Shown here in pieces: positions 1-64,000 of a stretch of DNA of 64,000 nt. Source of the DNA: Pararhodobacter sp. (lineage in GTDB: Bacteria; Pseudomonadota; Alphaproteobacteria; Rhodobacterales; Rhodobacteraceae); assembly GCF_034676075.1 (NCBI RefSeq), contig NZ_JAUCCQ010000003.1, forward strand, positions 56,034 through 120,033. The letters run 5' to 3'. Positions within the stretch are counted from its first letter, which is position 1. The number at the start of each line of letters is the position of its first letter. The notes under the pieces are model-generated. The model did no database searches and was not told the DNA's origin. It saw only the letters and a program-made list of their open reading frames with translations. The position numbers and the translations under genes are program-made.

Positions 1-33
1 GAAGCCCCGGCCAGCGCGGCGGACGAAGGGTGA
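1..33 (+). CDS. 3' end of an upstream gene (partial, product unknown)
   Basis: Frame 1 is open from the window edge (EAPASAADEG*) and stops at TGA 31-33. Too short to assign. Confidence 0.3.
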   Translation, partial: EAPASAADEG

Positions 34-120
34 GCGGCCCCGGTGCCGCCGCCCGCCCCCGGGCCTTGAGCGGGGAACACGCCCTTGGATGATAACCCCA
101 CGCAACGGACCGCGCCGGGC

Positions 121-963
121 ATGCGGATGCGCATCGGCTGCCGCATGCGCTATCGCATGGAGCAGCCGACGCCGATGATCGCCATGCTGAACGTGCATTA
201 CTCGCGCTTCGGCGATCTGGAGCGGGCCGATTATCTGGTGACCTCGCCCAGCGTGCCGCTGGAAAGCTACCGCGACGGTTTCGGCAATTGGTGTACGCGG
301 ATGGTGGCCCCGGCGGGGGAGTTCATCCTGGCCTCGGACGGGATCTTCCGTGATTCCGGCCTGCCCGATCCCTTCGCGCCCGAGGCCCAGCAGGCCGCGG
401 TGCAGGACCTGCCCTTCGACACGCTGGTCTACCTGCTGGGCAGCCGCTATTGCGACACCGACCTTCTCTCCGAGGAGGCCTGGCGCCTCTTTGCGCAGAC
501 GCCGACTGGCTGGGCGCGGGTGCAGGCGATCTGCGACTATGTGCACGAGACGGTGGCCTTCGACTACATGCAGGCCAGCGCCACCCGCACCGCCTCGGAA
601 ACGCTGCGGGGGCGGCACGGGGTCTGCCGCGACTTCACCCATCTCGGCATCGCCTTTTGCCGCTGTATGAACATCCCGGCGCGCTATTGCACCGGGTATC
701 TGAGCGATATCGGCGAGCCGATGCCCTATCCCGCCGGCGATTTCGCCGCCTGGATGGAGGTGTATCTGGACGGCCGCTGGTGGGTCTTCGACCCGCGCAA
801 CAACACCCGCCGCCTGGGCCGGATCCTGATCGCCCGGGGACGGGATGCGGCCGATGTGCCGCTGACCCAGACCTTCGGGCCGAACACGCTGACGCAATTC
901 GACGTCTGGACCTGGGACGCGCATGATGACCCGTTCGAGGCCGTGGCCGGCGCCCGGAACTGA
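121..963 (+). CDS. transglutaminase-like cysteine peptidase family protein
   Basis: ORF track gives 85..963 with a TTG start. ATG 121 is preferred because the protein then begins MRMRIGCRMRY..PTPMIAMLNVH, typical of this family. Core Cys motif GVCRDFTHL is present, followed by a YCTGY..D segment. Confidence 0.8.
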   Translation: MRMRIGCRMRYRMEQPTPMIAMLNVHYSRFGDLERADYLVTSPSVPLESYRDGFGNWCTRMVAPAGEFILASDGIFRDSGLPDPFAPEAQQAAVQDLPFDTLVYLLGSRYCDTDLLSEEAWRLFAQTPTGWARVQAICDYVHETVAFDYMQASATRTASETLRGRHGVCRDFTHLGIAFCRCMNIPARYCTGYLSDIGEPMPYPAGDFAAWMEVYLDGRWWVFDPRNNTRRLGRILIARGRDAADVPLTQTFGPNTLTQFDVWTWDAHDDPFEAVAGARN

Positions 964-1039
964 GGGGCGGGCCCGGATCCCGGCCCGCGCCTGTCTGAAC
1001 AAGACACACCCCCTGACTTAACCTGAACTGGAGAAGACC

Positions 1040-1171
1040 ATGGCCAAGGGCAAAAGCCGTCGCGGCCGCGAAGACAAGAAGCCGAAACAGACCAAGGCCG
1101 CACCGGCGCCGGTCATGTCCTTCGGCAAGGGCCTGACCCCCGACACGGCGACGAAGCTCAAGAAGGCCTGA
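1040..1171 (+). CDS. small Lys/Gly-rich hypothetical protein (43 aa, [43 protein letters not shown])
   Basis: Below the ORF-track size cut-off. ATG is preceded by GGAGAAG 3 nt upstream. Third codon positions are almost all G/C, as in neighbouring genes. Lies between two transglutaminase-family genes on the same strand. Confidence 0.45.
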
Positions 1172-1253
1172 GCCCGGTCACCCGGGGCGCGCGCGGGCAT
1201 CGGCGATTGCCCTGCGCCCCGGGCCCCTGACCGACAGCCGAAAGAGACCGACC

Positions 1254-2126
1254 GTGACCACGCTGACGACCTATCACAAGACCGAATACCGCTATGCCAA
1301 TCCGGTCCTGCTGGGGCCGCACCGGATGATGTTGCGCCCGCGGGAGGCGCGCGAACTCAGGCTTGTGTCGCACGAGATCACCCTCACCCCACCCGCCACC
1401 CTCACCTGGTCGCATGACGTGGCGGGCAATGCCGTCGCCACCGCCCGCTTCGACCAGCCGACCGACCATCTGCTGATCGAGAGCCGGGCAACCGTCGATC
1501 TGACCGCGCCGGTCTGGCCGGTCTTCGCCATCGCCGCCGAGGCGATCCGCTTTCCCTTCCTCTATTCGGCCGACGACTGGACCGATCTCGGCGCCCTGAC
1601 CACCCCGCAATACGCCGATCCCGAGGGCCAGTTCTCGCGCTGGGTGGAGGGGTTCGTCTTTCAGCGCCCGACCGACACGCTGTCCCTGCTCAAGGACATC
1701 GCCAACGGCGTCTCCAGCCAGATCTCGTATCAGGGCCGCGAACGGGAGGGAACGCAATCGCCCCTGGAAACGCTGGCCCGCGGCTGGGGTTCGTGCCGGG
1801 ATTTCGCCGTGCTCTTCGCCGAGGCCGCGCGCATGCTCAGCTTCGGGGCGCGCATCGTCTCGGGCTATCTTTTCGATCCCGAGACACGGCTCGTGGGCTC
1901 CGAAGGTGCGGGCTCGACCCATGCCTGGGCCGAGGTCTTCATCCCCGGCGCGGGCTGGGTGGCATTCGACCCCACGAACCAGAGCGTCGGCTCGAAGAAC
2001 CTGATCCCGGTCGCCGTGGCGCGCAGCATTCATCAGGTGGTCCCGGTCGCGGGCAGTTTCATCGGGCTGGGCAATCCTCTTCTCGGCATGAATGTCGACG
2101 TGCGTCATTCGGTGATCGGCTCTTGA
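1254..2126 (+). CDS. transglutaminase family protein with N-terminal Bact_transglu_N-type domain
   Basis: GTG start. The N-terminus [13 protein letters not shown]...HRMMLRPR is typical of the N-terminal domain. Core motif [10 protein letters not shown], and later [20 protein letters not shown]. Confidence 0.85.
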
Positions 2127-2485
2127 CCGGGACGGCCGCGATCCCGGGCCCTGTGCCCAGCGCTTCCCGGGCACTCCCGTACCCTTGCGCGCGCCGGACA
2201 GGTCAGCAGCGGTCCGGTCTGATCCAGATAGGCCGGGTCAAGACCCGCGAAGGCCACCGGCCCCCGGCAATCATGCACCGTCACATACCCCTCACGGACC
2301 CCGCTCAGCCCCCGCGCATCCGTGAACTGATCGCGGGTCAGCGGGCTTGTCGCGGCCGGCGCCTTGGCCTGTCCCCGCCGATGGCAGAGGAATGTCGGGC
2401 CCGACGGGTAGACTGCTCGCGATCACTCCAGCATAGAGCCTTTCATGCGCAAGGTGGGCAGCCGTCTGACAAGCGTCATGGCGGC

Positions 2486-2749
2486 ATGAGAAAAGGATCC
2501 CACCGAATGTCCAGCACGAGCGGCGCCGCGGGACTGGCCGCCCTGTCGATCTGCGAAACGCGGCTGCTGGCCCTGACCGACCGCGGACGCCTGCCCGGGC
2601 ACGAGGCCGCCGGGGTCCTGCGCGACGCCGCGGCCCCGCATGAGACCACCCAGGGCGCCGGGCCGGAGGCCGGGATGCACCGGGCCGCCGCCGCGCTCTT
2701 CAACACGATCTTCGCGGCGGAAAGCTCGCTGCGTCGACCCTCGCCCTGA
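2486..2749 (+). CDS. hypothetical small protein (87 aa; alternative start 2507)
   Basis: Tail of ORF 1793..2749. Only this last part has strong GC3 bias and a plausible start. No recognisable family. Confidence 0.35.
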   Translation: MRKGSHRMSSTSGAAGLAALSICETRLLALTDRGRLPGHEAAGVLRDAAAPHETTQGAGPEAGMHRAAAALFNTIFAAESSLRRPSP

Positions 2750-2780
2750 CGCCACAAAACGTAGAGGATCTGCACCACCC

Positions 2781-3860
2781 ATGACGCGACCGTCCACCTC
2801 AGACATGACCATGCCCCGACCGCCCGAAGCGCGAGAGCTTCCCGACAGCAGCGCCGAGGCGCCGCGCCATGCCTCGGACTGGACCCGGACGCTGGCGGCC
2901 TATCGCCAGCCGATCCAGTCCCGCAGCGTCTTTGAACTGGCGGTGACGCTGGTGCCGCTTGTCGCGCTCTGGGCGGCGGCCTGGTGGGCGATGTCGGTCA
3001 GCCCCCTGCTGGCGATCCTGCTGGCGCTGGTCAACGCGGGCTTTCTGGTGCGCGCTTTCATGGTGCAGCACGATTGCGGGCACGGGTCGCTGTTCCGCGA
3101 CCGGCGGGTCGGCGACTGGGTCGGGCGCGGGCTGGGGGTGCTCACGCTGACCCCCTACGATGTCTGGCGCAAGACCCATGCGATCCACCACGCCACCACC
3201 GGCAATCTGGACCAGCGAGGGATCGGCGACATGCCGACGCTGACGGTGCGGGAATACGAGGAGAAAGGCCCCCTCGGCCGCGCCGCCTATCGGCTGCTGC
3301 GCCATCCGGTCTTTCTGTTCGGGGTGGTGCCCTTCTACATGTTCTTCCTGCAAAACCGCCTGCCGGTGCATCTGATGCGCTCGGGCTGGCGCTACTGGCT
3401 CAGCGCGATGGGCACCAATGCCGTCATCGCCCTCTTGGTGGCCGGGATCCTCTGGCTGGGGGGCTGGCAGGTTCTGGTCTGCGTCTTCCTGCCGACGACG
3501 ATGCTGGCGGCGACGATCGGCATGTGGTTCTTCTATGTGCAGCATCAGTTCGAGGACACCAGCTGGCACCGGGGCGAGGACTGGAACATCCAGGAGGCGG
3601 CGCTTTACGGCAGTTCGCATTACGCCCTGCCCGCGCCGCTGCGCTGGATCAGCGGCAATATCGGCGCGCATCACGTGCACCATCTGGCCAGCCGCATCCC
3701 CTTCTACCGCCTGGATGAGGTGATCCGCGATCACCAGGTGCTGGCCGGGACCAAGCGCATCACGCTGTGGCAGAGTTTCCGCTGCGCGCGGCTGCACCTG
3801 TGGGACGAGGAGGGCCGGAAACTCCTGTCCTTCGCCGAGGCCCGGGCGCTGTCCGCCTGA
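2781..3860 (+). CDS. membrane fatty-acid desaturase family protein
   Basis: Three histidine boxes: HDCGHGS, HAIHHATTGN and HHVHHL. Hydrophobic segments lie between them. Start chosen at ATG 2781 inside ORF 2640..3860. Confidence 0.85.
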   Translation: MTRPSTSDMTMPRPPEARELPDSSAEAPRHASDWTRTLAAYRQPIQSRSVFELAVTLVPLVALWAAAWWAMSVSPLLAILLALVNAGFLVRAFMVQHDCGHGSLFRDRRVGDWVGRGLGVLTLTPYDVWRKTHAIHHATTGNLDQRGIGDMPTLTVREYEEKGPLGRAAYRLLRHPVFLFGVVPFYMFFLQNRLPVHLMRSGWRYWLSAMGTNAVIALLVAGILWLGGWQVLVCVFLPTTMLAATIGMWFFYVQHQFEDTSWHRGEDWNIQEAALYGSSHYALPAPLRWISGNIGAHHVHHLASRIPFYRLDEVIRDHQVLAGTKRITLWQSFRCARLHLWDEEGRKLLSFAEARALSA

Positions 3861-3880
3861 GGCTCAGCGCGCATGGGAAA

Positions 3881-3910
3881 ACGGGGCCCGCGAGGGCCCC
3901 GTTGGTTTGT
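3881..3910. terminator. hairpin between convergent genes (candidate bidirectional terminator)
   Basis: ACGGGGCCC-GCGA-GGGCCCCGT followed by TGGTTTGT. Confidence 0.5.
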
Positions 3911-3971
3911 CAGGCGACGGGACGCCGGTCAGCTCCGTCACCCGGACTGGTGCGGCCCAAGGCCCAGCGGG

Positions 3972-5336
3972 TCAGCCCATGAACTCGCTGGGCAAGAGCG
4001 CCTGATGCAGGAAGAGCAGGGTCTCGCGCAGATCCTCGCGGCCGATCCGGCCACCGAGGCAGACGCGGAGTTTCTCCTGCGGCGGGCCATCGACGGTGAA
4101 AGCATCCGAGGGAATGAGCCCCAGCGGCCGCCCGGCCATCTTCACCACGACATCGGCGCGGCCCACCCCCTCGGGCAGGGTCAGCCAGATGTTGAAGGCG
4201 TTCTCGGCGGCCTCGAAGCGGAACCCCTCCAGCGTCTCATGGGCGATGGCCTGCCGGGCAGCGCTTTCGAGGCGGATGAAGCGGCGGATGGCGTCGGCGG
4301 TGCCGTCCTCGATCCATTGCGTCGTCAGCGCCGTGGACAGCGGCGAGGGCATCACCGACAGCGCCCGGATCGCCTGCGAAAGGCGGATCGCACCGCGCGG
4401 CGAGGGGGCGACGGTGAAGGCCAGCCGCAGCCCGGCGCCCAGACATTTCGCCAGGCCGCCGATATGCCAGGTCAGGTCCGGCGCCAGTTGTGCCATGGGC
4501 GCGGGCGCCTTGGCGGGGATGAAGCCATAGGCGTCATCCTCGATCAGCGTCAGCCCGGTGTCGTTCAGCACCTCGGCCAGCGCCTGCCGCCGCCCGGCTG
4601 GGATGGTCAGGGTCGTCGGGTTCTGCAGCGTCGGGTTGAGATAGAGCGCTTTCGGCTGATGCCGGGCGATGGCGGCCCGCAGGGCCTCGGGCGTGATGCC
4701 CTGCGCGTCCATCTCCAGCCCGATCAGCGTCACGCCGAAGCGCGCGGCGATGTTGCGGATGCCGGGATAGGTGAGACGCTCGCAGAGGATCCGGTCGCCG
4801 GGGCTGGTGACGATCGACAGGATCGCCGCCATCGTCGCATGCGCCCCGGGGGTCACGGCGATCCGCTCCAGCGCCGGTGTCAGGCCGCGCTGGCCCAGCC
4901 AGCTGGCGGCAGCGATCCGGTCCCGATCGGCCCCGACCGGCGATTGATAGCGCAGCAGCTCAACGAGATTGGCCGAAACCATGCCCAGCCCCGCCTGCAT
5001 CCGGCCGAGGAGCGCAGGATCCGTGGGTTCGGGCGGCAGGTTCATCGACAGATCGCCCGCGCGCCGGCGCTCGGGATCCTCGGCCGCGGCGGGACGCGGC
5101 GCGACGAAGGTGCCGCGGCCGACATGGCTGGCGATCAGCCCGCGGGCCTGCGCCTCGGCATAGGCGCGCGAGACGGTGGTGAAATCGAGGCCGAGGCTCG
5201 CGGCGAGGCGACGCTGCGGCGGCAGCCGGTCGCCGATGCCCAGCAGACCCTGCTGGATGCCCTGGGAGATGGCATCGGCAATCGCCAGATAACGCGGCTT
5301 GCCGGTGTCTTCCAGCTGGGGGACCCAATCAATCAT
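3972..5336 (-). CDS. MocR/PdxR-type regulator (GntR wHTH fused to a fold-type-I aminotransferase-like domain)
   Basis: N-terminus YLAIADAISQGIQQGLLGIGDRLPPQRRLAASLGLDFTTVSRAYAEAQARGLI is a GntR HTH. It is followed by an aminotransferase-like domain of about 350 aa. Confidence 0.85.
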   Translation of the reverse strand: MIDWVPQLEDTGKPRYLAIADAISQGIQQGLLGIGDRLPPQRRLAASLGLDFTTVSRAYAEAQARGLIASHVGRGTFVAPRPAAAEDPERRRAGDLSMNLPPEPTDPALLGRMQAGLGMVSANLVELLRYQSPVGADRDRIAAASWLGQRGLTPALERIAVTPGAHATMAAILSIVTSPGDRILCERLTYPGIRNIAARFGVTLIGLEMDAQGITPEALRAAIARHQPKALYLNPTLQNPTTLTIPAGRRQALAEVLNDTGLTLIEDDAYGFIPAKAPAPMAQLAPDLTWHIGGLAKCLGAGLRLAFTVAPSPRGAIRLSQAIRALSVMPSPLSTALTTQWIEDGTADAIRRFIRLESAARQAIAHETLEGFRFEAAENAFNIWLTLPEGVGRADVVVKMAGRPLGLIPSDAFTVDGPPQEKLRVCLGGRIGREDLRETLLFLHQALLPSEFMG

Positions 5337-5599
5337 CGCGGCAACTCCTGTTCAGCAGCAGGCTAGCGGATTGATTCGGGGAATTGAAGGGCAATTGTAT
5401 GGATATACGGCTCCAACGGCCTGCCGCGACGCTTTGTCCGCTTTTACTGTCATAAGCGGACCCGCTTTCGCGCGCCACCCCCAATAGAACCAATCAATCA
5501 CGCTACAATGTCGCACTTTGAATGTGATTTTTCCCATTCAATTTCCCACAATCTGCCCTATATTCACCCCATGCGTCTTGACCGAAAGCGAGTACGACT

Positions 5600-5980
5600 A
5601 TGAGCACCCCTGCCCCCCGTGATACCAAGCTGGCCGTCCGGCGCGGCCTGATGCTGCGGTGCCCGGCCTGTGGAGAGGGTAAGCTCTTCGGCCGCTACCT
5701 GAAGGTCAATCACACCTGCGCCGCCTGTGGTGAGGAGCTGCACCATCAGCGCGCCGACGATGGCCCGGCCTATCTGACGATCCTGGTGGTCGTGCATGTG
5801 GTCGGGATCGCGCTGCACAGCCTCGTCGGTCGCTATCAGGACCACCCGCTGCAACTGGCGCTGATCCTCTGTACGGTGGCGACGGTGCTGTCGCTGGTGC
5901 TGCTGCCCCGGATGAAGGGGCTGATGGTGGCGATCCAATGGGCCAAGGAAATGCACGGGTTCGGCAAGGCCACGTCCTGA
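5600..5980 (+). CDS. DUF983 family zinc-ribbon membrane protein
   Basis: CPACGEGKLF...CAACGEEL zinc-ribbon followed by DDGPAYLTI and two hydrophobic helices. Confidence 0.75.
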   Translation: MSTPAPRDTKLAVRRGLMLRCPACGEGKLFGRYLKVNHTCAACGEELHHQRADDGPAYLTILVVVHVVGIALHSLVGRYQDHPLQLALILCTVATVLSLVLLPRMKGLMVAIQWAKEMHGFGKATS

Positions 5981-6001
5981 ACCACCCCCGCCAATAGGAA
6001 A

Positions 6002-6032
6002 GGAGCGCGCTGTCCCCAGCGCGCTCCTTTTT
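6002..6032. terminator. rho-independent terminator between convergent genes
   Basis: Perfect 11-bp stem GGAGCGCGCTG-TCCC-CAGCGCGCTCC followed by TTTTT. Confidence 0.75.
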
Positions 6033-6049
6033 CGTTTCCGGCTGCGGGA

Positions 6050-7996
6050 TCAGCCCAGCAGGGACATGACCATCCCCTGCGGCAGGCGCAGCGACATGGC
6101 GGTGGTGATGCCATAGATGAAGGCCAGCGCCGAGGCGGTCAGGAACAGCGACCGGATCACCGGGGCCTTGCCGATCAGGATCAGGAACAGCGGGAAGAAC
6201 AGCGCCATCGACGGCAGGAAGCCGATCAGCCAGATCGCGGCGACCACGGCGATGAAGAGGCCCAGATACAGCTCGCGCCCCGACCAGCGACCGGCGACAG
6301 CCAGCGCCGCATCGTCGTCGTGCAGCGCCGAGGCCCGCCCCATCGCCAGATGCACCAGCACCCAGACCGCGCCGCCCGCCGCCAGCAGACCGACGGTCAG
6401 CGGGAAGACCTGGCCGAGGAAACTCAGCCCCAGGGCGGTGACGATGCAGACCAGCGCGGCACCGAGGAAGAGCGCGGTGAAGGCCATCTGCCGGGGACGG
6501 GTCGCGGCGGCGGCCGGGTCGGTCTCGCCCTCGCTGGAGATATCGGCGCCATAGCGCAGGCCGAGGACGACCGAGGCCACGGTGATCGCGGCGATGATCA
6601 GCACGCCCGGACGCCAGATCCAGTCCCAGTCGTAGAACTGGACGGCCTGATAGAGGTAGCCCTCGGCACCCGGGGCCAGCACGAAGCCGATCAGCAGCGC
6701 CGGACGCGGCCAGCCGAAGCGGCGCATGTAAAGCCCGACCGCGCCCATCACCACCAGCGCCACCAGATCGGCGATCGACCGCGTGGCCTGGAAGGCCGCG
6801 AACATGGTGATCATGATCATGAAGGGCGCGAGATAGACGAAGCGGATCTGCGTCAGCTTGGCGACATAGCGGGCGAGCAGCACGCAGAGCCCGGCGCCGA
6901 CGATATTGGCCAGCGCCAGCGACCAGATGATCGTATAGGTCAGGTCAAGCCGCGTCTGCACCAGCGTGATGCCGGGCTGGATCCCCAGCAGCACCATGCC
7001 GCCCAGGAACACCGCCATCGAGCCCGAGCCGGGCACGCCGAACAGTAGCGTCGGCACCAGCGCGCCGCCCTGGCAGGCGTTGTTGGCCGATTCCGGGGCG
7101 ATGACGCCGCGGATGTCGCCCTTGCCGTATTGCGACTTGTCGCGGCTGGTCTGGACGGCGTGGCTATAGGCGATCCAGTCGACGACCGCGCCGCCGAGGC
7201 CGGGCAGCGCGCCGATGACGCAGCCCAGACCGGCGCAGCGGGCGACCAGCCAGGGATGGCGCAGCACGTCGCGCAGCCCCTTGCCCCAGCCGCCGCCGAG
7301 GCCCGTGGTCTCGGAAATGGCATTGCCGCGCTTCAAGAGGTCGATGATCTCGGGGATGGCGAAAAGGCCCATGGCGACGACGACCAGCGGGATGCCGTCA
7401 TAGAGGTAGTCGATGCCCAGCGTCATCCGGGGCTCACCGGTCGCGGGGGCGGTGCCGATCACGCCGACGATCAGGCCCAGACCCGCCGCGGCGATCCCCT
7501 TGGCGAGGCTTCGGCCTGACAGGACCGCGACCATGGACAGGCCGAAAAGCGTCAGCATGAACAATTCCGCCGACGAGAAGGACAAAACCAGCGGCCGGGC
7601 CATGACGATGGCCACCGACAGGACCAGCGCGCCGATCACGCCGCCCAGAAGCGAGCTGGCGAAGGCGGCCGAGAGGGCCCGTGCCGCCTCGCCCTTCTTG
7701 GCGAGGGGGAAGCCGTCCAGAACCGTGGCCTGACTGGCGCTTGATCCCGGAATGCCCATCATCACCGAGGTGAAGGTGTCGCCCGTTGGAATGACCGCGA
7801 CCATGCCAATCAGCATGCCGAGCGCCGAGGTCGGGTCCATCCCGTAGAGGAACGGCAGCAGGATGGACATGCCCGCGATGCCGCCCAATCCGGGCATGAT
7901 GCCCACGGCCAGGCCCACGAAGACACCGATGACCAGAAATCCAAGGTGCGCGCCGGTAAAGACCTGGCCCAAAGCAAGAAGTGCGGCGTCGAGCAT
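6050..7996 (-). CDS. tctA: tripartite tricarboxylate transporter permease, TctA-type with an extra C-terminal 4-helix (TctB-like) extension
   Basis: 648 aa polytopic protein with TctA-like sequence (GLAVGIMPGLGG..., GVPGSGS...). The last 150 aa or so add further hydrophobic helices. GGAGGG RBS before ATG 7996. Confidence 0.85.
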   Translation of the reverse strand: MLDAALLALGQVFTGAHLGFLVIGVFVGLAVGIMPGLGGIAGMSILLPFLYGMDPTSALGMLIGMVAVIPTGDTFTSVMMGIPGSSASQATVLDGFPLAKKGEAARALSAAFASSLLGGVIGALVLSVAIVMARPLVLSFSSAELFMLTLFGLSMVAVLSGRSLAKGIAAAGLGLIVGVIGTAPATGEPRMTLGIDYLYDGIPLVVVAMGLFAIPEIIDLLKRGNAISETTGLGGGWGKGLRDVLRHPWLVARCAGLGCVIGALPGLGGAVVDWIAYSHAVQTSRDKSQYGKGDIRGVIAPESANNACQGGALVPTLLFGVPGSGSMAVFLGGMVLLGIQPGITLVQTRLDLTYTIIWSLALANIVGAGLCVLLARYVAKLTQIRFVYLAPFMIMITMFAAFQATRSIADLVALVVMGAVGLYMRRFGWPRPALLIGFVLAPGAEGYLYQAVQFYDWDWIWRPGVLIIAAITVASVVLGLRYGADISSEGETDPAAAATRPRQMAFTALFLGAALVCIVTALGLSFLGQVFPLTVGLLAAGGAVWVLVHLAMGRASALHDDDAALAVAGRWSGRELYLGLFIAVVAAIWLIGFLPSMALFFPLFLILIGKAPVIRSLFLTASALAFIYGITTAMSLRLPQGMVMSLLG

Positions 7997-8056
7997 GTTT
8001 CACCCTCCCCAGTGTTGAACGCCGGCGGAACCTCCCCAGGGTCCGCCGGCAAAGCG

Positions 8057-9145
8057 TCAGAAGCTGACGTTGAACTCGTCGCGCAGCCAGGTGACGAGGT
8101 AGTCGCGGACCGCGGGGTCGATCTGCAGCGCCCGGGTCAGCGCGGCATCGGCCTCGGCCCCGACTAGCTGGGTATAGGCACCCAGTTCCTCACCCGCGCG
8201 CTCGCGGAAGTCCGGGGCATCGACGATCTCCTGCGCCGCGGCGGCATAGGCGGCGATGATCTCGGCCGGGACGTCGCGGGGCAGGACCATCATCTTCTGC
8301 AGCGAGAAACCGGCCAGCATCAGCGAACGCCAGGCGTCGAAGGCCTCGCCCTCGGGCGCGGCACCGGTCGCCTGTTCGAAGAACTCGACGAAGGTCGGCA
8401 GGTCCGGGAAGGACGGATCGCGCGAGACGCTGCCATCTGCGTTGACCACGCCGAGCGCGAAGAGCGGCACGGCACTGCCCGCTTCCACCAGCGGCGCGAC
8501 GCTGCTCAGATAGGCGGGCGTCGTCTGGAAATCGATGCCCGACTCGCCCCGCTCGAAGGCCAGACGACCAGCGCCACGGCTTTCCATGCCGAAGACGGCC
8601 CGGATGTTGAGGTCGAGCATCTCGAAGGCCAGCAGCACCGGCATTTCCAGACCCGTCGCGCTTTGCGCGGCGAAGCGGATTTCCGAGCCGCGCAGCGCCT
8701 CGATATCCGCCGGGCCGCTCACGCCATAGCTGGGCGCGATATAGACGACGCCGCCGACGGGCGAGGCCAGGACCGCGGTCCAGTTGGCATAATCGTAGCG
8801 CACCCGGGGATCACCCAGGATCGCCGGGAACTGGGTCGAGGCCGAGGTACCCAGCACTTCCAGCCCGTCCGACGCCGCGCGCATGGCGAATTGGTTGGCG
8901 CCGGTGATCGAGCCCCCGCCCGGCACGTTCAGCACCACGACATTGGGGTTGCCCGGCAGGTGCTGGCTGAACTGCGGCGCGAAGAACCGCGCCCAGACAT
9001 CGGTGCCGCCGCCGACACCGAAGGGAATGGTCCATTCGATGTTCTCGCCCGCGAAGTCCTGGGCAATGGCCGGGGTGGTGAGGGGGGCAAGGGCGATCGC
9101 GGTCGCGAGCACGCCCCTGAGGCTCAGGGATTTCAGCATGGTCAT
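8057..9145 (-). CDS. tctC: tripartite tricarboxylate transporter substrate-binding protein (Bug/TctC family)
   Basis: Signal peptide ending AIAQD. Motifs IPFGVGGGTDVWAR and NVPGGGSITG. AGGAGGAG RBS. Confidence 0.85.
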   Translation of the reverse strand: MTMLKSLSLRGVLATAIALAPLTTPAIAQDFAGENIEWTIPFGVGGGTDVWARFFAPQFSQHLPGNPNVVVLNVPGGGSITGANQFAMRAASDGLEVLGTSASTQFPAILGDPRVRYDYANWTAVLASPVGGVVYIAPSYGVSGPADIEALRGSEIRFAAQSATGLEMPVLLAFEMLDLNIRAVFGMESRGAGRLAFERGESGIDFQTTPAYLSSVAPLVEAGSAVPLFALGVVNADGSVSRDPSFPDLPTFVEFFEQATGAAPEGEAFDAWRSLMLAGFSLQKMMVLPRDVPAEIIAAYAAAAQEIVDAPDFRERAGEELGAYTQLVGAEADAALTRALQIDPAVRDYLVTWLRDEFNVSF

Positions 9146-9172
9146 GTCGTCTCCTCCTACGTTGATGGTCGC

Positions 9173-10252
9173 TCAGGCGGCGGTGTCGCGGACGTGGACA
9201 ACGCCTTCGAGAATACGCCGCGCGGTCCGGATCACCGAGACCCGCGTCACTTCTCCCGTCTCGGGGTTCTGCTCGATCTCGATCGGGGTGCTGCCCGAGG
9301 GATGCTCGATCTGCAGCAGGCGCCGCCCCTGCGCATCGGGCGCGGACAGCCGGGCCAGATCATGGGCGACGGTGCCGGGCGTGCAGCAGGCGGCGGCGAT
9401 GCAGACGGCGCCGGTCACCGCCACGGCGGTATGACAGGAATGCGGCATGAAATACCGGGCGCGGATCGTGCCGCCCGCGGCGGGCGCCGAGACCAGGATC
9501 GGCTTCGGGATCACCAGCTGCGACACGTCGCCAAGGCCCATCGCCCGCCCGGCCAGCAGGCGCGCGGCCTCCAGCGCCTCCATGAAGGCGCGGTCGGCAT
9601 CCAGCGCGGCGGGGCTTTCGCCGCCGGTCTTCCCGAAGCTCTGCGCATCGGCCATCATCGCCGCGACCGCCATGTCGATCAGGCTGACCTCATGCCCGGC
9701 GATCCGGTCGCGGGTCTGGCCCGTGGGCAGGAATTTCCCGGTCTTGGACCCGGCCGCATCCAGAAACGCCAGCCGGATCGGCGCGGCGGTGCCGGGGACG
9801 CCGGCAATGGCGGTCGTGCCCTCATAGGTCACGCGGCCGCCGGGGGTTTCCACCGTCGATTCGATCAGTTTGCCGGTGTTGACGTTGTGGATGACCAGTC
9901 GGGTCAGCCCCGGGGTCGCAGGCACCAGCCCCTGTTCGATGGCGAAGGGGCCGACCGCGGCCAGCATGTTCCCGCAATTGGGGGCGGTGTCGACCAGCGG
10001 CTTCTCAACGTTCACTTGGGCAAACAGGTAATCGACATCCGCGCCGGGCACGCTGGCGGGGCCGACGATGGCCACCTTGCTGGTCAGCGGGTTGCCGCCC
10101 CCCACACCGTCGATCTGCAGCGGATGACCCGACCCCAGAGCCGAGATCAGCGCCGCATCGCGCGCGGCACGGTCGGTCGGCAGATCGGCGGATAGGAAGA
10201 CCGGACCCCGCGACGTGCCGCCACGCATCAGAACGCAAGGTATTGTGTGCAT
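9173..10252 (-). CDS. PrpF / 4-oxalomesaconate tautomerase / aconitate-isomerase family protein
   Basis: MHTIPCVLMRGGTSRGPVF start motif. Start moved to ATG 10252, which has a GGGAG RBS, inside ORF 9173..10306. Confidence 0.8.
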   Translation of the reverse strand: MHTIPCVLMRGGTSRGPVFLSADLPTDRAARDAALISALGSGHPLQIDGVGGGNPLTSKVAIVGPASVPGADVDYLFAQVNVEKPLVDTAPNCGNMLAAVGPFAIEQGLVPATPGLTRLVIHNVNTGKLIESTVETPGGRVTYEGTTAIAGVPGTAAPIRLAFLDAAGSKTGKFLPTGQTRDRIAGHEVSLIDMAVAAMMADAQSFGKTGGESPAALDADRAFMEALEAARLLAGRAMGLGDVSQLVIPKPILVSAPAAGGTIRARYFMPHSCHTAVAVTGAVCIAAACCTPGTVAHDLARLSAPDAQGRRLLQIEHPSGSTPIEIEQNPETGEVTRVSVIRTARRILEGVVHVRDTAA

Positions 10253-10318
10253 CGGCTCGCTCCCACTCCCTCGGACCCAGTCCGAACTCGAGGCGATACT
10301 TGCCATCTGCCGTCTTTT

Positions 10319-10340
10319 GTGTGAAATGCATTTTTTACAC
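10319..10340. promoter_or_regulatory. palindromic LysR-box-like element in the divergent prpF-like/lysR region
   Basis: GTGTGAAATGCATTTTTTACAC, with GTGT/ACAC arms around the perfect palindrome AAATGCATTT. Confidence 0.4.
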
Positions 10341-10353
10341 CCACTAATGCGCT

Positions 10354-11253
10354 ATGCACATGAATATTGACCTCGATGACCTCCGCGCCTTCGTCGCCAC
10401 CGCCGAGATGCGCAATTTCGGCGCCGCGGCGGACAGTATCCACCTGTCGCAACCCGCCCTCACCCGGCGCATCCAGAAGCTGGAATCCGTGCTGGGGGTG
10501 ACGCTGCTGGACCGCACCACGCGGCGGGTCGAGCTGACGGCGGTCGGGCGCGACTTCCTGGGCCGGGCGCGGCGCCTGCTGGACGATTTCGAGACCTCGC
10601 TGCTGTCGGTGAAAGAGATCGCCGAGCGTCGCTCGGGCCTCGTCAGCATCGCCTGCATCCCGACGGCGGCTTATTACTTCCTGCCCGACGTGGTGCGGGC
10701 CTTCAACACCGCCTATCCCGCGATCCGCATCCGCATCGTCGACAGCGGCGCCAACGAGGTGCTGCAGAGCGTCCTGAACCGCGAGGTCGATTTCGGCATC
10801 ACCCTGCTGGGCGCGGACGATCCCGATGTCCTCTTCGCGCCGCTGGTCGAGGAGCCCTTCATGCTGGCCTGCCGCAAGGACCACGAGCTGGCGCAGCGCA
10901 GCGAGATCTCCTGGGCCGATCTGGCCGAGCACCGGTTCATCACCGTCGGCCGGTCCAGCGGCAACCGGCTGATCGTCGATCTGGGGCTGGGGCGGGCGGG
11001 GATCCGGTCGAAATGGTTCTACGAGGTGCAGCACCTCTCGACCTCGCTGGGCCTGGTCGAAGCAGGCCTCGGCATCGCCGCCCTCCCCCGCATGTCGCTG
11101 CCCAGCGGCGACCACCCGACCATCGCCAGCCGTCCCTTGATCGACCCGGTGGTCACCCGGACGGTAGGATTGGTACGTCGCTTGGGTGTTACGTTATCGC
11201 CGTCAGCGGAGCGGTTTTACGGGATGATGATGGATCGTTGGAAGGACCGGTGA
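10354..11253 (+). CDS. LysR family transcriptional regulator
   Basis: NIDLDDLRAFVATAEMRNFGAAADSIHLSQPALTRRIQKLE HTH plus a LysR substrate-binding domain. Confidence 0.9.
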   Translation: MHMNIDLDDLRAFVATAEMRNFGAAADSIHLSQPALTRRIQKLESVLGVTLLDRTTRRVELTAVGRDFLGRARRLLDDFETSLLSVKEIAERRSGLVSIACIPTAAYYFLPDVVRAFNTAYPAIRIRIVDSGANEVLQSVLNREVDFGITLLGADDPDVLFAPLVEEPFMLACRKDHELAQRSEISWADLAEHRFITVGRSSGNRLIVDLGLGRAGIRSKWFYEVQHLSTSLGLVEAGLGIAALPRMSLPSGDHPTIASRPLIDPVVTRTVGLVRRLGVTLSPSAERFYGMMMDRWKDR

Positions 11254-11570
11254 GGGGTTGGGTGGGTTGATGGCGCTGGTGACCTGCCACTGAGCTTTCA
11301 TCCAACTGCGGCTTGAGCCCGGTTGGTGTTTACGCTTCCCGCTTATCTACCAAAGAAGGCGCGGGCGCTATAGCTGTTGAATCTCAACATGTGAAAGAGG
11401 TCGTTCCAAAGTATTGAGCCGGCCACCCAATGGTTGTTATCGAAGCACCGCCAGGTTGCAGATGCATATCGCCCCCCAGAACCAAAGTCTGGGGCGTCAT
11501 TGACGATTGACCTTCGCTTCTCCACAACCGAAGCTCGCAAAGCCCGCCGCAGGACACAAAGCCAGATCTC

Positions 11571-12236
11571 ATGACCAATGCTTGGTTCGTCAACGGTATC
11601 CAGACCACGCTGGGGGCGAAGAATGTCACCATGATCGGCCTTGATCCTGAGGACAAGCGGGGAAAATCCGAGGATGACATCAAAGCTGTCGCTCGTCGGT
11701 ACCTCATGGGCACCTACGCCTTGCAGGATGGGTATCGCGTTGACCATGACGGAATGGAGGCCGTTTTCCGCTGGGGCACAGGTACCAAGGTCCCCGAAGG
11801 CGATACGCCGCCACCCTTCATGAGCATGAACTCGATCCCCGGGGTGAGTGCCGAGACCAAAGCGCTGCTGGAACAGTTCGACCTGGGTGAGACGTATTTC
11901 CGACCGATCCGCATTCTGGATCGGAACCGGAAATACGAACTGTGGGACCAGGATTATTTTGTGCTCAATGTCTGCAATCGGCGGCGATGGGTTGATATGA
12001 GCAACCCAGATCTGCCAGCGTTCAGGCCGCGTCCGACACCAAATACCAACCCGCCAGCTTACCGAATTGGAAATCCGGAGAAAATCACTGTCAGTGCCGA
12101 GGCATTGAATGGCCCGGACCTGTGGAAAGACATCTGCGTGAAGGATTCCCTGTTCGTATCTCCACGCCTCGCAAAAGCGCTCAAGGCCGCCCAGCTGGAC
12201 AAGGGCTGGCGACTGAAGAAGACGCTGGCGGCGTAG
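11571..12236 (+). CDS. Imm11 (DUF1629)-like polymorphic-toxin immunity protein, apparently orphan
   Basis: Pattern matches Imm11: VSAETKALLEQFDLGETYFRPIRIL, YFVLNVCNRRRWVDMSN, and C-terminal DLWKD...SLFVSPRLAKALKAAQLDKGWRL. The local DNA is visibly less GC-rich than its flanks. Confidence 0.6.
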   Translation: MTNAWFVNGIQTTLGAKNVTMIGLDPEDKRGKSEDDIKAVARRYLMGTYALQDGYRVDHDGMEAVFRWGTGTKVPEGDTPPPFMSMNSIPGVSAETKALLEQFDLGETYFRPIRILDRNRKYELWDQDYFVLNVCNRRRWVDMSNPDLPAFRPRPTPNTNPPAYRIGNPEKITVSAEALNGPDLWKDICVKDSLFVSPRLAKALKAAQLDKGWRLKKTLAA

Positions 12237-12329
12237 GAGACCACGCCGTGCCCCCGGTCATGGGCCGCCGGCACCTTGGAGGGCGCGCGTCCGCTGCAGT
12301 GTTCACCGAAGCGGACCGAGGAAGGCGTC

Positions 12330-12730
12330 ACGGCCAGCATAGCCCGTAAACCTTTGAGCGCCGAAGTTGTTTGCCGACAGCGCCTTGAAGCAGGAGGCGC
12401 ATCTGGTCGACTACCGGGATCGGCTTCCAGATTGACACCGAGAAGACGCGCCAACACGACCGAAGAAATGCCTTTGCTGGATGTGAGCACGAGAAACATG
12501 GCGCAGATCCACAGACGCAAGTCGAGGTTCGTGGCGTGCATCGGGGTGAGCGTGGTGATCGTGAACTGGAGACGGCAATCACGGCACTGGTACAGCCCTT
12601 GACGGCAAGTCCGGCCCCGCAGCGCCGAGGAAGCCACCGACCCACAATGCGGGCAGTGCCGGCCGGCCATATGAGGCCCTCCATGAACCGTCGTAAGTGC
12701 AACTCGCTCGGCATCCGCCTCCAGATGCCA
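12330..12730 (-). pseudogene. IS1595-family (ISXO2-like) transposase N-terminal remnant
   Basis: CPHCGS...YQCRDCRLQFTITT...LWICAMFLVLTSSKGISSVVLARLLGV matches the zinc-ribbon/HTH N-terminus. Similarity is lost after about 130 aa, and no DDE domain follows. Confidence 0.65.
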
Positions 12731-12960
12731 GGGATGGACTTCAGTTCGGTGATCATCGTAGCGCTCCATTCGTTCCGATAGCCAAGCGATCTTGGCCCGG
12801 TGCGCGGATCGCAAAAGAGAAAATCCCGAAGACTGCGTGGAATAGGGCGAGGTGGCAACAAAACTATGCCATATCAGCGCCTTGGGTTGGGCTGCTTTTC
12901 CTCGTGGATAAGCGGGTTACGCTTTGGCGCCGCGACTTCAGGCCACCCCGAACCCGATCA

Positions 12961-12976
12961 GGTATTGCATCATACC
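12961..12976. promoter_or_regulatory. inverted repeat GGTAT-N6-ATACC upstream of the intradiol dioxygenase gene
   Basis: GGTATTGCATCATACC lies about 80 nt upstream of ATG 13057. Its polarity is reversed relative to the classical ATAC-N7-GTAT site. Confidence 0.25.
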
Positions 12977-13056
12977 CCGTGTCCGTCTGGTCGGGGTACG
13001 CCCCATCGTGCAAGCCTTCGCGCGCATCACGCACCGAAATTCCGGAGGAGGAACTC

Positions 13057-13932
13057 ATGCGCACAATGACCGTCGACACCGTGACCGATACCGTCATCGC
13101 ATCCCTGGGGCGCCACGACACGATCTCGGCCCGCCAGCGCGAGATCATGGAGGCTCTGATCACGCATCTGCACGGCTTTTGCAAAGACGTGAAGCTGACC
13201 CATGGCGAGTTTCTGCAGGCCTGCGATTTCCTCGCCCGAGCCGGGCAGATCTGCTCGGACAAGCGGCAAGAATTCATCCTTCTGGGCGACATCCTCGGGG
13301 TCGAGGTGCTGGTCGACATGCTGTCGAACCCGGTCGAAGGCCCCGAGACGGTCTCGACCGTTCTTGGCCCCTTCTTCCGTCAGAACGCGCCGATCCTGCC
13401 CAAGGGCGCCTCGACCGTACAGGCCGCGTTTGACGGGCAGGAAACCGTGCTGGTCGAAGGTCATGTCCGCGACACCGAGGGGCGCCCGGTCGCCGGGGCC
13501 ATCATCGACGTCTGGGAAGACGCACCGAACGGGCTTTACGAGAACCACGATCCGAACCAGCCCGACTACAACCTGCGCGGCCGTTTCGAGACGGACGCTC
13601 AGGGGCATTACGCCTTCCAGGCGATCCGGCCGGTCCCCTACCCGATCCCCGGCGACGAGACCGCAGGCGAACTGATCCGCTACATGGGCCATCACTGCAT
13701 GCGCCCCGGGCACCTGCACATGATGGTCACCCGCGAGGGCTTCCGCCCGCTGATCTCGCAAATCTACGATTCGAGCAGCGCGCATCTCGACGAGGATTCG
13801 GTCTTTGCCGTCAAGGAAGAGCTGATCGGCGAGTTCCGAAAGGCTCCGGCCGGTGCAGAAACCGACCTGCTTCTCACCTTCGACTTCGTCCTGCCGCGCG
13901 CCGCCAACGCCGTCGGTGTGGCTGCCGAGTGA
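13057..13932 (+). CDS. catA: intradiol ring-cleavage dioxygenase (catechol / hydroxyquinol 1,2-dioxygenase type)
   Basis: GGAGGAGG RBS. N-terminal helical dioxygenase domain. Motifs GPFF, YNLRGRF.TD..G.Y.F..IRP.PYPIP and GHHCMRPGHLHMMV supply the Fe ligands. Confidence 0.85.
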   Translation: MRTMTVDTVTDTVIASLGRHDTISARQREIMEALITHLHGFCKDVKLTHGEFLQACDFLARAGQICSDKRQEFILLGDILGVEVLVDMLSNPVEGPETVSTVLGPFFRQNAPILPKGASTVQAAFDGQETVLVEGHVRDTEGRPVAGAIIDVWEDAPNGLYENHDPNQPDYNLRGRFETDAQGHYAFQAIRPVPYPIPGDETAGELIRYMGHHCMRPGHLHMMVTREGFRPLISQIYDSSSAHLDEDSVFAVKEELIGEFRKAPAGAETDLLLTFDFVLPRAANAVGVAAE

Positions 13933-14053
13933 CCTGAAAGACAGCCGCGCGCCACGCTCTCGGGCGTCGCGCGCGGTCCGACACCACCCGCCCCAGCCAG
14001 CGCTTCGCTGAGGACGGGGCCCGGGCCCGACCAGCAGACCGAAAGACCCCGTC

Positions 14054-15217
14054 ATGAACACGCCCCAAACCCTCGACCGCACAGACGCGCAAGCGCTGCC
14101 CGCGCGGCGGATCGTTGCCATCGAGACGGCGATTGTCGACGTGCCGACCTGGCGTCGGCACCGCCTGTCAAACACCGAGATCAGCGTGCAATCCTGCGTC
14201 ATCGTGCGGGCGGTCCTGAGCTGCGGCGCCGAGGGCTGGGGCGAGGCCGCGACGCTCGGCGGTCCCCGCTGGGCCGAGGAAAGCGTCGAGGCGATCAAGG
14301 CCAATATCGACACCTATATCGCCCCCGCGATCCTGGGCGCCGATGCCCTGTCGTTCGAAGCCAACGCGCTGAAGATGGCCAAGGCGGCAACCCGCAACGC
14401 CTCGGCCCGGGGGGCAGTTGAGGCCGCGCTCCTCGATGCCGCCGGCCATTCGTTGGGCCTGCCAGTCACCGCTTTCCTCGGCGGCCGGGTGCGCGAGCAT
14501 ATGGAGGTCCTCTGGGCGCTGGCCTCGGGCGATGCCGAGCAGGAGATCGAGGAAGCCCGGCGCAAGCTGGAGGCCCGCGAACACCGGCGCTTCAAGATCA
14601 AGCTGGGGTTCCACCCGCCGGCCGAGGACGTGGCCCGGGTTGCCCGCATCGCCGAGGCGCTCCCCGGCTGCGAGATCGTCTGCGACGTCAACCAGGCCTG
14701 GACCGAGGCCACCGCCATCCGCTTCCTGCCCCGGCTGGCCGAGATCGGCGTCGTGCTGATCGAACAGCCGCTGAAGCCCGGCCATCAGGCGGCGACGGCG
14801 CGGATGGCCGCCCGCAGCCCGATCCCCTTCATGGTCGACGAGGCCGCCTTCACCGGCCCCGAGATTGCCGCCAACGCCGCCGCCGCCACCGGCAGTGTCT
14901 ATTCGCTGAAACTGGTGAAAAGCGGCGGGCTGCTGGAGATGAAGCGCGCTGCGGCGATTGCCGCGGCGATGGGGATGGAGCTCTATGGCGGCTGCCTCCT
15001 GGAAGGCGCCATCGGCACCGCCGCGCATCTCGCCGTCTTCGCCTCGTTGCCCGCGCTGGAATGGGGGTGCGAGCATTTCGGTCCGCGCATCGCCAAACGT
15101 GACCTGACCCATGGCGAGATCGTCTTCCGCGACTTCCAGATTCACTGCCCGACCGGGCCGGGATTGGGGATCAGCATTGACCACGACGCCCTGCGCGACG
15201 TGACGCGGAAAGCTTGA
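14054..15217 (+). CDS. catB: muconate cycloisomerase (mandelate racemase/muconate lactonizing enzyme family)
   Basis: Enolase-superfamily pattern FKIKLG, VCDVNQAW and LIEQPL. Lies adjacent to the intradiol dioxygenase. Confidence 0.85.
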   Translation: MNTPQTLDRTDAQALPARRIVAIETAIVDVPTWRRHRLSNTEISVQSCVIVRAVLSCGAEGWGEAATLGGPRWAEESVEAIKANIDTYIAPAILGADALSFEANALKMAKAATRNASARGAVEAALLDAAGHSLGLPVTAFLGGRVREHMEVLWALASGDAEQEIEEARRKLEAREHRRFKIKLGFHPPAEDVARVARIAEALPGCEIVCDVNQAWTEATAIRFLPRLAEIGVVLIEQPLKPGHQAATARMAARSPIPFMVDEAAFTGPEIAANAAAATGSVYSLKLVKSGGLLEMKRAAAIAAAMGMELYGGCLLEGAIGTAAHLAVFASLPALEWGCEHFGPRIAKRDLTHGEIVFRDFQIHCPTGPGLGISIDHDALRDVTRKA

Positions 15218-15219
15218 CC

Positions 15220-15855
15220 ATGCCGCTACTTCACTGGTCCCCGCGCTCTCCCTATGTCCGCAAGACGATGATCGCCCTGCAGGAAAAGGGCCTGTCCGAC
15301 CAGGTACGGACGGTGCGGACCGGCGCCGATCCGATGATCCCGCACCCGGGGCTGATGGCGGTCAATCCGCTTTCCAAGATCCCCACGCTGGAACTGGAGG
15401 ACGGCCGCGTCCTGATCGACAGCCATGTCATTTGCCGTTGGGCCGACCGCACCGGCGGCGAAGGCCCGCGCCTGTTCCCCGAGGGCGAGGCGGGCCTTCT
15501 GGCTGAACGCGACGAGGCGCTTGGTGCCGGGCTCATGGACATCGCCCTCAACTGGCTGATAGAGGGCCGGCTCAGGGACGCGCCGCAACGATCTGAGGCG
15601 ATGCTGGCCGTCTGGCAGACCAAGACTGTCGCGGTGCTGGACTGGCTGGAGACCCTTGCGCCCAGCCTCGCGGCGCGGCCCTTCGACATCGGCCACCTGA
15701 CCATCGGCACCGCGCTGATGTATCTGGACTTTCGCTTCGCTGCCGAGGAATGGCGCAAGCACCGCCCGGCGCTGGCCGAGTGGCATGCAGGCTTCCTTGC
15801 CCGTCCTAGCGTCCGGCGCGAGCCCTTTCAGGATGACCCCCGCCCCGCATCTTGA
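15220..15855 (+). CDS. glutathione S-transferase family protein
   Basis: SPYVRKTMIALQEKGL...NPLSKIPTLELEDGRVLIDSHVI thioredoxin-like N-domain. ATG 15220 follows the catB stop directly. Confidence 0.8.
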   Translation: MPLLHWSPRSPYVRKTMIALQEKGLSDQVRTVRTGADPMIPHPGLMAVNPLSKIPTLELEDGRVLIDSHVICRWADRTGGEGPRLFPEGEAGLLAERDEALGAGLMDIALNWLIEGRLRDAPQRSEAMLAVWQTKTVAVLDWLETLAPSLAARPFDIGHLTIGTALMYLDFRFAAEEWRKHRPALAEWHAGFLARPSVRREPFQDDPRPAS

Positions 15856-16745
15856 GCCGCCAGGCTTCGGGCAAAGCGCCGCGTCAGGTCGAGGAAATGC
15901 ACCACATGCGGCGACCGGTTGTCGAGGCGTGACAGCACCGACAGCCCAGTCCCGGGATTGAACCCCTGATAGGGCCGGTAGACCACACCCGGCCGTTGGG
16001 TCTGCGCCACCGATTGCGGCACGACCGACAGGCCCGCGCCGACCGACACCAGCGAGATTGCGCTCTGAAAATCCTGCGTGAGTTCAAGGCGCTTGGGTTG
16101 AAACCCCTCGCGCTCGCACAGGCCGAGCACGACATCGGCATAGGAAGGGCGCGGCCGACGCGGGTAGAGGATGAAGGTCTGGTCGGCGAGATCGGCCAGT
16201 CTCAGTCCTTCACGCGACGCCAGTGGTGAATCGCTCGTCAGCGCAAGGATCAGATCCTCGCGCACCAGCGTCTCGCGGCGGAATTCGTCGTCCTCCAGAT
16301 CCGGCCGGGCCACTGCGACATCAATGTCGCGCTGAACCAGCGCCCGGTGCAATTCGGCGTTGTTCATGGTCGACAGCGCCAGATCGACCTCCGGATAGGC
16401 GGCACGGTAGCCCTGGATGAGCTGCGGCAGCACCCCATGCGAGGCCGAGCCGACGAAGGCCAGCCGCAGCCTTCCGGCCCGCCCTGCCCCGACCAGCCTC
16501 ACTTCGCGGCTGGCGCTGTCCAGCCGGGCGAGGATCTCGCGCGCATGCTCGTGCAGCAGCTCGCCCGCCTGCGTCAGTCGGATCGCACCGCGCCCGCGGT
16601 CGAAAAGCGTGGCGCCCAGCTCCGCCTCCAGCGCCGCGATCTGCCGCGACAGCGGCGGCTGGGCGATGTCCAGCCGCGCCGCCGCCCGGCCGAAATGCAA
16701 TTCCTCTGCCACGGCGAGGAAATAGCGCAGATGCCTCAGCTCCAT
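15828..16745 (-). CDS. LysR family regulator (CatR/BenM-like)
   Basis: MELRHLRYFLAVAEELHFGRAAARLDIAQPPLSRQIAALE. GGGAGG RBS. The 3' end overlaps the GST gene by 28 nt in convergent orientation. Confidence 0.9.
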   Translation of the reverse strand: MELRHLRYFLAVAEELHFGRAAARLDIAQPPLSRQIAALEAELGATLFDRGRGAIRLTQAGELLHEHAREILARLDSASREVRLVGAGRAGRLRLAFVGSASHGVLPQLIQGYRAAYPEVDLALSTMNNAELHRALVQRDIDVAVARPDLEDDEFRRETLVREDLILALTSDSPLASREGLRLADLADQTFILYPRRPRPSYADVVLGLCEREGFQPKRLELTQDFQSAISLVSVGAGLSVVPQSVAQTQRPGVVYRPYQGFNPGTGLSVLSRLDNRSPHVVHFLDLTRRFARSLAAQDAGRGSS

Positions 16746-16774
16746 GGTTGCCTCCCTGTTCCACGAGCCGCCCG

Positions 16775-16789
16775 ATACCCGCCGGGTAT
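16775..16789. promoter_or_regulatory. ATAC-N7-GTAT LysR (CatR/BenM-type) recognition site
   Basis: ATACCCGCCGGGTAT, with perfect 7-bp arms, in the divergent lysR/pcaD intergenic region. Confidence 0.55.
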
Positions 16790-16864
16790 GATGCAAGACT
16801 GGCGGGCATATTGCACCACCCGCCGCACCCGTGTTCCATGCCCCCTCAGAAGGAAGGAACCAGC

Positions 16865-17644
16865 ATGCTGCCAGTCACCGATCAGGGCCTTGTCCTGCAC
16901 GCCCGCGCCGACGGTCCCGTCGATGCGCCCGCCGTGCTGTTGCTCAACTCGCTTGGCACCGATCTGCGCATGTGGGACGACGTGGTCGAAGACCTTGCCC
17001 GCGACTGGCGCGTCCTGCGCTTCGACAAACCCGGGCATGGTTTGTCGCAGAAGGCCGCGGGCCCCCTCGCCATCGCCGACCTCGGGCGGATGGCACTGGC
17101 GGTGATGACCGCAGCCGGGGTGCCCCGCGTGCATGTGGTGGGCCTGTCGATCGGCGGCCAGATCGCCATGGACATCGCCCGGCGGGCGCCCGAGCGGCTG
17201 GACCGGCTGGTGCTGTCGAACACCGCCGCCAGGATCGGCACCGCCGAGGCCTGGCGGGCGCGGATTGCCGCTGTTGCCGAGACCGGCCTTTACGCCATGG
17301 CGCCCGGGGTCATGGAACGCTGGTTCTCGGCCCGCTGGCGGTCCGAGCATCCGGCCCGATTGGCGCTCTGGCAGACCATGCTCGCGCGGACCGATGCCCA
17401 GGGTTACGCTGCCTGTTGCGAGGCCCTGGCCGCGTCGGACCTGGCTGACGCATGCGCCACGATCACCGCACCAACGCTGGTCATCGCCGGCGCCGAGGAT
17501 GGCGCGACGCCACCCGAGCTGGTGCGCGGCATGGCCGATCTGATCCCCGGCGCCCGGTTCGCGCTGATGGAGGGCGCGGGCCATTTGCCCTGCGTCGAGG
17601 ATGCCGGGGCCTATGCGGCGCTGCTTCGGGCGCATCTGGGATGA
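16865..17644 (+). CDS. pcaD: 3-oxoadipate enol-lactonase (alpha/beta hydrolase)
   Basis: LLLNSLGTDLRMWD, nucleophile elbow GLSIGG, and C-terminal GHLPCVE. Start at ATG 16865 after GAAGGAAG. Confidence 0.8.
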   Translation: MLPVTDQGLVLHARADGPVDAPAVLLLNSLGTDLRMWDDVVEDLARDWRVLRFDKPGHGLSQKAAGPLAIADLGRMALAVMTAAGVPRVHVVGLSIGGQIAMDIARRAPERLDRLVLSNTAARIGTAEAWRARIAAVAETGLYAMAPGVMERWFSARWRSEHPARLALWQTMLARTDAQGYAACCEALAASDLADACATITAPTLVIAGAEDGATPPELVRGMADLIPGARFALMEGAGHLPCVEDAGAYAALLRAHLG

Positions 17645-17670
17645 GCAAGGAGCGGCGTGATCTTGGCACT

Positions 17671-17688
17671 CGACGTATGCAGCATACC
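17671..17688 (+). promoter_or_regulatory. distal copy of the shared operator-like motif upstream of dctP
   Basis: CGACGTATGCAGCATACC matches the 25247-25264 copy at 14 of 17 core positions. Confidence 0.45.
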
Positions 17689-17914
17689 AAAAAAAGCGCG
17701 TCGCGCCGGTCTGCCACCATCGCTGCTCCTCGCCTGTCGCCACGGTATTCCTATCCGTCGTCGGCCCAGCGCGGCGCCTTGAGGAAGGTCCTATTTGGCG
17801 CGCATAATCCTTGCCTTGCTCAGGAAGTGAGCAGACGCTGAATTTCATGACATTCCCCTCCGCGATGCGCTCGACAAGTCAGGCAGGACCAAGAATCATC
17901 GCTTTCATCGCAAT

Positions 17915-17932
17915 TATCGTATACCGTATCCA
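17915..17932 (+). promoter_or_regulatory. proximal copy of the shared operator-like motif upstream of dctP
   Basis: TATCGTATACCGTATCCA lies about 56 nt before ATG 17989. Confidence 0.5.
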
Positions 17933-17988
17933 TAAGTAGCTCAAAGATCAAAACCGCTGCTTCCGCCCTTCAACAGGAGAGACCAACG

Positions 17989-18942
17989 ATGCAACACTGG
18001 AAGATCTATCTCGCCGGGCTCGCGCTCAGCACGGTGGCAGGGCTGGCCCATGCCGACGAGGTGACGCTGCGCGCCAGCGCCTTCGTCCCCACCTCGACCA
18101 CCTACGGCGTGCCGTTCCAGCTCTATGTCGACCGGGTGAACGAGACCGGCGCGGGCCTCGTGCAGATCCGCGTCGTGGGCGGGCCCGAGGCGATCCCGGC
18201 CAACGAGCAGCCGAACGCGCTGACGGCAGGCGTGCTCGACATCATTGCCACGCCCCCCTCCTACACCAAGGGCCAGTTCGTCGAGGCCGATGCGCAATCG
18301 CTGACCAACCTCTCCTTCGCCGAGCAGCGCGAAAGCGGCGCGGTCGACGCACTGTCGGAACTCGCGGTCGAACGGATGAACGCGCGCTACCTCACCGGCT
18401 ATGGCACGGGCGTGCCCTTCCACATCTATCTGACCGAACCGATTTCCTCGCTCGATGACCTCAGCGGCCAGCGCCTGCGGGGGCAGACCACCTACAATCT
18501 GCTGTTCAACGCGCTCGGCATCGACAGCACCGCCGTCGCCGCGCCCGAAGTCTTCACCGCGCTGGAGCGGGGCGTGATCAGCGGGGTCGGTTGGGCCTTC
18601 TGGGGGCTGGGCGATTTCGGCTGGGACCGCCTGATCACGACCCGCGTCGATCCCGGATTCTACAACGTGATCATCAACGTCCTGATCAACAACGACAGCT
18701 ACAACCGCCTGTCGCCCGAGCAGCAGGCTATCCTCAACGACGCCGCCGTCTGGTTCGAGGATTACATGGTCGAATGGTCGGCCGAGCGCACCGCACAGGA
18801 ATACGCGGCGCAGGAAGCGGCGGGTGTCACCGCCTTCGACGCCGGCCCTGAACTGGCCGAGCTCGCCACCCGCGTCTATTGGGAGGATCTGGAATCGCTC
18901 AGCCCGGAAATCGCCCGCCTGCGGCCGATGCTGGAACGCTGA
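17989..18942 (+). CDS. dctP: TRAP transporter substrate-binding protein (DctP family)
   Basis: Signal peptide ending AHADE. DctP-like sequence. AGGAGAG RBS. Confidence 0.85.
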   Translation: MQHWKIYLAGLALSTVAGLAHADEVTLRASAFVPTSTTYGVPFQLYVDRVNETGAGLVQIRVVGGPEAIPANEQPNALTAGVLDIIATPPSYTKGQFVEADAQSLTNLSFAEQRESGAVDALSELAVERMNARYLTGYGTGVPFHIYLTEPISSLDDLSGQRLRGQTTYNLLFNALGIDSTAVAAPEVFTALERGVISGVGWAFWGLGDFGWDRLITTRVDPGFYNVIINVLINNDSYNRLSPEQQAILNDAAVWFEDYMVEWSAERTAQEYAAQEAAGVTAFDAGPELAELATRVYWEDLESLSPEIARLRPMLER

Positions 18943-18964
18943 ACTAGCGGATAGCTAAAGGAAA

Positions 18965-18989
18965 GGGCCGGGGAAACCCGGCCCATTTT
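18965..18989. terminator. rho-independent terminator between convergent dctP and coxSL
   Basis: GGGCCGGG-GAAA-CCCGGCCC followed by ATTTTG. Confidence 0.7.
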
Positions 18990-19009
18990 GCTTGTCATCA
19001 AGCTGCGGT

Positions 19010-21832
19010 TCAGACGATGCCCTGCGCCGCAAGGATCCGTGCCGGTGAATAGGGTTGATGCGTGACCTGCGCGCCGAGCGGCCGCAGCGCGTCGTTGATC
19101 GCGCAGCGCAGTGCCGCCGGACCCGCCACCAGCCCCGCCTCGCCCACCCCCTTGGCCCCCAGCAGCGTCGCCCGGCTGGGGGTCGAGACATGGGCTATGG
19201 CGATATCCGGCATTTCGGCCGCCATCGGCACCAGGTAATCGGCCAGCGTTCCGGTTTCGAGCTGCCCGTCTGCCGAATAGACGCATTCCTCGTAGAGCGC
19301 CGCGCCGATCCCCTGCACCAGCCCGCCGCGCAACTGCTCATCAACCAGCAGCGGGTTCACCACCCGGCCGCAATCGTCGACCACCCAGGCGCCCAGCACA
19401 TCGACCAGCCCGGTGTCGGGATCGAGTTCCACCTCGACCGCCACCACGCCGTTCGACATGAGATAGGGCAAGGCGCCGGGCAGGAAGCTCTCTTCGACGC
19501 TGAGCGAAGGGACCACCGACAGCGGGATCTCGGTCGGGTTGTAGCGCGCAAGCCTCAGCACCCGATCCAGCGCGATCAGGGGCGAGCCGCTGGCATCGGT
19601 GACATCCTCGCCCACGATCCGCAGGGCCTCGGCCGGGCGCTGGGTCAGCGCCCCGGCGATGGCCAGAATCGAGGCTTTCAGTCCCCGGCTGGCCCTCAGC
19701 ACAGCCTCACCCCCCAGCGCCACCCCGCGCGAGGCCCAGGCGCCACCGCCGTAGGGATTGCGCGCCGTGTCGGTGGTGCCGAGGCTGATCTGGCCGACCG
19801 AGACACCCAGCTCCGCGGCAGCGATCTGGGCCAGGGCCGACAACGTCCCCTGCCCCTGATCGGTGACCGAGGTTTCGATCTTCACCCGGCCCCGTGCCTC
19901 GAGCGTCACTCGCGCGCTTTCCTGCGCTGCGACGGCCACGCCCAGCGGCCCGTAGAGACGCGAGCCAACCCCCGTCATCTCCACGAAAGCCGCCAATCCC
20001 AACCCTCGATGGATCCCCTCGGCCCTGAGCCGCCGATGGTCGGCCCGTTTCGCCGCCAACCCGGCCAGCCCTTCCAGCCTGTCCTGGCATTCTTGCAGCG
20101 ACAGCGGCTCGAATCTGAGCCCCAGCGGGCTGGTCGTATCCCCCGGCTCGGCAATATAGTTGCGCCGCCGGATCTCTTCGGGGCTGATACCCAGCGCATC
20201 GGCGGCAAGGTCCATGAGCTGCTCGGTGATCGCCGTGGCGATCGGCTGGCCGACGCCCCGATAGGCCCCGGTCGGCGCCTTGTTCTGCAAGACGCCGCGC
20301 AGCCGCCCCTTGAAGGCGGCGAAGGCATAGGGGCCGCCGACCATCGAGCAGGCCTGCAGGGCTTCCCCGACCGACCCGCGCGGGTACATGGAATAGGCAC
20401 CAAAACCGGCCAGCAGATCGACCTCGAAGCCAAGGATCCTTCCGTCGGCATCGACGGCGATGCGGGCATGGCCGGAGGCCTCGCGCGCATGGGCGTCGGC
20501 GGTGAAGGATTCCAGCCGGTCCGCCACCCATTTTACCGGGCGGTCCATCAGCGTCGCGACTGCAACGACTGCCATGTCGTCGGCATAGGCGTGCAGCTTC
20601 AGCCCGAAGGCCCCACCCACATCCGGCACGATCACCTGAACGGCGCCGGGATCGAGGCCCAGTTGCTGGGCATAGATCTCACGCTGCTGGAACGGCGCCT
20701 GATGCGACAGATGCACCCGGATCTCGCCCCGGGCCGGATCGAATTCGGCGATGATACCGCGCGGTTCCAGCGACATGCCGGTCTGCCGGGTGAAGGCGAA
20801 ATCCTGTTCCGCGATCACGGCGGCGCCCGCGAAGGCGGCCTCGGCATCGCCTACCGTGAAGACCTGATCCAGGATCAGGTTCGTTGCTTGGGCGGCGTGC
20901 ACGGTGGCCACGTCCGACAGCGCCGCTTCGGTGTCGGTCACGGCGGGAAGTTCCTCGAACTCGACCATCACCAGCTCGGCGGCATCCTCGGCCTCGGCCC
21001 GGCTTTCGGCCACCACCGCGACCACGGCCTCGCCCTGCCAGCATGTCTCACCCAGGGCGAGGCAGGGCTGGGGCGGAGAACTGTGGCCCTTCACCCCCGC
21101 AAGGCTGGTGACCCAGGGAGGGCTGACCCTGGCCAGATCCTCGCCGGTGAAACAGGCGAGGACACCGGGCATGGCCAGTGCCTCGGCCGTGTCGATGGAC
21201 AGGATCCGGGCATGGGCATGGGGGCTGCGCAGAAAGGCGACATGGGCGCAATGCGCCGGCGTGATGTCGTCCAGATAGCGCCCCGTCCCTGTCGCCGGTC
21301 GTCTTGCCGCGGCGCGCGGCAGGGGGGCGCCGATCCCCTCAGCTTTCGGGGCCTCGGGCGCACGACCCCGCGCCACGTCCTCGATGGCATCGACGATGGC
21401 GTGATAGCCCGTGCAGCGGCAGAGATTGCCGGAAATCGCATCGCGGATTTCGGCGCGCGAGGGTTCGGGGTTCTGATCGAGCAGTTCCACCGCCGTGAGC
21501 AGCATGCCCGAAGTGCAGAACCCGCATTGCAGGGCGTTGCGGGCGACGAAGGCCTCCTGCAGCGCATGGAGCCGCCCCTCGGCGGTCAGCCCTTCGATGG
21601 TCTGGACCTCGGCATCCTGAAGCTGCGCCACCTGCGTCAGGCAACCGCGCACAACCTGCCCGTCGACCATGACGTTGCAGGCACCGCAGACCCCGTGCTC
21701 GCAGCCCAGATGGGTGCCGGTCTGCCGCCGGTCATGGCGCAGATAATCGGCCAGATGCCCGCGGGTGCAGGCACCCACGCTCACCTCCTTGCCGTTCACA
21801 CGGAAATTCACGATCGGGGCGACATCATTCAT
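19010..21832 (-). CDS. xanthine dehydrogenase/CO dehydrogenase-family molybdo-hydroxylase with the [2Fe-2S] small subunit fused to the Moco large subunit
   Basis: N-terminus GCEHGVCGACNVMVDG...CGFCTSGM...CRCTGY carries the two 2Fe-2S clusters. A linker of about 25 aa leads into the large-subunit sequence (GRYLDDI...). Start at ATG 21832 overlaps the upstream stop as ATGA. Confidence 0.85.
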   Translation of the reverse strand: MNDVAPIVNFRVNGKEVSVGACTRGHLADYLRHDRRQTGTHLGCEHGVCGACNVMVDGQVVRGCLTQVAQLQDAEVQTIEGLTAEGRLHALQEAFVARNALQCGFCTSGMLLTAVELLDQNPEPSRAEIRDAISGNLCRCTGYHAIVDAIEDVARGRAPEAPKAEGIGAPLPRAAARRPATGTGRYLDDITPAHCAHVAFLRSPHAHARILSIDTAEALAMPGVLACFTGEDLARVSPPWVTSLAGVKGHSSPPQPCLALGETCWQGEAVVAVVAESRAEAEDAAELVMVEFEELPAVTDTEAALSDVATVHAAQATNLILDQVFTVGDAEAAFAGAAVIAEQDFAFTRQTGMSLEPRGIIAEFDPARGEIRVHLSHQAPFQQREIYAQQLGLDPGAVQVIVPDVGGAFGLKLHAYADDMAVVAVATLMDRPVKWVADRLESFTADAHAREASGHARIAVDADGRILGFEVDLLAGFGAYSMYPRGSVGEALQACSMVGGPYAFAAFKGRLRGVLQNKAPTGAYRGVGQPIATAITEQLMDLAADALGISPEEIRRRNYIAEPGDTTSPLGLRFEPLSLQECQDRLEGLAGLAAKRADHRRLRAEGIHRGLGLAAFVEMTGVGSRLYGPLGVAVAAQESARVTLEARGRVKIETSVTDQGQGTLSALAQIAAAELGVSVGQISLGTTDTARNPYGGGAWASRGVALGGEAVLRASRGLKASILAIAGALTQRPAEALRIVGEDVTDASGSPLIALDRVLRLARYNPTEIPLSVVPSLSVEESFLPGALPYLMSNGVVAVEVELDPDTGLVDVLGAWVVDDCGRVVNPLLVDEQLRGGLVQGIGAALYEECVYSADGQLETGTLADYLVPMAAEMPDIAIAHVSTPSRATLLGAKGVGEAGLVAGPAALRCAINDALRPLGAQVTHQPYSPARILAAQGIV

Positions 21833-22674
21833 GCGGCAAGGTCCATCAGCACCCGGCGGGCCAGCGCCCGCGCCTGGGCGCGTTTCTGCTCGGCCGAGCC
21901 CGCGAGGCTCGGCATCGGGTCGAGGTCGGCGGCGATGGCCCCGGCGAGGTCCGCCGCCAGAAGCGGCGTCAACCTCTGCCCGATGGCTCCCTCGGCGGCC
22001 GGGCACAGCACCGGCGCGGGTTCGCTGGCAAAGGCGGTCAGCGCGATACCGCGCACCACGCCCGCCTCGATCACCGCCCGGGCGACGAAGCCGGCACTGG
22101 CGAAATCGCCCCGGCGGCGCGTCACCTCGCCAAAGGCGAAATGCTCGTTCGCGCGGGCGCGCGGCCAGCGGATGGCGACGAGCATCTCTTCGGGGGCGCG
22201 CAGCGTGTCGTAGATGCCAAGGAAGAAGTCCCGCGCCGAAACCACCCGCTCGCCCGAGGCCGTGGCAAGCACCAGCTCGGCGCCCATCAGATGCGCCACT
22301 GCCGGCATCTCGCCTGCCGGATCGGCATAGGCGATGGAGCCCGCCGTCGTCCCCCGGTTGCGGATCGCCGGATGGGCGACATGCGGCATCACCTGCGCCA
22401 GCACCGGCACCTCGCGCGCGACGAGCGGGCTTTCCAGCACCGCGCGGTGGCGGACCAGCGGCCCGAAGACCAGGTGCCCGTCCTCGAGCGTGATCCGGTC
22501 CAGCCCGGGGATGCCATTGATGTCGACCAGCAGGGCGGGAGCATCGAGGCGCAAGTTCAGCGCCGCGCCAAGGCTCTGCCCGCCAGCCAGGATCCGCGCA
22601 TCCTCGGTCGCCAGCAGCGCCAGTGCCTCGGCCAGCGTCGCAGGACGGGCGATCTCGGTTCTCGGCGCCTTCAC
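21829..22674 (-). CDS. FAD-binding (CoxM-type) subunit of the molybdo-hydroxylase
   Basis: ILAGGQSLGAALNLRLDAPALLVDINGIPGL and NRGTTAGSIAYADP motifs. GTG start overlaps the dctM stop as GTGA. Confidence 0.8.
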   Translation of the reverse strand: MKAPRTEIARPATLAEALALLATEDARILAGGQSLGAALNLRLDAPALLVDINGIPGLDRITLEDGHLVFGPLVRHRAVLESPLVAREVPVLAQVMPHVAHPAIRNRGTTAGSIAYADPAGEMPAVAHLMGAELVLATASGERVVSARDFFLGIYDTLRAPEEMLVAIRWPRARANEHFAFGEVTRRRGDFASAGFVARAVIEAGVVRGIALTAFASEPAPVLCPAAEGAIGQRLTPLLAADLAGAIAADLDPMPSLAGSAEQKRAQARALARRVLMDLAA

Positions 22675-23987
22675 TTCATCAGCTCCGGCAACAGGCTGAC
22701 CAGCCCCGGGAACAGGATGAGCAACCCCATCACCAGGAATTCCAGCGCCAGGAACGGCAGGACCGCCTTGTAGACCGCCGTCACCCGCAGCTTTGGCCCC
22801 GCCACGCCCTGCATGACGAACAACAGAAGCCCGAAGGGCGGTGTGATGAGCGAAATCTCTAGCGCGATCAGCACGAGGACCCCGAACCACAGCGGGTCGA
22901 TCCCCGCTGCGCCGACGATCGGCATGAAGATCGGCAGGGTCAGCATCATCATCGACACCTGGTCCATGAAGCAGCCCAGGAAGACCAGCACCGCCAGCAT
23001 TCCCAGCAACAGCATCAAGGGACCGATGCCCGATGCCACGACCAGACGGCTGATCTCCTGCGTGGCGCCGGTGAAGGCCAGCACCTGCGAGAAGGTGCCC
23101 GAGGTACAGATGATGACTAGGATCATCGCCGAGAAGATCAGCGTCTCCTTCAGCGAATGCACCAGCATCGACAGGCTGAAACGCCGGTAGATCACCGCGG
23201 CGATGACCGTCGCCACCACGCCCAGGGCCGCGCTCTCGGTCGCGGTGGCGATGCCTGCGAACATTGAGCCCACGACACAGACGAAGATCAGCGCCAGCGG
23301 CAGGACGTTCACCAGCACCGGCCTGAGCCGCTCGCCCAGCGTCATCGTCTCGGTCTCGTAGATCGGTGCGAGGGACGGGTCCAAACGGCAACGCAGCATG
23401 ACATAGCCAAGAAACAGCACCGCCATCATGATCGCCGGCACGATCCCGGCAATCAGCAGGTCGTTGATCGAGATGGAGGCAAGGCTGCCGAGCATCACCG
23501 CCAGCCCCGAGGGGGGGATCAGCATGGCGATGCCGCCGACGGCCAGGATCGGCCCGACCGCCATGCTGTCATGATAGCCGCGCGCCTTCATCTGCGGGTA
23601 AAGCGACTTCCCCAGCACGCCCGCATTGGCAATCGTCGACCCCGAGAGCGATGAAAACAGCGTGCCCGACAGCACAGCAACGATCGACAGCCGCCCCGGC
23701 ACGCGGGAAATCAGCCGGTCGATGGCATCGATGGCACGCTGAGCGAGGCCGCTGTGCAGCATGATCTCGCCCATCAGCACGAAGAGGGGGATGGGCGCCA
23801 AGGAATATTGCGCCGCAGGCGAGCGCATGTTGCGCAGCATCTGCATGAGGCCGATGTCGCCGCCGAGGAACAGCCAGGCCCCGGCGATGTTGACGGCGAT
23901 GAAGGCAAAGACGATCGGCAGGCCCAGCATCAGAAGGGCGACGATACCGCCCAGCATCAGCACAAGGGCGAAGATCCATTCCGGCAT
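22671..23987 (-). CDS. dctM: TRAP transporter large permease
   Basis: 438-aa polytopic DctM-like protein. Confidence 0.9.
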   Translation of the reverse strand: MPEWIFALVLMLGGIVALLMLGLPIVFAFIAVNIAGAWLFLGGDIGLMQMLRNMRSPAAQYSLAPIPLFVLMGEIMLHSGLAQRAIDAIDRLISRVPGRLSIVAVLSGTLFSSLSGSTIANAGVLGKSLYPQMKARGYHDSMAVGPILAVGGIAMLIPPSGLAVMLGSLASISINDLLIAGIVPAIMMAVLFLGYVMLRCRLDPSLAPIYETETMTLGERLRPVLVNVLPLALIFVCVVGSMFAGIATATESAALGVVATVIAAVIYRRFSLSMLVHSLKETLIFSAMILVIICTSGTFSQVLAFTGATQEISRLVVASGIGPLMLLLGMLAVLVFLGCFMDQVSMMMLTLPIFMPIVGAAGIDPLWFGVLVLIALEISLITPPFGLLLFVMQGVAGPKLRVTAVYKAVLPFLALEFLVMGLLILFPGLVSLLPELMK

Positions 23988-23988
23988 C

Positions 23989-24480
23989 TCAGACCCCTTG
24001 CTGCGCGTGGAAGGGCGCGAGCAGCCGCCCGGCGAAGGTCAGCGCCATGAGCAGCGCCGCCAGCGGGATCTGCCATTGCAGCCACCAATCCATCAGCACG
24101 TAGTCACCAAAGACCATCTGCTGCGTCTGGTAAGAGCGCATCAGCACGCGCGTGCCCCAGATGCACAGGATCGCGCAGCAGGACAACCCGATCAGGTCGA
24201 TCAGCCGCTGCACGCCGCGGCGGACGGGCGGCGAAAAGCGCTCGAGAAAGACGTTGATCGACAGATGGGCATTGCGGCGCAGCAACCAGGGCGCCGTCAG
24301 GATAGCGATGCAGAAGAGCCCGATCTCGGAAAAGTCGATCAGGCCCCGGAATACGCCGAAACCAAGCCCCCGCCGGATCGACTCGGCGGCGATGGCGCAG
24401 GTCATGAGCGCGAGGATGATCCCCGACAGGACCGCAAGTGCGGTCACCACAAGGTCATAGAGGGCAATGGCTGTCTTCAT
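23989..24480 (-). CDS. dctQ: TRAP transporter small permease
   Basis: 163 aa with four hydrophobic helices. Start at ATG 24480 (MKTAIALYDL) inside ORF 23989..24738. Confidence 0.8.
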   Translation of the reverse strand: MKTAIALYDLVVTALAVLSGIILALMTCAIAAESIRRGLGFGVFRGLIDFSEIGLFCIAILTAPWLLRRNAHLSINVFLERFSPPVRRGVQRLIDLIGLSCCAILCIWGTRVLMRSYQTQQMVFGDYVLMDWWLQWQIPLAALLMALTFAGRLLAPFHAQQGV

Positions 24481-24712
24481 GTCTCGTCCTGGCTGGAGCC
24501 CCGTGGGGCGATCGCGCTCGAAAATCTCTGGAACCCGGCACGGCGCAGCGGAGCGATCCCCGCGAGACGGCACGCCTGAAAGGTCTGCGGCCGGGCGCAC
24601 CCGTCTCGCGGCAATAGAGGCCGGATTGGCCCCAGCGCACAAGGGGCGCTGCCGGGGGAAGACGGGCAAAGCGCCCCCTGCCCCGAAGGCGTCGCAGGGG
24701 CCCGCGCCCGGG

Positions 24713-25165
24713 TCAACCTGCGGGCGTTTCGGAGACAAGTTGCGCCTCGAGCCGGTCGAAGAACTCGCCCGACAGCTTGGTCGCCGTCCCTTGGATGAGC
24801 CGGGCGCCCAGTTGCGCGATCTTGCCGCCGACAGTCACGTCGACGCTGTAGTCGATCCGGGTTCCTGCCCCCTCCGGCGTCAGCGTGACCCGGGCCCGGC
24901 CCCTGGCGAAACCAGCGATGCCACCCTTGCCCGCGCCCTGCAGCACCATGCTGTCATTGGGATGCTCCTCGTCGAAGGTCACATCGCCCTTGAAGGTCGC
25001 TTTCACCGGGCCGATCTTCAGCGTAACCTCGGCCTCCATCCCGGCCTCGGTCGCGATCAGCGACTGGCAGCCCGGGATCGCTTGGCGCAGGATCTCGGGA
25101 TCGTGGACCGCGGCCCAGACATCGCGCCGGCTTGCCGCGACCAGCCGGGTGTCGGTAATTTCCAT
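24713..25165 (-). CDS. CoxG / SRPBCC family protein
   Basis: MEITDTRLVAASRRDVWAAVHDPEILRQAIPGCQSL...KIGPVKATFKG pattern of CoxG. GAGGAA RBS. Confidence 0.8.
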   Translation of the reverse strand: MEITDTRLVAASRRDVWAAVHDPEILRQAIPGCQSLIATEAGMEAEVTLKIGPVKATFKGDVTFDEEHPNDSMVLQGAGKGGIAGFARGRARVTLTPEGAGTRIDYSVDVTVGGKIAQLGARLIQGTATKLSGEFFDRLEAQLVSETPAG

Positions 25166-25246
25166 GGGAAGTGTTCCTCGTCTCCGGTCCGTTCCCCGCC
25201 GCCCCGTGGGGGACGTGGCAGAGTTTGGGATGCCGATCCAATTTTG

Positions 25247-25264
25247 TGTATGCTGTATACGTTA
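25247..25264 (-). promoter_or_regulatory. shared operator-like motif upstream of the coxG operon
   Basis: Read on the minus strand: TAACGTATACAGCATACA, about 81 nt before the coxG ATG. Confidence 0.55.
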
Positions 25265-25383
25265 TTTCCGCATGTCAACGATATTCGCCCGTTTCCTCTG
25301 TCTTCGGTGACGCAGACTTCCGTTGCCCGGGCGTCGGGCGAGCTGCCCGGAAAAGCGGCACTAACCAGGGGGACGTGGCAGGG

Positions 25384-26607
25384 TCAGACAAGCGACTTCA
25401 GCGGGACTGACGAATCAGCCAGTTTGGCCGGGTCGGCCTTGACCTTCCCTTCGACCAACTTCTCGAGGAAGCGCCGCTCGCGGCCGCGGTCAAGCAGCAC
25501 ACCACCGGCCACGGCTTCTTGGTCATCAAGCCAAAAGAGCACCTCGCCTCCCTCGCCCCGGGCAACGGTCCGGGCGCCCTCGGCCCATAGTCCCACCACT
25601 TGGATGTTATGGCCGAGCTGATCGCTCCACATCCACGGAAGCTCGGCATGCTCGGTCGTCTCCCCGGTGATCGAGCGGGCAATTGCGCGCGGTTGCCGAT
25701 CGGCGTTGCGCCAGGTTTCCAACCGCTGTTGGCGACCCAGATGCGGATTCCAGCTTTCGGCGACATCGCCCGCGGCAAAGACACCCACAAGGCCGGCTAC
25801 GCGACCGGCCGAATCAGTCAAGATCCCGCCCGAGGCGCCACGATTTGCCGCTGGCACCAACTCGGACGCGGGCAGGATGCCGATGGCCGACACCACCAGA
25901 TCAGCCGCCACAACATGGGATTTTCCGACCGAATCGCGGAGGTGAATTGCCAATTCGCCGGTCTCTTCACGGATCTCCTGCACGGCGATTCCAGTCAGGA
26001 TCGTCACCCCCGCCGCCGCGTGTTTCGCAGCCAGCCAGGTTGAGGTTTCAGGTGGCAGAATCCGCGCCATGACGCGCGCGCCCGCCTCGATCACCGTGAC
26101 CGCACAGCCCAGCTCGGTTGCCGTCGCCGCAACCTCCATCCCGATGACCCCACCGCCGATGATCGCCAGCCGCAAACCCGGGGTGAGGCGCGCCTTCAGC
26201 CCCCGGCTGTCGTCGAGGCTGCGCAGCGTGCGGGCGTGTTCGCCCCCTGGAACCGGCAGGTCGCGGGGCCGGCCGCCGGTCGCCAGGACCAGATGATCGT
26301 AGGCGATTCGCTCGCCGGCGGCGGTGATGACACGGCGCCCGGCGCAATCCAGCGCAACCACGGTTTCGCCGGTCCTCAGGTCAATGCCCTGCCAGCACCC
26401 GTCCGGGTCAAGGAAAAGGCCTGCCTCCCCCTCGGCACCTTTCAACACGGCCTTGGACAGTGGCGGACGTTCGTAGGGGGGGTGCGATTCGGCGCCAATC
26501 AGCGTGATTCGGCCCGAGAACCCCTCACTGCGGAGAGCCAGGGCACAGCGGCCACCCGCCTGCCCCGCCCCAACGATCACCACCACCTCGTCCGTCATTT
26601 CGGGCAT
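25384..26607 (-). CDS. FAD/NAD(P)-dependent ferredoxin reductase (putidaredoxin/rubredoxin-reductase type)
   Basis: VVIVGAGQAGG dinucleotide fold, RITLIGAESHPPYERPPLSK, and a second fold RLAIIGGGVIGMEVA. GAGGAG RBS before ATG 26607. Confidence 0.85.
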   Translation of the reverse strand: MPEMTDEVVVIVGAGQAGGRCALALRSEGFSGRITLIGAESHPPYERPPLSKAVLKGAEGEAGLFLDPDGCWQGIDLRTGETVVALDCAGRRVITAAGERIAYDHLVLATGGRPRDLPVPGGEHARTLRSLDDSRGLKARLTPGLRLAIIGGGVIGMEVAATATELGCAVTVIEAGARVMARILPPETSTWLAAKHAAAGVTILTGIAVQEIREETGELAIHLRDSVGKSHVVAADLVVSAIGILPASELVPAANRGASGGILTDSAGRVAGLVGVFAAGDVAESWNPHLGRQQRLETWRNADRQPRAIARSITGETTEHAELPWMWSDQLGHNIQVVGLWAEGARTVARGEGGEVLFWLDDQEAVAGGVLLDRGRERRFLEKLVEGKVKADPAKLADSSVPLKSLV

Positions 26608-26633
26608 CGCGTTCTCCTCACACCTGGATTTAT

Positions 26634-26651
26634 CGTATTCCGTATACGTTA
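26634..26651 (-). promoter_or_regulatory. shared operator-like motif upstream of the ferredoxin reductase gene
   Basis: Read on the minus strand: TAACGTATACGGAATACG, about 26 nt before ATG 26607. Confidence 0.6.
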
Positions 26652-26685
26652 AATCTGTCAAGAAGGTGCAAGCCTGATCCGATAC

Positions 26686-27354
26686 TCAGCCTTGCCGCTG
26701 CTCGGCGTTTTCTGCCGCCCAGGTCTTGAAGGCCTCGCCTGCCTGCGTCAGCAGCATGGTCATCACCGCGCGCGCCTCGTCCTCATTGCCGGTGCCGATG
26801 GCCTGCGCGAGCTTCGCCATACCGTTGACAGAGACCCGGCGCATGTCCGGTCGGCGAAGGGTGTTTATCCGAATGAAATGGATGAAATCCTCATACCGCG
26901 CGATGGCCGCGACCAGCTGCCGGTTCGAGACATGCGAATAGATGTCGTCGCGGATCTTGCGATGTGCTTCGACATAGGCGTCACTCTCGCCCGTTTCGTC
27001 GAGCGTCTGGTGAATGCGGCCAGCCAGCGCGAAAAGCCGCCCAGCATCGGTCTCGCGCACCAGCTTGGCCACGGCATGCGGTTCCAGCAGCAGGCGAATT
27101 TCGATCACCTCGGAGATCTCTTCCGGCGTGAAATTCGGGAAACGGAAGCCCCGCGTCGCCTGAACCAGCAGCCCGTCGCGCACCAGCATGGCCAGCGCCT
27201 CGCGCACCGGCGTCCGCGAAACGCCCAGCTCCTGGGCCAGGTTGATCTCCTGGAACTTGGTGTCGGGATCGAACCCCCCTTCGGTAATCCGTGCCTTCAG
27301 CGTCTCGTAGACCTGTTGGCGGAGGTCGGCGACGCGCTGGATGGAATTCATCAT
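26686..27354 (-). CDS. GntR family regulator, FadR/FCD subtype
   Basis: LAQELGVSRTPVREALAMLVRDGLL HTH plus a helical FCD-like C-domain. Start at the MMNSIQ methionines. Confidence 0.85.
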   Translation of the reverse strand: MMNSIQRVADLRQQVYETLKARITEGGFDPDTKFQEINLAQELGVSRTPVREALAMLVRDGLLVQATRGFRFPNFTPEEISEVIEIRLLLEPHAVAKLVRETDAGRLFALAGRIHQTLDETGESDAYVEAHRKIRDDIYSHVSNRQLVAAIARYEDFIHFIRINTLRRPDMRRVSVNGMAKLAQAIGTGNEDEARAVMTMLLTQAGEAFKTWAAENAEQRQG

Positions 27355-27566
27355 GGGAATTGTCCGTTGCTGGGGGATCGCCGCCGTTCCACGGGGACCG
27401 CGGCCGCGACAGGACGCGGAAAACGGACGGGACAGGATGCGATCACTGGATCGACGTTTCTCAACATGTGGCACGACAGGGCGTTTCAGGCAACCGATGA
27501 CGCAGCTTTGCGCAGCGCCCGCCGCTCGGCCACCCGACATGCAGGTTTCGCTTGCCATCCGGAAAT

Positions 27567-27584
27567 TAACGTATACGGTAGACG
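27567..27584 (+). promoter_or_regulatory. shared operator-like motif upstream of the Rieske oxygenase operon
   Basis: TAACGTATACGGTAGACG, about 21 nt before ATG 27606. Confidence 0.6.
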
Positions 27585-27605
27585 TAATCCGCAGAGGAGT
27601 TACCC

Positions 27606-28889
27606 ATGACCGCCGCCCGGCTCCACGACCGCTACCCCGAACTCGGCACGGGTCCGATCCCCGTCGCGCCCTATATCGACCCGGCCTATTTCGAGCTTGA
27701 GAAGAAGTATCTCTTCAAGAACACTTGGCTGCATGTCGGCCGGGTCGAGGAATTGCCGAAGGTCGGCGACTACATGCTGCGCAATATCCCCGTGCTCGAT
27801 TCCGAGATCGTCATCGCCCGGGCGCGCGACAAGAAGCTCTACGCGTTCCACAATGTCTGCTCGCACCGACTGAACAAGATCGCCTATCAGCCGACCGGCA
27901 CGACGCGGAAATTCTTCTGCAAATTCCATGGCTGGGCCTATGACCTCGACGGCACGCTGACCGGCGTTCCCGACGAGAAGTCCTTCATGGACCTGGATAA
28001 ATCCTGCCTTGGGCTGACCCGGGTCTCGGTCGATACCTGGAACGGCTTCATCTTCATCAACGCCAATCCGGCGCCCGACGTCTCGCTCAAGGACTTCATG
28101 GAGCCGGTCTATGCCGGCTTCGAGACCTACCCGTTCGACAAGTTCACCGCCTGCTACGCCTGGAATGCGGTGGTCAATTGCAACTGGAAGGTCGCGCTCG
28201 ATGCCTTCCAGGAAACCTACCACGTCAACTACCTGCACGGCCGCTCGATCGCCTATGCGCTGCTGAAGGATGAGGACGGCAACCTGCACCCGATCGACGG
28301 TATCTGCGGTGACCTTCACCGCCGTCTGTCGATTGCCGGAGATCCGGATACCGTCTACGGAAATCCGCAAGCCGCGACCGCCGCCGCCGAGCAGGATGTG
28401 GGCGTCAACCAGACCGGCCACCGCATCGCCGCCAAGGCGCTGAAAGTGGCGCAGGGCGGCACCCGGTACGACCTGAGCGGCATCAAGCTGCCCGAGCTTC
28501 TGAACTGGACGAAACACCCGTCCTGGGCCTTCGACATCAACGTCGTCTTCCCGGATTTCTACCTGTCCTGCCGGCCGAACTATTTCCAGGCCTACAACTT
28601 CCGCCCGATCTCGCACGACAAGACGCTGTTCGAGGCGCGGGTCTACTACCCCGAGATGGTGACGGCGGGCGGGCGCTTCTATCAGGAATACATGAAGACG
28701 GCGCTGCGCGACGTCCTGCTCGAGGATCTGAGCACGCTGGAAACCACGCAAGCCGCCGCGGCGACCGGCGCCAAGCAGGAAATGATCATCCAGGATTTCG
28801 AGCTGATGGTGCGCCACCAGGCGGTGGCCATCGACCGGCTGATCGAAGAGGGGCTGCGCCGCGACGGCCAGCTCCAGGCCGCGGAATGA
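27606..28889 (+). CDS. Rieske non-heme iron oxygenase, alpha (catalytic) subunit
   Basis: Rieske motif CSHRLNK...CKFHGWAY. Mononuclear-iron motif NWKVALDAFQETYHVNYLH. AGAGGAG RBS. Confidence 0.9.
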   Translation: MTAARLHDRYPELGTGPIPVAPYIDPAYFELEKKYLFKNTWLHVGRVEELPKVGDYMLRNIPVLDSEIVIARARDKKLYAFHNVCSHRLNKIAYQPTGTTRKFFCKFHGWAYDLDGTLTGVPDEKSFMDLDKSCLGLTRVSVDTWNGFIFINANPAPDVSLKDFMEPVYAGFETYPFDKFTACYAWNAVVNCNWKVALDAFQETYHVNYLHGRSIAYALLKDEDGNLHPIDGICGDLHRRLSIAGDPDTVYGNPQAATAAAEQDVGVNQTGHRIAAKALKVAQGGTRYDLSGIKLPELLNWTKHPSWAFDINVVFPDFYLSCRPNYFQAYNFRPISHDKTLFEARVYYPEMVTAGGRFYQEYMKTALRDVLLEDLSTLETTQAAAATGAKQEMIIQDFELMVRHQAVAIDRLIEEGLRRDGQLQAAE

Positions 28890-29251
28890 GGAACCAGTCC
28901 ATGTCCAAACTCCCCCCTGAATTCGCCGCGCTCGAACCCTTTTCGGACTGGTGCCTGCCGCTGGAATCCCAGCGCAACCTGCGCCGCGTGAGCCTGGGTT
29001 TTGCCGAGATCAACGCCTTTGCCGAGGCGATGCTGCCCCAGGTCGAGGCGATCTGCGCCCATATCGACGCTCACCGCGCCGAGGATGGCAGCTACGACCG
29101 CGAAAGCCTAAACCTGTTCCACATGCTGCTGTCCCTGGCCGAAGTGGCCCCGGCCATCGAATCCTATGACCCCGAGGTCGAGGTGGTCGATGGCTACGAC
29201 ACCCGCAAGTTCGTCCCTGACGAGACGCACAAGCTGCGTCCCGCGATCTGA
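28886..29251 (+). CDS. hypothetical protein (121 aa) coupled to the oxygenase alpha subunit
   Basis: ATGA start/stop overlap with the alpha subunit. High GC3. No recognisable family. Confidence 0.6.
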   Translation: MRNQSMSKLPPEFAALEPFSDWCLPLESQRNLRRVSLGFAEINAFAEAMLPQVEAICAHIDAHRAEDGSYDRESLNLFHMLLSLAEVAPAIESYDPEVEVVDGYDTRKFVPDETHKLRPAI

Positions 29252-29261
29252 GGAAGCGTCC

Positions 29262-29681
29262 ATGCCGCAATGCCAGCTGTTCTCCTTCCGGGAGGGCCTC
29301 GACGAGGTCGTGCCCGGCGGGCTCAGGATGAAAGCCGTGGTGGGCCAGTCGCTCAGCGTCGGGGTCGTCAATTTCTGCCTGCCCGGCGGCCCCGGCATTG
29401 CCGCCAAAGCCCATGCCCATGGCGAGGAGGCGACGCTGCAGATCCGGGGAGGCTGCACCGTCAACCTCGGCTGGTCGGTCGAGGCACCGGAAGCCTCGGT
29501 CGAGCTTGAGGAAGGCATCGTCATGCTGATGCCCGCCGAACAGCCCCATTCCGGGATCAACCGCTTCGACTCCGAGGGCGAATGCCTGCGGCTGAACGTG
29601 GTGACGCCGCCGCGCCAGGAATACGGCGCCAGCGGCAACGCCAAACCCTTCTACCCGGGCGCACCGGAGGCCAAGGCATGA
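29262..29681 (+). CDS. cupin domain protein with intact metal-ligand motifs
   Basis: GAGGAAG RBS. HAHGEE...G and P..QPHSGIN match the two cupin motifs. Confidence 0.7.
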   Translation: MPQCQLFSFREGLDEVVPGGLRMKAVVGQSLSVGVVNFCLPGGPGIAAKAHAHGEEATLQIRGGCTVNLGWSVEAPEASVELEEGIVMLMPAEQPHSGINRFDSEGECLRLNVVTPPRQEYGASGNAKPFYPGAPEAKA

Positions 29682-29968
29682 GCTGCGAGATCCACGACAG
29701 CGGTCTGGGTGCCGCCCCCTTTGCCGTCCAGGGTGCCGCGCTCTCGGTCGCCATGGAACGTCTGCCGGTCGGTACATCGGCGGAGCTCTCGGCCCGGGGC
29801 GGGCCCGAGGAGATGGTCGCGCTGCTGGAAGGCAGCGCCACGCTCAGGGCCGACGATGGCGAGCATTCGCTGGTCCCCGGTACGGGCGTGCTGATCCCGG
29901 CTGGTTCGGCGCGCGAATGGACCATTCTGACCCCCGCCCTCGTGTACCGCGTCAGGGCCGCCGGATGA
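29678..29968 (+). CDS. small cupin-like protein lacking the His ligands
   Basis: ATGA overlap with the preceding gene. Beta-rich sequence ...EEMVALLEGSATLRADDGEHSLVPGTGVLIPAGSAREW with no HxH. Confidence 0.55.
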   Translation: MSCEIHDSGLGAAPFAVQGAALSVAMERLPVGTSAELSARGGPEEMVALLEGSATLRADDGEHSLVPGTGVLIPAGSAREWTILTPALVYRVRAAG

Positions 29969-30495
29969 GCGTCGAAGACCGCCTCGCCCGGCTCGAGGCC
30001 CATGCAGACATCGAGGCCGTGATGCAGGTCTACGCGGCGGCGGCGGATGCGAAGTACACCGCCCGCCACCGCAAGGCCGCGCCCGACCGGGTGGCCGAGG
30101 CCGCGCGCGCGCAGGCTGCCTGTTTCACCCCGGACGCCGAATGGCAGGCCGGCGGGTTCGGCGGCAGCCTTCACGGCCGCGTGGCGATCGAGGATTTCTT
30201 CCGTGAAGGCCCTTGGTCCTTTGCCACCCATCTCTATGCGGCGCCGCAGATTCAGGTCGCCGGCACCATAGCCGAAGCCCGCTGGCGCCTGTGGGAGCTG
30301 GGCGTCCGCGACGAGCGCAACCCTGCCATCCAGGGCCATGTCACGCTGTTGACGGGCGTGGTCCGCCAGAGCTGGCACCGTCTGCCCGAAGGCTGGCGCA
30401 TCGCCGTCATGGCCTTTGACCAGCTCCATGCCCTGACCCTTGCCACCGACACGGCGGCGCTCAGCTGCCTCATCCCCGCCGGAGACACCCCGTGA
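29965..30495 (+). CDS. NTF2-like (SnoaL_4-type) protein
   Basis: ATGA overlap. The N-terminal DRLARLEAHADIEAVMQVYAAAAD pattern is typical of SnoaL-like domains. Confidence 0.65.
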   Translation: MSVEDRLARLEAHADIEAVMQVYAAAADAKYTARHRKAAPDRVAEAARAQAACFTPDAEWQAGGFGGSLHGRVAIEDFFREGPWSFATHLYAAPQIQVAGTIAEARWRLWELGVRDERNPAIQGHVTLLTGVVRQSWHRLPEGWRIAVMAFDQLHALTLATDTAALSCLIPAGDTP

Positions 30496-31349
30496 CCGCA
30501 ACCTGCCCCGCGCCGACTGCCGCGCCCGACCCGGCGCCCGCTGCTGCCTTCCCCATCGCCGACACGGCCTGCCGCGTCGTCTCGAACGAGCCGGTGAACG
30601 CCGAATACCGCCTACTGCTGGCCGAGGCCGGGCCCACCGCGCTGACCGCCGAAGCGGGTCAGTTCTTCCAGCTCAAATGCCCGCCGACGACACAGGACCA
30701 CCCCTTCCTGCGCCGCCCGATGAGCGTCTATCGCATCGACCGGCAGAACGGGCAGATTGGCTTTCTCTACAAGGTGACCGGCAAGGGCACGCGCGGCCTG
30801 TCTACGCTGGTGCCCGGCGACAGGCTCGAGGCCATCGGTCCCCTGGGCCTGGGTTTCACCCTGCCCGCGGGGACAAAGCATGTCCTTCTGGTGGCCCGGG
30901 GCGTGGGGCTTGCCACGCTGACGCCGCTCGTGCAGATGGCCCGCGCTGCCGGGGCCGAGGTCACGGCGATCCTCAGCGCCCGCAATCCCGCCATGGTCAT
31001 GTCGCGCGACGAGCTGGCGGCGCAGGGCGCCCGGGTCATCGAGGTCACGGATACAGCGGGCGACAGCGACATGGCGCAGGTCGAGGCGCTGCTGCGGCGC
31101 CTTCACGCCGAACAGCCCTTCGATTTCGCCGCCACCTGCGGCTCGAACCGCCTGCTGCAACTGACCAAGGCGCTGAGCGCCGAATGGCAGATCGCCGGAC
31201 AGGCGGCCATGGAGGCCTTCATGGGCTGCGGCATGGGCATGTGCTATGCCTGCGTGCTGCCCGTGACCGCCCCCTCCGGCGAAACCATCTTCAAACGGGT
31301 CTGCCGCGAAGGACCTGTCTTCAGCATCGAGGAGGTCCAGTCATGGTAG
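30492..31349 (+). CDS. PyrK-like electron-transfer subunit (FAD/NAD-binding plus C-terminal 2Fe-2S) of a class-1B dihydroorotate dehydrogenase-type enzyme
   Basis: GTGA overlap. RRPMSVYRID FAD motif, LLVARGVGLATL NAD fold, and the Cys cluster CGMGMCYAC...CREGPVF. Confidence 0.8.
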   Translation: MTATCPAPTAAPDPAPAAAFPIADTACRVVSNEPVNAEYRLLLAEAGPTALTAEAGQFFQLKCPPTTQDHPFLRRPMSVYRIDRQNGQIGFLYKVTGKGTRGLSTLVPGDRLEAIGPLGLGFTLPAGTKHVLLVARGVGLATLTPLVQMARAAGAEVTAILSARNPAMVMSRDELAAQGARVIEVTDTAGDSDMAQVEALLRRLHAEQPFDFAATCGSNRLLQLTKALSAEWQIAGQAAMEAFMGCGMGMCYACVLPVTAPSGETIFKRVCREGPVFSIEEVQSW

Positions 31350-32284
31350 ACCTGTCCGTCCAGATCGGCAGCGTCTCGCTGCGCAACCCGGTGATGCCCG
31401 CCTCGGGGACCATCGCCGAAGGCTTTGCCGAGATCGTCGACCTCGGCCGGCTCGGTGCGATCGTGCTGAAGACCATCACCCCCGACATCCGCCAGGGCAC
31501 CCAGCCGCCGCGGGTGGCCGAGTTCACGGATGCCACGCTGTTTTCCATCGGCATCCCCTCGAAGGGGCCGGACTACCTGCTTGATTCCACCCTGCCGGTC
31601 TATGCCGATTTCGGGGTGCCGGTGGTGGCCAGCGTCTCGGCCGACAGCGCCGAGGATTTCGGCACGCTCGCGGCCTATATCTCGGCCCCCGGTGTTGCGG
31701 CGATCGAGGCCAATGTCTCGTGCCCGAACCTGCGCGCCCATGGCCAGGCCTTCGGCATGGACCCCGAGGCCACGGCCGAGGTGATCCGTGCCATGAAGGC
31801 CAGGACCGACACGCCGATCTGGGCCAAGCTCACCCCCAATGTCGGCGACATCGCCCAAATCGCCCGGGCCGCCGAGGCCGCTGGCGCCGATGCGCTGGTG
31901 GTGTCGAACGCGCTCTTGGGCATGGCTGTCGATGCCGAGAACATGCGCCCCCGACTTGGCAATGTGATTGGCGGACTAACGGGCAACGCGGTCAAGCCGA
32001 TCATCCTGCGCATGGTTCATCAGGTGGCGCAGGCGGTGTCGATCCCGATCATCGGCTGCGGCGGCATCGCCAACGGCGAGGATGCGGTGGAGTATCTGCT
32101 CGCCGGAGCGACTGCCGTGCAATTCGGCACCGTCAACTTCATCGAACCGGCGGCGATGGAGGAGGCCATCGCCTGGATCGAGGCCTATTGCCGCCGCCAT
32201 GGCGTCACCGAGGTCCGCGCCCTGACTGGGGCCATGAGCCCCCGCCACGACCAGAAGTCGCCCCTGCAAAGCGCCGTTCTCTGA
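31343..32284 (+). CDS. dihydroorotate dehydrogenase class-1B catalytic-subunit-like flavoenzyme (PyrD/PreA family)
   Basis: NPVMPASGT, active-site NVSCPN, TPNV, and FMN-binding IGCGGIANGEDAVEYLLAGATAVQFGT. 7-nt overlap with the pyrK-like gene. GAGGAGG RBS. Confidence 0.85.
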   Translation: MVDLSVQIGSVSLRNPVMPASGTIAEGFAEIVDLGRLGAIVLKTITPDIRQGTQPPRVAEFTDATLFSIGIPSKGPDYLLDSTLPVYADFGVPVVASVSADSAEDFGTLAAYISAPGVAAIEANVSCPNLRAHGQAFGMDPEATAEVIRAMKARTDTPIWAKLTPNVGDIAQIARAAEAAGADALVVSNALLGMAVDAENMRPRLGNVIGGLTGNAVKPIILRMVHQVAQAVSIPIIGCGGIANGEDAVEYLLAGATAVQFGTVNFIEPAAMEEAIAWIEAYCRRHGVTEVRALTGAMSPRHDQKSPLQSAVL

Positions 32285-32291
32285 GGATCCG

Positions 32292-32606
32292 ATGAGCGAC
32301 TGGACCGAACTTTGCGCCGCCGACGCCCTGCCCGAGGGCGAGGCAAAGGGCTTCACCATCGACGGGCTCAGGCTCTGTGCGGTCAATGACGGGACCGGGA
32401 TCTTCGTCGTCGCCGACCTCTGCACGCATGGGCAGGCCTATCTGTCCGACGGGTATTTCGACGCCGAGGAATGCGTCCTCGAATGTCCGCTGCACGGGGG
32501 GCTCTTCAGCTACCGCGATGGCTCGCCACAGGGCGACCCGGCGGAAAAGCCTGTTCGTTCCTTCCCCATCCGGGTCGAGGGCGGCCGCGTGATGGTGCAG
32601 CTATGA
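32292..32606 (+). CDS. Rieske-type [2Fe-2S] ferredoxin component
   Basis: 104 aa with CTHGQAYL...CPLHGGLF. Confidence 0.85.
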   Translation: MSDWTELCAADALPEGEAKGFTIDGLRLCAVNDGTGIFVVADLCTHGQAYLSDGYFDAEECVLECPLHGGLFSYRDGSPQGDPAEKPVRSFPIRVEGGRVMVQL

Positions 32607-33583
32607 ACCGGCGCGTCGTCATCCTCGGCGCCGGGGGCACCATCGCCATGGCGGGGGCGCATGCCTACGATTGGGTCGATTACGGCGATACCGGGATCAT
32701 CAATCCGGTGGACGAGATCGTCGCCGGCATGGATTTCGGGCTTCCCGGGGTGACGCTGGACCTGCGCAGTTTCCGCATGCTGCCCTCGACCGGGATCACG
32801 CCCGAGGACTGGCTGGATCTCGCGCAGACCATCGACACGCTCTGTCACACGGACGCCCCCGCCGGGATCGTGGTGACCCACGGCACGGCGACGATGGAGG
32901 ATACCGCCTTCTTCCTGCATCTCACGCAGCGGGTCGATGTGCCGGTGATCCTGACTGGCGCACAGCGGCCACCGAATACCGAAGGCTCTGACGCCGCCGC
33001 CAACATGCGCCACGCCATCGCGGTCGCCGCCAGTGGCACGCTGCCGGGCGGCGCCTATCTGGTGATGGACGCAAAGATCCTGCCCGCCGACCGCGCGTCC
33101 AAGACCGCGAACCACGCGCTCGATGCCTTCGAAGCGCCAGACGGCGGCCCCTTGGGAACGGTGAACGCCGACGGATCGCTGACCCTGTTCAATGCGCCGC
33201 TGCCCAGGCCGCATGTCTTCGCGCGGCCACGGGCGCCGCTGCCTCGGGTCGGTGTCGTCATCTCCTATCCAGGTGCCGGGGGCGAGGTGGTCGAGGCGCT
33301 GACCGCCTCGGGTGTTGCCGCATTGATCAGTGCCGGTTTCCCCCCCGGCCGCCCCACCCCCGGCGAGCGCGCGGCGATGCAGCGCGCCGCCGGGGCCGGG
33401 GTGCTGGTCGTGCAATCCTCGCGCGCGCCCCGGGGCCGGGTGCCCTTGCAGCGCTGGAATGAAGAGGCCGGGATCCTCTCGGGCGGCGGTCTGTCGCCCG
33501 CCAAGGCCCGGATCCTCGTGATGCTGGCCCTGGCCGAAGGGATGGCCCGGGACGAGATCCAGGACCTGCTTCTGTCCTGGTGA
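32603..33583 (+). CDS. L-asparaginase/glutaminase family amidohydrolase with an atypical active-site motif
   Basis: ATGA overlap. GAGGTIAM retains the Thr nucleophile. HGTATMEDTAFFL replaces the canonical HGTDT. SKT...LDAFEAP retains the Lys. Confidence 0.8.
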   Translation: MNRRVVILGAGGTIAMAGAHAYDWVDYGDTGIINPVDEIVAGMDFGLPGVTLDLRSFRMLPSTGITPEDWLDLAQTIDTLCHTDAPAGIVVTHGTATMEDTAFFLHLTQRVDVPVILTGAQRPPNTEGSDAAANMRHAIAVAASGTLPGGAYLVMDAKILPADRASKTANHALDAFEAPDGGPLGTVNADGSLTLFNAPLPRPHVFARPRAPLPRVGVVISYPGAGGEVVEALTASGVAALISAGFPPGRPTPGERAAMQRAAGAGVLVVQSSRAPRGRVPLQRWNEEAGILSGGGLSPAKARILVMLALAEGMARDEIQDLLLSW

Positions 33584-33747
33584 CGCGATCTGCGGCTCGG
33601 GCCCATGTCGGGCGCTTAGGTGCGGGCTCGACATTCGGAAAGGAGCCCCTTGCCGATGGCCTGAACCGGCAGACAGCGCAGCCGCGCGGCGGTGGAGGGA
33701 TAGCCTTCGCCCCGGCTCGGACCCGCAACGCCACTGATACACAGGAC

Positions 33748-33782
33748 AAGGCCGGCGCAGGGTCGCCCTGCGCCGGCCTTTT
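33748..33782. terminator. rho-independent terminator between convergent operons
   Basis: AAGGCCGGCGCAGGG-TCG-CCCTGCGCCGGCCTT followed by TT. Confidence 0.7.
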
Positions 33783-33796
33783 GAGGGATGATCGGC

Positions 33797-35719
33797 TCAG
33801 CTGTGGTCGGGCTCGCGCTGCAGGATGACCTGCTCGCCCGTCACCCGTGCCGCCTGTCGGACCATCACCATCGCCACAACGATGATCAACGTGCCCGAGA
33901 GCGCCAGCACCACATGCGGTGCGACGGCGGCAACGGCGGCGCACAGGAACAGCGGTCGCAGCCAGAGAACGCGGGTATTGCCCGCGACCCCCTCGACCGA
34001 GACCGCCATGGCCGCGGTCGCGGCGACACCCCCAACCACCGCCAGCGTGTTGGCGAGGGGGTCCGCCAGCAGCATCAGACCAGGGTTCCAGACGAAGGCG
34101 AAGGGCATCAGAAAGCCCACGCTCGCAAGTTTCATCGCATCGAAGGCGATGCTGAACGGATCGGCCCGGGCTATCGCCGCTGCCGCCAGCGCCGCCACCG
34201 CGATGGGTGGTGTCAGGGCCGAGAGCACGGCAAAGACCAGCAGGAACATGTGGCTTTGCAGCAGCGGATAGCCGAGTGCCGCCAGCGCCGGCCCGACCAG
34301 AACCGCAGCCAGGATATAGGCCGAGGGCGTCGGCATCCCGAGGCCGAGGATGATCGTCACCACCGCGGCGATGACCAGCGTCAGCAGCGCATGCCCGCCG
34401 CTGACCGACAGGATGACGCTCGCCGCCTTCATGCCGAGCCCGGTCATCGTCAGCCCGCCGATCACCAGCCCGGCCGCGGCGCAGGCGCCGGCCACGGGCA
34501 GGATGCTCAGCGTCGTCTCGCCCAGCCCTTCGACGATCTTCCACAGCGTGAGCCGCGTGCTGGGCAGGATGGCCGAGGCCACGACGACCGACAGCACCCC
34601 CATGCCCGCCGTCAGGTTGGGTGAATAGCCCGCGACCAGGACGCCGACGATGATGGCGATGGGGATCAGGAACACCCAGCCGGTGCGGAAGGTCTCGGCC
34701 GCCGAGGGGATATCGCCCTCGGCCGGGCGCAGATCCTCGTTCACCGCGCGCAGATGCACCTGCAGGAACACGCCGAGGTAGTAGAGCAGCGCCGGAACCA
34801 GCGCCGCCATGATTACCTCGCGGTAGCCCACATTGGTGTATTCGGCGAGGATGAAAGCGGCCGAGCCCATGATCGGCGGCATCAGCGAACCGCCGGTCGA
34901 GGCCGCGACCTCGACGGCGCCGGCAAAGCGCGCCCGGTAGCCGAGCTTCTTCATCACCGGGATGGTGATCGAGCCGGTGGCCACCACATCCGAGGTGGGC
35001 GAGCCCGACATCGTGCCGTAGAGCCCCGAGGCGATCACCGCCACCTTGGCCGGGCCGCCGCGGGTGCGGCCGGTCAGCAGCGTGGCCAGCGAGAAGAAGA
35101 AATCGCCGCCGCCCGCCTTAGCCAGGAAGGTGCCGAACATGACGAAGAGGAAGACGTAGCTGGCGACCACCTTGATCGGCACGCCGAACAGGCCGTCGGT
35201 GGTGAAGACCAGGATATCCAGGAGATAAGAGAACTCGTCCACGCCGTGGCCGAAGGGCGGGGGCAGCAGGCTGCCGAAAAGATTGTAGGCCAGAAACAGG
35301 CTGACCACGAGGGTCAACGCCAGCCCGGTCGTGCGCCGCGTCGCCTCGAGCGTGAGCGCCAGCAGCAGGCTGCCGAAGGTGAATTGCGCCGGCGTCAGTG
35401 CGTCCAGCAGGCTGATCCGCAGCGAGATCGTCTCGGCCGAGGTGAAGAAGAAGATGCCGCAGGCCAGGCTCAGGCCGCTGAGCGCCCAGTCGTAGACCGG
35501 CACCCGGTCGGGCGCGTTCGGCGTGGCGCCGATGGCGATGAACAGCAGCGTGAAGATCCCGTTGACGAACAGGATCCCCAGGATCAGCGGGTCCGAGATG
35601 GTGAAGATGTTGGCGTAGATGACCCAGAGCGAGAACAGCGCCGCGGCAATGACCAGCAGCCTGTTCCAGCGGGCCGCAAACATGCGTCTGCGGCCCGTGG
35701 AAAGTAGCGCAGCCATCAT
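33797..35719 (-). CDS. TAXI-type TRAP transporter fused permease (DctQ/DctM-like fusion)
   Basis: 640-aa polytopic protein. ATGA overlap with the upstream TAXI binding-protein gene. Confidence 0.85.
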   Translation of the reverse strand: MMAALLSTGRRRMFAARWNRLLVIAAALFSLWVIYANIFTISDPLILGILFVNGIFTLLFIAIGATPNAPDRVPVYDWALSGLSLACGIFFFTSAETISLRISLLDALTPAQFTFGSLLLALTLEATRRTTGLALTLVVSLFLAYNLFGSLLPPPFGHGVDEFSYLLDILVFTTDGLFGVPIKVVASYVFLFVMFGTFLAKAGGGDFFFSLATLLTGRTRGGPAKVAVIASGLYGTMSGSPTSDVVATGSITIPVMKKLGYRARFAGAVEVAASTGGSLMPPIMGSAAFILAEYTNVGYREVIMAALVPALLYYLGVFLQVHLRAVNEDLRPAEGDIPSAAETFRTGWVFLIPIAIIVGVLVAGYSPNLTAGMGVLSVVVASAILPSTRLTLWKIVEGLGETTLSILPVAGACAAAGLVIGGLTMTGLGMKAASVILSVSGGHALLTLVIAAVVTIILGLGMPTPSAYILAAVLVGPALAALGYPLLQSHMFLLVFAVLSALTPPIAVAALAAAAIARADPFSIAFDAMKLASVGFLMPFAFVWNPGLMLLADPLANTLAVVGGVAATAAMAVSVEGVAGNTRVLWLRPLFLCAAVAAVAPHVVLALSGTLIIVVAMVMVRQAARVTGEQVILQREPDHS

Positions 35720-36702
35720 TCCGCCAGCAACCCGGCTTCCCGGTAGGCCGCGGCCGCACCCGGGTGGAAGGGGATGACGCTGGGCGTGGCCAGCAGCTCG
35801 ACCGTCAGATCGCCCATCGAGGAATGGACCGCGCGCATTTCGTCGAGGTGCTCGATCAGGGCGGCGGTGATCGTATGCGCCACCTCGTCGCTGAGCTGGT
35901 CATGGGTCAGCAGCAGCGCCCCCAGCGCGGAACTCGCCACATCGTTGGGCTGGTTGGAATAGCTGCCGCCGGGGATGATCATCCGGCCGGTGCCGTATTG
36001 GGCATTGGTGGCCTCGATCACCGCCTCGGGCACTTCCAGCAGCACGACATCGCTGTTCTCGTCGACGGCGCGGAAGCTCGAATGCAGTACGAAGATGCCG
36101 TTGGTGATCATGTCGAGGCGACCGTCCTGCATCAGCTCGGCCTGTTCGCTCGACCCGGCCCGCACCAGCTGCCCGCCATTGGCCGCCAGCGCCTCTTCGG
36201 TCACGCCCGCCTCGGCCAGCATGAAGAGCGCGAGGTCCGAGGTGATGTTGCCCGGCCGGTTGATCCCGATCCGCAAGGGCGCGCCGCTGGTGGCGATGTC
36301 GTCCAGGCTGTCGATGCCGTATTGTTCGGCGACACCGCGATCGAGGAAGAAATGCATCGGCGCCCAATTGTAGAGGTAGCCGATGGCGCGCAGGTTCTCG
36401 ATCGGCTCGCGGAAGGGGGCGGTGCCGGCCAGGGCCACGGTCGCCTCGGCGTCATGGGCCAGACCCAGATCGACGCGGTGGCTGGACAGAAGGCCGATAT
36501 TGGCGAAACCGCCGCCCGTGGATTGATAGGTCACGACCGAGGCGGGATCGGCCGCCTTGGCGACCCGGTCCAGCCCGACGCCGACCAGCGACCAGAGCCC
36601 GCCGGGGCTGGCGCCCGCCAGGTTGAGGTTCACCGCCTGGGCCTGGGCGCATCCGGCAGACAGGGCGACCGCGAGGGCGGTCACCAGGGGTTTGAAATTC
36701 AT
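35716..36702 (-). CDS. TAXI family TRAP transporter solute-binding protein
   Basis: Signal peptide ending CAQAQA. Motifs GASPGG.W and YQSTGGGFANIGLL. GGGAGGA RBS before ATG 36702. Confidence 0.8.
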   Translation of the reverse strand: MNFKPLVTALAVALSAGCAQAQAVNLNLAGASPGGLWSLVGVGLDRVAKAADPASVVTYQSTGGGFANIGLLSSHRVDLGLAHDAEATVALAGTAPFREPIENLRAIGYLYNWAPMHFFLDRGVAEQYGIDSLDDIATSGAPLRIGINRPGNITSDLALFMLAEAGVTEEALAANGGQLVRAGSSEQAELMQDGRLDMITNGIFVLHSSFRAVDENSDVVLLEVPEAVIEATNAQYGTGRMIIPGGSYSNQPNDVASSALGALLLTHDQLSDEVAHTITAALIEHLDEMRAVHSSMGDLTVELLATPSVIPFHPGAAAAYREAGLLAE

Positions 36703-36844
36703 GTCATCCTCCCTTTCAGACATGGTCGTGGCGATGGACCGGCCCTGGTCGAGACACTCCTCCCGGGTGGTCCGGCTGCGTCTTCCCGTCTGATTCCCCG
36801 GCGCGCGTCGCATGGTGACACAGAGCGTCCGTGCAGGCGAAAAG

Positions 36845-36863
36845 ATATAACTTAGACGTCTAT
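36845..36863. promoter_or_regulatory. ACTTAG-containing operator-like site (contains the perfect palindrome TAGACGTCTA)
   Basis: ATATAACTTAGACGTCTAT directly abuts the predicted -10 of the TAXI promoter. Confidence 0.45.
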
Positions 36864-36893
36864 TTTGTAGCGAGGAACCTTTCTTTGCGTCAA
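36864..36893 (-). promoter_or_regulatory. sigma70-like promoter for the TAXI-TRAP operon
   Basis: Minus strand reads TTGACG, an 18-nt spacer, then TACAAA. The local stretch is AT-rich. Confidence 0.35.
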
Positions 36894-37050
36894 GGAGAAA
36901 CACCGGGGACTTGACATTTTATCATTGTTTTTCATTGATCTACGCCGGATTCCGGCCGCCAAATGGACACCCCACCCGGCCGGCTTTCCCGGCAGGCGCT
37001 CCCCCTCCGCCCCGGCAGTGGCCGAGGCACTCCTTCCCTTGCGGTGCCCC

Positions 37051-38331
37051 CTATTCGGCGGCGGTGCTCGTGGCCTCGCGGACCAGCGTCCGCCAATCGA
37101 CCTCTTTCGGATAGATCCCCTCGCGCGAGGCGATGCTCGCCTGCGGCGTGCGCGGCTCCTCGGTGCCGATGGCCCGCCCGCCCTCGGCGACGCTGCGCGC
37201 GGCATCGACCATCAGCCGGCGGAATTCGACGATGGCCAGATCCGAAGCGCCCAGCGTGTCCGAATGCCGCTCGACTCGCGGACCCATGCTGACCCACATG
37301 GCGATATCCTGGTTGGGAATCCCCTGGATGCCGGTGAAATTGCCCGCTGCCATCGCCTCGCGGTCCTGCAGGAAATCGTTCTCCAGCGTGCGGAGCGGGC
37401 GCCATTTCGGGTCCAGATCCTCGCCCGGAACGGCGTGGTTGAAACGGCGCCATTCCTCGGTCGTGGGCGTCTTGCGGGCGCCCCAGGCGATGAAGTGGAA
37501 GGCGGTTTCGGTGTCGTTGATCGGCACGATGACCGAGGCGACGTTATAAGCGTTGTTCGGCGGAATCAGCGAATAGAAGGGCGCAATGAATTCGGTGATG
37601 CGCAGGTAGTTATGCGTGGCCGCGTTGCGGATCGGGGTGCGGATTGCGGCGTAATGGAAGCCGTAGCGGGTCGTCTCGGTCTGCATCCGGGGCGAGCGGT
37701 CGGTCGACGGGCGATACCAGCTCTTGTCGTCGGCCGAGGCGCTTTCGACCCGCGCGGGCTTCATGTCCGAGGAATGCAGCGACGAGGAATGGGCGCTGTC
37801 GATCTGGCCCTCGTGGATCTGCGCCCAGTTCGCCGGAACCCTGATCTTTAGGATGGCGATATCGGTATTTGAGGTCGGGGCGAAGGCGGGCGGCATGAAG
37901 GCAGGCATCGCCTCCTTGTCGCCCAGCCAGGCCCAGACGAAGCCGCCCCATTCCTGCGTCGGATAGGCCCGCGCCTTGACCTTGTTCTTCAGGGGGCTGG
38001 CGTCGGGTTCCGAGGACATGGCGACCGTGTTGCCGTGAATGTCGAATTTCCAGCCGTGATAGAGGCAGCGCAGCCCGCATTCCTCGTTGCGGCCGTAAAC
38101 CAGCGAGGCCTTGCGATGCGGGCAGAGTTCGTCCAGCAGGCCGAGCCGCCCTTCGGTATCGCGGAAGGCCACGTATTTCTCGCCCAGAACCTCGACCCGC
38201 AGCGGCTTGCCATCTGGCTCGGCCACTTCCTCGATCAGGCAGACCGGCACCCAGTGCTGGCGCATCAGCCGCGCCATCGGCGCGTCGCCGGTCACACGGG
38301 TCAGCAGGTCGTTCTCTTCTTGGGTCAGCAT
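37051..38331 (-). CDS. phthalate 4,5-dioxygenase-type (class IA) Rieske oxygenase
   Basis: MLTQEENDLLTRVTGDAPMARLMR N-terminus. Rieske motif CPHRKASL...CLYHGWKF. Iron motif NWAQIHEGQIDSAHSSSLH. GAAGGA RBS before ATG 38331; the ORF track starts at TTG 38355. Confidence 0.85.
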   Translation of the reverse strand: MLTQEENDLLTRVTGDAPMARLMRQHWVPVCLIEEVAEPDGKPLRVEVLGEKYVAFRDTEGRLGLLDELCPHRKASLVYGRNEECGLRCLYHGWKFDIHGNTVAMSSEPDASPLKNKVKARAYPTQEWGGFVWAWLGDKEAMPAFMPPAFAPTSNTDIAILKIRVPANWAQIHEGQIDSAHSSSLHSSDMKPARVESASADDKSWYRPSTDRSPRMQTETTRYGFHYAAIRTPIRNAATHNYLRITEFIAPFYSLIPPNNAYNVASVIVPINDTETAFHFIAWGARKTPTTEEWRRFNHAVPGEDLDPKWRPLRTLENDFLQDREAMAAGNFTGIQGIPNQDIAMWVSMGPRVERHSDTLGASDLAIVEFRRLMVDAARSVAEGGRAIGTEEPRTPQASIASREGIYPKEVDWRTLVREATSTAAE

Positions 38332-38391
38332 CGCTTGGGTCCTTCTGTTCCGCAACCGCCCGCCGGAAGGGGCGGCTGCAAGCCTGTTGAC

Positions 38392-38414
38392 AGATAATAC
38401 TTAGCTATCTAAGT
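38392..38414. promoter_or_regulatory. ACTTAG-N4-CTAAGT inverted repeat in the divergent oxygenase/reductase region
   Basis: AGATAATACTTAGCTATCTAAGT, with perfect 6-bp arms. Confidence 0.5.
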
Positions 38415-38443
38415 CTTTCAAGGAATTTCTGAGCGGAGGATGC

Positions 38444-39388
38444 ATGTTTGATTTTCCAATCGCGCTGACGGTGGCCGGACGGCGCGACCTGACGCCCTCG
38501 GTGGTGGAGTTCAGGCTGGTCCGCGCGGATGGTTCCGCCCTGCCCCCCTTCGCCGCGGGCGCCCACCTGACCCTGCGGACGCCTTCGGGCGCGATGCGGC
38601 GCTATTCGCTGGTCAACGAGGGCACGGCGCCGACCGACTACGTGATCGCCGTGAAGCGCGAACCCGACTCGCGCGGTGGCTCGCGGTCGATGCATGACGA
38701 GGCGCTCCCCGGCGTCACCCTCGACGTGACCGAGATGGAAAATACCTTCGCCCTGACCGAGGCCCCGGATTACCTGCTGGTCGCTGGCGGTATCGGCATC
38801 ACGCCCCTTTATGCCATGGCGCAGGAGCTGGAGCGGCGGAGCAAGCCCTTCACCCTGATCTATTGCACCCGCAGCGCCGAGGAGACCGCCTATCGCGAGG
38901 AACTGGCGCAGGCCTTCGGCGCCCGGGTGCATTTTCACCATGACCAGGGCGATCCCGCGCAGGTCTATGATTTCTGGGACCATTTCGCCGAGCCCCGCCC
39001 GCAGCACGTCTTCTGCTGCGGCCCCAAACCGCTGATGGAGGAAATCGCCGCCCTGACCGGCCACTGGCCCGAGGGCCGGGTGCATTTCGAGGAATTCCGC
39101 CCGGTCGAGATCGTGCGCGCCACCGATCAGGCCTTCGAGGTGGAGCTGAAACGCTCGGGCCGGGTGATGAAAGTGCCCGCCGACCGCTCGATCCTGGAGG
39201 CCCTGCGCGAGGCGGGGGAGCGCACGGTCTCCTCCTGCGAAAGCGGCACCTGCGGGACCTGCAAGACCCGGCTGCTGGCGGGCGAGGCCGATCACCGCGA
39301 CATGGTGCTGATGGACGAGGAAAAGCCCTCGCATATCATGATCTGCGTCTCGCGCAGTCAGGGCGGGAGGCTGGTCCTTGACCTCTGA
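38444..39388 (+). CDS. phthalate dioxygenase reductase-type (PDR/VanB) FMN/NAD/2Fe-2S oxidoreductase
   Basis: RRYSL FMN motif, LLVAGGIGITP NAD fold, and C-terminal CESGTCGTCKTRL plant-type ferredoxin domain. Confidence 0.85.
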   Translation: MFDFPIALTVAGRRDLTPSVVEFRLVRADGSALPPFAAGAHLTLRTPSGAMRRYSLVNEGTAPTDYVIAVKREPDSRGGSRSMHDEALPGVTLDVTEMENTFALTEAPDYLLVAGGIGITPLYAMAQELERRSKPFTLIYCTRSAEETAYREELAQAFGARVHFHHDQGDPAQVYDFWDHFAEPRPQHVFCCGPKPLMEEIAALTGHWPEGRVHFEEFRPVEIVRATDQAFEVELKRSGRVMKVPADRSILEALREAGERTVSSCESGTCGTCKTRLLAGEADHRDMVLMDEEKPSHIMICVSRSQGGRLVLDL

Positions 39389-40559
39389 GCCGATCCGTCT
39401 GGGTGTCGCTGGGCTGGGCCGCGCCTTCGTGCTGATGCTGCCCAGCCTCCGCGCCGATCCGCGGCTGCGGCTGGTCGCCGCCGCCAGCCCCTCCCCGCGC
39501 GAGGCCGCCGCCTTCACCGCGGAATTCGGCGGGCCCTGCCACGCCGATGTGGCCGCGCTCTGCGCCGATCCGGGGGTCGAGGCGGTCTATGTCGCCACCC
39601 CCCACGCCCTGCACCGCGCCCATGTGATCGCGGCGCTGGAAGCCGGCAAACATGTGCTGGTGGAAAAGCCGCTGGCGGTGACGCTGGCGGATGGCCTCGC
39701 CATGGTCGAGGCGGCGCGAAAGGCGAACCGGCATCTGATCGTCGGCCCCAGCCACAGTTTCGACGCGCCGGTCGCCCTGGCCCGCCAGATCATCGACAGC
39801 GGCGAATTCGGCCGGCTGCGCATGGTGCAGGCGCTGAACTACACCGATTTCCTCTATCGACCGCGCAGGCCCGAGGAATTGCGCTCGGACCAAGGCGGCG
39901 GCGTCATCTTCAGCCAGGGCATACATCAAATCGATATCGTGCGCCTGCTGGCCGGGGGGATGGTCACGCAGGTCAGCGCCATGACCGGCGCCTGGGACCC
40001 GCAACGGCCCGGTGAAGGCGCCTATGCCGCGCTGATGCACTTCGCCGACGGCGCCTTCGCCTCGCTCAGCTATTCCGGCATGGCGCATTTCGATAGCGAC
40101 GTCTGGATGGGCAATGTGGGGGAGCTGGGCCACGACAAGCCCGCCGACAGCTACGGCGCGGCTCGGCGGGCACTGGCAAGCGCCGCCCCTGCTGACGAGA
40201 TCGCGCTGAAAGAGGCCCGCACCTTCGGCGGCGGCCATCAGCCCGCGCCCGCGCAGCATCACGAACATTTCGGGCCGATCCTCGCGCTTTGCGACCGGGC
40301 CGACCTGCGGCTCACCCCCGACGGGGTCGAAGTCTCGGCCAACACGAGGCGCGAGTTTCGTCGCTGCCCCCTGAGCGCCGCAACCCGCGCGCCGGTCCTC
40401 GACGCGCTGGTCGCCGCGCTGCGCGAAGGCCGCACGCCCGTTCAGACCGGGGCCTGGGGCCTCGCCAGCCTCGAGGTCTGCCACGCGATCATCGCCTCGG
40501 CTGCCAGCGGCCAGCCGCAGCGCCTTCACCATCAGATCACCACAGGGATGGAAACATGA
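39378..40559 (+). CDS. Gfo/Idh/MocA family oxidoreductase (likely cis-dihydrodiol dehydrogenase, Pht4-like)
   Basis: RLGVAGLGRAF Rossmann start and EKPLA motif. TTG start preceded by GGGAGG. The operon context supplies the functional guess. Confidence 0.75.
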   Translation: MTSEPIRLGVAGLGRAFVLMLPSLRADPRLRLVAAASPSPREAAAFTAEFGGPCHADVAALCADPGVEAVYVATPHALHRAHVIAALEAGKHVLVEKPLAVTLADGLAMVEAARKANRHLIVGPSHSFDAPVALARQIIDSGEFGRLRMVQALNYTDFLYRPRRPEELRSDQGGGVIFSQGIHQIDIVRLLAGGMVTQVSAMTGAWDPQRPGEGAYAALMHFADGAFASLSYSGMAHFDSDVWMGNVGELGHDKPADSYGAARRALASAAPADEIALKEARTFGGGHQPAPAQHHEHFGPILALCDRADLRLTPDGVEVSANTRREFRRCPLSAATRAPVLDALVAALREGRTPVQTGAWGLASLEVCHAIIASAASGQPQRLHHQITTGMET

Positions 40560-41548
40560 CCACGCTTTCGCTTTCGCTCGCAATGGGGGATTACGACCGC
40601 ACCCGCCCTCTCGTTGACGGGCGCGTCGCCATCGACGGCGTGTCGCCGATCCCGATGCTGCTGAGCCCGGAAGAAATGTTCTTCCGCGCCTTCCGCCATA
40701 AGGCCTTCGATATCTGCGAGTTGTCGCTGTCGTCCTACGCGATCTCGGTTGCCCGGGGGGATGCGCATTACGTCGCCGTGCCGGTCTATCTGAGCCGGGC
40801 GTTCCGCCACACCTCAGTCTATATCCGCTCCGACCGTGGGATTCGGGCGCCCGCCGACCTCAAGGGGAGGCGGATCGGCATCGCCGAGTATCAGCTGACG
40901 GCGAATGTCTGGGTGCGTGGGATCCTTGAGGAACATTACGGCCTCGACCCGGCCGAGGTTCAGTGGGTGCGGGGTGGCATGAACACCCCGGGAAGGCCGG
41001 AGAAGATCAAGGTCGTGCTGCCCGACACCATCCACATGGAGGCCGCGCCAGACGGGCGCTCGCTCAACGACCTGCTGGTCGCAGGCGAGATCGACGGCTT
41101 CATCGGCCCGCGCGCGCCCCGCTGCCACGACGAAGGACATCCGCTGATCGGGCGGCTCTGGTCCGATACCGTGGCCGAAGCCTCGGACTATTTCGCGAAA
41201 ACCGGAATCTTTCCGATCATGCATGTGCTGGGCCTGCGCCGCAGTCTGGCCGAGGCGCATCCCTGGCTGCCCGGCGCGCTGGTCAAGGCCTTCACCCGTG
41301 CCCGCGACCTGGCGCAGGAGGCGCTTGCCGATACCTCTGCCACCAAGGTCACCATGCCCTTCGTCGAGGACACGCTGGCGCGCGCGCGGCGGCTGATGGG
41401 TCCCGATCCCTGGAGCTATGGTCTGGGTCAGAACCGCGCGGTGCTGGACACCTTCCTGCGCTATCATCATGAACAAGGTCTCTCGCCCCGCCGCGTCACG
41501 CCTGAAGAGCTGTTCCACCCCGCCTCGGTCGAAAGCTACAGCTTGTGA
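40556..41548 (+). CDS. 4,5-dihydroxyphthalate decarboxylase-like protein (Pht5/OphC family)
   Basis: 330 aa. N-terminus LSLAMGDYDRTRPLVDGRVAIDG...FDICELSLSSY. ATGA overlap with the upstream gene. Confidence 0.75.
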   Translation: MTTLSLSLAMGDYDRTRPLVDGRVAIDGVSPIPMLLSPEEMFFRAFRHKAFDICELSLSSYAISVARGDAHYVAVPVYLSRAFRHTSVYIRSDRGIRAPADLKGRRIGIAEYQLTANVWVRGILEEHYGLDPAEVQWVRGGMNTPGRPEKIKVVLPDTIHMEAAPDGRSLNDLLVAGEIDGFIGPRAPRCHDEGHPLIGRLWSDTVAEASDYFAKTGIFPIMHVLGLRRSLAEAHPWLPGALVKAFTRARDLAQEALADTSATKVTMPFVEDTLARARRLMGPDPWSYGLGQNRAVLDTFLRYHHEQGLSPRRVTPEELFHPASVESYSL

Positions 41549-41556
41549 AGGTGTCC

Positions 41557-41997
41557 ATGCACGAGAACTTCCGCCCCGGTGAACTGGTCGAGATCGCCCT
41601 GCCCGACCGCCTGGCGCATGTGCAGGTGACGCATCTGCACGCCAGCTATCCGCCGGTGGTGCGGGTGCTGGAGAATCGCCCTGGGGCCCGGTCGGGCGAT
41701 CCGGCCACCATCGCGGCGGGAGCTACGGCCTTTACCGCGATGCTACCGCTGGGGGCGGTCCTGATGCGGCTGGGGCTGCGGGCGACCCGGCTGGGCGTGC
41801 AGACGATCCCGGCCAGTGACGCGGGTTTCCCCACCTTCCGCATGCCGATCCGGGGCCGGTCGGGCGAGGTGTTGTACTGGTGGCTGTGGGATGGCACTTC
41901 CCTGCGCTACGAGGTGGCGCCCGGCACGGATCTGGATGCCCTTCCCCTGCGCGAAGTCATGAGCGCCGAGGATTTCCTCGCGGGTCTGACGCGCTGA
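41557..41997 (+). CDS. hypothetical protein (146 aa), last gene of the phthalate-type operon
   Basis: GAAGGTG RBS before ATG 41557; the ORF track starts at GTG 41545. High GC3. No family recognised. Confidence 0.55.
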   Translation: MHENFRPGELVEIALPDRLAHVQVTHLHASYPPVVRVLENRPGARSGDPATIAAGATAFTAMLPLGAVLMRLGLRATRLGVQTIPASDAGFPTFRMPIRGRSGEVLYWWLWDGTSLRYEVAPGTDLDALPLREVMSAEDFLAGLTR

Positions 41998-42009
41998 ACC
42001 CCGACGGCC

Positions 42010-42429
42010 TCAGCCCACAAGAAAGCGGTGAAAGCGCCGGTGCAGCCAGGGGAGCGTCCAGGCGGTGTTGATCCCGGTCAGCACCAGCGCCACCACCAGC
42101 AGGGACAGCGGCCGCGGGAGCCCGCCGATCAGCGGGTCCAGCCCGTAAACCAGCAGAACCAGCGCCGGAAAGACCGCCAGAAACGCGATGAGCCATCGCT
42201 TGTGGAAGGGAACCGGGCGCGGCGCCGAGGTCAGATCCGGCTGTACCTCGGCGAGTCCGGCCAGCGCCTGCCGCAGTGTCGCGCCGCTGACTCCCTCCGC
42301 CAGAACCAGCCAATGCCCGTCGATCCGGCACCACTCCCGGGCGGGCGTAGCCGCCGGGTTCAGCGCGGTCAGGATGGCAAAAACCCGGTCACGGTTGGCG
42401 AGGGGAACGAGGAGGGGGACGGGTTTCAT
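42010..42429 (-). CDS. hypothetical protein with a soluble N-domain and two C-terminal transmembrane helices
   Basis: 139 aa. WLIAFLAVFPALVLLVYGL and LSLLVVALVLTGINTAW are hydrophobic segments. Confidence 0.55.
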   Translation of the reverse strand: MKPVPLLVPLANRDRVFAILTALNPAATPAREWCRIDGHWLVLAEGVSGATLRQALAGLAEVQPDLTSAPRPVPFHKRWLIAFLAVFPALVLLVYGLDPLIGGLPRPLSLLVVALVLTGINTAWTLPWLHRRFHRFLVG

Positions 42430-42484
42430 GCGCAGGCTCGACGAGAGGCGGGTTCGGTCGGCGCGGTTGCCGTGTCATAGATTC

Positions 42485-42500
42485 GATATCTAAGTATTAG
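42485..42500. promoter_or_regulatory. third ACTTAG-type operator-like site, upstream of marR
   Basis: Reverse complement CTAATACTTAGATATC matches 13 of 16 positions of the 38394-38409 site. Confidence 0.45.
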
Positions 42501-42596
42501 CAACCCGCCCCCCAGTCAAGTTGTCTTCCCATCCGACAGGCCCGGCAGAAAATACCCGGTGCGCCCGGTCCTGATGTCCAGTAAGTTGAAGACCTT

Positions 42597-43130
42597 GTGA
42601 CATTTAACCGGGATCAGGCCATGCAGGACGGCGCATCAGAGCTGCACGATGACGAGAGGCTGGCGCGACTGATCCGGCTATCCGCGCGCGGGTTCAACCG
42701 GGCGCTGTCGTTGCGGTTGCAGCAGCATGATGTGACGTTCGGGCAATGGATCTTCCTGCGCATCCTCTGGGTCGAGGACGGGCTATCGCAGCGCGAACTC
42801 AGCCAGCGCGCCAATGTGACCGAGCCCACGACCCACACCGCGTTGAAAAAGCTGGAGCTCCAGGGGCTGATCCGGCGCGAGAACCCCGACGACAACCGCC
42901 GCCGCCAGCACACCTATCTGACCGAGCAGGGCAAGGCCCTGCGCGCGGTTCTCGAACCGCTGGCTATCGAGGCCAACGAAGTCGCCGCCGAGGGACTGTC
43001 TGCCACCGAGCGCGAGGATTTCCGCCGCTATCTTCTGATCCTGATCCGCAATCTGGAACGCGACGAGGCCGAGGCTTCGAAGCAGGGCCTGAAAGTGCCG
43101 CCAAAACGGGGTTGGACCGGCGACGTCTGA
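42597..43130 (+). CDS. MarR family transcriptional regulator
   Basis: wHTH LSQRELSQRANVTEPTTHTALKKLELQGLIRRE. An alternative ATG start lies at 42621. Confidence 0.85.
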   Translation: MTFNRDQAMQDGASELHDDERLARLIRLSARGFNRALSLRLQQHDVTFGQWIFLRILWVEDGLSQRELSQRANVTEPTTHTALKKLELQGLIRRENPDDNRRRQHTYLTEQGKALRAVLEPLAIEANEVAAEGLSATEREDFRRYLLILIRNLERDEAEASKQGLKVPPKRGWTGDV

Positions 43131-43341
43131 GACGCTCTCAGCCGTTGACCCGTCAGGATTCCACCCAGGAATCCCCTGTTCACGACTAATCGCTCGGTCC
43201 GAAAGACTCCTCTGGCTTCATTCTAGGTGACACGTCGGTGGCGCGCGCCGGTTTGACCAGCATGAGCGGGACTTCTTGCCGATAGCGACGGCAATAGGTG
43301 TGGACCGCCCTGCCTGCAGAGGCCAAGGTCCAAACGGCCCT

Positions 43342-44220
43342 TCAGAAGAAGTCTGCAATCGCTTGGACGATTGGCTGGAGATCCGGGCTTTGAGCCCGCG
43401 AGCCGGACCAGAACAGAAACAGATCGGCGGCAGCGCTGGGGGAGGAAATCGGCAGCGTGACCAAGGCGCCCCCGTCATAGCTGATGTGTCCTGGCGGATT
43501 GGAATAGCTGATGCCGATGCCCATGCCATGCGCGGCGAAGGATCGCATCAATTCCAGCGACGAGGCCCGATGCGCGATCCTGGGCGCCAGGTTGAGGGCG
43601 TCGAACAGCGACTGGATATACCCGACAGACAGCCCCTCGCTCGACAGGATGAGCGGATGATCGGCGATCTGCTCCAGTGTCAGGGAGGGCTGGTCTGCCA
43701 GCGGGTGCCCCTGGGGCAGGAAAGCCACGGGCACCACGCTCCGCAGCTTCAGGCGCTCGAAGCGGCCCTCGAAACCGATGTCGTAGGAGAGGGCGACATC
43801 GGCCTTTCCTTCGGCCAGGTCGCGGGAGAGACTGGCAAAGCGCCCCTCCTGCCCGCGGAACGCCTGTGCCGGGACCTGCCGCTGCAGGACGTCGAGGATC
43901 GGGGCCAGATACCACGGCGCGATATCTTCGAAGCATCCTACGACGACGGGGCGGTTGGCATCGGACGCCTTCTCGATTTCCTGCGCCAGCGCGAGCAGGT
44001 CGCGCGCCCGTTCCACCAGCCGATGCCCGAAGGGGGTGACGACGATCACCGACCCCTTGCGGCGCAGGAAGATCCTCTCGCCCAGGATCTCCTCGACACG
44101 GCTGATCGCCACCGAGAGCGAGGGCTGCGACACATGCAGGCGCGCCGCCGCGGCGGTGACACTGCGCGCCTCGGCGACGGCGACGATGTATTCGTACTGG
44201 CGCAGGGTTATGGATAGCAT
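43342..44220 (-). CDS. LysR family transcriptional regulator
   Basis: ITLRQYEYIVAVAEARSVTAAAARLHVSQPSLSVAISRVEE. Confidence 0.9.
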   Translation of the reverse strand: MLSITLRQYEYIVAVAEARSVTAAAARLHVSQPSLSVAISRVEEILGERIFLRRKGSVIVVTPFGHRLVERARDLLALAQEIEKASDANRPVVVGCFEDIAPWYLAPILDVLQRQVPAQAFRGQEGRFASLSRDLAEGKADVALSYDIGFEGRFERLKLRSVVPVAFLPQGHPLADQPSLTLEQIADHPLILSSEGLSVGYIQSLFDALNLAPRIAHRASSLELMRSFAAHGMGIGISYSNPPGHISYDGGALVTLPISSPSAAADLFLFWSGSRAQSPDLQPIVQAIADFF

Positions 44221-44302
44221 GACACTATTTATTCTATGAAGATATATGATTGGAAACTAAATTCTCGCCCGTCTACCGTCGGCACGCAAAAGGAGACACG
44301 CG

Positions 44303-45097
44303 ATGCATGACCTGGTGACACAAGCGGATATCGATGCCTTCCAGCGCGACGGGGTTGTCCTGATCAAGGGGTTGTTCAGGGACCATGTCGACGGTCTGCG
44401 CCGAGGCATCGAGCGCAACATGGCTGAGCCCGGCCCCTATGCCGCCGAGAACCTCAAGGCAGGGGAGGGCGGGCGGTTCTTTGACGATTACTGCAACTGG
44501 ACCCGCATCCCCGAATTCGAACAGGCCATTCGCCATTCACCGGCCGCCGAGGTCGCCGCGGACCTCATGCAATCGCGGCAGGTCCAGATGTTCCACGACC
44601 ACGTGCTGGTCAAGGAACCCGGCACCTCGAAGCCGACGCCCTGGCATCAGGACGGCCCCTATTACTTCGTCGAGGGCAAGCAGACCGTCAGCTTCTGGTC
44701 GCCGATGGACCCCGTGCGCGAGGCCAGCCTGCGTTGCGTGGCGGGCAGTCATGCCTGGGAGAAGCCCGTGCTGCCCACGCGCTGGCTGGCCGAGACCAGC
44801 TTCTACCCCGAGGATGACGCCTACATGCCGGTGCCGGATCCCGATGCCGAGGGCATGGACATCCGGGAATGGCACATGGAGCCGGGGGATGCGGTCGCCT
44901 TCAACTACGGCATCCTTCACGGCGCGCGGGGCAACACCACCCAAAGCCGCCGCCGGGCTTTCTCGCTGCGGCTGGTGGGCGATGACGCGCGCTATGTCGA
45001 GCGGCCGGGCCGGACCTCGCCCCCCTATCCCGGGCACGGCATGACCCCGGGACAGGTGCTGCGCGAGGATTGGTTCCCGATCCTCTATCGGCGGTAG
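44303..45097 (+). CDS. phytanoyl-CoA dioxygenase (PhyH) family Fe(II)/2-oxoglutarate oxygenase
   Basis: IDAFQRDGVVLIKGLF start, WHQD iron motif and a later H..RGN segment. Confidence 0.8.
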   Translation: MHDLVTQADIDAFQRDGVVLIKGLFRDHVDGLRRGIERNMAEPGPYAAENLKAGEGGRFFDDYCNWTRIPEFEQAIRHSPAAEVAADLMQSRQVQMFHDHVLVKEPGTSKPTPWHQDGPYYFVEGKQTVSFWSPMDPVREASLRCVAGSHAWEKPVLPTRWLAETSFYPEDDAYMPVPDPDAEGMDIREWHMEPGDAVAFNYGILHGARGNTTQSRRRAFSLRLVGDDARYVERPGRTSPPYPGHGMTPGQVLREDWFPILYRR

Positions 45098-45126
45098 GCC
45101 GGACCGGGCGCCCTGCTTCTGCGCCG

Positions 45127-45897
45127 TCAGGCGAGGAAGAAGGCGATGGTCATCGCCGCGCCCACCAGCGTGATGAACCAGCGCAACAGATCCGTGCGCA
45201 AGATGCGGCGGCTCAACCGGGCTCCGGCATAGCCGCCCGCCGTCGCACTCACCGCCAGGATCAGCGCCTGCTCCCAGGCGATCAGTCCGGCCCAGACGAA
45301 GGCTGCAGCCGAGATCAGCGACAATACCGCTGACAGGAGGTTCTTCAGGCCGTTCATGCCGTGCAGGTCGGTGTGGCCCAGCAGGCTAAAGGCCGCGAGC
45401 AGCATGATCCCGAGACCGCCGTTGAAGTACCCGCCATAGACGGACACGGCGAGGATTGCCGCGCCCGAGACGACCGGCCCCGCCGCACCGCCCCCTCGCT
45501 GGCGCAGGGCTTTCAGCAGAAGCGGACCGGTGGCGAAGAGCAGGGTTGCCAGCAGCAGCAGCCAGGGCACGATCCACAGAAAGGTCTCGCCCGGCGTCAC
45601 GATCAACAAGAGCGCGCCGAGAATGCTGCCGAGGGCCGCGAGGCCGAGGATCGCGCGCAGTCCCAACGCCCCTTCGGCCCTCATATCCCCTCGAAACGCC
45701 CAGGCACTGCTCAGATACCCTGGCAGCGCGCTCAGCGTCGCGGTGGCATTCGCGGCAACCGGAGGCACGCCCACGTAGATGAGCGCCGGAAGGCTCAGGA
45801 AGGTGCCGCCGCCTGCCACGGCATTGAGAAGGCCCGCGGCACCGCCAGCCAGGCAGAGCAAAAGCAGCTCGGTCATCGCGTCTAGCATCCCGTTCAT
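45127..45897 (-). CDS. TauE/SafE family sulfite/anion exporter
   Basis: 256 aa, polytopic, with GLLNAVAGGGTF and GGYFNGGLGIM motifs. Start at ATG 45897 inside ORF 45127..46335. Confidence 0.8.
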   Translation of the reverse strand: MNGMLDAMTELLLLCLAGGAAGLLNAVAGGGTFLSLPALIYVGVPPVAANATATLSALPGYLSSAWAFRGDMRAEGALGLRAILGLAALGSILGALLLIVTPGETFLWIVPWLLLLATLLFATGPLLLKALRQRGGGAAGPVVSGAAILAVSVYGGYFNGGLGIMLLAAFSLLGHTDLHGMNGLKNLLSAVLSLISAAAFVWAGLIAWEQALILAVSATAGGYAGARLSRRILRTDLLRWFITLVGAAMTIAFFLA

Positions 45898-45922
45898 GGT
45901 TCGCGCCGGTCCTTGCGTCCTT

Positions 45923-45950
45923 TGCAATTGGTCTGCAAATTGGTTCGCAA
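45923..45950. repeat. tandem direct repeat TGCAA(A)TTGGT(C/T) x2 plus a partial third copy (candidate operator)
   Basis: TGCAATTGGTC TGCAAATTGGTT CGCAA lies immediately before the AGGAGG RBS of the FadR-type gene. Confidence 0.35.
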
Positions 45951-45961
45951 AGGAGGCACCC

Positions 45962-46642
45962 GTGGCAAGACATTCCGCGACGGATATCCAGCGCCATCTG
46001 TTTGCACTGGTGGAAGAGCTGACGCCGGGCGAACGCCTGCCGCCAGAGCGCGAGCTGGCAGCGCGCCTCGGCTGTTCCCGGCAGACGCTCAGGGCGGGCC
46101 TGTTCAGCCTCGAGCAAGACGGCAGGATCTGGCGCCATGTCGGCCAGGGGACATTCTGCGGCACGCGGCCGCGCCACCTGCCGGTTCGCGATACGCTGCT
46201 GATCGAGGGCGCGACACCCCCCGATGTCCTCCAGGCGCGCCTGCTGCTGGAACCGATGGTCGCTGCTGCAGCGGCGCGGCTGGCGGAACCTGCCGACGTG
46301 GCCCACCTGCGTGCGAAGGTCGACGCCGGGCGCAAGGCTCGTGATCGTGCTGCCTGCGAACAGGCAGATGACGCGTTTCACCGGGCGCTGGCGCAGATCT
46401 CCGGCAATCCGATCCTGGTGGGCTTCCTCAACTACCTTTCCGGCGTGCGTCGCCGGGTGGCCTGGCAGCGGGAATGGGAGGCGACCTACCGACGCATCGG
46501 CACCGCGGCATTTCAGACCCTGCACAGCGATCAACACCGACGGATTGTCGACGCGATCGAAGCGCGCGATCCGGGCGCGGCCGCATCCTCCATGACCGAG
46601 CACCTGGAAACCATCAGGACCGATATGACGGGAGGCCGCTGA
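45962..46642 (+). CDS. GntR family regulator (FadR/FCD subtype)
   Basis: GTG start after AGGAGGCACC. ERLPPERELAARLGCSRQTLRAGLFSLEQDGRI HTH plus an FCD-like domain. Confidence 0.8.
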   Translation: MARHSATDIQRHLFALVEELTPGERLPPERELAARLGCSRQTLRAGLFSLEQDGRIWRHVGQGTFCGTRPRHLPVRDTLLIEGATPPDVLQARLLLEPMVAAAAARLAEPADVAHLRAKVDAGRKARDRAACEQADDAFHRALAQISGNPILVGFLNYLSGVRRRVAWQREWEATYRRIGTAAFQTLHSDQHRRIVDAIEARDPGAAASSMTEHLETIRTDMTGGR

Positions 46643-46768
46643 CCGGCCGCCTTATGGGCGGGTCAGCGGCAGGGTTGCACGGGTCGAAGGCTGCACCCAC
46701 CCCGCCCGACGGCCGAGGCGACACGAAGCCTCGCGCTGAGACTGGGACCGCGCTGCAGCCCCATCAAG

Positions 46769-47692
46769 TCAGTCCTCCGGGTCTGGTTGCGTGACGCTGA
46801 GAATCGTCAGCATGCGCCGCTCGTTGTCCCGCGTGTCCCAGTAGAAACTAGCCCCCTCGGCAAGACCCAGCAGGGCGACCCCGATCGGCGTCGTCACCGA
46901 AACGCGCATCCGGGCGATATCCGCCTCTTCGGGATAGACCAGCGTCACGGTCTTTTCCTGTCCGGTGTTCTCGTCACGGAAGACGACGGTGCTGCCCATG
47001 CCGACCACGTCCTTCGGCATCTTGTCGGCGGCGACGATGCGCGCGCGGCCGATCTCTTCGTACAGACGGTCAGCGAGAGCAGGATGGCGGCGCAGCATAC
47101 CATCGGCCAGCCCCTCCAGATGCGCGAGGCTTTCCTCGCTGATGACGATCCGGGGGTTCTTCTTGGCCGGGCTTTTCACGGCTTGGGCGGTGGTGGACAT
47201 GGTAATTTTCCTTGTGTTCACGGGTAATGTCGGAGGATGGCGCGGCGCCTCGGCCACGCTGGTCACGCAGAGACGGCCGATGCGGCCATCCTCGAAAAGC
47301 AGCGGTGCCCGCCGACCGACGCGCATGCCGATCAATGTGGCCCCCAGAAGCGAGGCAACGGGGATCGCGCCCTCGGGCAGGCCGGGAACGAGGCGATGCA
47401 CCAGCAGGCCGGTCCGGGGCGCGCCGCCGTCGATGGTGAAGCTGACACGCGCGCCGCCCACCACCAGATCGCGATCGTGCACATCGTCCGCCGGACGGGT
47501 GTTCATCAGCTTGCTCGCCAGCACATAGGCAAGCAGTTTCGAGCCTGTGCCCCGTCCGCCTTCGCAGGCCTCAAGATGTTCCAGCAGGGCCCGATAGTCC
47601 GCAGAGGGCAGATTGACCGGGATGTGGCGAAGTTCTCTGCGCAGAGATCGGGATGCAAGCGCCGACTGGGTTGAAGGATTGACGCCGACCAT
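46769..47692 (-). CDS. tandem Rnk-like (GreA/GreB C-terminal domain) protein; the second module can also be read from internal ATG 47200
   Basis: Both halves show the Rnk architecture: a helical N-part followed by V..GS.V.F......L..P.......VS...P.G.ALLG. GAGGAGGA RBS before ATG 47692. There is no stop codon between the modules. Confidence 0.7.
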   Translation of the reverse strand: MVGVNPSTQSALASRSLRRELRHIPVNLPSADYRALLEHLEACEGGRGTGSKLLAYVLASKLMNTRPADDVHDRDLVVGGARVSFTIDGGAPRTGLLVHRLVPGLPEGAIPVASLLGATLIGMRVGRRAPLLFEDGRIGRLCVTSVAEAPRHPPTLPVNTRKITMSTTAQAVKSPAKKNPRIVISEESLAHLEGLADGMLRRHPALADRLYEEIGRARIVAADKMPKDVVGMGSTVVFRDENTGQEKTVTLVYPEEADIARMRVSVTTPIGVALLGLAEGASFYWDTRDNERRMLTILSVTQPDPED

Positions 47693-48040
47693 AAGTCCTC
47701 CTCGGGTGCAAGGCACCGCGTTCACGTTTCATGACGGAGAGGAGACCCCGGGAGGTATGGCAGGCGCGAACGCGCCTAGACCGCCCGGGGAAGCGGGCGG
47801 TTCAGCAGACGAAATCGGAAATGATCAGCGTGCTTGGCCATGCAGAACAGGTAGGGATTGCCACCCCGCGCGTCAATGCCGACAGGCCCTGATCGGCTGG
47901 TTTGAGCCAGACTTTGGGCGATTTCCCGAGGCCAGAGAGGGAAAGCCGGTGCCGCCCGTCTTTGCCGCGGCCCTCACCAGTCGGAAGAAAGTTTTCATGA
48001 GACGGGTATTTTGCCCCCCTTCCCCCGTTCCCCTTGCTGA

Positions 48041-49456
<1,416 letters not shown>

Positions 49457-49458
49457 GC

Positions 49459-50658
49459 ATGGAACCGGGACGCCGCCAGGGCGGAGGAACGGCGCTGCTT
49501 GCCCGTTGCCTCGCTTGGCTGCGTCCCTTCGGCCCGGTCATCGGACCGACCGGCCTGCCGGAGATGGCCGCCGGGGCTGCAGGGGCCGGGCTGGCGCTGC
49601 TGGTCTGTGCGGGGCTCCTCTGGGGCGCAGCGGTCGATTTCGCCACCGGCGCGTTCCTGATCGCGCCGATGGGGGCGAGTGCGGTGATCCTGTTCGCCTT
49701 GCCGAACAGCCCGCTCGCCCAACCCTGGTCCGCGATTGTCGGCAACAGCCTCTCGGCGCTGGTGGCGCTTGGCGTGCATCAGCTGGCCCTGGACCCGGCG
49801 CTGGCGATCGGGATCTCGGCCTGTCTGGCCCTTCTGGTGATGTTCCTCAGCCGGTCCCTGCATCCGCCGGGTGGCGCTGTGGCGCTGACCGCGGCGATGA
49901 ACCCCGCGATGCTGGAGGCGATGGGCCTGCGCTTCGTGCTGCTTCCGGTCCTTCTGGGGACCGTCTCGCTGGTGCTCATGGCGCTGGCCTGGCACCGGCT
50001 GACCGGAAGGGTCTATCCGTTTCGCCAGCCGCACGAGGCAGGGCCGCATGCCACCGCCGACAAGGCGGCGGAGCAACGGCTTGGTCTCGCCCCGGAAGAG
50101 CTGGCCCGGATCCTCGCCGACTATCGCCAGTCGGCCAACCTCGGGGTCGAGGATCTGTCCCGTCTGATCGCCGCGGCCGAGCAGGTTGCGGCGGGCCATT
50201 CCCTGGGTGCGATGACCTGCGAGGAGATCATGTCGCGCGACCTGGTCACCGTGCGCCCTGATGCGCGCAGCGCCACCGTTGCGGATCTGTTTCGCAAGCA
50301 CGGGTTCACCTCGATCCCGGTGGTGGATGGGAAGGGCGTGATGCTGGGCGTGATCTTTCAACTGGATCTGATCCGTCGGGCCAGACGCGATGCGCTGCGC
50401 AGACGCAGCCGGTTCGGGGGCGCGATGGCTGTTGTCGGGGGCGACGCATCGATGGGCCTCCTGCGCGCCACCGAAATCATGACCACCACGCTGCCGACCG
50501 CGACCCGCGGTACGCTTGTCGCGACGATCCTGCCCCTGTTGTCCGATGGCGGGACCGAAGCCGTTCCGGTGATGGAGGCAGACCGGATCGTCGGCATCGT
50601 TACCAGAACGGACATGCTGTCGGCCTTGGCCCGATCAACGGCGCGGAGCATTAGCTGA
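49459..50658 (+). CDS. HPP family membrane protein fused to tandem CBS domains
   Basis: HPPGGAVAL signature in a 4-helix membrane domain, followed by two CBS-like repeats. Starts 2 nt after the gdhA stop. Confidence 0.8.
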   Translation: MEPGRRQGGGTALLARCLAWLRPFGPVIGPTGLPEMAAGAAGAGLALLVCAGLLWGAAVDFATGAFLIAPMGASAVILFALPNSPLAQPWSAIVGNSLSALVALGVHQLALDPALAIGISACLALLVMFLSRSLHPPGGAVALTAAMNPAMLEAMGLRFVLLPVLLGTVSLVLMALAWHRLTGRVYPFRQPHEAGPHATADKAAEQRLGLAPEELARILADYRQSANLGVEDLSRLIAAAEQVAAGHSLGAMTCEEIMSRDLVTVRPDARSATVADLFRKHGFTSIPVVDGKGVMLGVIFQLDLIRRARRDALRRRSRFGGAMAVVGGDASMGLLRATEIMTTTLPTATRGTLVATILPLLSDGGTEAVPVMEADRIVGIVTRTDMLSALARSTARSIS

Positions 50659-50769
50659 CAGAAGCTCTAAGGGGGGCTACGAGCGGGCAACCAGGCCGCT
50701 ATCGACTTGATTTGTCAGTACATCGTCCGCAACCATGCAAAGATGATGATCGGTCTTTCTAGGCGGTCT

Positions 50770-51250
50770 GGAGATCCTACGGGCAGTGCGTCGGCCGTTT
50801 CTTCGAGGTCTGCGGGCCGAGGGCTCGCCCTCGTGTTCGAGCAGCACAAAGATCCGCCCCTCTCGGCAGATTTGCTACAAAAATCGCCTGCCGGGCAGTG
50901 GATACCCGAACCGGCGCCGTTCTTTGGCCAGATCACACAACCGACCCCACAGCGCTGTATCCGGGGCATGCTGCGATTAGGAGCGGACCGTCTTCCGATC
51001 CGCCCCGGTAAATCTGACACGCCCGTCGTTCTGCAGCCCGAACTGGGTCTTCAGATGCGCGACACCTTCGCGCTTCACGCCGGGCGTCATCGCGGACATC
51101 GGAATCCCTGAGTACTTCGCCTTCCAGACATAGAACGCGCCCTCCGACGTCCCGCGCTTGCGGCATAGATCGGCGCACTTCGCACAGGCATCATGTTCCG
51201 CTAGAATGCGGATGGTCTGTTCTTCTGTCCGTCGGGCCTTATTCGAAGCA
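50770..51250 (-). mobile_element. decayed IS3-family (IS407-like) remnant: orfA-like segment plus frameshifted 5' orfB
   Basis: Minus-strand translation gives RRTEEQTIRILAEHDACAKCADLCRKRGTSEGAFYVWKAKYSG (IS3 orfA HTH). In another frame it gives LAKERRRFGYP (orfB N-terminus) interrupted by a stop. No start codon and no DDE region. Confidence 0.6.
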
Positions 51251-51448
51251 CCTCTAGTCGCAGTTGGAGGAACAATCCCGCGGCAGGTCAGCAGGTCAAA
51301 GGATCAAGGCACGCATGATCTGCAACGCAGCGCCGCGGGTGCAGCAGCCTCCCCCGCCAGTACTATACGCAGTGCGGCGCTTCCTCGCAGGGTCTGACTG
51401 CCAAGACAACAGACCGGCTGCGAGGTCACACAGTGCTAAAGCAAGGAT

Positions 51449-52489
51449 CTACTCCTCGGGTTCGACCTGTTCGCCGCGCAGAGTGGCCTGCATGAAGCGC
51501 AACTTCTTCAGCAGCGCCTGCATCCCGGCGACGTCCAGACGGGTCGTGTTGTGCGAGTTGTACTCGACCGATTGAGAGATCTCGATCTGGCCGCGCTCAA
51601 CATACTTGCCATAGTTCAGATCCCGCAGATCCGGCGGCACGCGATAGTAGCCACCCAGGTCCTCAGCGGCGACCATTTCCTCACGGCTCAACAGCACTTC
51701 GAACAGCTTCTCACCATGCCGGGTGCCGATGGTGTTCACCGGGTGGTCAGGCACGCCGAGGAGGCCGGTCAGCGCATTCGCCAACGTCTCGATGGTGGCA
51801 GCGGGCGCCTTCTGGACAAAGATTTCGCCCGGATTGCCGTGCTCGAACGCGTAGAGGACCAGATCGACCGCGTCATCGAGCGTCATCATGAACCGCGTCA
51901 TCGAACCGTCGGTCAGGGTGATCGGCTCGCCGGCTCGGATCTGATGGGTGAAGAGCGGAATAACCGAGCCGCGGGAGGCCATGACATTGCCATACCGGGT
52001 GGTGCAGATCACCGTATCGCTGCTCGACCGGGATTTGGCGACGATCACCTTTTCCATCATCGCCTTGCTGATACCCATGGCGTTGATCGGGTAGACAGCC
52101 TTGTCGGTGCTGAGACAGACCACCCGCTTGACACCACAGTTGATCGCGGATTCCAGAACGTTTTCCGTTCCGAGGATATTGGTCTTGACCGCTTCCATGG
52201 GGTGGAATTCACAGGACGGCACCTGCTTGAGCGCCGCGGCGTGGTAAATGTAGTCGACGCCGCGCACCGCATTCAGGATCGACTGATAGTCGCGGACATC
52301 GCCGATATAGAACTTCAGCTTGGGGCTGTTGTACTTCTTCCGCATATCATCCTGCTTCTTCTCGTCGCGGCTGAAGATACGGATCTCCTTCAGGTCGGAA
52401 TCGAGGAAGCGGCGTAGAACGGCATTGCCGAACGAACCGGTGCCGCCGGTAATGAGCAGGGTCTTGTTGGTGAACATTCTCGAATTCAT
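51449..52489 (-). CDS. UDP-GlcNAc 4,6-dehydratase/5-epimerase of the CapE/FnlA/WbjB-PseB clade
   Basis: KTLLITGGTGSFGNAVLRRFL, IRIFSRDEKKQDDMR, AAALKQVPSCEFHPMEAVKTN, LSTDKAVYPINAMGISKAMMEKV and TRYGNVMASRGSVIPLF. Confidence 0.9.
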   Translation of the reverse strand: MNSRMFTNKTLLITGGTGSFGNAVLRRFLDSDLKEIRIFSRDEKKQDDMRKKYNSPKLKFYIGDVRDYQSILNAVRGVDYIYHAAALKQVPSCEFHPMEAVKTNILGTENVLESAINCGVKRVVCLSTDKAVYPINAMGISKAMMEKVIVAKSRSSSDTVICTTRYGNVMASRGSVIPLFTHQIRAGEPITLTDGSMTRFMMTLDDAVDLVLYAFEHGNPGEIFVQKAPAATIETLANALTGLLGVPDHPVNTIGTRHGEKLFEVLLSREEMVAAEDLGGYYRVPPDLRDLNYGKYVERGQIEISQSVEYNSHNTTRLDVAGMQALLKKLRFMQATLRGEQVEPEE

Positions 52490-53307
52490 TGGCTCTGGGC
52501 TCCCGAGACCAAAATAGATTGAAGGTCCCTATGAGGATAAGCATCCAATAGAGATCCGTTTGTGGCATTCACTATCCGGATACCATTTTCCGCTGCAAGC
52601 CGAGCAATGAGGTAGTGAAATGTCGTAGTTATATGGTACTCTTTGAGGTAGAACGCAAGATTATAGGATCTTAGCATCGCCACCTCATCACTATCATCAT
52701 ACGAGTGCATGTTTGATCGGGACGCAAAAAGATTGTAATCACACCCCAGAAGATATATCTCCCTGAAACCCATGTAAATGGCCGAAATCAGCGCCAAGCC
52801 AACGACATTCATGGTTATCGAGAGATTACCTGATAGATTTGACCTCATTCGGTCAACAGGGTAGTTTTTCGCATACACCAATAGCCTTCTTGCTTCGCCT
52901 GGGACATAATTTTTTGCCCTCACATCCGTAATGAAAATTGGTGGCGATTGGGAATATTTTCTCAGGATGGCGCTATATGTGAAGCTTAGCTTACCCCAGT
53001 AGCTGTTGTCAGCCAGGACATAGTATGTCGGCGCTAGTGATGAGAAGTTCTCCACCCTATAGAATGAGTTCACCGCAAATGTGAATTCCTCTTTCAGCGA
53101 ACTCACCTCCTCGGGCGAGATTCCCGCTAGGGATGGACCCGTACCAAGAATGAAGCACCTCTGATCCTTATGAATCCCCTGATAGTTACGGTTCCCACGT
53201 ATTTCCTTACGTATCTGAGGCCGAACAGCAAGAAGAGCATCGCTAGCGACATTAAACGCCCTAAAAGCAAACTTGTTTGCCTTCTCATGCGCAGAAAAGA
53301 ACGACAT
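52486..53307 (-). CDS. putative nonulosonic-acid (pseudaminic acid) transferase, DUF115/MAF- or Cst-sialyltransferase-like
   Basis: CFILGTGPSL ... AVNSFY ... GFREIYLLGCDY resembles the GNGPSL ... CNQFY ... GYKEIYL.GID pattern. AT-rich gene. Confidence 0.5.
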   Translation of the reverse strand: MSFFSAHEKANKFAFRAFNVASDALLAVRPQIRKEIRGNRNYQGIHKDQRCFILGTGPSLAGISPEEVSSLKEEFTFAVNSFYRVENFSSLAPTYYVLADNSYWGKLSFTYSAILRKYSQSPPIFITDVRAKNYVPGEARRLLVYAKNYPVDRMRSNLSGNLSITMNVVGLALISAIYMGFREIYLLGCDYNLFASRSNMHSYDDSDEVAMLRSYNLAFYLKEYHITTTFHYLIARLAAENGIRIVNATNGSLLDAYPHRDLQSILVSGAQSQ

Positions 53308-53359
53308 CCCATTTCCCCTTCCATTCCAGTCAACGTAGCTAGCCTCTGAGCGCGACTGT

Positions 53360-54460
53360 CTAAGGCGCCCTTGTATTCACTCGCAACAGAACAATGAAGA
53401 TGCATGAGAATATAGCGACATCCAATGGCCCGTGAAACGCGGTAGAGTCAAAAAATGACCTGAACATTGATACAAGAAGGGCAAGTGAAGCGTAGTGGTT
53501 GCCACTCCATGTCAACTTCCAAAATGAATAAATTGCCAGTGACAGGAAGAGAAGGATGCCCAAAAGGCCGAAAGACAGATGCAAGCTTATATAGGCATTG
53601 TGCGGATTTCCATCGAGCGCAACGATGGCCTGAACGCCTTCAGCAGGTGGCGCGAATAGAAGGTAGCCAATTCTTTCTGTTACCTGCCCAATATACTCCG
53701 ATATTACGAGTTCTCGGGCGTCTGGACCGCTATCTGACAGCCGTTCGAAGCGCTCTATCCCGGTGGAGAGCGTTTCGACAAGATTCTGCGCCTGAGGAAT
53801 CATAAGGATTGAGATCGCAACGACGACGGCAGCCATTGCAAACTTGATCCTATTCCCCGCTTTAGAAAGGAAAACGGTTCCGGCGAGAACGATGATCGAG
53901 CTGATAATGCCAGACCTCCCGATGCCCCAGAGACACACAAGAGCCATGGATATTGGCACCACCGAACGAGGCTGCAATCTATTCCGGCCACAGGAAATAT
54001 AATAGAGCGAAACCGACAGAACCATCAAGGTGGAAATGTAGTTTCGACTAATCGAAAATACCTCCTCCGGATCCACGCCGGAGACCCCATGAGCCACGAA
54101 GATAAGTACCAGAACCAGTGTAACAACCAAGTACAATCTTGCCGGCAAAGGCGATCTTGCGATTGCCCAAGCATAACCCATATTCGCAGAAAATTGTAAC
54201 GCAGATATCACAGAAAAATTATTTCCGGCGATGCTATTTACGAGCGAGAGCGTAAGAAATGCGGCCATCACAAGAGAAATCGAGACATTGAATGAGCCGA
54301 TTGACGCTGCCAAGACTGCATATGCGGACCCAATAGCTAAAATGAGCACGGCTACCAAGAGCTGGGCGTTGGGATTCACCACATAGAATCGCGCAAAGCT
54401 CAGCAAGATAAAGATTGGTCCCGCGAGCTCAAAAATGGAAGAGATCCTGAGCCTCATCAC
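53360..54460 (-). CDS. wzy: O-antigen polymerase/ligase family membrane protein (Wzy-like)
   Basis: About 10 hydrophobic helices. A large loop carries the GNPHNAYISLHLSFGLLG motif. AT-rich gene. Confidence 0.65.
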   Translation of the reverse strand: MMRLRISSIFELAGPIFILLSFARFYVVNPNAQLLVAVLILAIGSAYAVLAASIGSFNVSISLVMAAFLTLSLVNSIAGNNFSVISALQFSANMGYAWAIARSPLPARLYLVVTLVLVLIFVAHGVSGVDPEEVFSISRNYISTLMVLSVSLYYISCGRNRLQPRSVVPISMALVCLWGIGRSGIISSIIVLAGTVFLSKAGNRIKFAMAAVVVAISILMIPQAQNLVETLSTGIERFERLSDSGPDARELVISEYIGQVTERIGYLLFAPPAEGVQAIVALDGNPHNAYISLHLSFGLLGILLFLSLAIYSFWKLTWSGNHYASLALLVSMFRSFFDSTAFHGPLDVAIFSCIFIVLLRVNTRAP

Positions 54461-54466
54461 TCGGCC

Positions 54467-55516
54467 CTATACGATATCATCCCAGGTCACCGCCGTATGC
54501 TTAGCCACATCCCGTGTAACGCGCTGCCCCAAGACGGCGTCCAGATGCTTGGGCGCCAATCCATAGCCCGGGCGAACGCTGCGCACCGCGTCGGCGGTGA
54601 TGACCTCGCCAGCCGCCAGATCCTTCACGAAATACAGCGAGCGGCGGAATTGCACGTTACCCTGCTCGCTCGACTTGCGGCCATAGTCAACCTGGCCAAG
54701 CGCCTGCCAGGCCGTACGCGCGCCGCTGCACAGTGCCGCCATCTCGGCCGGCTCCAGCGAGAAGCTGTCGTCCGGGCCCCCGCCGTTGCGGTCCAGGGTA
54801 AAATGCTTCTCGATGATCGAAGCCCCCAGCGCCACACTGGCGATGGCGGTGGTATTGTCCAGGGTATGATCCGACAGGCCGGTGACCAGCCCGAAACGCT
54901 CGATCATATCGGGAATGGTGTGCAGGTTGTAATCCTCGGGCGGCGCGGGATAGCCCGAGACGCAATGCAAAAGCGCCAGTTCGCGGCAGCCCCCATCGCG
55001 CGCCGCGGCGACGGCTTCGGCGATCTCTTCGGCATCGGCCATACCGGTCGAGATGATCATCGGCTTGCCGGTTCCGGCGACATAACGGATCAGCGGGAGA
55101 TCCACGGCCTCGAACGAGGCGATCTTGTAGGCTGGCGCCCCCAGATCCTCGAGCAGATCCACCGCCGTCGTGTCGAAGGGCGAGGAGAAGATGGTGATCC
55201 CGAGCGCCCGGGCATGGTCGAACAGCGGCCGGTGCCAATCCCAGGGCATGTGCGCCTGGGCGTAGAGGTCATAGAGCGTCCGGCCCTCCCAAAGCGTCCC
55301 CTTGATCATGAAATCGGGCAGGTCGGAGTCAAGTGTCAGCGTGTCAGGCCGATAGGTCTGCAACTTGATAGCGTCGGCACCCGCAGCAGCGGCGGCATCG
55401 ATAATGAGACGCGCGGTCTCCAGGCTGCCGTTGTGATTGGCCGAAAGCTCGGCAATCACGTAGGGCGGATGCCCTGCCCCAATGGCGCGGTCAGCGATTC
55501 GGATTTCATTCCCCAT
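54467..55516 (-). CDS. pseI: pseudaminic acid synthase
   Basis: NeuB-family YVIAELSANHNGSLE, KLQTY and KIASFE motifs. C-terminal SAF domain contains SVRPGYGLAPKH. Confidence 0.9.
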   Translation of the reverse strand: MGNEIRIADRAIGAGHPPYVIAELSANHNGSLETARLIIDAAAAAGADAIKLQTYRPDTLTLDSDLPDFMIKGTLWEGRTLYDLYAQAHMPWDWHRPLFDHARALGITIFSSPFDTTAVDLLEDLGAPAYKIASFEAVDLPLIRYVAGTGKPMIISTGMADAEEIAEAVAAARDGGCRELALLHCVSGYPAPPEDYNLHTIPDMIERFGLVTGLSDHTLDNTTAIASVALGASIIEKHFTLDRNGGGPDDSFSLEPAEMAALCSGARTAWQALGQVDYGRKSSEQGNVQFRRSLYFVKDLAAGEVITADAVRSVRPGYGLAPKHLDAVLGQRVTRDVAKHTAVTWDDIV

Positions 55517-56153
55517 CGGCGTGCTCCACTTTCATGATGTAGCGATGTCCCTGATAGATGAAATAGGCGGGGAACCTGTTCGGGTCGCAGACCCTGATTA
55601 GGTTGAACTGTGAGGCGATGCTGGCATTTGCGTCAATCATGCTGTCGGCCGGAGTACGGCGCCGGTAATACTCAGGCTCGACCTCAGGATCTTGCTCGAC
55701 GGGAACAATGCTTGCCAAGTTGGTCACCGAGTATGTGAGCAGATCCATCTCTGCTGTGAAGAGCAGATCGTTGATTTCATCCCAAAGGGCATGCTCAGGA
55801 ACCGGAATTACCTTCTTGGCCCAGATCCGGCCGCTGTCCACGCGATCCTCGGCCTCAAGCAAAGAAAGAGTAATGCTCGAAGCGCCCCTCGACAGCTCCC
55901 AAATATGGGGGCTCCACCCCCTGCCCTGCGGTAGGTCGCTGGCGTGCAGGACAAGGGTATGTGCGTACTTCGCCCGGTCTTGGGCCGTCACAATCTCTGA
56001 GCAGGAAATCAAGAAGAGGAAGGTTCCGTCTGAAATGTCCTTCTTGCTTCGAACCAGCTCGACCTCTAGCGATGGGTCGGCCTCGGCGATCCATCTTTCC
56101 AGATAGGGGTTCACCGGATGGCGGCTGTCGGTGCAGAGCAAAGTTATCTTCAC
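55506..56153 (-). CDS. formyltransferase-fold protein occupying the PseH position
   Basis: LVLHASDLPQGRGWSP matches the H-x-S-L-L-P-x-x-R-G motif, and EDRVDSGRIW supplies the Asp. GTGA overlap with the pseG stop. Confidence 0.7.
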   Translation of the reverse strand: MKITLLCTDSRHPVNPYLERWIAEADPSLEVELVRSKKDISDGTFLFLISCSEIVTAQDRAKYAHTLVLHASDLPQGRGWSPHIWELSRGASSITLSLLEAEDRVDSGRIWAKKVIPVPEHALWDEINDLLFTAEMDLLTYSVTNLASIVPVEQDPEVEPEYYRRRTPADSMIDANASIASQFNLIRVCDPNRFPAYFIYQGHRYIMKVEHADGE

Positions 56154-57259
56154 CACGTATCTCCAGTCATCAATGAGGCAACGCGCCACGCGCTCTGTCC
56201 GTCGATCATCTCGGTCTTTGCCATTTGCAGCAGTGCGTTTTGCCGCTCTGTCGTGGCGAGCAACGCTGGGATGTCTCGACCACAATTTTCAACAAGAACT
56301 GTGCGGGCCATGCCGCTGGCCTCCAGGCCCCGGGCAATCCCACTCTGGTTATCAGCCAACACCATCTGGATTGTCGGCAGGCCCAGGCAGCAGCGCTCCC
56401 AGGCCGTGCTGCCGGCGGCACCGATTGCCAGATCGCTTTCGGTCATCAGTTCGGCCATATTGCCGACCCCGACCAGCACCTCGACGGGAAAGCGCATGTC
56501 GGCGGCCCGGGCGCGGACCGCCTCCAGCCAAGGGGCGCTCGGCCCCATGACCACGGTGATCGACACCTCATCCGGCAGTTGCGAGGCCGCGAGTGCATCG
56601 AGCACGCGACAGGTCACATTGTCGATATCGGCACCGCCGAGTGTCACCAGGACGCGACGCAATTCCGGCTTGGCGCGGCGGGCAAGGCTGGCGGCGCGAT
56701 GGGCTGCGAATTCCGGGCGCAGCAGGGCATATTCCGGGCCGAGCAGCGCCACCGCGCCGTCGGGCAGCAGGCCGTCATAGTCCGTCGCCACGCGGCCGAG
56801 CCCGGGATCGAGCAGCAGATCGCAGTCGTGGACCCGGTCCGCCAGGTCATCGATCGCCATGATCCGCCCGCAGACCGGGCGCAGGCGGCGTTCCCATTCC
56901 TGCCCCAGCGCATAGTGATCGACGACCAGCCAATCCGCCGCGGGAGCGCCCGCGAGGACCGCGAGGCAATCCCCGGCATCGCCGGCCTGGTCTGTCCCCA
57001 GCCAATCCGCCGGCGTGCTCCCTGAAGCCGATCCGGCGCCGGGCGCCAGTGTCGGCAAGGCAAGGACGCTGTGCCCACGCGCCGCGATCTGCCTGCGCAG
57101 ATCACCCTCCAGCGGCCGACACAGGAAAAGCGTCTCGGCGCCACGCTCGCGCAACGCATCGGCAAGCGTCAGGCAACGCATGACATGGCCGGTGCCGATC
57201 CGCACCGAGGCATCGGCGCGGAAGATAATCCGCGGAGCAGATGCCGGACCATCCCTCAT
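56150..57259 (-). CDS. pseG: UDP-2,4-diacetamido-2,4,6-trideoxy-beta-L-altropyranose hydrolase
   Basis: IIFRADASVRIGTGHVMRCLTLADAL start motif. ATGA overlap with the pseF stop. Confidence 0.8.
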   Translation of the reverse strand: MRDGPASAPRIIFRADASVRIGTGHVMRCLTLADALRERGAETLFLCRPLEGDLRRQIAARGHSVLALPTLAPGAGSASGSTPADWLGTDQAGDAGDCLAVLAGAPAADWLVVDHYALGQEWERRLRPVCGRIMAIDDLADRVHDCDLLLDPGLGRVATDYDGLLPDGAVALLGPEYALLRPEFAAHRAASLARRAKPELRRVLVTLGGADIDNVTCRVLDALAASQLPDEVSITVVMGPSAPWLEAVRARAADMRFPVEVLVGVGNMAELMTESDLAIGAAGSTAWERCCLGLPTIQMVLADNQSGIARGLEASGMARTVLVENCGRDIPALLATTERQNALLQMAKTEMIDGQSAWRVASLMTGDTW

Positions 57260-57963
57260 GCCCGTTCCGCCCCTTCGGCCCCGAGGGCACGGAACATCCA
57301 CTCCGCGCGCTCCCAATCCTCGGGCGTGTCGATATCCTGCACGCGGTATCGCGGCAGGCGTAGCGGCAGGCAGTTGGCGCCAAAGATCGGCAGGCCACTC
57401 GTCCAGGCCGAGGCCGTCCCCCAGTAGAACTGTCCGGCATCGTGCCACGCTTCTTCCAGATCCTGCGAGCGGGTGGTGAAATGCTCGGGCTGGAACATGG
57501 CCACATGGCCGGTCTCGGTGATGCGGATCGCGCGCTGGATCGGGAAGGCATAGCTGGTGACGGAAAAGACAAAATCCGCCCCGCCACGTTCAAGAAGCTC
57601 AAGACCGGCGCGCAGATCAGCGGCGGTGACGAAGGGCGCCGTCGCATAGATGCAGCAGGCCTGCGCGACGCTTGTCGCAGACGCAGCCTCGACCTCGGCG
57701 ATGGCATGAGCGATCACCGGGCTGGTCGGAGTGTGGTCATCCGACAGGGCGGCGGGGCGCAGGAAGGGCACCTCTGCGCCACAGGCCCGGGCGACCTCGG
57801 CGATCTCAGCGTCATCGGTGCTGACGATCACCCGGTCGAAACAGCCGCTATCCAGCGCGGCCTGGACCGACCAGGCCAGCATCGGCCGGCCGCAGAACGG
57901 GCGGATGTTCTTGCGCGGGATGCGCTTGCTGCCTCCGCGCGCCGGGATCACGGCGATTTTCAT
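57256..57963 (-). CDS. pseF: pseudaminic acid cytidylyltransferase
   Basis: MKIAVIPARGGSKRIPRKNI ... VSTDD. Confidence 0.9.
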   Translation of the reverse strand: MKIAVIPARGGSKRIPRKNIRPFCGRPMLAWSVQAALDSGCFDRVIVSTDDAEIAEVARACGAEVPFLRPAALSDDHTPTSPVIAHAIAEVEAASATSVAQACCIYATAPFVTAADLRAGLELLERGGADFVFSVTSYAFPIQRAIRITETGHVAMFQPEHFTTRSQDLEEAWHDAGQFYWGTASAWTSGLPIFGANCLPLRLPRYRVQDIDTPEDWERAEWMFRALGAEGAERA

Positions 57964-59120
57964 CCCGCCAGCGCCTCGCGCAGCACCTCGACCACGAAAT
58001 CCTGCTCGGCGTCGGTCAGGGTCGGGTGCATCGGGATGCTGATTGCCTCGCGGTAATATTGTTCAGCCTGCGGGAAGTCGCCCGGCCGGAAACCCATCTT
58101 GCTGTAATAGGGCTGCGTATGCACCGGGATGTAATGCAGGTTGACCATGATGTCCCGCGCGCGCATCGCCTCGAACACCTTCAGGTGACTTGTGGCGATC
58201 CGGTCCAGTTGCAGGCGGATCACATAGAGATGCCAGGCGGAATGGCTGTCGGGGTGCTGCCAGGGTAGCGTCACGGGAAGATCCGCCAGCAGCTGCTCGT
58301 AGCGTGCGGCGATCTCGTGGCGGCGCGCGACATAGGCGTGCAGCCGGGTCATCTGACTGACCCCGAGCACGGCCTGCATGTCCGTCATCCGGTAATTGTA
58401 GCCCAGATCGACCTGCTGGTAATCCCAGGGGCCGTCCATCTCCTTGGTCATCAGCGCCGGGTCACGGGTGATGCCGTGGCTGCGCAGCAGACCGAGGCGC
58501 GTCGCCAGATGGTCGTCATTGGTGAGCGCCATGCCGCCCTCGGCCGTGGTGACGATCTTGACCGGATGGAAGCTGAACACTGTGATGTCGCTGTAGCGGC
58601 AATTGCCGATCGGCTCATCCTTGTACCGCCCGCCGATGGCATGGGAGGCGTCCTCGATGATGCGGAAGCCGTATTTCTGCCCCAGCGCGTGGATCCGCGC
58701 CATGTCGCAGGGCTGGCCGGTCAGATGCACCGGAACCACCACCTTGGGCAGACGCCCGGCCTTTTCGGCGGCGATCAGTTTCTCTTCCAGCCGGTCCGGG
58801 CAGAGGTTCCAGGTCCGGGGATCAATGTCGACAAAATCCACCGCCGCTCCGCAATACAGGGCGCAGTTCGACGAGGCGACGAAGGTGTTCGGCGTCGTCC
58901 AGAGCACATCCCCCGGCCCGAGATCGAGGGCGAGACAGGCGATATGCAGCGCCGAGGTCGCGCTGTTCACGGCCACCGCGTGGCGGGCGCCCGTCTCGGC
59001 AAGCACTGCCTGCTCGAAGGCGGGAATGCTCGGCCCCTGGGTCAGGTGCGAGGATCGCAGGACGCCGATCACGGCGTCGATGTCTGCTTGGGTGATATCT
59101 TGCTGGCCGTATCGAATCAT
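57960..59120 (-). CDS. pseC: UDP-4-amino-4,6-dideoxy-N-acetyl-beta-L-altrosamine transaminase
   Basis: DegT/DnrJ/EryC1 family. IRYGQQDITQADIDAV, LTQGP, and a SFHPVK PLP-lysine segment. Confidence 0.9.
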   Translation of the reverse strand: MIRYGQQDITQADIDAVIGVLRSSHLTQGPSIPAFEQAVLAETGARHAVAVNSATSALHIACLALDLGPGDVLWTTPNTFVASSNCALYCGAAVDFVDIDPRTWNLCPDRLEEKLIAAEKAGRLPKVVVPVHLTGQPCDMARIHALGQKYGFRIIEDASHAIGGRYKDEPIGNCRYSDITVFSFHPVKIVTTAEGGMALTNDDHLATRLGLLRSHGITRDPALMTKEMDGPWDYQQVDLGYNYRMTDMQAVLGVSQMTRLHAYVARRHEIAARYEQLLADLPVTLPWQHPDSHSAWHLYVIRLQLDRIATSHLKVFEAMRARDIMVNLHYIPVHTQPYYSKMGFRPGDFPQAEQYYREAISIPMHPTLTDAEQDFVVEVLREALAG

Positions 59121-60406
59121 CTGGAATGCGCCATCTTATGGGGGGCGGGAGGTGACACCGGGCCGGTGTCGCCGGGAGTGAATAGGGCGAGGGTCTTCCA
59201 CAGCAAGACCAGGAAAAAGGCGGCGATCAGGCCCAGCGGCACCGCCAAGGCGCGCTGTTCCGTGGGCAGGCTCATCGTCAGGCCCCAGGTCACCAGAGCG
59301 AAGAGAGCGAACGCCGCGAGATGACTGTAGATGATGGGGCGATCCCGGCCGCGGGCATAGAGCGCGTAATGCGGCACCATGCCGAGTGCATTGATGGTCA
59401 TTGCCAGCACCAGAAAAGGAAAAAGTCCTCGCTGCGCGACGTAGACGGGATTGCCGATCCAGTCCAGCAGGACGGGTAGGGCCAGCCAGCTCAGCACGCT
59501 GAAAACCGCCGAGATGGCGATGGTCTGCACCAGCATGCGCCGCAGGGTGATGCGGAACTCCGAGGTGTCGCCGGCATGATGCAGGCGGATCAGCTCGGGA
59601 TAGCCGAAGGCGAAGACCCCTGCATCGAGAAAGGTCATCAGGGCGCTGGCGACGCCGATGAACAGGACATAGGCCGCAACCGTTTCGATCCCGGCCAGAT
59701 CTTCGAGCCAGAAGCGGTCAAGCGTCTGCACGCCGCGCAGGGCGAGGGTCGCGACCAGAAAAGCCAAGCTGACGATGATGCCCCGCCGCAGCCAGGTCAG
59801 GTCCACCGCATCGCGCCAGCCACCGAACCGCATCCGGGCGATCAGGGTCACCCCGATAGACAGCGTCAAAGCTCCGCTGAGCCCCCAAAGGACGAAAACC
59901 GTCGTCAGATTGCGGCTTTCGGGCCAGAGGGGCATCACGATCAAAACGGCAATCGCCCAGAGGCCCTGCCGCGAGAAGTGCAGCAGGCTGGCAGAGATCT
60001 GACGCCCCAGGGCGATCAACAGCCGGTAAATTTCCTGATTGGCATATTCGCACAGCAGGATCGGCAAGAACCACCACAGCAGCGTCGGCGGCCAGCCTGC
60101 CGACCACAGAATGCCGATGGCGGCCGGCGCAACCACCAAGAACAGCACGGCGGCCAGGCAGGATTGCGTCTTCAGCAGGCGGCCGCGCTCGGCCTCGGGA
60201 GCCTTCAGAATCTCGCGAGTGATGTAGACGTAGAAGTCCAGCCCCACGAAATAGATGGCATAGCCGATGGCAGCGGTGAACAGCCCGTAATAGCCGACCC
60301 CCGCAGGGTCGAGGTAACGGGCGAGGAAGAAGATGAACAGAAAGCGCACGCCGAGAGTCAGACTGCGCAGGCCCGTGTTGAGCAGGCGGGTTACAGCGCC
60401 CCTCAT
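59117..60406 (-). CDS. wzx: oligosaccharide flippase (Wzx/polysaccharide biosynthesis protein family)
   Basis: 429 aa with about 12 helices. ATGA overlaps at both ends. Confidence 0.8.
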   Translation of the reverse strand: MRGAVTRLLNTGLRSLTLGVRFLFIFFLARYLDPAGVGYYGLFTAAIGYAIYFVGLDFYVYITREILKAPEAERGRLLKTQSCLAAVLFLVVAPAAIGILWSAGWPPTLLWWFLPILLCEYANQEIYRLLIALGRQISASLLHFSRQGLWAIAVLIVMPLWPESRNLTTVFVLWGLSGALTLSIGVTLIARMRFGGWRDAVDLTWLRRGIIVSLAFLVATLALRGVQTLDRFWLEDLAGIETVAAYVLFIGVASALMTFLDAGVFAFGYPELIRLHHAGDTSEFRITLRRMLVQTIAISAVFSVLSWLALPVLLDWIGNPVYVAQRGLFPFLVLAMTINALGMVPHYALYARGRDRPIIYSHLAAFALFALVTWGLTMSLPTEQRALAVPLGLIAAFFLVLLWKTLALFTPGDTGPVSPPAPHKMAHSR

Positions 60407-60771
60407 GGCCGGACCTCGCCATTATCGCCCTGCTCGCGGGTCAGCTCGATCTCGAGCGCGGCGATCTCCTGCTTGAGTAGTTCGTATTCCGCGGTCTTCC
60501 GGGCGAGGAAGAGGCGGGTTATGGCGGCCTTCTCGGCCAGCCCCTTGGGTGTCAGCACGTAGGAATACCGCCGCTTGTCCTCGGCGGCAGCAAAGCGCCC
60601 GAGTTTGACAAATCCTCTTTCGATCAGAGCCTTGAGCAGGTAATGGGTGCCGCCGGTACTGATACCGACCGCGGCCGCCAGCTGACGCTGGGACATACCC
60701 GGGTTCTGCTCGAGCAGGCGCAAGATACGGAACCGGGTTTCTTCCCGCAGCCGGTCGTGTAGATCGGACAT
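60403..60771 (-). CDS. EPS-associated MarR family transcriptional regulator
   Basis: FRILRLLEQNPGMSQRQLAAAVGISTGGTHYLLKALIERGFVK plus a C-terminal coiled-coil. Start at ATG 60771. Confidence 0.8.
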   Translation of the reverse strand: MSDLHDRLREETRFRILRLLEQNPGMSQRQLAAAVGISTGGTHYLLKALIERGFVKLGRFAAAEDKRRYSYVLTPKGLAEKAAITRLFLARKTAEYELLKQEIAALEIELTREQGDNGEVRP

Positions 60772-60817
60772 CTCAGCTCCGCCTCGCGATCTCCCGCCAC
60801 CGGCAGCCCGGCACAGT

Positions 60818-60835
60818 TCGCTCATCTTTGAGCGA
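60818..60835. promoter_or_regulatory. inverted repeat TCGCTCA-N4-TGAGCGA in the divergent glycan-locus promoter region
   Basis: Perfect 7-bp arms, about 47 nt upstream of the MarR-type gene. Confidence 0.3.
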
Positions 60836-61036
60836 TACCATGCCGCTGCAGCATTGCCAAGCCGCCCTCTGTGCGGCGCCCCGCCGCCCGGTTCTTTTGC
60901 CGGTTCCTCTCGACCCGGTTTCGCGATAAAGCGCAGCCAGGCAGAAAGCCTCCCCGATGCAAGAGGTGGAACGGATGAGCAATGCCCTGATCGCCGGATC
61001 TGTTGTCAGGTCCCCCATCATCGGCCAGCCCGCCTG

Positions 61037-62167
61037 ATGTCGTCGCGTATCGTCATCACCGGCGCCGGAGGCCTGCTCGGCTGGCACACTTCCGCCCGGC
61101 TGCACGCGGTGAACTGTGCCGCCCGCTACCGTGGCGAGGTCGCCCCCTTTGATCTGGTCCTGCTTGATCACGCCGGTTTCCAGACCGATGCGGTGCTGGA
61201 CGCCGCCCTGCGCGATGCCGATATCGTGCTGCATTTTGCCGGCGTCAACCGCGGCACCGAGGCTGAGGTCCGGGATGGCAATCCGGCCATTGCGCGGCGC
61301 CTGGCGGATGCCTGCGCCCGGCTTGGGGTCGCGCCGCATATCGCCTACGCCAATTCGACGCACGCCCGCCTCGACACGCTCTACGGCACCTCCAAACGCC
61401 GGGCGGCCGAGATCCTGGCCAGCATCGGCGGCGGTTTGACCGACCTGATCCTGCCCCATATTTTCGGCGAAGGCGCGCGCCCTCGCTACAACAATGTCAC
61501 GGCGACCTTCATCGAGGCGGTGATCGCGGGCGAGACGCCGCAGATCGATCCGGCTGGCAAGGTCCAGCTGCTGCATGCCGGGGCTGCGGCGCAGACCGCG
61601 ATCGATGCGGCTCTGTCCGGGCACGACGGCGAGCTGGTCCCGCAACCCCGGCCGACCGAGGTCCCGTGGCTCTTCGAGACGCTGCAAGGCTTTCATGCGG
61701 GGTATTCCGCCAACCTCTATCCCGATCTGTCGAACGGCTTCATCCGCGACCTGTTCAACACCTATCGGGCGGCACTTTACCCCGGCGGCTTCCCTCGCCC
61801 CCTGAAGTTGAACACCGACCCGCGTGGCACGCTGTTCGAAGCCGCGCGCGGCGGCGGCGGCGGCCAGACCTTCCTCAGCTGGACCGAGCCCGGGGTGACT
61901 CGGGGCGACCATTTCCATCTGCACAAGGTGGAGCGCTTTCTCGTGCTTCAAGGCGAGGCAATAATCCGAATGCGCCGCGTGCTGGGCGGTCCGGTGACGG
62001 AGTATCACGTCACAGGCGACCGCCCCTCCCCTGTCGACATGCCGACGCTGCACGCCCATTCCATTCAGAATATCGGCGATCGGCCCCTGCTGACCCTGTT
62101 CTGGACGCACGACCTTTTCGACCCGGCGGCGCCGGATACTTATTTCGACCCCGTATTGCAGGATTGA
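61037..62167 (+). CDS. fnlB: CapF/FnlB/WbjC-type bifunctional reductase (SDR domain plus C-terminal cupin)
   Basis: IVITGAGGLLG Rossmann fold and YGTSK catalytic motif. C-terminal cupin DPRGTLFE...RGDHFH. Start at ATG 61037 inside ORF 60854..62167. Confidence 0.8.
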   Translation: MSSRIVITGAGGLLGWHTSARLHAVNCAARYRGEVAPFDLVLLDHAGFQTDAVLDAALRDADIVLHFAGVNRGTEAEVRDGNPAIARRLADACARLGVAPHIAYANSTHARLDTLYGTSKRRAAEILASIGGGLTDLILPHIFGEGARPRYNNVTATFIEAVIAGETPQIDPAGKVQLLHAGAAAQTAIDAALSGHDGELVPQPRPTEVPWLFETLQGFHAGYSANLYPDLSNGFIRDLFNTYRAALYPGGFPRPLKLNTDPRGTLFEAARGGGGGQTFLSWTEPGVTRGDHFHLHKVERFLVLQGEAIIRMRRVLGGPVTEYHVTGDRPSPVDMPTLHAHSIQNIGDRPLLTLFWTHDLFDPAAPDTYFDPVLQD

Positions 62168-62170
62168 TTG

Positions 62171-63328
62171 ATGAGCAGGCTGAAAGTGATGACGATCCTC
62201 GGGACCCGCCCCGAGATCATTAGGCTGTCCCGCGTCATGGCGCGGCTCGACGCCTTCACCGATCACGTTCTCGTGCACACCGGGCAGAATTGGGATCATG
62301 CCCTGAACGAAGTCTTCTTCGAAGACCTGGGCGTCCGAAAACCCGACCATTTCCTCGGCACCGGCGGCGGCTCCTTGGGCGAGACGCTGGGCAAGATTCT
62401 GATCGAGAGCGAAAGGGTCATTCGGGCGGAGAAACCCGATGCGGTGCTGGTCTTGGGCGATACCAATTCGGCGATTTCGGCGATCATTGCCCGGCGGCTA
62501 AAAGTGCCGGTCTATCACATGGAGGCCGGTAACCGCTCGTTCGACCGCAATGTCCCCGAAGAGACGAACCGCAAGCTGGTCGACCATATCGCCGACTTCA
62601 ACCTGGTCTACACCGAGCATGCGCGTCGGCATCTGCTCTCGGAGGGCATTCAGCATCGTCGAATCTACCTGACGGGTTCACCGATGAACGAAGTCTTGAC
62701 GCATTACCGCGACCGGATCGAGGCCTCGGACATCCTCTCGCGGTTGTCCTTGAATTCCCAAGGCTATTTCATCGTATCCCTGCACCGGGAAGAGAATGTC
62801 GACAATGCAGCGCGGTTGCGGTCACTCCGGGATACGCTGAATTCTCTGGCGCAGGATTACGACATGCCGGTAATCGTCTCCACGCATCCGCGCACGCGCA
62901 AGCGCTTGGAGGCCTTGGGAGAGGACGGAGCCTTCGATCCGCGCGTGCAGTACATGGCGCCTTTCGGCTTCCATGACTACAATGCGCTGCAGATGAATGC
63001 GTTCTGCGCCATCTCGGACAGCGGCACGATCGCCGAAGAAAGTTCGATCCTGCAATTCCCCGCCATCACGCCACGCGATGCGATCGAAAGGCCGGAGGGG
63101 CTGGATGTTGGCTGTATCCTGGTCACCGGCCTGAACCAGGACACGATCCGCGAAGCAGTCGCGGCCGCAACCCAGCTGCATCGCGAACGCCAGGCGAGCG
63201 GTCGCCGTCATCCGCTGCCAGAGGATTACGCCATCGACAATACCTCGGAACGCGTCCTTAGCCTGATCCTGGGCACGGCCCGGCTCTCGAACGGCTGGGA
63301 CGGGATCCGGATGAACGATCTGACATGA
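62171..63328 (+). CDS. fnlC: non-hydrolysing UDP-sugar 2-epimerase (FnlC/CapG/WbjD type)
   Basis: VMTILGTRPEIIRLS, HTGQNWD, VLGDTNS and HMEAGNR motifs. Confidence 0.9.
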   Translation: MSRLKVMTILGTRPEIIRLSRVMARLDAFTDHVLVHTGQNWDHALNEVFFEDLGVRKPDHFLGTGGGSLGETLGKILIESERVIRAEKPDAVLVLGDTNSAISAIIARRLKVPVYHMEAGNRSFDRNVPEETNRKLVDHIADFNLVYTEHARRHLLSEGIQHRRIYLTGSPMNEVLTHYRDRIEASDILSRLSLNSQGYFIVSLHREENVDNAARLRSLRDTLNSLAQDYDMPVIVSTHPRTRKRLEALGEDGAFDPRVQYMAPFGFHDYNALQMNAFCAISDSGTIAEESSILQFPAITPRDAIERPEGLDVGCILVTGLNQDTIREAVAAATQLHRERQASGRRHPLPEDYAIDNTSERVLSLILGTARLSNGWDGIRMNDLT

Positions 63329-64000
63329 GCCGTCACGAGAGCGCCAATCCGCGGCTGATCATCCTGACCCAATGGTTCGATCCTGAGCCGACACCCAAAG
63401 GGCTCGCTTTTGCCCAACGCATGGCTGAGCAGGGTTTCCAGGTCGAAGTCGTCACGGGGTTCCCGAATTATCCCGGTGGCACAGTCTATCCGGGCTATCG
63501 GATCCGCCCGCTTCGCCGCGAACAGCATGGTCAGGTCCTTGTCACGCGGCTGGCGCTCTATCCCAGCCATGACACCGGCAAGATCGGGCGCATCCTGAAC
63601 TATCTGAGCTTCTTCCTTTCCGCCTTCGTGTACCTGACCTTTGGGGCGCGCCGAGCGGACGTGTTCTACGTGTACCATCCCCCCCTGACGACCGCCCTGG
63701 CCGCGGCCTGCGCCGGCTGGCTGCGCCGGACGCCGTTTCTGGTCGATATCCAGGATCTGTGGCCAGACACCTTGCGCGCGACCGGCATGATCGGCAATTC
63801 GCGGATCCTGCGGGTCGTCGATTGGCTATGCCGCTGGGTGTATCGCCGCGCCGCTCACATCGTGGTTCTGTCGAACGGGTTTCGCAACCTGCTCACTGCT
63901 CGTGGGGTTCCCGCCGAGCGGATCAGCGTAATTCCGAATTGGGCTGACGAGAGCGCCCCGAACGAGCAGGTGGAGGCGACCGGCCAGGTGCTCGGTCCGC
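63325..64000 (+). CDS. wbuB: GT4 glycosyltransferase, WbuB-like (L-FucNAc transferase type), 5' partial at the window edge
   Basis: ATGA overlap with fnlC. ILTQWFDPEPTPKG, TGFPNYPGG and DIQDLWPD motifs. The frame stays open to position 64000. Confidence 0.8.
   Translation, partial: MSRHESANPRLIILTQWFDPEPTPKGLAFAQRMAEQGFQVEVVTGFPNYPGGTVYPGYRIRPLRREQHGQVLVTRLALYPSHDTGKIGRILNYLSFFLSAFVYLTFGARRADVFYVYHPPLTTALAAACAGWLRRTPFLVDIQDLWPDTLRATGMIGNSRILRVVDWLCRWVYRRAAHIVVLSNGFRNLLTARGVPAERISVIPNWADESAPNEQVEATGQVLGP

Follow-up and report, generated by a model that had tools for sequence, protein, structure and literature searches.

Does a repeated AT-rich motif place the transport and catabolic genes of this locus under a single regulator, and what compound would such a gene set break down? 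The original prediction had read five intergenic 18-mers, within the 64-kb stretch of DNA analysed here (the window), as operators of one GntR regulon.

A palindromic motif lies upstream of four transcription units

Checked in the sequence, the five 18-mers have the predicted coordinates and strands, their distances to the downstream start codons (21, 26, 81, 56 and 300 nt) are correct, and a recount in the window found the 10-mer TAACGTATAC exactly three times, as claimed. The core of the motif is a 13-bp palindrome, GTATnC-n-GnATAC, with the extended form TAACGTATAC-G-GTATACGTTA. Being palindromic, the site scores almost equally well when read on the opposite strand, and the earlier argument that all copies share one polarity carries no weight. 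With at most one mismatch, the palindrome GTATNCNGNATAC has exactly five matches in the 64 kb, all intergenic, compared to 0.40 expected from shuffled sequence, and none of 100 shuffles gave five such matches. The heptamer CGTATAC likewise occurs six times in the window versus 0.94 expected. The sites, given without strand, are:

26631-26651, predicted operator upstream of the reductase gene, TATCGTATTCCGTATACGTTA, 34.3 bits
27567-27587, predicted operator before rieA, 19-21 nt before the start codon, TAACGTATACGGTAGACGTAA, 28.9 bits
25244-25264, predicted operator upstream of coxG, TTGTGTATGCTGTATACGTTA, 27.7 bits, no core mismatches
17915-17935, predicted operator upstream of dctP, TATCGTATACCGTATCCATAA, 25.6 bits
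17675-17687, marginal fifth operator-like site, GTATGCAGCATAC, a perfect 6-1-6 palindrome with no core mismatches

These scores come from a symmetrised matrix built from 27 sites of 12 other genomes, with the window sites left out. By this matrix four window sites score 25.6-34.3 bits, far above the null, in which the maximum per 64 kb had a mean of 5.0 and a largest value of 16.5 bits. The fifth (17671-17691), at 9.5 bits, does not rise above the null range and is outscored by an intragenic match at 28342-28362 (11.8 bits), so that four members of the predicted set stand firmly and the fifth is a marginal candidate. It lies 31 nt past the pcaD stop codon, 300 nt before dctP and 244 bp upstream of the dctP operator. 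Within the half of the spacer that has diverged from strain D1-19, no conserved stretch is longer than this core, and in the L001 comparison the core is kept between diverged flanks.

Two of the strong sites adjoin promoter-like elements. Before the reductase gene, a 10/12 sigma-70-like element, TTGACA-18-TACGAT, spans 26661 to 26632 (minus strand); the operator occupies its spacer and -10 hexamer. Before dctP, the element TCGACA-17-AATCAT at 17871-17899 is followed about 20 nt downstream by the operator. No such element was found before rieA or coxG.

The motif co-occurs with a local GntR-type regulator

Between the divergent reductase and rieA genes lies the following gene:

26686-27354, minus strand, GntR/FadR-subfamily regulator with an FCD effector domain (Pfam GntR and FCD), a predicted repressor

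Orthologues with 48-62% identity adjoin rieA in L002-L010 and L012. We scanned the window and related loci with a matrix from the window sites only, for which the null is 0 matches per 21 kb. Matches of at least 15 bits were found in 13 of the 14 loci with a GntR homologue (at least 38% identity; L001 included) and in only 2 of the 65 loci without one. Eleven of these 14 loci, again counting L001, have an equivalent site no more than 150 nt ahead of rieA. The motif is thus almost confined to genomes that encode an orthologue of the GntR protein, where it precedes the same genes, and the matrix scan that had been suggested as a check, run on the 64 kb and related loci, returned strong sites at these and orthologous promoters.

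The repeats might instead have arisen by chance, as AT-rich promoter elements, or belong to another regulator, for instance the LysR protein encoded nearby. Indeed, they are AT-rich islands in GC-rich DNA, where promoters are expected, and one of them overlaps the -10 region of its promoter. We nevertheless consider this improbable, given that the exact palindromic layout is kept at orthologous positions in 12 other genomes of 58-72% GC. Furthermore, the motif is missing from the TetR-controlled versions of the operon in Burkholderiales and Pseudomonas (no matches in nearly all of the 65 loci), and in rearranged loci the sites travel with their transcription units: with dctP in L006, with the reductase/u230/Amdase unit in L002, L003 and L012, and, in L015, with the genes for a GMC oxidoreductase and an aldehyde dehydrogenase. 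The proposed GntR regulon is therefore well supported by this co-occurrence, and the sites are best described as predicted operators of the local FadR-type protein that link four units.

We infer that a GntR dimer most likely binds a palindrome in which a single base separates two GTATAC-like hexamers. The four strong operators would overlap or directly follow the promoters of dctP; of coxG, probably reading on into dctQ, dctM, coxM and coxS/L; of the ferredoxin reductase gene; and of the nine-gene operon that begins with the Rieske alpha subunit and ends with an asparaginase. Most likely, the four promoters are shut off together by the repressor, which would be released by an effector, presumed to be either the pathway's substrate or an early intermediate. 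Overall, repression of a small local regulon by the 26686-27354 protein is the best explanation, and one we hold with reasonable confidence. If true, the transporter, the molybdenum hydroxylase and the Rieske oxygenase operon form one co-controlled breakdown pathway. As motif specificity was judged on the window and related loci, the regulon could extend beyond the 64 kb, and the motif could prove less specific genome-wide.

The nearest described regulator is DipR, a GntR/FadR repressor that occupies six GWATAC sites in a pyridine-dicarboxylate cluster until the substrate releases it (PMC11472048). DipR and the window regulator are 28% identical and share an LGVSRxPVREAL recognition helix; the DNA-contact arginines R63 and R67 of DipR align with R47 and R51, and DipR sites in the dip locus also have a two-hexamer layout, for example GTAGAC-G-GTATAC. 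Given the same family, core hexamer, recognition helix and multiple GWATAC operators, could the cluster be a version of the dipicolinate (dip) cluster and its regulator DipR itself? This seems very unlikely. The DipR effector histidines H196 and H218 are replaced by Met and Leu, and no DipR-like protein is among the word-sharing homologues of the window regulator. The published footprint sequence led us to the Alcaligenes-type dip locus, whose products are TauE, an unknown protein of 505 aa, a gamma-glutamyltranspeptidase, DipD (a Haem_oxygenas_2 protein), an aldehyde dehydrogenase, an HbpS-like protein and a Fer2/FAD/NAD reductase. A tblastn search of all window cluster proteins against this locus matched the regulator only (27-28% identity), without a homologue of any dip enzyme. 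Membership of the dip cluster was rejected since gene content differs, and what the two have in common is only the regulator family and the GTATAC operator.

Transport genes and the molybdenum hydroxylase

The genes that the dctP and coxG operators would control are:

17989-18942, plus strand, dctP, TRAP solute-binding protein (Pfam DctP)
24713-25165, minus strand, coxG, SRPBCC accessory protein of Mo hydroxylases (Pfam COXG, E=2e-29)
23989-24480, minus strand, dctQ, TRAP small permease (Pfam DctQ), probable ATG at 24480
22671-23987, minus strand, dctM, TRAP large permease (Pfam DctM, E=5.5e-78)
21829-22674, minus strand, coxM-type FAD subunit of the hydroxylase (Pfam FAD_binding_5 and CO_deh_flav_C), GTG start at 22674
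19010-21832, minus strand, fused [2Fe-2S] and molybdopterin subunits of a xanthine-oxidase-family hydroxylase, coxS/L type (Pfam Fer2_2, Ald_Xan_dh_C, MoCoBD_1 and MoCoBD_2), ATG at 21832

The earlier gene map is partly wrong: dctQ and dctM sit inside the cox operon, whose order is coxG, dctQ, dctM, coxM, fused coxS/L. The neighbour of coxG, taken earlier for the FAD subunit, is dctQ. The coxG operator probably drives the dctQM and cox genes as well, although the 232-nt gap between coxG and the probable dctQ start makes this less certain. For dctP, the best solved relative is 4mnc/4mni (E=1.7e-49), and orthologues with 47-65% identity occur in L005-L010 and L080.

The fused subunit aligns over its full length with the large subunit of quinoline 2-oxidoreductase (1t3q_B, E=8e-134); it has the motif GAYRGVG and lacks that of CO dehydrogenase. 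By sequence, it is closest to quinoline 2-oxidoreductase, in the N-heterocycle clade. The hydroxylase was found only in Paracoccaceae, one sphingomonad and possibly Herbaspirillum.

The Rieske/PyrDK operon and its distribution

The reductase gene and the nine-gene operon comprise:

25384-26608, minus strand, ferredoxin-NAD(+) reductase of the Rieske system (Pfam Pyr_redox_2 and Reductase_C; NCBIfam HcaD/AndAa-like)
27606-28889, plus strand, Rieske oxygenase alpha subunit, rieA (Pfam Rieske and Ring_hydroxyl_A)
28901-29251, plus strand, small all-helical protein
29262-29681, plus strand, small cupin-like protein, conserved across loci (weak Cupin_2 match in the L080 orthologue)
29678-29968, plus strand, small cupin (weak Cupin_2 match, stronger in orthologues)
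29965-30495, plus strand, NTF2-like SnoaL_4 protein (Pfam SnoaL_4, E=7e-13)
30492-31349, plus strand, PyrK-like FAD/[2Fe-2S] electron-transfer subunit (Pfam DHODB_Fe-S_bind)
31343-32284, plus strand, PyrD-like FMN enzyme of the class 1B dihydroorotate dehydrogenase type (NCBIfam PRK07259, 329 bits against a cut-off of 269)
32292-32606, plus strand, Rieske-type ferredoxin (Pfam Rieske and Rieske_2; NCBIfam AndAb-like)
32603-33583, plus strand, L-asparaginase-fold amidohydrolase (Pfam Asparaginase and Asparaginase_C; PDB L-asparaginases, E=5e-42)

In the Rieske alpha subunit C85, H87, C105, H108, H206 and H211 are invariant, and there are conserved acidic residues; its 442 homologues at E≤1e-30 carry generic names throughout. 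The fourth small protein of the operon (28901-29251) had been missed in the original prediction. It matched no family in Pfam, NCBIfam or PDB sequence searches; its AlphaFold model (pLDDT 86) has four helices, and a Foldseek search of the PDB gave nothing better than E=3. Its gene invariably stands behind that of the alpha subunit, and the two still occur together where identity has fallen to 35-43%; we propose it as a novel helical partner protein of the Rieske oxygenase. A sequence search for a solved relative of the SnoaL_4 protein found none, and the PyrK-like protein falls below the cut-offs of the NCBIfam PyrK models. Compared to 1ep1, the PyrD-like enzyme keeps the lysine and NxSCPN, and its loop changes from N-x-x-G-x-x-N to F-S-I-G-I-P-S; LFSIGIPSKG is essentially invariant in about 50 orthologues, differing only in L011 and L015. 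The last gene, described earlier as an amidohydrolase, is of amidase type, but its L-asparaginase fold lies outside the amidohydrolase superfamily.

Judged by sequence, the conserved core (Rieske alpha, helical protein, two cupins, NTF2-like protein, PyrDK-like pair and asparaginase) is widespread. All lineages share the Rieske system, the small proteins and the asparaginase; PyrDK is missing from Pseudomonas and some Cupriavidus loci, and the Mo hydroxylase too is absent from part of the loci. The units are linked in other Paracoccaceae: in L005 and L007-L009 a single operon carries the dctQM, coxM and coxS/L genes behind the asparaginase gene, with dctP placed after the reductase gene. The Rieske operon of Paenalcaligenes is divergent from dctPQM and pyrKD. 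The domain content differs from that of nic, pic, tgn and Rut, as had been claimed, and dip is likewise not matched. Literature searches found no description of the core or cluster, in agreement with the proposal of an undescribed catabolic system.

Neighbouring genes and the proposed substrate

Upstream of dctP are two further features:

12697-15217, plus strand, intradiol (catechol-type) dioxygenase and muconate cycloisomerase (NCBIfam), probably associated, with no operator nearby
16748-17644, pcaD, after the dioxygenase/cycloisomerase genes

Homologues of the intradiol dioxygenase are encoded close to the cluster in L005, L007-L009, L012 and L015, and just downstream of the asparaginase gene in L036, L037, L041, L042, L044, L048 and L049. 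The association spans Paracoccaceae, where the genes are several kb from the cluster and without operator, Rhizobium, Cupriavidus/Ralstonia, Paraburkholderia and one gammaproteobacterial metagenome-assembled genome.

We infer that the substrate is an aromatic carboxylate with nitrogen in a ring or an amide. Because intradiol genes recur in at least four lineages and the Mo enzyme is nearest to quinoline 2-oxidoreductase, a benzene ring ending as catechol is indicated. The quinoline-oxidoreductase-like hydroxylase and the recurrent intradiol dioxygenases together make a benzo-fused N-heterocyclic carboxylate, of the quinoline, quinolone or indole type, the most likely substrate; a simple pyridine carboxylate is less likely. 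A carboxylated N-heterocycle may be opened and deamidated, as proposed earlier; the new evidence points to a benzene ring as well. The TRAP system would take up the carboxylate and the Mo enzyme would hydroxylate the hetero-ring next to the nitrogen; the PyrDK-like pair may then reduce or oxidise the C=C bond next to the carboxylate. After Rieske dioxygenation the nitrogen would leave as a primary amide, which the asparaginase would hydrolyse, and the remaining catechol would undergo intradiol cleavage. This line of argument is indirect: the gaps in PyrDK distribution, the narrow range of the Mo hydroxylase, the distant operator-less intradiol genes of Paracoccaceae and the absence of a dihydrodiol dehydrogenase gene from the cluster all count against this substrate proposal.

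A monocyclic carboxylated N-heterocycle, for example a pyridine or pyrimidine carboxylate such as an orotate analogue or hydroxypicolinate, could instead be the substrate, with ring opening giving an amide that resembles asparagine or succinamate. The PyrD-like enzyme scores above the class 1B cut-off and keeps the catalytic Cys and Lys, the asparaginase and an EutA-like racemase-family gene would suit aspartate-skeleton chemistry, the hydroxylase is in the N-heterocycle clade, and TRAP uptake implies a carboxylate. However, the pyrimidine-ring loop of true dihydroorotate dehydrogenases is replaced by FSIGIPS in essentially all orthologues. Orotate itself is unlikely because, in about 50 orthologues, Asn is never restored at the F/W and S positions. 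Moreover, a three-component Rieske dioxygenase together with recurrent intradiol dioxygenase, cycloisomerase and enol-lactonase genes indicates a benzene ring, and we regard a monocyclic substrate as unlikely.

Slightly less likely again is a non-heterocyclic aromatic amide or anilide carboxylate, from which the Rieske enzyme would liberate catechol together with an amide resembling asparagine, with the Mo hydroxylase and PyrDK as lineage add-ons. The all-lineage core and the loci that lack one or other of these enzymes would fit, and the iac pathway follows the same logic, with a Rieske oxygenase and an amidase leading to catechol (PMC11373566). In contrast to what add-ons would suggest, most loci across all three proteobacterial classes carry the PyrDK pair with its family-specific loop, and in Paracoccaceae the Mo hydroxylase shares either the operator or the operon.

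Gene organization of the regulon

The gene map of the region, built from Pfam and NCBIfam matches with inspection of start codons, is as follows:

17989-18942, plus strand, dctP (Pfam DctP)
19010-21832, minus strand, fused coxS/L
21829-22674, minus strand, coxM, the FAD subunit
22671-23987, minus strand, dctM (Pfam DctM)
23989-24480, minus strand, dctQ (Pfam DctQ)
24713-25165, minus strand, coxG
25384-26608, minus strand, ferredoxin reductase
26686-27354, minus strand, GntR/FCD regulator
27606-28889, plus strand, Rieske alpha subunit (rieA)
28901-29251, plus strand, 116-residue protein without a family
29262-29681 and 29678-29968, plus strand, two small cupins
29965-30495, plus strand, SnoaL_4 NTF2-like protein
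30492-31349, plus strand, PyrK-like protein
31343-32284, plus strand, PyrD-like protein
32292-32606, plus strand, Rieske ferredoxin
32603-33583, plus strand, L-asparaginase-fold enzyme (PDB asparaginases, E=5e-42)

The plus-strand genes from rieA to the asparaginase homologue overlap or nearly touch and form one operon. The P, Q and M components of a TRAP transporter are all present, with their genes divided over two transcription units and the permease genes located within the cox unit. Two assignments of the original prediction had to be revised on this map: the FAD subunit that it placed next to coxG is DctQ by its Pfam match, and its amidohydrolase is the asparaginase homologue. The longer dctQ reading frame, starting from a TTG at 24738, is probably an over-extension.

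A palindromic motif co-occurs with the GntR regulator

Five intergenic 18-mers had been reported in front of these genes, and we found all five in place. In the 21-nt frame used here they are:

26631-26651, site before the reductase gene
27567-27587, site before rieA
25244-25264, site before coxG
17915-17935, site before dctP
17671-17691, fifth site

The motif is a palindrome of two GTATAC-like hexamers 1 base apart (GTATnC-n-GnATAC) with partly symmetric flanks (TAAC...GTTA). Because the site is palindromic its polarity is uninformative, and the argument that every copy has the same orientation relative to its gene is void, the opposite strand scoring nearly the same as the strand that had been read. 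With at most one mismatch allowed, the 13-mer matches the 64-kb window five times, exactly at these sites and each time in an intergenic region, against an expected count of 0.40; none of 100 dinucleotide-preserving shuffles reached five. CGTATAC alone is six-fold enriched in the window.

We collected 79 loci containing relatives of the Rieske alpha subunit, one genome per species, and mapped the window proteins onto each. The 13-mer recurs just 5’ of rieA and 5’ of the reductase gene in the loci that have an orthologue of the GntR gene (L001-L010, L012, L015 and L017), with consensus copies such as ATAACGTATACGGTATACGTTAA in L009. A symmetrised matrix derived out of sample, from 27 sites in 12 other genomes, scored four of the window sites at 34.3, 28.9, 27.7 and 25.6 bits, compared with a null in which the best score per simulated 64 kb averages 5.0 and reaches 16.5 at most. 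In the converse scan, with a matrix made only from the window’s five sites and a threshold of at least 15 bits, matches were found in 13 of the 14 loci that encode a GntR homologue (L001 counted), in 2 of the 65 loci lacking one, and in none of 100 simulated 21-kb sequences; in 11 of the GntR-homologue loci the match lies no more than 150 nt upstream of rieA. Burkholderiales, Pseudomonas and Paenalcaligenes have TetR-controlled forms of the operon, in which a TetR gene replaces the GntR gene and the motif is absent. Furthermore, where loci are rearranged, the site moves with its transcription unit.

Transcription units that the site accompanies in rearranged loci
L006: dctPQM
L002, L003 and L012: reductase with EthD-like and Amdase-like genes
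L015: GMC oxidoreductase and aldehyde dehydrogenase
L017: thiolase-like gene, CoA ligase, MFS transporter and aldehyde dehydrogenase

A motif that co-occurs with a regulator and a site that travels with its unit are what one would expect of a transcription factor and its operator. These scans of related loci tie the motif to GntR carriers, as the claim of a single GntR regulon had anticipated, and on this comparative evidence we take both the motif and the regulon to be real and four of the predicted operator sites to be solid.

The claim of five sites holds for these four (25.6-34.3 bits). The fifth is marginal: it scores only 9.5 bits with the out-of-sample matrix, inside the null range, but the 13-bp core is perfectly palindromic. 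In a comparison with Pararhodobacter aggregans strain D1-19, no conserved run in the diverged half of the pcaD-dctP spacer is longer than the 17-nt block that surrounds it. It is possibly an auxiliary site, 244 bp from the dctP operator. Its score is below that of a motif-like sequence inside the rieA coding region (ATCCGGATACCGTCTACGGAA, 28342-28362), which at 11.8 bits falls on the margin of the null distribution and probably reflects chance.

The GntR protein has an N-terminal winged helix (Pfam GntR, E=1.8e-15) and an all-helical FCD effector domain (E=5.9e-12). It is 100% identical, and the Rieske alpha subunit 99% identical, to P. aggregans entries, and the genome that contains the window is P. 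aggregans-like. The motif has the form of a FadR-subfamily operator, a palindrome with a GT...AC core that is present at four promoters, enriched and conserved. The predicted operator at 26631-26651 occupies the spacer and −10 hexamer of TTGACA-18-TACGAT, the best promoter-like element of the region (10/12 match), which is where a repressor would classically bind. The dctP operator lies ~20 nt downstream of a promoter-like element, and the rieA operator ends 19-21 nt 5’ of the start codon, directly before the ribosome-binding site. A simple promoter scan upstream of rieA and coxG returned no promoter-like element. The gap between coxG and the probable start of dctQ (24481-24712) is 232 nt long and GC-rich, and we saw no promoter-like, terminator-like or operator element in it, from which we infer that dctQM, coxM and coxS/L would be under the control of the coxG operator.

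Ring-cleavage genes adjoin the regulon, together with a glutathione S-transferase gene and a LysR regulator gene (9173-17644):

9173-10306, 4-oxalomesaconate tautomerase
12697-13932, intradiol dioxygenase
14054-15217, muconate cycloisomerase
16748-17644, pcaD, 3-oxoadipate enol-lactonase

No operator site was found among them. On the other side are a TAXI-type TRAP system (fused QM, 33797-35719; binding protein, 35716-36903), a second Rieske oxygenase alpha subunit (37051-38355, minus strand) and a PaaE/GbcB-like reductase (38444-39388). Since no operator was found at these genes (33797-39388), the TAXI transporter and the second Rieske genes are probably a separate system.

The regulatory design resembles that of DipR

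The dip cluster of Alcaligenes faecalis JQ135 is under the control of DipR, a GntR/FadR repressor that binds six GWATAC-containing sites there and is released by dipicolinate; DNA binding requires its residues R63 and R67, and the response to the effector depends on H196 and H218 (Jiang et al., Nucleic Acids Res 2024, PMC11472048). Like the window regulator, DipR belongs to the FadR subfamily with an FCD domain and has several operators within one catabolic cluster. The two proteins share the recognition helix LGVSRxPVREAL, with R63 and R67 aligning with R47 and R51 of the window protein, and both sets of sites contain GTATAC or GAATAC and overlap promoters. In contrast, the counterparts of H196 and H218 are Met and Leu in the window protein, and the window operators are more symmetric, with CG and TAA flanks. 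GTATAC or GAATAC is found in four of the five window sites, and the fifth has GCATAC/GTATGC.

A search of a metagenome collection with the 23-nt footprint from that paper led us to a dip locus, L084. It encodes DipR, a TauE permease (DipA), a 505-residue protein of no assigned family, a gamma-glutamyltranspeptidase (DipC), a Haem_oxygenas_2 protein of 244 residues (DipD), an aldehyde dehydrogenase (DipE), an HbpS-like protein (DipF) and a Fer2/FAD/NAD reductase. A tblastn search of L084 with the window cluster proteins matched the regulator only, at 27-28% identity, the Pfam content of the L084 structural genes has nothing in common with that of the window genes, and no DipR-like protein was found among the homologues of the window regulator. 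With only the regulator homologous and its effector histidines replaced, the cluster in the window is therefore not a version of dip, and GWATAC content alone does not define membership of one. At the regulatory level, by analogy, it very probably works like dip, and in terms of sequence the regulon is a new example of a known design, in which a predicted FadR-type repressor would act at GTATAC palindromes like those of DipR. The DipR sites of L084 (2765, 3552, 3643, 6737, 10860 and 10953) all have a second, weaker hexamer one base upstream, as in GTAGAC-G-GTATAC and GTATAA-G-GTATTC. The published 6-bp DipR motif is probably half of a 13-bp two-hexamer operator, which would refine the published site.

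A molybdenum hydroxylase related to quinoline 2-oxidoreductase

The [2Fe-2S], FAD and molybdopterin modules of the xanthine oxidase family are all found by Pfam in the cox gene products. The molybdopterin part aligns end to end with the large subunit of quinoline 2-oxidoreductase (Qor) at E=8e-134, a much better match than those to CO dehydrogenases or xanthine dehydrogenases. Shared with Qor are the GAYRGVG loop, the region of the conserved catalytic Glu, separate FAD and [2Fe-2S] modules and a CoxG accessory protein. Unlike in Qor, the FeS and Mo subunits are fused and the genes are interleaved with TRAP permease genes, and since identity to Qor is roughly 40%, the likeness does not define the substrate. 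The active-site loop of form I aerobic CO dehydrogenase is AYxCSFR. We rejected an identity as aerobic CO dehydrogenase because the window enzyme has the loop GAYRGVGQP, as in Qor; the NCBIfam models of CO dehydrogenase score far below their cut-offs on it.

A PyrDK-like pair with an altered substrate loop

Alphaproteobacteria normally make pyrimidines with a class 2 dihydroorotate dehydrogenase. The PyrDK-like pair of the window resembles instead the class 1B enzyme of Lactococcus lactis (PDB 1ep1), a two-subunit FMN and FAD/[2Fe-2S] enzyme. The PyrD-like protein scores 329 bits against the NCBIfam class 1B cut-off of 269, and the PyrK-like protein falls below both of its cut-offs (132 bits vs 314 and 130 vs 270). 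The PyrD-like protein keeps the Lys, the Cys within NxSCPN and the downstream Asn. In structures of the Lactococcus enzymes, the second Asn of the N-x-x-G-x-x-N loop binds the pyrimidine ring of orotate. Here this loop is replaced by F-S-I-G-I-P-S, and about 50 orthologues carry LFSIGIPSKG with hardly any variation; two orthologues differ at other loop positions, and the two Asn are never restored in any. The replaced orotate-binding loop therefore points to a substrate that is orotate-like but different, and we infer a ring C=C beside a carboxylate and a carbonyl, with an edge that would be bulkier or less polar. The pair differs from class 1B dihydroorotate dehydrogenase in its changed substrate loop, its low PyrK scores and its catabolic operon, and the PyrD-like protein looks like a distinct catabolic subfamily of the fold.

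A three-component Rieske oxygenase and its helical neighbour

The alpha subunit has Pfam Rieske and Ring_hydroxyl_A domains, the Rieske CxH...CxxH motif and a 2-His-1-carboxylate iron site; 15 homologues all retain C85, H87, C105, H108, H206, H211 and the conserved Asp residues. With its dedicated ferredoxin and the reductase encoded at 25384-26608, it makes up a three-component system. We found 442 homologues of the alpha subunit at E<=1e-30. No Ring_hydroxyl_B match was found among the cluster proteins; the SnoaL_4 NTF2-like protein is present, but its gene does not adjoin that of the alpha subunit.

The gene directly after rieA encodes the 116-residue protein, which has no Pfam or NCBIfam family and whose relatives are all annotated as hypothetical. 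It always follows this Rieske alpha family (in the window and L002-L079), even at 35-43% identity. Its AlphaFold model, from 35 sequences, has four helices (pLDDT 86), and the best Foldseek match in the PDB has E of about 3. Searched by sequence, the PDB offered no useful match for the helical protein (121 residues in this search), the small cupin or the SnoaL-like protein. We rejected a role as a Rieske beta subunit because the protein is all-helical, not NTF2-like, and without a PDB fold match. Judging from the model and its constant position, it may be a new oxygenase partner.

Distribution of the core cluster

The core, in the order Rieske alpha subunit, helical protein, two cupins, NTF2-like protein, PyrDK-like pair, Rieske ferredoxin and asparaginase, is common to alpha-, beta- and gammaproteobacteria; the reductase gene lies within the operon or close to it. 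The core is always accompanied by a carboxylate transporter, which is TRAP in Paracoccaceae and Paenalcaligenes, MFS in most Burkholderiales and an OprD porin in Pseudomonas. The PyrDK-like pair is encoded in most core loci and missing from those of Pseudomonas and some Cupriavidus; the molybdenum hydroxylase is found only in Paracoccaceae and one sphingomonad among the core-cluster lineages, its presence in Herbaspirillum-type loci being judged from coxG alone. In L005 and L007-L009 it is in one operon with the core. Intradiol (catechol-type) dioxygenase genes are found with the core in several independent lineages.

Position of intradiol dioxygenase genes in core-cluster loci
Directly after the asparaginase gene: Cupriavidus/Ralstonia (L041, L042, L044, L048, L049)
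Directly after the asparaginase gene: Paraburkholderia (L036) and C. pinatubonensis (L037)
With catBC and pcaD: a gammaproteobacterial locus (L015)
Some kb distant: Rhizobium puerariae (L012) and Paracoccaceae, including the window

The cluster is present in hundreds of genomes and metagenomes of soil, plant, marine and clinical proteobacteria, where its proteins have generic names only.

Candidate pathway and substrate

This widespread gene set joins known enzyme families in an unusual way. The nicotinate and picolinate routes are recognised by a NicC-type flavin monooxygenase, NicX, NicD and NicF and by PicB and PicC, and the trigonelline, Rut and reductive pyrimidine routes by TgnB-F, by RutA-F and by dihydropyrimidinase and ureidopropionase. 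None of these signature domains was found with Pfam or NCBIfam among the genes at 17.6-33.6 kb, which agrees with the original prediction that the set matches none of these pathways; only generic parts are shared (the molybdenum hydroxylase and the Rieske alpha subunit).

In the iac route, a Rieske oxygenase and an amidase take indole-3-acetate to catechol, which then undergoes ortho cleavage (PMC11373566). The iac cluster of Pseudomonas putida 1290 and others is alike in logic only, combining a Rieske oxygenase, small cyclase/NTF2-type proteins and an amidase. The IacH amidase belongs to the amidase-signature family and that of the window has an asparaginase fold, and the iac regulator is MarR whereas that of the core cluster is GntR or TetR. 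Domains of an IacA-type flavin/acyl-CoA-dehydrogenase-like oxygenase, the IacE short-chain dehydrogenase or the IacG flavin reductase were not found in the window cluster.

We found no description of the catabolic gene set in the open-access literature, nor of a combination of Rieske oxygenase, dihydroorotate dehydrogenase and asparaginase, and open-access work on maleate isomerase/TRAP/cupin combinations and on homarine gave no match to the cluster. For kynurenate degradation our search of the open-access literature yielded only reviews, one from 2024, citing biochemistry of 1961, and for quinoline-4-carboxylate only an unrelated pterin/lumazine cluster.

The suggestion of a carboxylated N-heterocycle as substrate is plausible, and the Qor-like enzyme and the intradiol genes move the evidence toward a benzo-fused compound. 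As a whole, the gene products suit an aromatic carboxylate having a benzene ring and a ring or amide nitrogen, for which we propose the following steps. TRAP uptake would bring in the compound. In the Paracoccaceae variant, the Qor-like enzyme would hydroxylate beside the ring nitrogen. The PyrDK-like pair would reduce or oxidise the C=C beside the carboxylate, and the Rieske oxygenase would dioxygenate the carbocycle at the N-bearing carbon so that the nitrogen leaves as a primary amide. The asparaginase-fold enzyme would hydrolyse this amide, and the resulting catechol would pass to intradiol cleavage. A more far-reaching version, which we consider rather unlikely, is that the regulon and its TetR-controlled counterparts encode an undescribed aerobic pathway for a benzo-fused N-heterocyclic carboxylate, in which the PyrDK-like flavoenzyme would saturate or desaturate the hetero-ring and the helical protein would be a new partner of the Rieske oxygenase in expelling the nitrogen.

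Candidate substrates would be kynurenate, quinaldate, quinoline-4-carboxylate, 2-quinolone-4-carboxylate and oxindole-acetate-type breakdown products of auxin. In older biochemistry, 2-oxo-1,2,3,4-tetrahydroquinoline-4-carboxylate and 2,3-dihydroxyphenylsuccinate were reported as metabolites of quinoline-4-carboxylate. Counting against any specific candidate are the loci without PyrDK in Pseudomonas and some Cupriavidus, the operator-less intradiol genes of the window and the lack of a dihydrodiol dehydrogenase in the cluster. Because of this last point, and because the asparaginase would have no obvious role, kynurenate is a low-probability candidate.

To our knowledge, the enzyme activities of quinoline-carboxylate and kynurenate degradation described from the 1960s to the 1990s are known from biochemistry alone, and kynurenate degradation has never been assigned to genes. 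If the benzo-fused route is true, it would supply genes for such orphan activities. Once worked out, the pathway would show the dihydroorotate dehydrogenase fold in a catabolic role and an asparaginase-fold amidase at work in the degradation of aromatics, and it would add a new small protein to the partners of Rieske oxygenases. The regulon itself offers one predicted repressor, four promoters and a clear consensus.

Variants of the cluster

Amdase/EutA-like and EthD-like genes are present in most loci of L002-L059 and missing from most loci with coxG or the molybdenum hydroxylase, with exceptions such as L006 and L015. Since loci without the molybdenum hydroxylase or coxG usually carry this pair, we distinguish two pathway variants, and the gene content suggests that the two sets may be alternative branches. 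The Amdase-family gene, of which the window has no copy, was also considered as a maleate isomerase in a maleamate route. The scores do not support this: the best model for the gene is a EutA-like one that stays under its cut-off, and maleate isomerases did not outscore arylmalonate decarboxylases.

Two Paenalcaligenes hominis loci (L080 and L081) contain the TetR version of the cluster, in which dctPQM, pyrKD and an EthD-like gene diverge from the Rieske operon. The cluster is bordered by a phage-type integrase, by phage-like genes or by fragments of transposases, which suggests that this version of the cluster moves horizontally.

Follow-up and report, generated by a model that had tools for sequence, protein, structure and literature searches.

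The preliminary description of this locus raised a question: why does a PyrK/PyrD-like pair, resembling the subunits of dihydroorotate dehydrogenase (DHOD), lie inside a gene array for a Rieske oxygenase? We addressed it with the window (the whole 64,000-nt stretch of DNA analyzed) and with related loci from other genomes. Our best explanation, in which we have moderate confidence when it is taken as a whole, is that the nine genes make up the core of a catabolic cluster, modular in build and mobile by horizontal transfer, that would degrade an aromatic N-heterocyclic or lactam carboxylate to catechol. If this is true, a pair of pyrimidine enzymes has been repurposed for aromatic degradation.

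The pair does lie within the oxygenase array. Positions 27606-33583 hold nine genes on the + strand, every open reading frame in frame with one terminal stop apiece, and Pfam and NCBIfam confirmed the domain assignments. The tight packing described previously also held up, with 4-nt overlaps at 29678, 29965, 30492 and 32603, a 7-nt overlap in the ORF coordinates at 31343-31349, and, with the annotated starts, gaps of only 10 nt (29252-29261) and 7 nt (32285-32291). The ATGA overlap reported at 28886 is there if the second gene starts at 28886, but it depends on the start chosen, and a later ATG at 28901 is favored. A GAGGAA Shine-Dalgarno sequence stands 7 nt upstream of ATG 28901, the database entry for the protein has 116 aa, and residues 1-8 are unconserved. 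ATG 28901 is thus the more probable start, in which case the first junction would be an 11-nt gap. A consensus scan of the + strand inside the array found no promoter-like or terminator-like site, which is weak evidence because the host is a high-GC alphaproteobacterium.

Chance does not account for this neighborhood: counting only loci with a complete core, we found the cluster, with its gene content and order preserved, in at least 64 loci of Alpha-, Beta- and Gammaproteobacteria and Binataceae; a gene-presence matrix of 81 loci was also used. The oxygenase components had been described as scattered, which is not unusual given that the gene order is conserved across loci. Our literature search returned no paper describing the cluster, so this widely conserved operon is apparently undescribed.

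The first gene (27606..28889, +) encodes a 427-aa Rieske non-heme iron oxygenase alpha subunit (PF00355, E = 9e-18; PF00848, E = 4e-26) that is 99% identical to the protein of Pararhodobacter aggregans, the species to which the window belongs. Across 17 homologues, C85/H87/C105/H108 and H206/H211 never vary, and the nearest solved structures cover only residues ~16-225. A Rieske-type ferredoxin of 104 aa (32292..32606, +; PF00355, PF13806) has AndAb and HcaC as its best NCBIfam models. The ferredoxin-NAD+ reductase for the oxygenase (25384..26661, −; Pyr_redox_2 and Reductase_C; best models HcaD and AndAa) is on the opposite strand here, whereas in Betaproteobacteria it is inside the operon.

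Immediately after alpha comes a small helical partner (28886..29251, +) of 121 aa, or probably 116 aa. It was said to be unassignable, and our profile and fold searches agree: neither Pfam nor NCBIfam has a family for it, and nothing in the PDB matches its fold with E < 3; all 82 homologues are named "hypothetical". The AlphaFold2 model has four helices (pLDDT 86). Homologues adjoin distant alpha homologues (33-37% identity) on all four plasmids for which we looked at the neighboring genes, an alpha match is also present on 13 of the 16 plasmid records that match the protein, and the family HMM recognized the proteins adjoining the plasmid alpha homologues with E values of 4e-30 to 2e-22.

Two cupins follow, one with metal ligands and one without, as the preliminary description held; family conservation places the HxH...E...H motif in the first only. 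That protein (29262..29681, +; 139 aa; Cupin_2, E = 1e-3, below cutoff) has a K-x-H-x-H-G-E-E...P...H-x-G-x-N pattern conserved at ≥90% in 68 sequences and a weak similarity to 3-hydroxyanthranilate dioxygenase. The second (29678..29968, +; 96 aa; Cupin_2/Cupin_3, E ~3e-4 to 8e-4) shows no conserved His cluster among 65 sequences. Next is a 176-aa NTF2/SnoaL-like protein (29965..30495, +; SnoaL_4, E = 5.5e-13), in which Y23, D28 and H89 are invariant. It had been likened to an oxygenase beta subunit, and we considered it as a stand-in for one. However, the best Foldseek matches to its AlphaFold2 model (pLDDT 94) were BaiE, LinA, scytalone-dehydratase-like proteins, LdpA and AtzH, with no bona fide oxygenase beta subunit among the best 50. 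That candidate role is not supported; the model instead resembles enzymatic dehydratases and lyases of the NTF2 fold, and the protein is probably a dehydratase, hydratase or lyase.

The PyrK-like protein (30492..31349, +; 285 aa, GTG start; PF10418, E = 5e-15) would be an FAD/[2Fe-2S] NAD(H) electron-transfer subunit. Among NCBIfam models it fits those for DHOD electron-transfer subunits best, though it scores under their cutoffs (132 vs 314 bits), and it is always found together with PyrD. The PyrD-like FMN dehydrogenase (31343..32284, +; 313 aa; PF01180, E = 6e-62) scores 329 bits against NF005574. The motifs claimed for the two, RRPMSVY and C-x4-C-x2-C...C as well as NVSCPN and GCGGIxxGxD, are all in the translations. 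The substrate pocket is altered. In class 1A numbering, Asn67 hydrogen-bonds N1-H and C2=O of orotate (PMC4427443). Its equivalent is Phe in 42 of the 43 cluster proteins and Trp in the other, while 130 diverse representatives have Asn in 120 cases and Phe in none; the NT motif after this site is NA in all 43. The catalytic Cys, the Lys that binds the carboxylate and the other Asn residues, including the one for N3-H/C4=O, are retained. Such a pocket fits a ligand with a lactam NH-C=O and a carboxylate, in which a hydrophobic ring replaces N1-C2=O, and 2-oxoquinoline-4-carboxylate matches this profile.

The 43 cluster PyrDs are monophyletic, forming their own clade with the changed orotate pocket. 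Their sister group consists of proteobacterial PyrDs that keep the Asn67 equivalent and belong to apparent orotate-catabolic clusters. The statement that such pairs are known only from pyrimidine biosynthesis and clostridial orotate fermentation thus overlooks these proteobacterial catabolic clusters. Sister clusters comprise a transporter, pyrK, pyrD, a carbamoylase/Zn-hydrolase, a dihydroorotase (annotated only in the Variovorax cluster) and an OPRT-like gene. Here, in contrast, neither dihydroorotase nor carbamoylase accompanies the pair.

The ninth gene (32603..33583, +) encodes an asparaginase-fold amidase of 326 aa (PF00710 and PF17763) that falls under every NCBIfam cutoff. Compared with E. 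coli AnsB, T12, Y25, T89 and K162 are retained in 65 of 65 sequences. In 64 of 65, Q59 is replaced by T/V, D90 by A and N248 by R; E283 is F/Y/W in 59 of 65, in a region where the alignment is less certain than at the Gln59 and Asp90 motifs. By this alignment all three alpha-amino ligands (Gln59, Asp90, Glu283) are lost and the catalytic Thr/Tyr/Thr/Lys set is intact. Both the PyrK/PyrD pair and this protein have probably left their ancestral substrates, orotate and asparagine. The preliminary description had left the ninth gene unnamed and so passed over the altered pocket of its product; it also missed the connection with catechol cleavage and the neighboring Mo hydroxylase, which resembles quinoline oxidoreductase.

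The link to catechol is visible in the window and beyond. An ortho-cleavage set with GST and LysR genes (12697..17644; Pfam) includes an intradiol dioxygenase (12697-13932, real start ~13050; below the equivalog cutoffs of catechol dioxygenase), a muconate cycloisomerase (14054-15217) and a 3-oxoadipate enol-lactonase (16748-17644). Within the set, TIGR02534 scores 391 (cutoff 335) and TIGR02427 305 (cutoff 256); the window thus contains catB and pcaD. At loci of Cupriavidus, Ralstonia and Paraburkholderia, the amidase gene is followed directly, after ~100 bp, by catA in the same orientation, and this operon-borne betaproteobacterial catA scores 427 bits against an equivalog cutoff of 392 for catechol 1,2-dioxygenase. 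Members of that family occur ≤10 kb from the cluster in 14 loci, including P. oceanensis with its full cat/pca set; in Azospirillum a full set is annotated adjoining the cluster.

Between the ortho-cleavage set and the array lies a Mo hydroxylase of the xanthine dehydrogenase family, assigned from Pfam domains, with an FAD subunit (~21883-22674 of 19010..22674, −) and a 2Fe-2S plus Mo subunit (19010-~21830, −). Among solved structures, the Mo part comes closest to 1T3Q, the large subunit of quinoline 2-oxidoreductase (451 bits vs 347 for the next match); nicotinate dehydrogenase gives 121 bits. A CoxG-like SRPBCC protein, an accessory to the Mo hydroxylase, is encoded at 24713..25165 (−; PF06240, E = 2e-29), and its gene is found with pyrKD-positive clusters only. 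Interleaved with the hydroxylase genes over 17989..24738 are those of a TRAP transporter, DctP (17989-18942, +), DctM (22671-23987, −) and DctQ (23989-24738, −), and the same genes flank the cluster in other Rhodobacterales. Besides TRAP systems, the cluster transporters include an MFS protein of the AAHS (aromatic-acid/H+ symporter) type, which favors an aromatic acid as the substrate.

The pyrK and pyrD genes come and go together, both present in 48 of the 64 loci and both absent from 16. The Azospirillum cluster has kept a 75-aa pyrD fragment that reads as a deletion remnant, in Paroceanicella the PyrK/PyrD-bearing cluster is on a plasmid, and C. necator A5-1 carries pyrK-pyrD-fam24 as a unit apart, next to a TetR-family gene of its own. 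Two other components are confined to pyrKD-positive loci, although the loci are phylogenetically non-independent: fam24 (29/48 vs 0/16, p = 1.4e-5) and, with borderline significance, the Mo hydroxylase (11/48 vs 0/16, p = 0.05). An Amdase/maleate-isomerase-like gene accompanies 35 loci; neither it nor fam24 is present in the window.

From the pocket changes and the gene context, the substrate is probably a benzo-fused lactam carboxylate of the 2-oxoquinoline-4-carboxylate or oxindole-3-acetate type. Conservation, modularity, pocket substitutions, phylogeny and genomic links are observed, whereas the chemistry, the substrate and the direction in which PyrKD works are inferred. We propose three modules. 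The first, at nearly every locus, consists of alpha with its obligate helical partner, the two cupins, an NTF2-fold lyase/dehydratase, the Rieske ferredoxin, the ferredoxin reductase and the amidase. Its oxygenase would attack the benzo ring at the N-bearing carbon, upon which the ring nitrogen would exit as a primary amide. A retro-aldol or elimination step would free the side chain as a C4 amide-acid and the aromatic part as catechol, which would enter the ortho-cleavage pathway. The amidase would hydrolyze the C4 amide, a compound like 2-oxosuccinamate or a substituted succinamate, and so release a C4 dicarboxylate and ammonia. Attack at C8/C8a would instead give a 3-substituted catechol (2,3-dihydroxyphenylsuccinamate) rather than catechol, and the pathway would then need an extra lyase step.

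The second module, PyrK/PyrD and, elsewhere, a 240-aa EthD-like protein, probably descends from a catabolic orotate reductase. Acting on a benzo-fused isostere of orotate, it would oxidize or reduce the C3-C4 bond beside the lactam carbonyl. Our best guess for the couple is 2-oxo-1,2,3,4-tetrahydroquinoline-4-carboxylate / 2-oxo-1,2-dihydroquinoline-4-carboxylate, with NAD(H) acting via PyrK. The dihydro compound is a plant natural product, and the tetrahydro compound is the ring-expanded isomer of oxindole-3-acetate. A tetrahydro metabolite has reportedly been observed in Agrobacterium, which would match reduction of a 2-quinolone by PyrKD. In the third module, the Mo hydroxylase and CoxG would supply quinoline-4-carboxylate-type compounds to the same pool.

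A 4-oxo series is an unlikely but coherent alternative. The Mo enzyme would convert quinaldate to kynurenate and PyrKD would reduce this to 2,3-dihydrokynurenate; C4a/C8a attack, as by anthranilate dioxygenase, and a retro-Claisen step would then yield catechol and an aspartate or beta-aspartyl intermediate for the asparaginase-fold enzyme. Kynurenate, which arises naturally from tryptophan and is common in soil and sea, likewise mimics orotate with a fused benzo ring (C4=O, C3-H, C2 carboxylate). Quinaldate 4-oxidoreductase is of the same Mo-hydroxylase family, and the links to catechol and to the Qor-like enzyme fit equally well. However, kynurenate keeps the ring N-H beside the carboxylate and loses the N3-H/C2=O edge, so the Asn for N1-H/C2=O would be expected to stay at least partly useful; the reverse is seen, with this Asn replaced and the one for N3-H/C4=O kept. 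The aspartate or beta-aspartyl product would moreover carry an alpha-amino group, for which the amidase has none of the three ligands.

It is very unlikely that the pair still acts on orotate/dihydroorotate, biosynthetically or catabolically, and merely hitch-hikes in the operon. PyrD exceeds the NCBIfam DHOD equivalog cutoff (269 bits) and is therefore annotated as DHOD in every genome; its catalytic Cys and FMN motifs are intact, and the sister clade apparently acts on orotate. Against this, the residue lost is the strongest orotate ligand, the pair stands mid-array in the same order across three classes, it disappears together with fam24 in 16 clusters, and the dihydroorotase and carbamoylase genes of the sister clusters are missing. 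Its dispensability and its plasmid location in Paroceanicella argue that the cluster PyrK/PyrD is no biosynthetic DHOD.

We regard a monocyclic pyridine carboxylate as highly improbable. Isonicotinate would be converted to 2-hydroxyisonicotinate or citrazinate, PyrKD would reduce the ring and the amide would be hydrolyzed, much as nicotinate pathways do when they end in maleamate. 2-Pyridone-4-carboxylate is likewise an orotate isostere without N1-H/C2=O, most pyridine pathways begin with Mo hydroxylases, the Amdase-like gene would suit, and maleamate or succinamate could be amidase substrates. The catA gene next to the amidase gene, the adjoining complete cat/pca sets, the AAHS-type transporter, the Mo subunit's closeness to quinoline rather than nicotinate enzymes and a homologous plasmid module tied to indole oxidation all point elsewhere. 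Least probable of all is that PyrK/PyrD is an extra reductase for the oxygenase with no organic substrate: PyrK belongs to the FNR-like FAD/[2Fe-2S] superfamily that includes oxygenase reductases and weakly matches BenC, GbcB and MmoC models, but nearly all clusters (most pyrKD-less and the great majority of pyrKD-positive ones) have their own ferredoxin with its reductase, the pocket changes of PyrD are directed and invariant rather than signs of decay and spare both the catalytic Cys and the Lys that binds the carboxylate, and 16 clusters work, or at least persist, without the pair.

The module tied to indole oxidation (amidase-alpha-helical-NTF2-Fd) is found on Acinetobacter and Novosphingobium plasmids and in Acinetobacter has as neighbors genes for an SDR, a flavin reductase and an indole monooxygenase of the SMO type. 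DOAA, a hydroxy-oxindole of the iac pathway, is converted to catechol by uncharted steps, and the iac genes include a SnoaL-fold protein, a small protein without known function and nearby catABC (PMC7225977). We regard it as an analogue of our cluster, and dehydrogenation by PyrKD followed by hydration would parallel the logic of IacE.

Downstream of the array, a TAXI-type TRAP transporter with fused permease and binding protein (33797..36903, −) was seen only at the P. aggregans locus among 81 loci, and its membership in the system is uncertain. Upstream, a GntR/FCD regulator (26686..27558, −; PF00392 and PF07729) is divergently encoded; its GntR domain begins at residue 80, its real start is probably ~65 codons inside the called ORF, and the Paroceanicella orthologue has 217 aa. 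Operators of GntR regulators typically have GT-n-AC cores. Between the GntR and alpha genes, a palindrome search found the operator-like tandem palindrome TAACGTATACGGTAGACGTAAT (27567..27588), a putative GntR operator, and 10 GntR-type loci (Rhodobacterales, Rhizobium and a Bordetella MAG) carry a motif with (T/C)GTATACG at the equivalent place.

The nine-gene operon at 27606-33583 belongs to a conserved catabolic cluster whose PyrD and asparaginase homologs have very probably changed substrate. All nine plus-strand ORFs are in frame, with one terminal stop codon each. The tight packing claimed in the preliminary description was confirmed at every junction except the first. ATGA or GTGA overlaps were found at 29678, 29965, 30492, and 32603; the overlap at 31343-31349 spans 7 nt, and the gaps measure 10 and 7 nt. 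The ATGA overlap placed at 28886 is more likely an 11-nt gap, because the gene for the 121-aa protein probably begins at ATG 28901. This start is favored by the sequence GAGGAA 7 nt upstream, by a database entry of 116 aa, and by the first eight residues being unconserved. Pfam and NCBIfam searches returned, in gene order, an oxygenase alpha subunit (PF00355 and PF00848), the 121-aa protein (no family), two weak cupins (A and B), a SnoaL_4/NTF2 protein, a PyrK-like protein (PF10418), a PyrD-like protein (PF01180), a Rieske ferredoxin, and an asparaginase-fold protein (PF00710 and PF17763). The last is the ninth gene, which had previously been left unnamed. A consensus scan, which is weak evidence, found no promoter- or terminator-like sites within the nine-gene array. 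The alpha subunit shares 99% identity with a protein of Pararhodobacter aggregans, and contig NZ_QDDR01000018 matches the window.

The gene cluster is real, mobile, and conserved. A scan of one genome per species gave 79 loci, and loci from plasmids and metagenomes were added. We defined 64 loci as core-complete by the joint presence of the alpha subunit, the 121-aa protein, cupin A, and the asparaginase-like gene; in nearly all of them cupin B, the NTF2-like protein, and the ferredoxin are present as well, with gene order kept. The cluster is carried by Rhodobacterales, Rhizobium, Pinisolibacter, Azospirillum, Novosphingobium, and Sphingobium, by Paraburkholderia, Caballeronia, Cupriavidus, Ralstonia, Herbaspirillum, Pandoraea, and Pigmentiphaga, by Pseudomonas, and by Binataceae and other MAGs. 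A 190-kb plasmid holds the entire cluster in Paroceanicella profunda. An Amdase-family protein is encoded in 35 loci, and its best matches, both sub-threshold, are EutA and arylmalonate decarboxylase.

Within the cluster, pyrK and pyrD behave as an optional unit: of the core-complete loci, 48 have both and the remaining 16 have neither. A 96-aa "hypothetical" gene at the expected site in Azospirillum ramasamyi is what is left of the 3' end of pyrD (67% identity over 75 aa), and the pair has therefore been lost there through deletion. Cupriavidus necator A5-1 has its pyrK-pyrD a few kb off, adjoining a TetR-family gene of its own. The 240-aa EthD-like protein fam24, which belongs to loci other than the window, occurs in 29 of 48 pyrKD-positive loci and in none of the 16 pyrKD-less loci (p = 1.4e-5), and an XDH-family Mo hydroxylase with CoxG occurs in 11 of 48 versus 0 of 16 (p = 0.05); both values are indicative only, since the loci are phylogenetically non-independent. 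No match to fam24 was found in Pfam and nothing in PDB, and its EthD match is sub-threshold only.

A homolog of fam24 (43-46% identity) is also encoded on Agrobacterium pusense plasmid pR76 (locus L091, 9001-9735). It lies near MarR, acyl-CoA ligase, ABC transporter, cyclase-family, SDR, and thiolase genes, a setting reminiscent of the iad auxin-degradation locus. IS elements lie between, so the linkage of the homolog is uncertain, and the adjacent racemase shows no homology to the Amdase-family gene of the cluster.

The PyrD-like protein matches PF01180 (E = 6e-62), NF005574 (329 bits, cutoff 269), and TIGR01037 (287 bits, cutoff 270), and phmmer aligns it with the Lactococcus lactis DHOD-B 1EP1 at E = 4.5e-69. 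The PyrK-like protein combines an FNR-like FAD/NAD-binding domain with a C-terminal [2Fe-2S] domain (PF10418, E = 5e-15) and, at 132 bits, falls below the NCBIfam equivalog cutoff of 314. The motifs quoted for the pair in the preliminary description are present: RRPMSVY and CxxxxCxxC...C in the PyrK-like protein, whose gene makes the 7-nt overlap with pyrD, and NVSCPN in the PyrD-like protein, with the catalytic Cys found in 43 of 43 cluster PyrDs. The pair shares with class 1B DHOD of L. lactis the combination of an FMN TIM-barrel subunit bearing the NxSCPN Cys and an FAD/[2Fe-2S] subunit. In contrast to that enzyme, it lies inside an oxygenase operon, is without a dihydroorotase, and is dispensable for the cluster.

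In class 1A DHOD, the two hydrogen bonds that hold orotate most strongly, at N1-H and C2=O, come from Asn67; N3-H and C4=O are bound by Asn194, and the 6-carboxylate by Lys43 (PMC4427443). Alignment with 1EP1 shows that the PyrD-like protein retains the carboxylate-binding Lys, the NxSCPN Cys, both flanking Asn, and the later Asn. TLFSIG replaces the canonical MLNAIG, and NA replaces NT after the later Asn; the complete orotate-binding set (Lys plus four Asn) is not present. At the position of the MLNAIG Asn, cluster PyrDs have Phe (42 of 43) or Trp (1 of 43), whereas 130 diverse representatives drawn from a library of 1.8 billion proteins have Asn in 120 cases and Phe in none. The three changes, namely Met to Thr two residues before, Asn to Phe, and Thr to Ala after the second Asn, are essentially invariant in the cluster PyrD clade. 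A pocket of this kind would be expected to take a substrate with a lactam NH-C=O, an adjacent C-H/C-H pair, and a carboxylate, with a hydrophobic part at the site of orotate N1-H and C2=O.

In a neighbor-joining tree, the 43 cluster PyrDs are monophyletic and their sister group consists of PyrDs from orotate clusters. A biosynthetic role for the window pair is disfavored by its loss from 16 of 64 clusters, by the plasmid copy, and by the catabolic neighbors. The pocket changes together with the position in the tree argue that the pair is neither biosynthetic nor a plain orotate enzyme, and from its sequence we regard it as a neofunctionalized offshoot of a catabolic orotate reductase.

Outside the cluster, the closest proteobacterial pairs lie on plasmids of Roseomonas, Variovorax, and Nitratireductor (loci L086, 8922-12759; L087, 7484-14705; L088, 6017-12780). 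Their gene sets comprise a transporter, pyrK, pyrD, an OPRT-like gene, and either a Zn-hydrolase or a carbamoylase; the Variovorax copy alone has an annotated dihydroorotase. Their PyrDs, which make up the sister group of the cluster PyrDs, retain MLNAIG, with its orotate-binding Asn, as well as NT. Judged by gene content, these look like clusters for aerobic reductive orotate catabolism outside the clostridia.

The second enzyme with an altered pocket is the amidase, for which we compared 65 cluster proteins with E. coli AnsB. As in type II L-asparaginases and glutaminase-asparaginases, whose fold they share, the catalytic residues Thr12, Tyr25, Thr89, and Lys162 are retained in all 65, and the carboxylate-binding Ser58 in 62. 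They differ from type II L-asparaginase in being cytoplasmic and linked to an oxygenase operon, and in several pocket residues: Gln59 has become Thr or Val (64 of 65), Asp90, also a member of the second triad, has become Ala (64 of 65), Glu283 has become Phe, Tyr, or Trp (59 of 65), and Asn248 has become Arg (64 of 65). Gln59, Asp90, and Glu283 are the residues that we take, from the EcAII structure, to hold the alpha-amino group of the substrate. The enzyme should still act on a carboxamide two carbons from a carboxylate, but, since these residues are replaced, its substrate should lack an alpha-NH3+, as in a keto-, aryl-, or unsubstituted succinamate. The amidase scores below all NCBIfam asparaginase cutoffs (177 bits for TIGR00520, cutoff 314), and the "asparaginase" of the cluster is probably not an asparaginase. 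A role of the asparaginase-like enzyme as a C-C hydrolase for a beta-aspartyl ketone derived from kynurenine or dihydrokynurenate was also considered, and was downgraded because the alpha-amino ligands are lost.

The oxygenase is a three-component Rieske system, with alpha subunit, Rieske ferredoxin, and ferredoxin reductase all identified. The alpha subunit carries the Rieske CxH...CxxH motif and a His-His iron site, and C85, H87, C105, H108, H206, and H211 are invariant. A canonical beta subunit is indeed absent, as PF00866 (Ring_hydroxyl_B) matches none of the operon proteins. The idea that the NTF2-like protein might fill this role did not hold. Apart from its SnoaL_4 match, the best fold matches of its model (pLDDT 94) are bile-acid 7-alpha-dehydratase, LinA, scytalone-dehydratase-like proteins, LdpA lyase, and AtzH; established oxygenase beta subunits do not occur in the top 50, and the fold search thus places the protein with dehydratases and lyases rather than with beta subunits. 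Its Tyr23, Asp28, and His89 are invariant and reminiscent, by analogy, of the Tyr/Asp/His sites of dehydratases.

The 121-aa protein is modeled as a four-helix structure (pLDDT 86). It had been called unassignable, and it still is: there was no match in Pfam, in NCBIfam, or in a PDB fold search with the model, and profile comparison with plasmid neighbors yielded a pairing only. Homologs lie directly beside distant alpha homologs (33-37% identity) on the inspected plasmids of Cupriavidus, Sphingomonas, Rhodococcus, and Acinetobacter, a Novosphingobium plasmid carries three alpha/helical pairs, and adjacent tblastn matches were obtained in Streptomyces. An HMM of the 121-aa family matches the plasmid neighbors of alpha at E values from 4e-30 to 2e-22. 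These recurrent neighbors and HMM matches point to the helical protein as an obligate partner of this alpha subfamily.

Modules with the order amidase-alpha-helical-NTF2-Rieske ferredoxin were seen on Acinetobacter plasmid pYUSHP14-1 (locus L093, 7535-14961) and on a plasmid of Novosphingobium EMRT-2 (locus L094, 6601-10191). In Acinetobacter the module is linked to genes for an SMO-type indole monooxygenase, a flavin reductase, and an SDR, and it appears to be an uncharacterized indole-degradation variant replacing IifA. It resembles the cluster in its alpha subunit (33% identity, E = 1e-78), helical protein (HMM, E = 4e-30), NTF2-like protein (HMM, E = 1.5e-16), ferredoxin (34% identity), gene order, and attached amidase gene, but it is without cupins, PyrKD, or Mo hydroxylase. 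Its amidase is of the acetamidase/formamidase type, for which reason a smaller amide is expected. Sadauskas and co-workers in 2017 reportedly found that IifC/D/B-type indole enzymes form 3-hydroxyindolin-2-one. That compound is the next substrate there and a structural homolog of DOAA (PMC7225977).

The aromatic product of the cluster is likely to be catechol. In Cupriavidus, Ralstonia, and Paraburkholderia loci, catA lies about 100 bp 3' of the amidase gene on the same strand, and the copy in L038, one of the loci carrying the cluster, scores 427 bits against a cutoff of 392 for the proteobacterial catechol 1,2-dioxygenase equivalog. Members of the catechol 1,2-dioxygenase family are encoded within 10 kb in 14 loci, including that of Pararhodobacter oceanensis. 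Full cat/pca sets (L002 and L085) occur in P. oceanensis and in Azospirillum, in the latter annotated beside the cluster. The window itself carries catB (muconate cycloisomerase, 391 bits, cutoff 335) and pcaD (3-oxoadipate enol-lactonase, 305 bits, cutoff 256) at 12.7-17.6 kb, and its own intradiol dioxygenase scores below the cutoffs. The linkage of catA, catB, and pcaD to the cluster identifies the catechol ortho-cleavage (beta-ketoadipate) pathway.

Five pyrKD-less clusters from Binataceae and other MAGs (L015, L018, L024, L042, and L060) have PrpD/MmgE-family and Fe-ADH (maleylacetate-reductase-like) genes in place of catA, which suggests another fate of the ring product or of the C4 product.

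Transport and regulation differ with the host. Betaproteobacterial versions come with a porin, a TetR regulator, and an MFS transporter for which the aromatic-acid/H+ symporter family, PcaK, and MhpT are the best models; Rhodobacterales versions come with DctPQM TRAP genes and a GntR regulator. The intergenic region between gntR and the alpha gene contains a conserved tandem (T/C)GTATACG palindrome. Ten loci have it: the window, where it occupies 27567-27588, and, at the same position, L004, L006, L007, L009-L012, L014, and L085. It is almost perfect in L011, where the copies with GTATAC cores read TAACGTATACGGTATACGTTAA. We consider this palindrome a probable operator. The Mo hydroxylase is a three-module XDH-family enzyme (FAD, 2x[2Fe-2S], MoCo) that appears closest to Qor: its Mo subunit (19010-21355) matches 1T3Q, the quinoline 2-oxidoreductase large subunit, with 451 bits, far more than any other solved hydroxylase (347 for the next match and 121 for nicotinate dehydrogenase).

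In anthranilate dioxygenase chemistry, both substituted carbons are dioxygenated, the nitrogen leaves, and the carbon substituent leaves as an electrophile. For an N-substituted ring with an ortho carbon to end as catechol in the same way, the carbon substituent would have to be a carboxyl, acyl, or alpha-hydroxyalkyl group. A lactam nitrogen would be expelled as a primary amide, and this would account for the amidase in every version of the module. The oxygenase substrate would then be a benzo-fused lactam with a benzylic carbinol bearing a carboxylate, candidates being 4-hydroxy-2-oxo-1,2,3,4-tetrahydroquinoline-4-carboxylate and its five-ring isomer dioxindole-3-acetate. Dioxygenation, amide expulsion, and a retro-aldol cleavage, possibly catalyzed by the NTF2-fold protein or by a cupin, would give catechol and a 2-oxosuccinamate-type C4 amide. 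The latter would be the alpha-keto analog of asparagine, and might suit an asparaginase scaffold with an added Arg and no alpha-amino ligands.

The unsaturated precursor, 2-oxo-1,2-dihydroquinoline-4-carboxylate, may be either the product or the substrate of the PyrK/PyrD-like enzyme. It would be a benzo-fused isostere of orotate, in which N3-H/C4=O and the carboxylate are kept and benzene replaces N1-C2=O, matching the pocket. The acid is a known plant constituent, and the reported metabolites of quinoline-4-carboxylate degradation include the 2-oxo-dihydro acid. In the dehydrogenase direction, PyrKD would oxidize the tetrahydro acid, a ring-expanded isomer of oxindole-3-acetate, and hydration would install the carbinol, as with IacE; the Qor-like hydroxylase could lead from quinoline-4-carboxylate to the same 2-oxo acid. 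PyrKD may also run reductively. Lingens and co-workers reportedly obtained a 2-oxo-tetrahydro acid and 2,3-dihydroxyphenylsuccinate from quinoline-4-carboxylate degraders, and a reductive PyrKD would agree with that tetrahydro metabolite; the route to catechol would then require an additional lyase.

On balance we lean toward a benzo-fused lactam carboxylate as the substrate; its narrower assignment to 2-oxoquinoline-4-carboxylate or oxindole-3-acetate has low to moderate confidence. For the whole we can offer a tentative outline of a new pathway, in which the DHOD-B descendant would be a lactam C-C dehydrogenase or ene-reductase and the asparaginase descendant a keto- or aryl-succinamate omega-amidase. 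Together with an NTF2-fold lyase and a new type of Rieske oxygenase, in which a fold-orphan helical protein would take the place of a beta subunit beside alpha, they might convert compounds of the oxindole-3-acetate or 2-oxoquinoline-4-carboxylate type to catechol and oxaloacetate or another C4 acid.

The closest functional parallel is iac, whose genes include the amidase gene iacH and run in the order iacB-iacC. That pathway takes DOAA, a hydroxy-oxindole, to catechol via steps for which "no intermediate has been proposed", and includes a Rieske oxygenase, the SnoaL-fold IacI, the small IacB of unknown function, and catABC nearby (PMC7225977). Water, added once the substrate has been oxidized by dehydrogenation, supplies the C3 hydroxyl of DOAA (PMC7225977). 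The cluster shares the likely catechol end product, nearby catABC, a Rieske oxygenase, and the set of SnoaL-fold protein, small protein, and amidase, a likeness that is functional only. It is without homologs of IacA and IacE and without a canonical beta subunit; ACAD-like, SDR, and Ring_hydroxyl_B genes were not found in the operon or its conserved neighbors. Moreover, its amidase has the asparaginase fold instead of the amidase signature, and it adds the PyrK/PyrD-like flavoenzyme and the Mo hydroxylase. The iad system of Variovorax was ruled out as the same system, as its enzymes differ. With the degradation of quinoline and quinoline-4-carboxylate, the cluster shares a QorL-like Mo hydroxylase and, as the next enzyme, a Rieske oxygenase whose substrate would be the 2-quinolone. 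Its alpha subunit, however, is remote from OxoO (2-oxo-1,2-dihydroquinoline 8-monooxygenase; E about 1e-3), and compared with the described quinoline pathways the DHOD-like enzyme, the asparaginase-fold amidase, and catechol ortho-cleavage are features of the cluster only.

A full-text search of largely non-subscription literature found no published description of the cluster. A Rieske-oxygenase catabolic operon feeding a catechol pathway is familiar. What appears to be new is the recruited and retooled DHOD-B pair, the asparaginase treated likewise, the oxygenase subfamily of alpha and helical partner, and the recurring amidase-coupled module. Given the pocket analysis, the names "dihydroorotate dehydrogenase" and "asparaginase", which are annotated in every carrier genome, are probably wrong for at least 43 and at least 65 proteins, respectively, and mislead metabolic reconstructions. 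The pair would exemplify neofunctionalization from an orotate reductase to an enzyme for a benzo-fused analog, centered on one Asn-to-Phe and two neighboring changes, and these changes are a testable specificity determinant for the DHOD family. The cluster also defines a widespread Rieske oxygenase subfamily in which alpha is always accompanied by a fold-orphan four-helix protein. For auxin catabolism, it offers a candidate logic for the conversion of hydroxy-oxindole to catechol, in which the lactam nitrogen would go out as an amide and the side chain would then be released. If the substrate is of the oxindole-3-acetate or 2-hydroxyquinoline-4-carboxylate family, the cluster bears on the turnover of auxin-derived compounds in the rhizosphere and the sea. 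Should it belong among the auxin catabolites, this would be a third bacterial route for auxin carbon beside iac and iad, in rhizosphere and marine bacteria.

Three other parts of the window deserve mention. A LigXa-type second Rieske oxygenase on the minus strand (PF19301, E = 6e-133) lies beside a divergent FNR-like/2Fe-2S reductase on the plus strand (38444-39388); this pair, at 37051-39388, is not conserved beside the cluster in other species. Genes for a PrpF-family isomerase (9173-10306) and a TctA tricarboxylate transporter (6050-7996) are located upstream of the catabolic island. Finally, a low-GC island at 51449-55516 (GC 0.50-0.59 versus about 0.66) encodes PseB-like Polysacc_synt_2, MptE-like, and NeuB-family proteins and one ORF without a family. 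These are genes for the biosynthesis of a nonulosonic acid of the pseudaminic or legionaminic acid type, and they were probably acquired horizontally.
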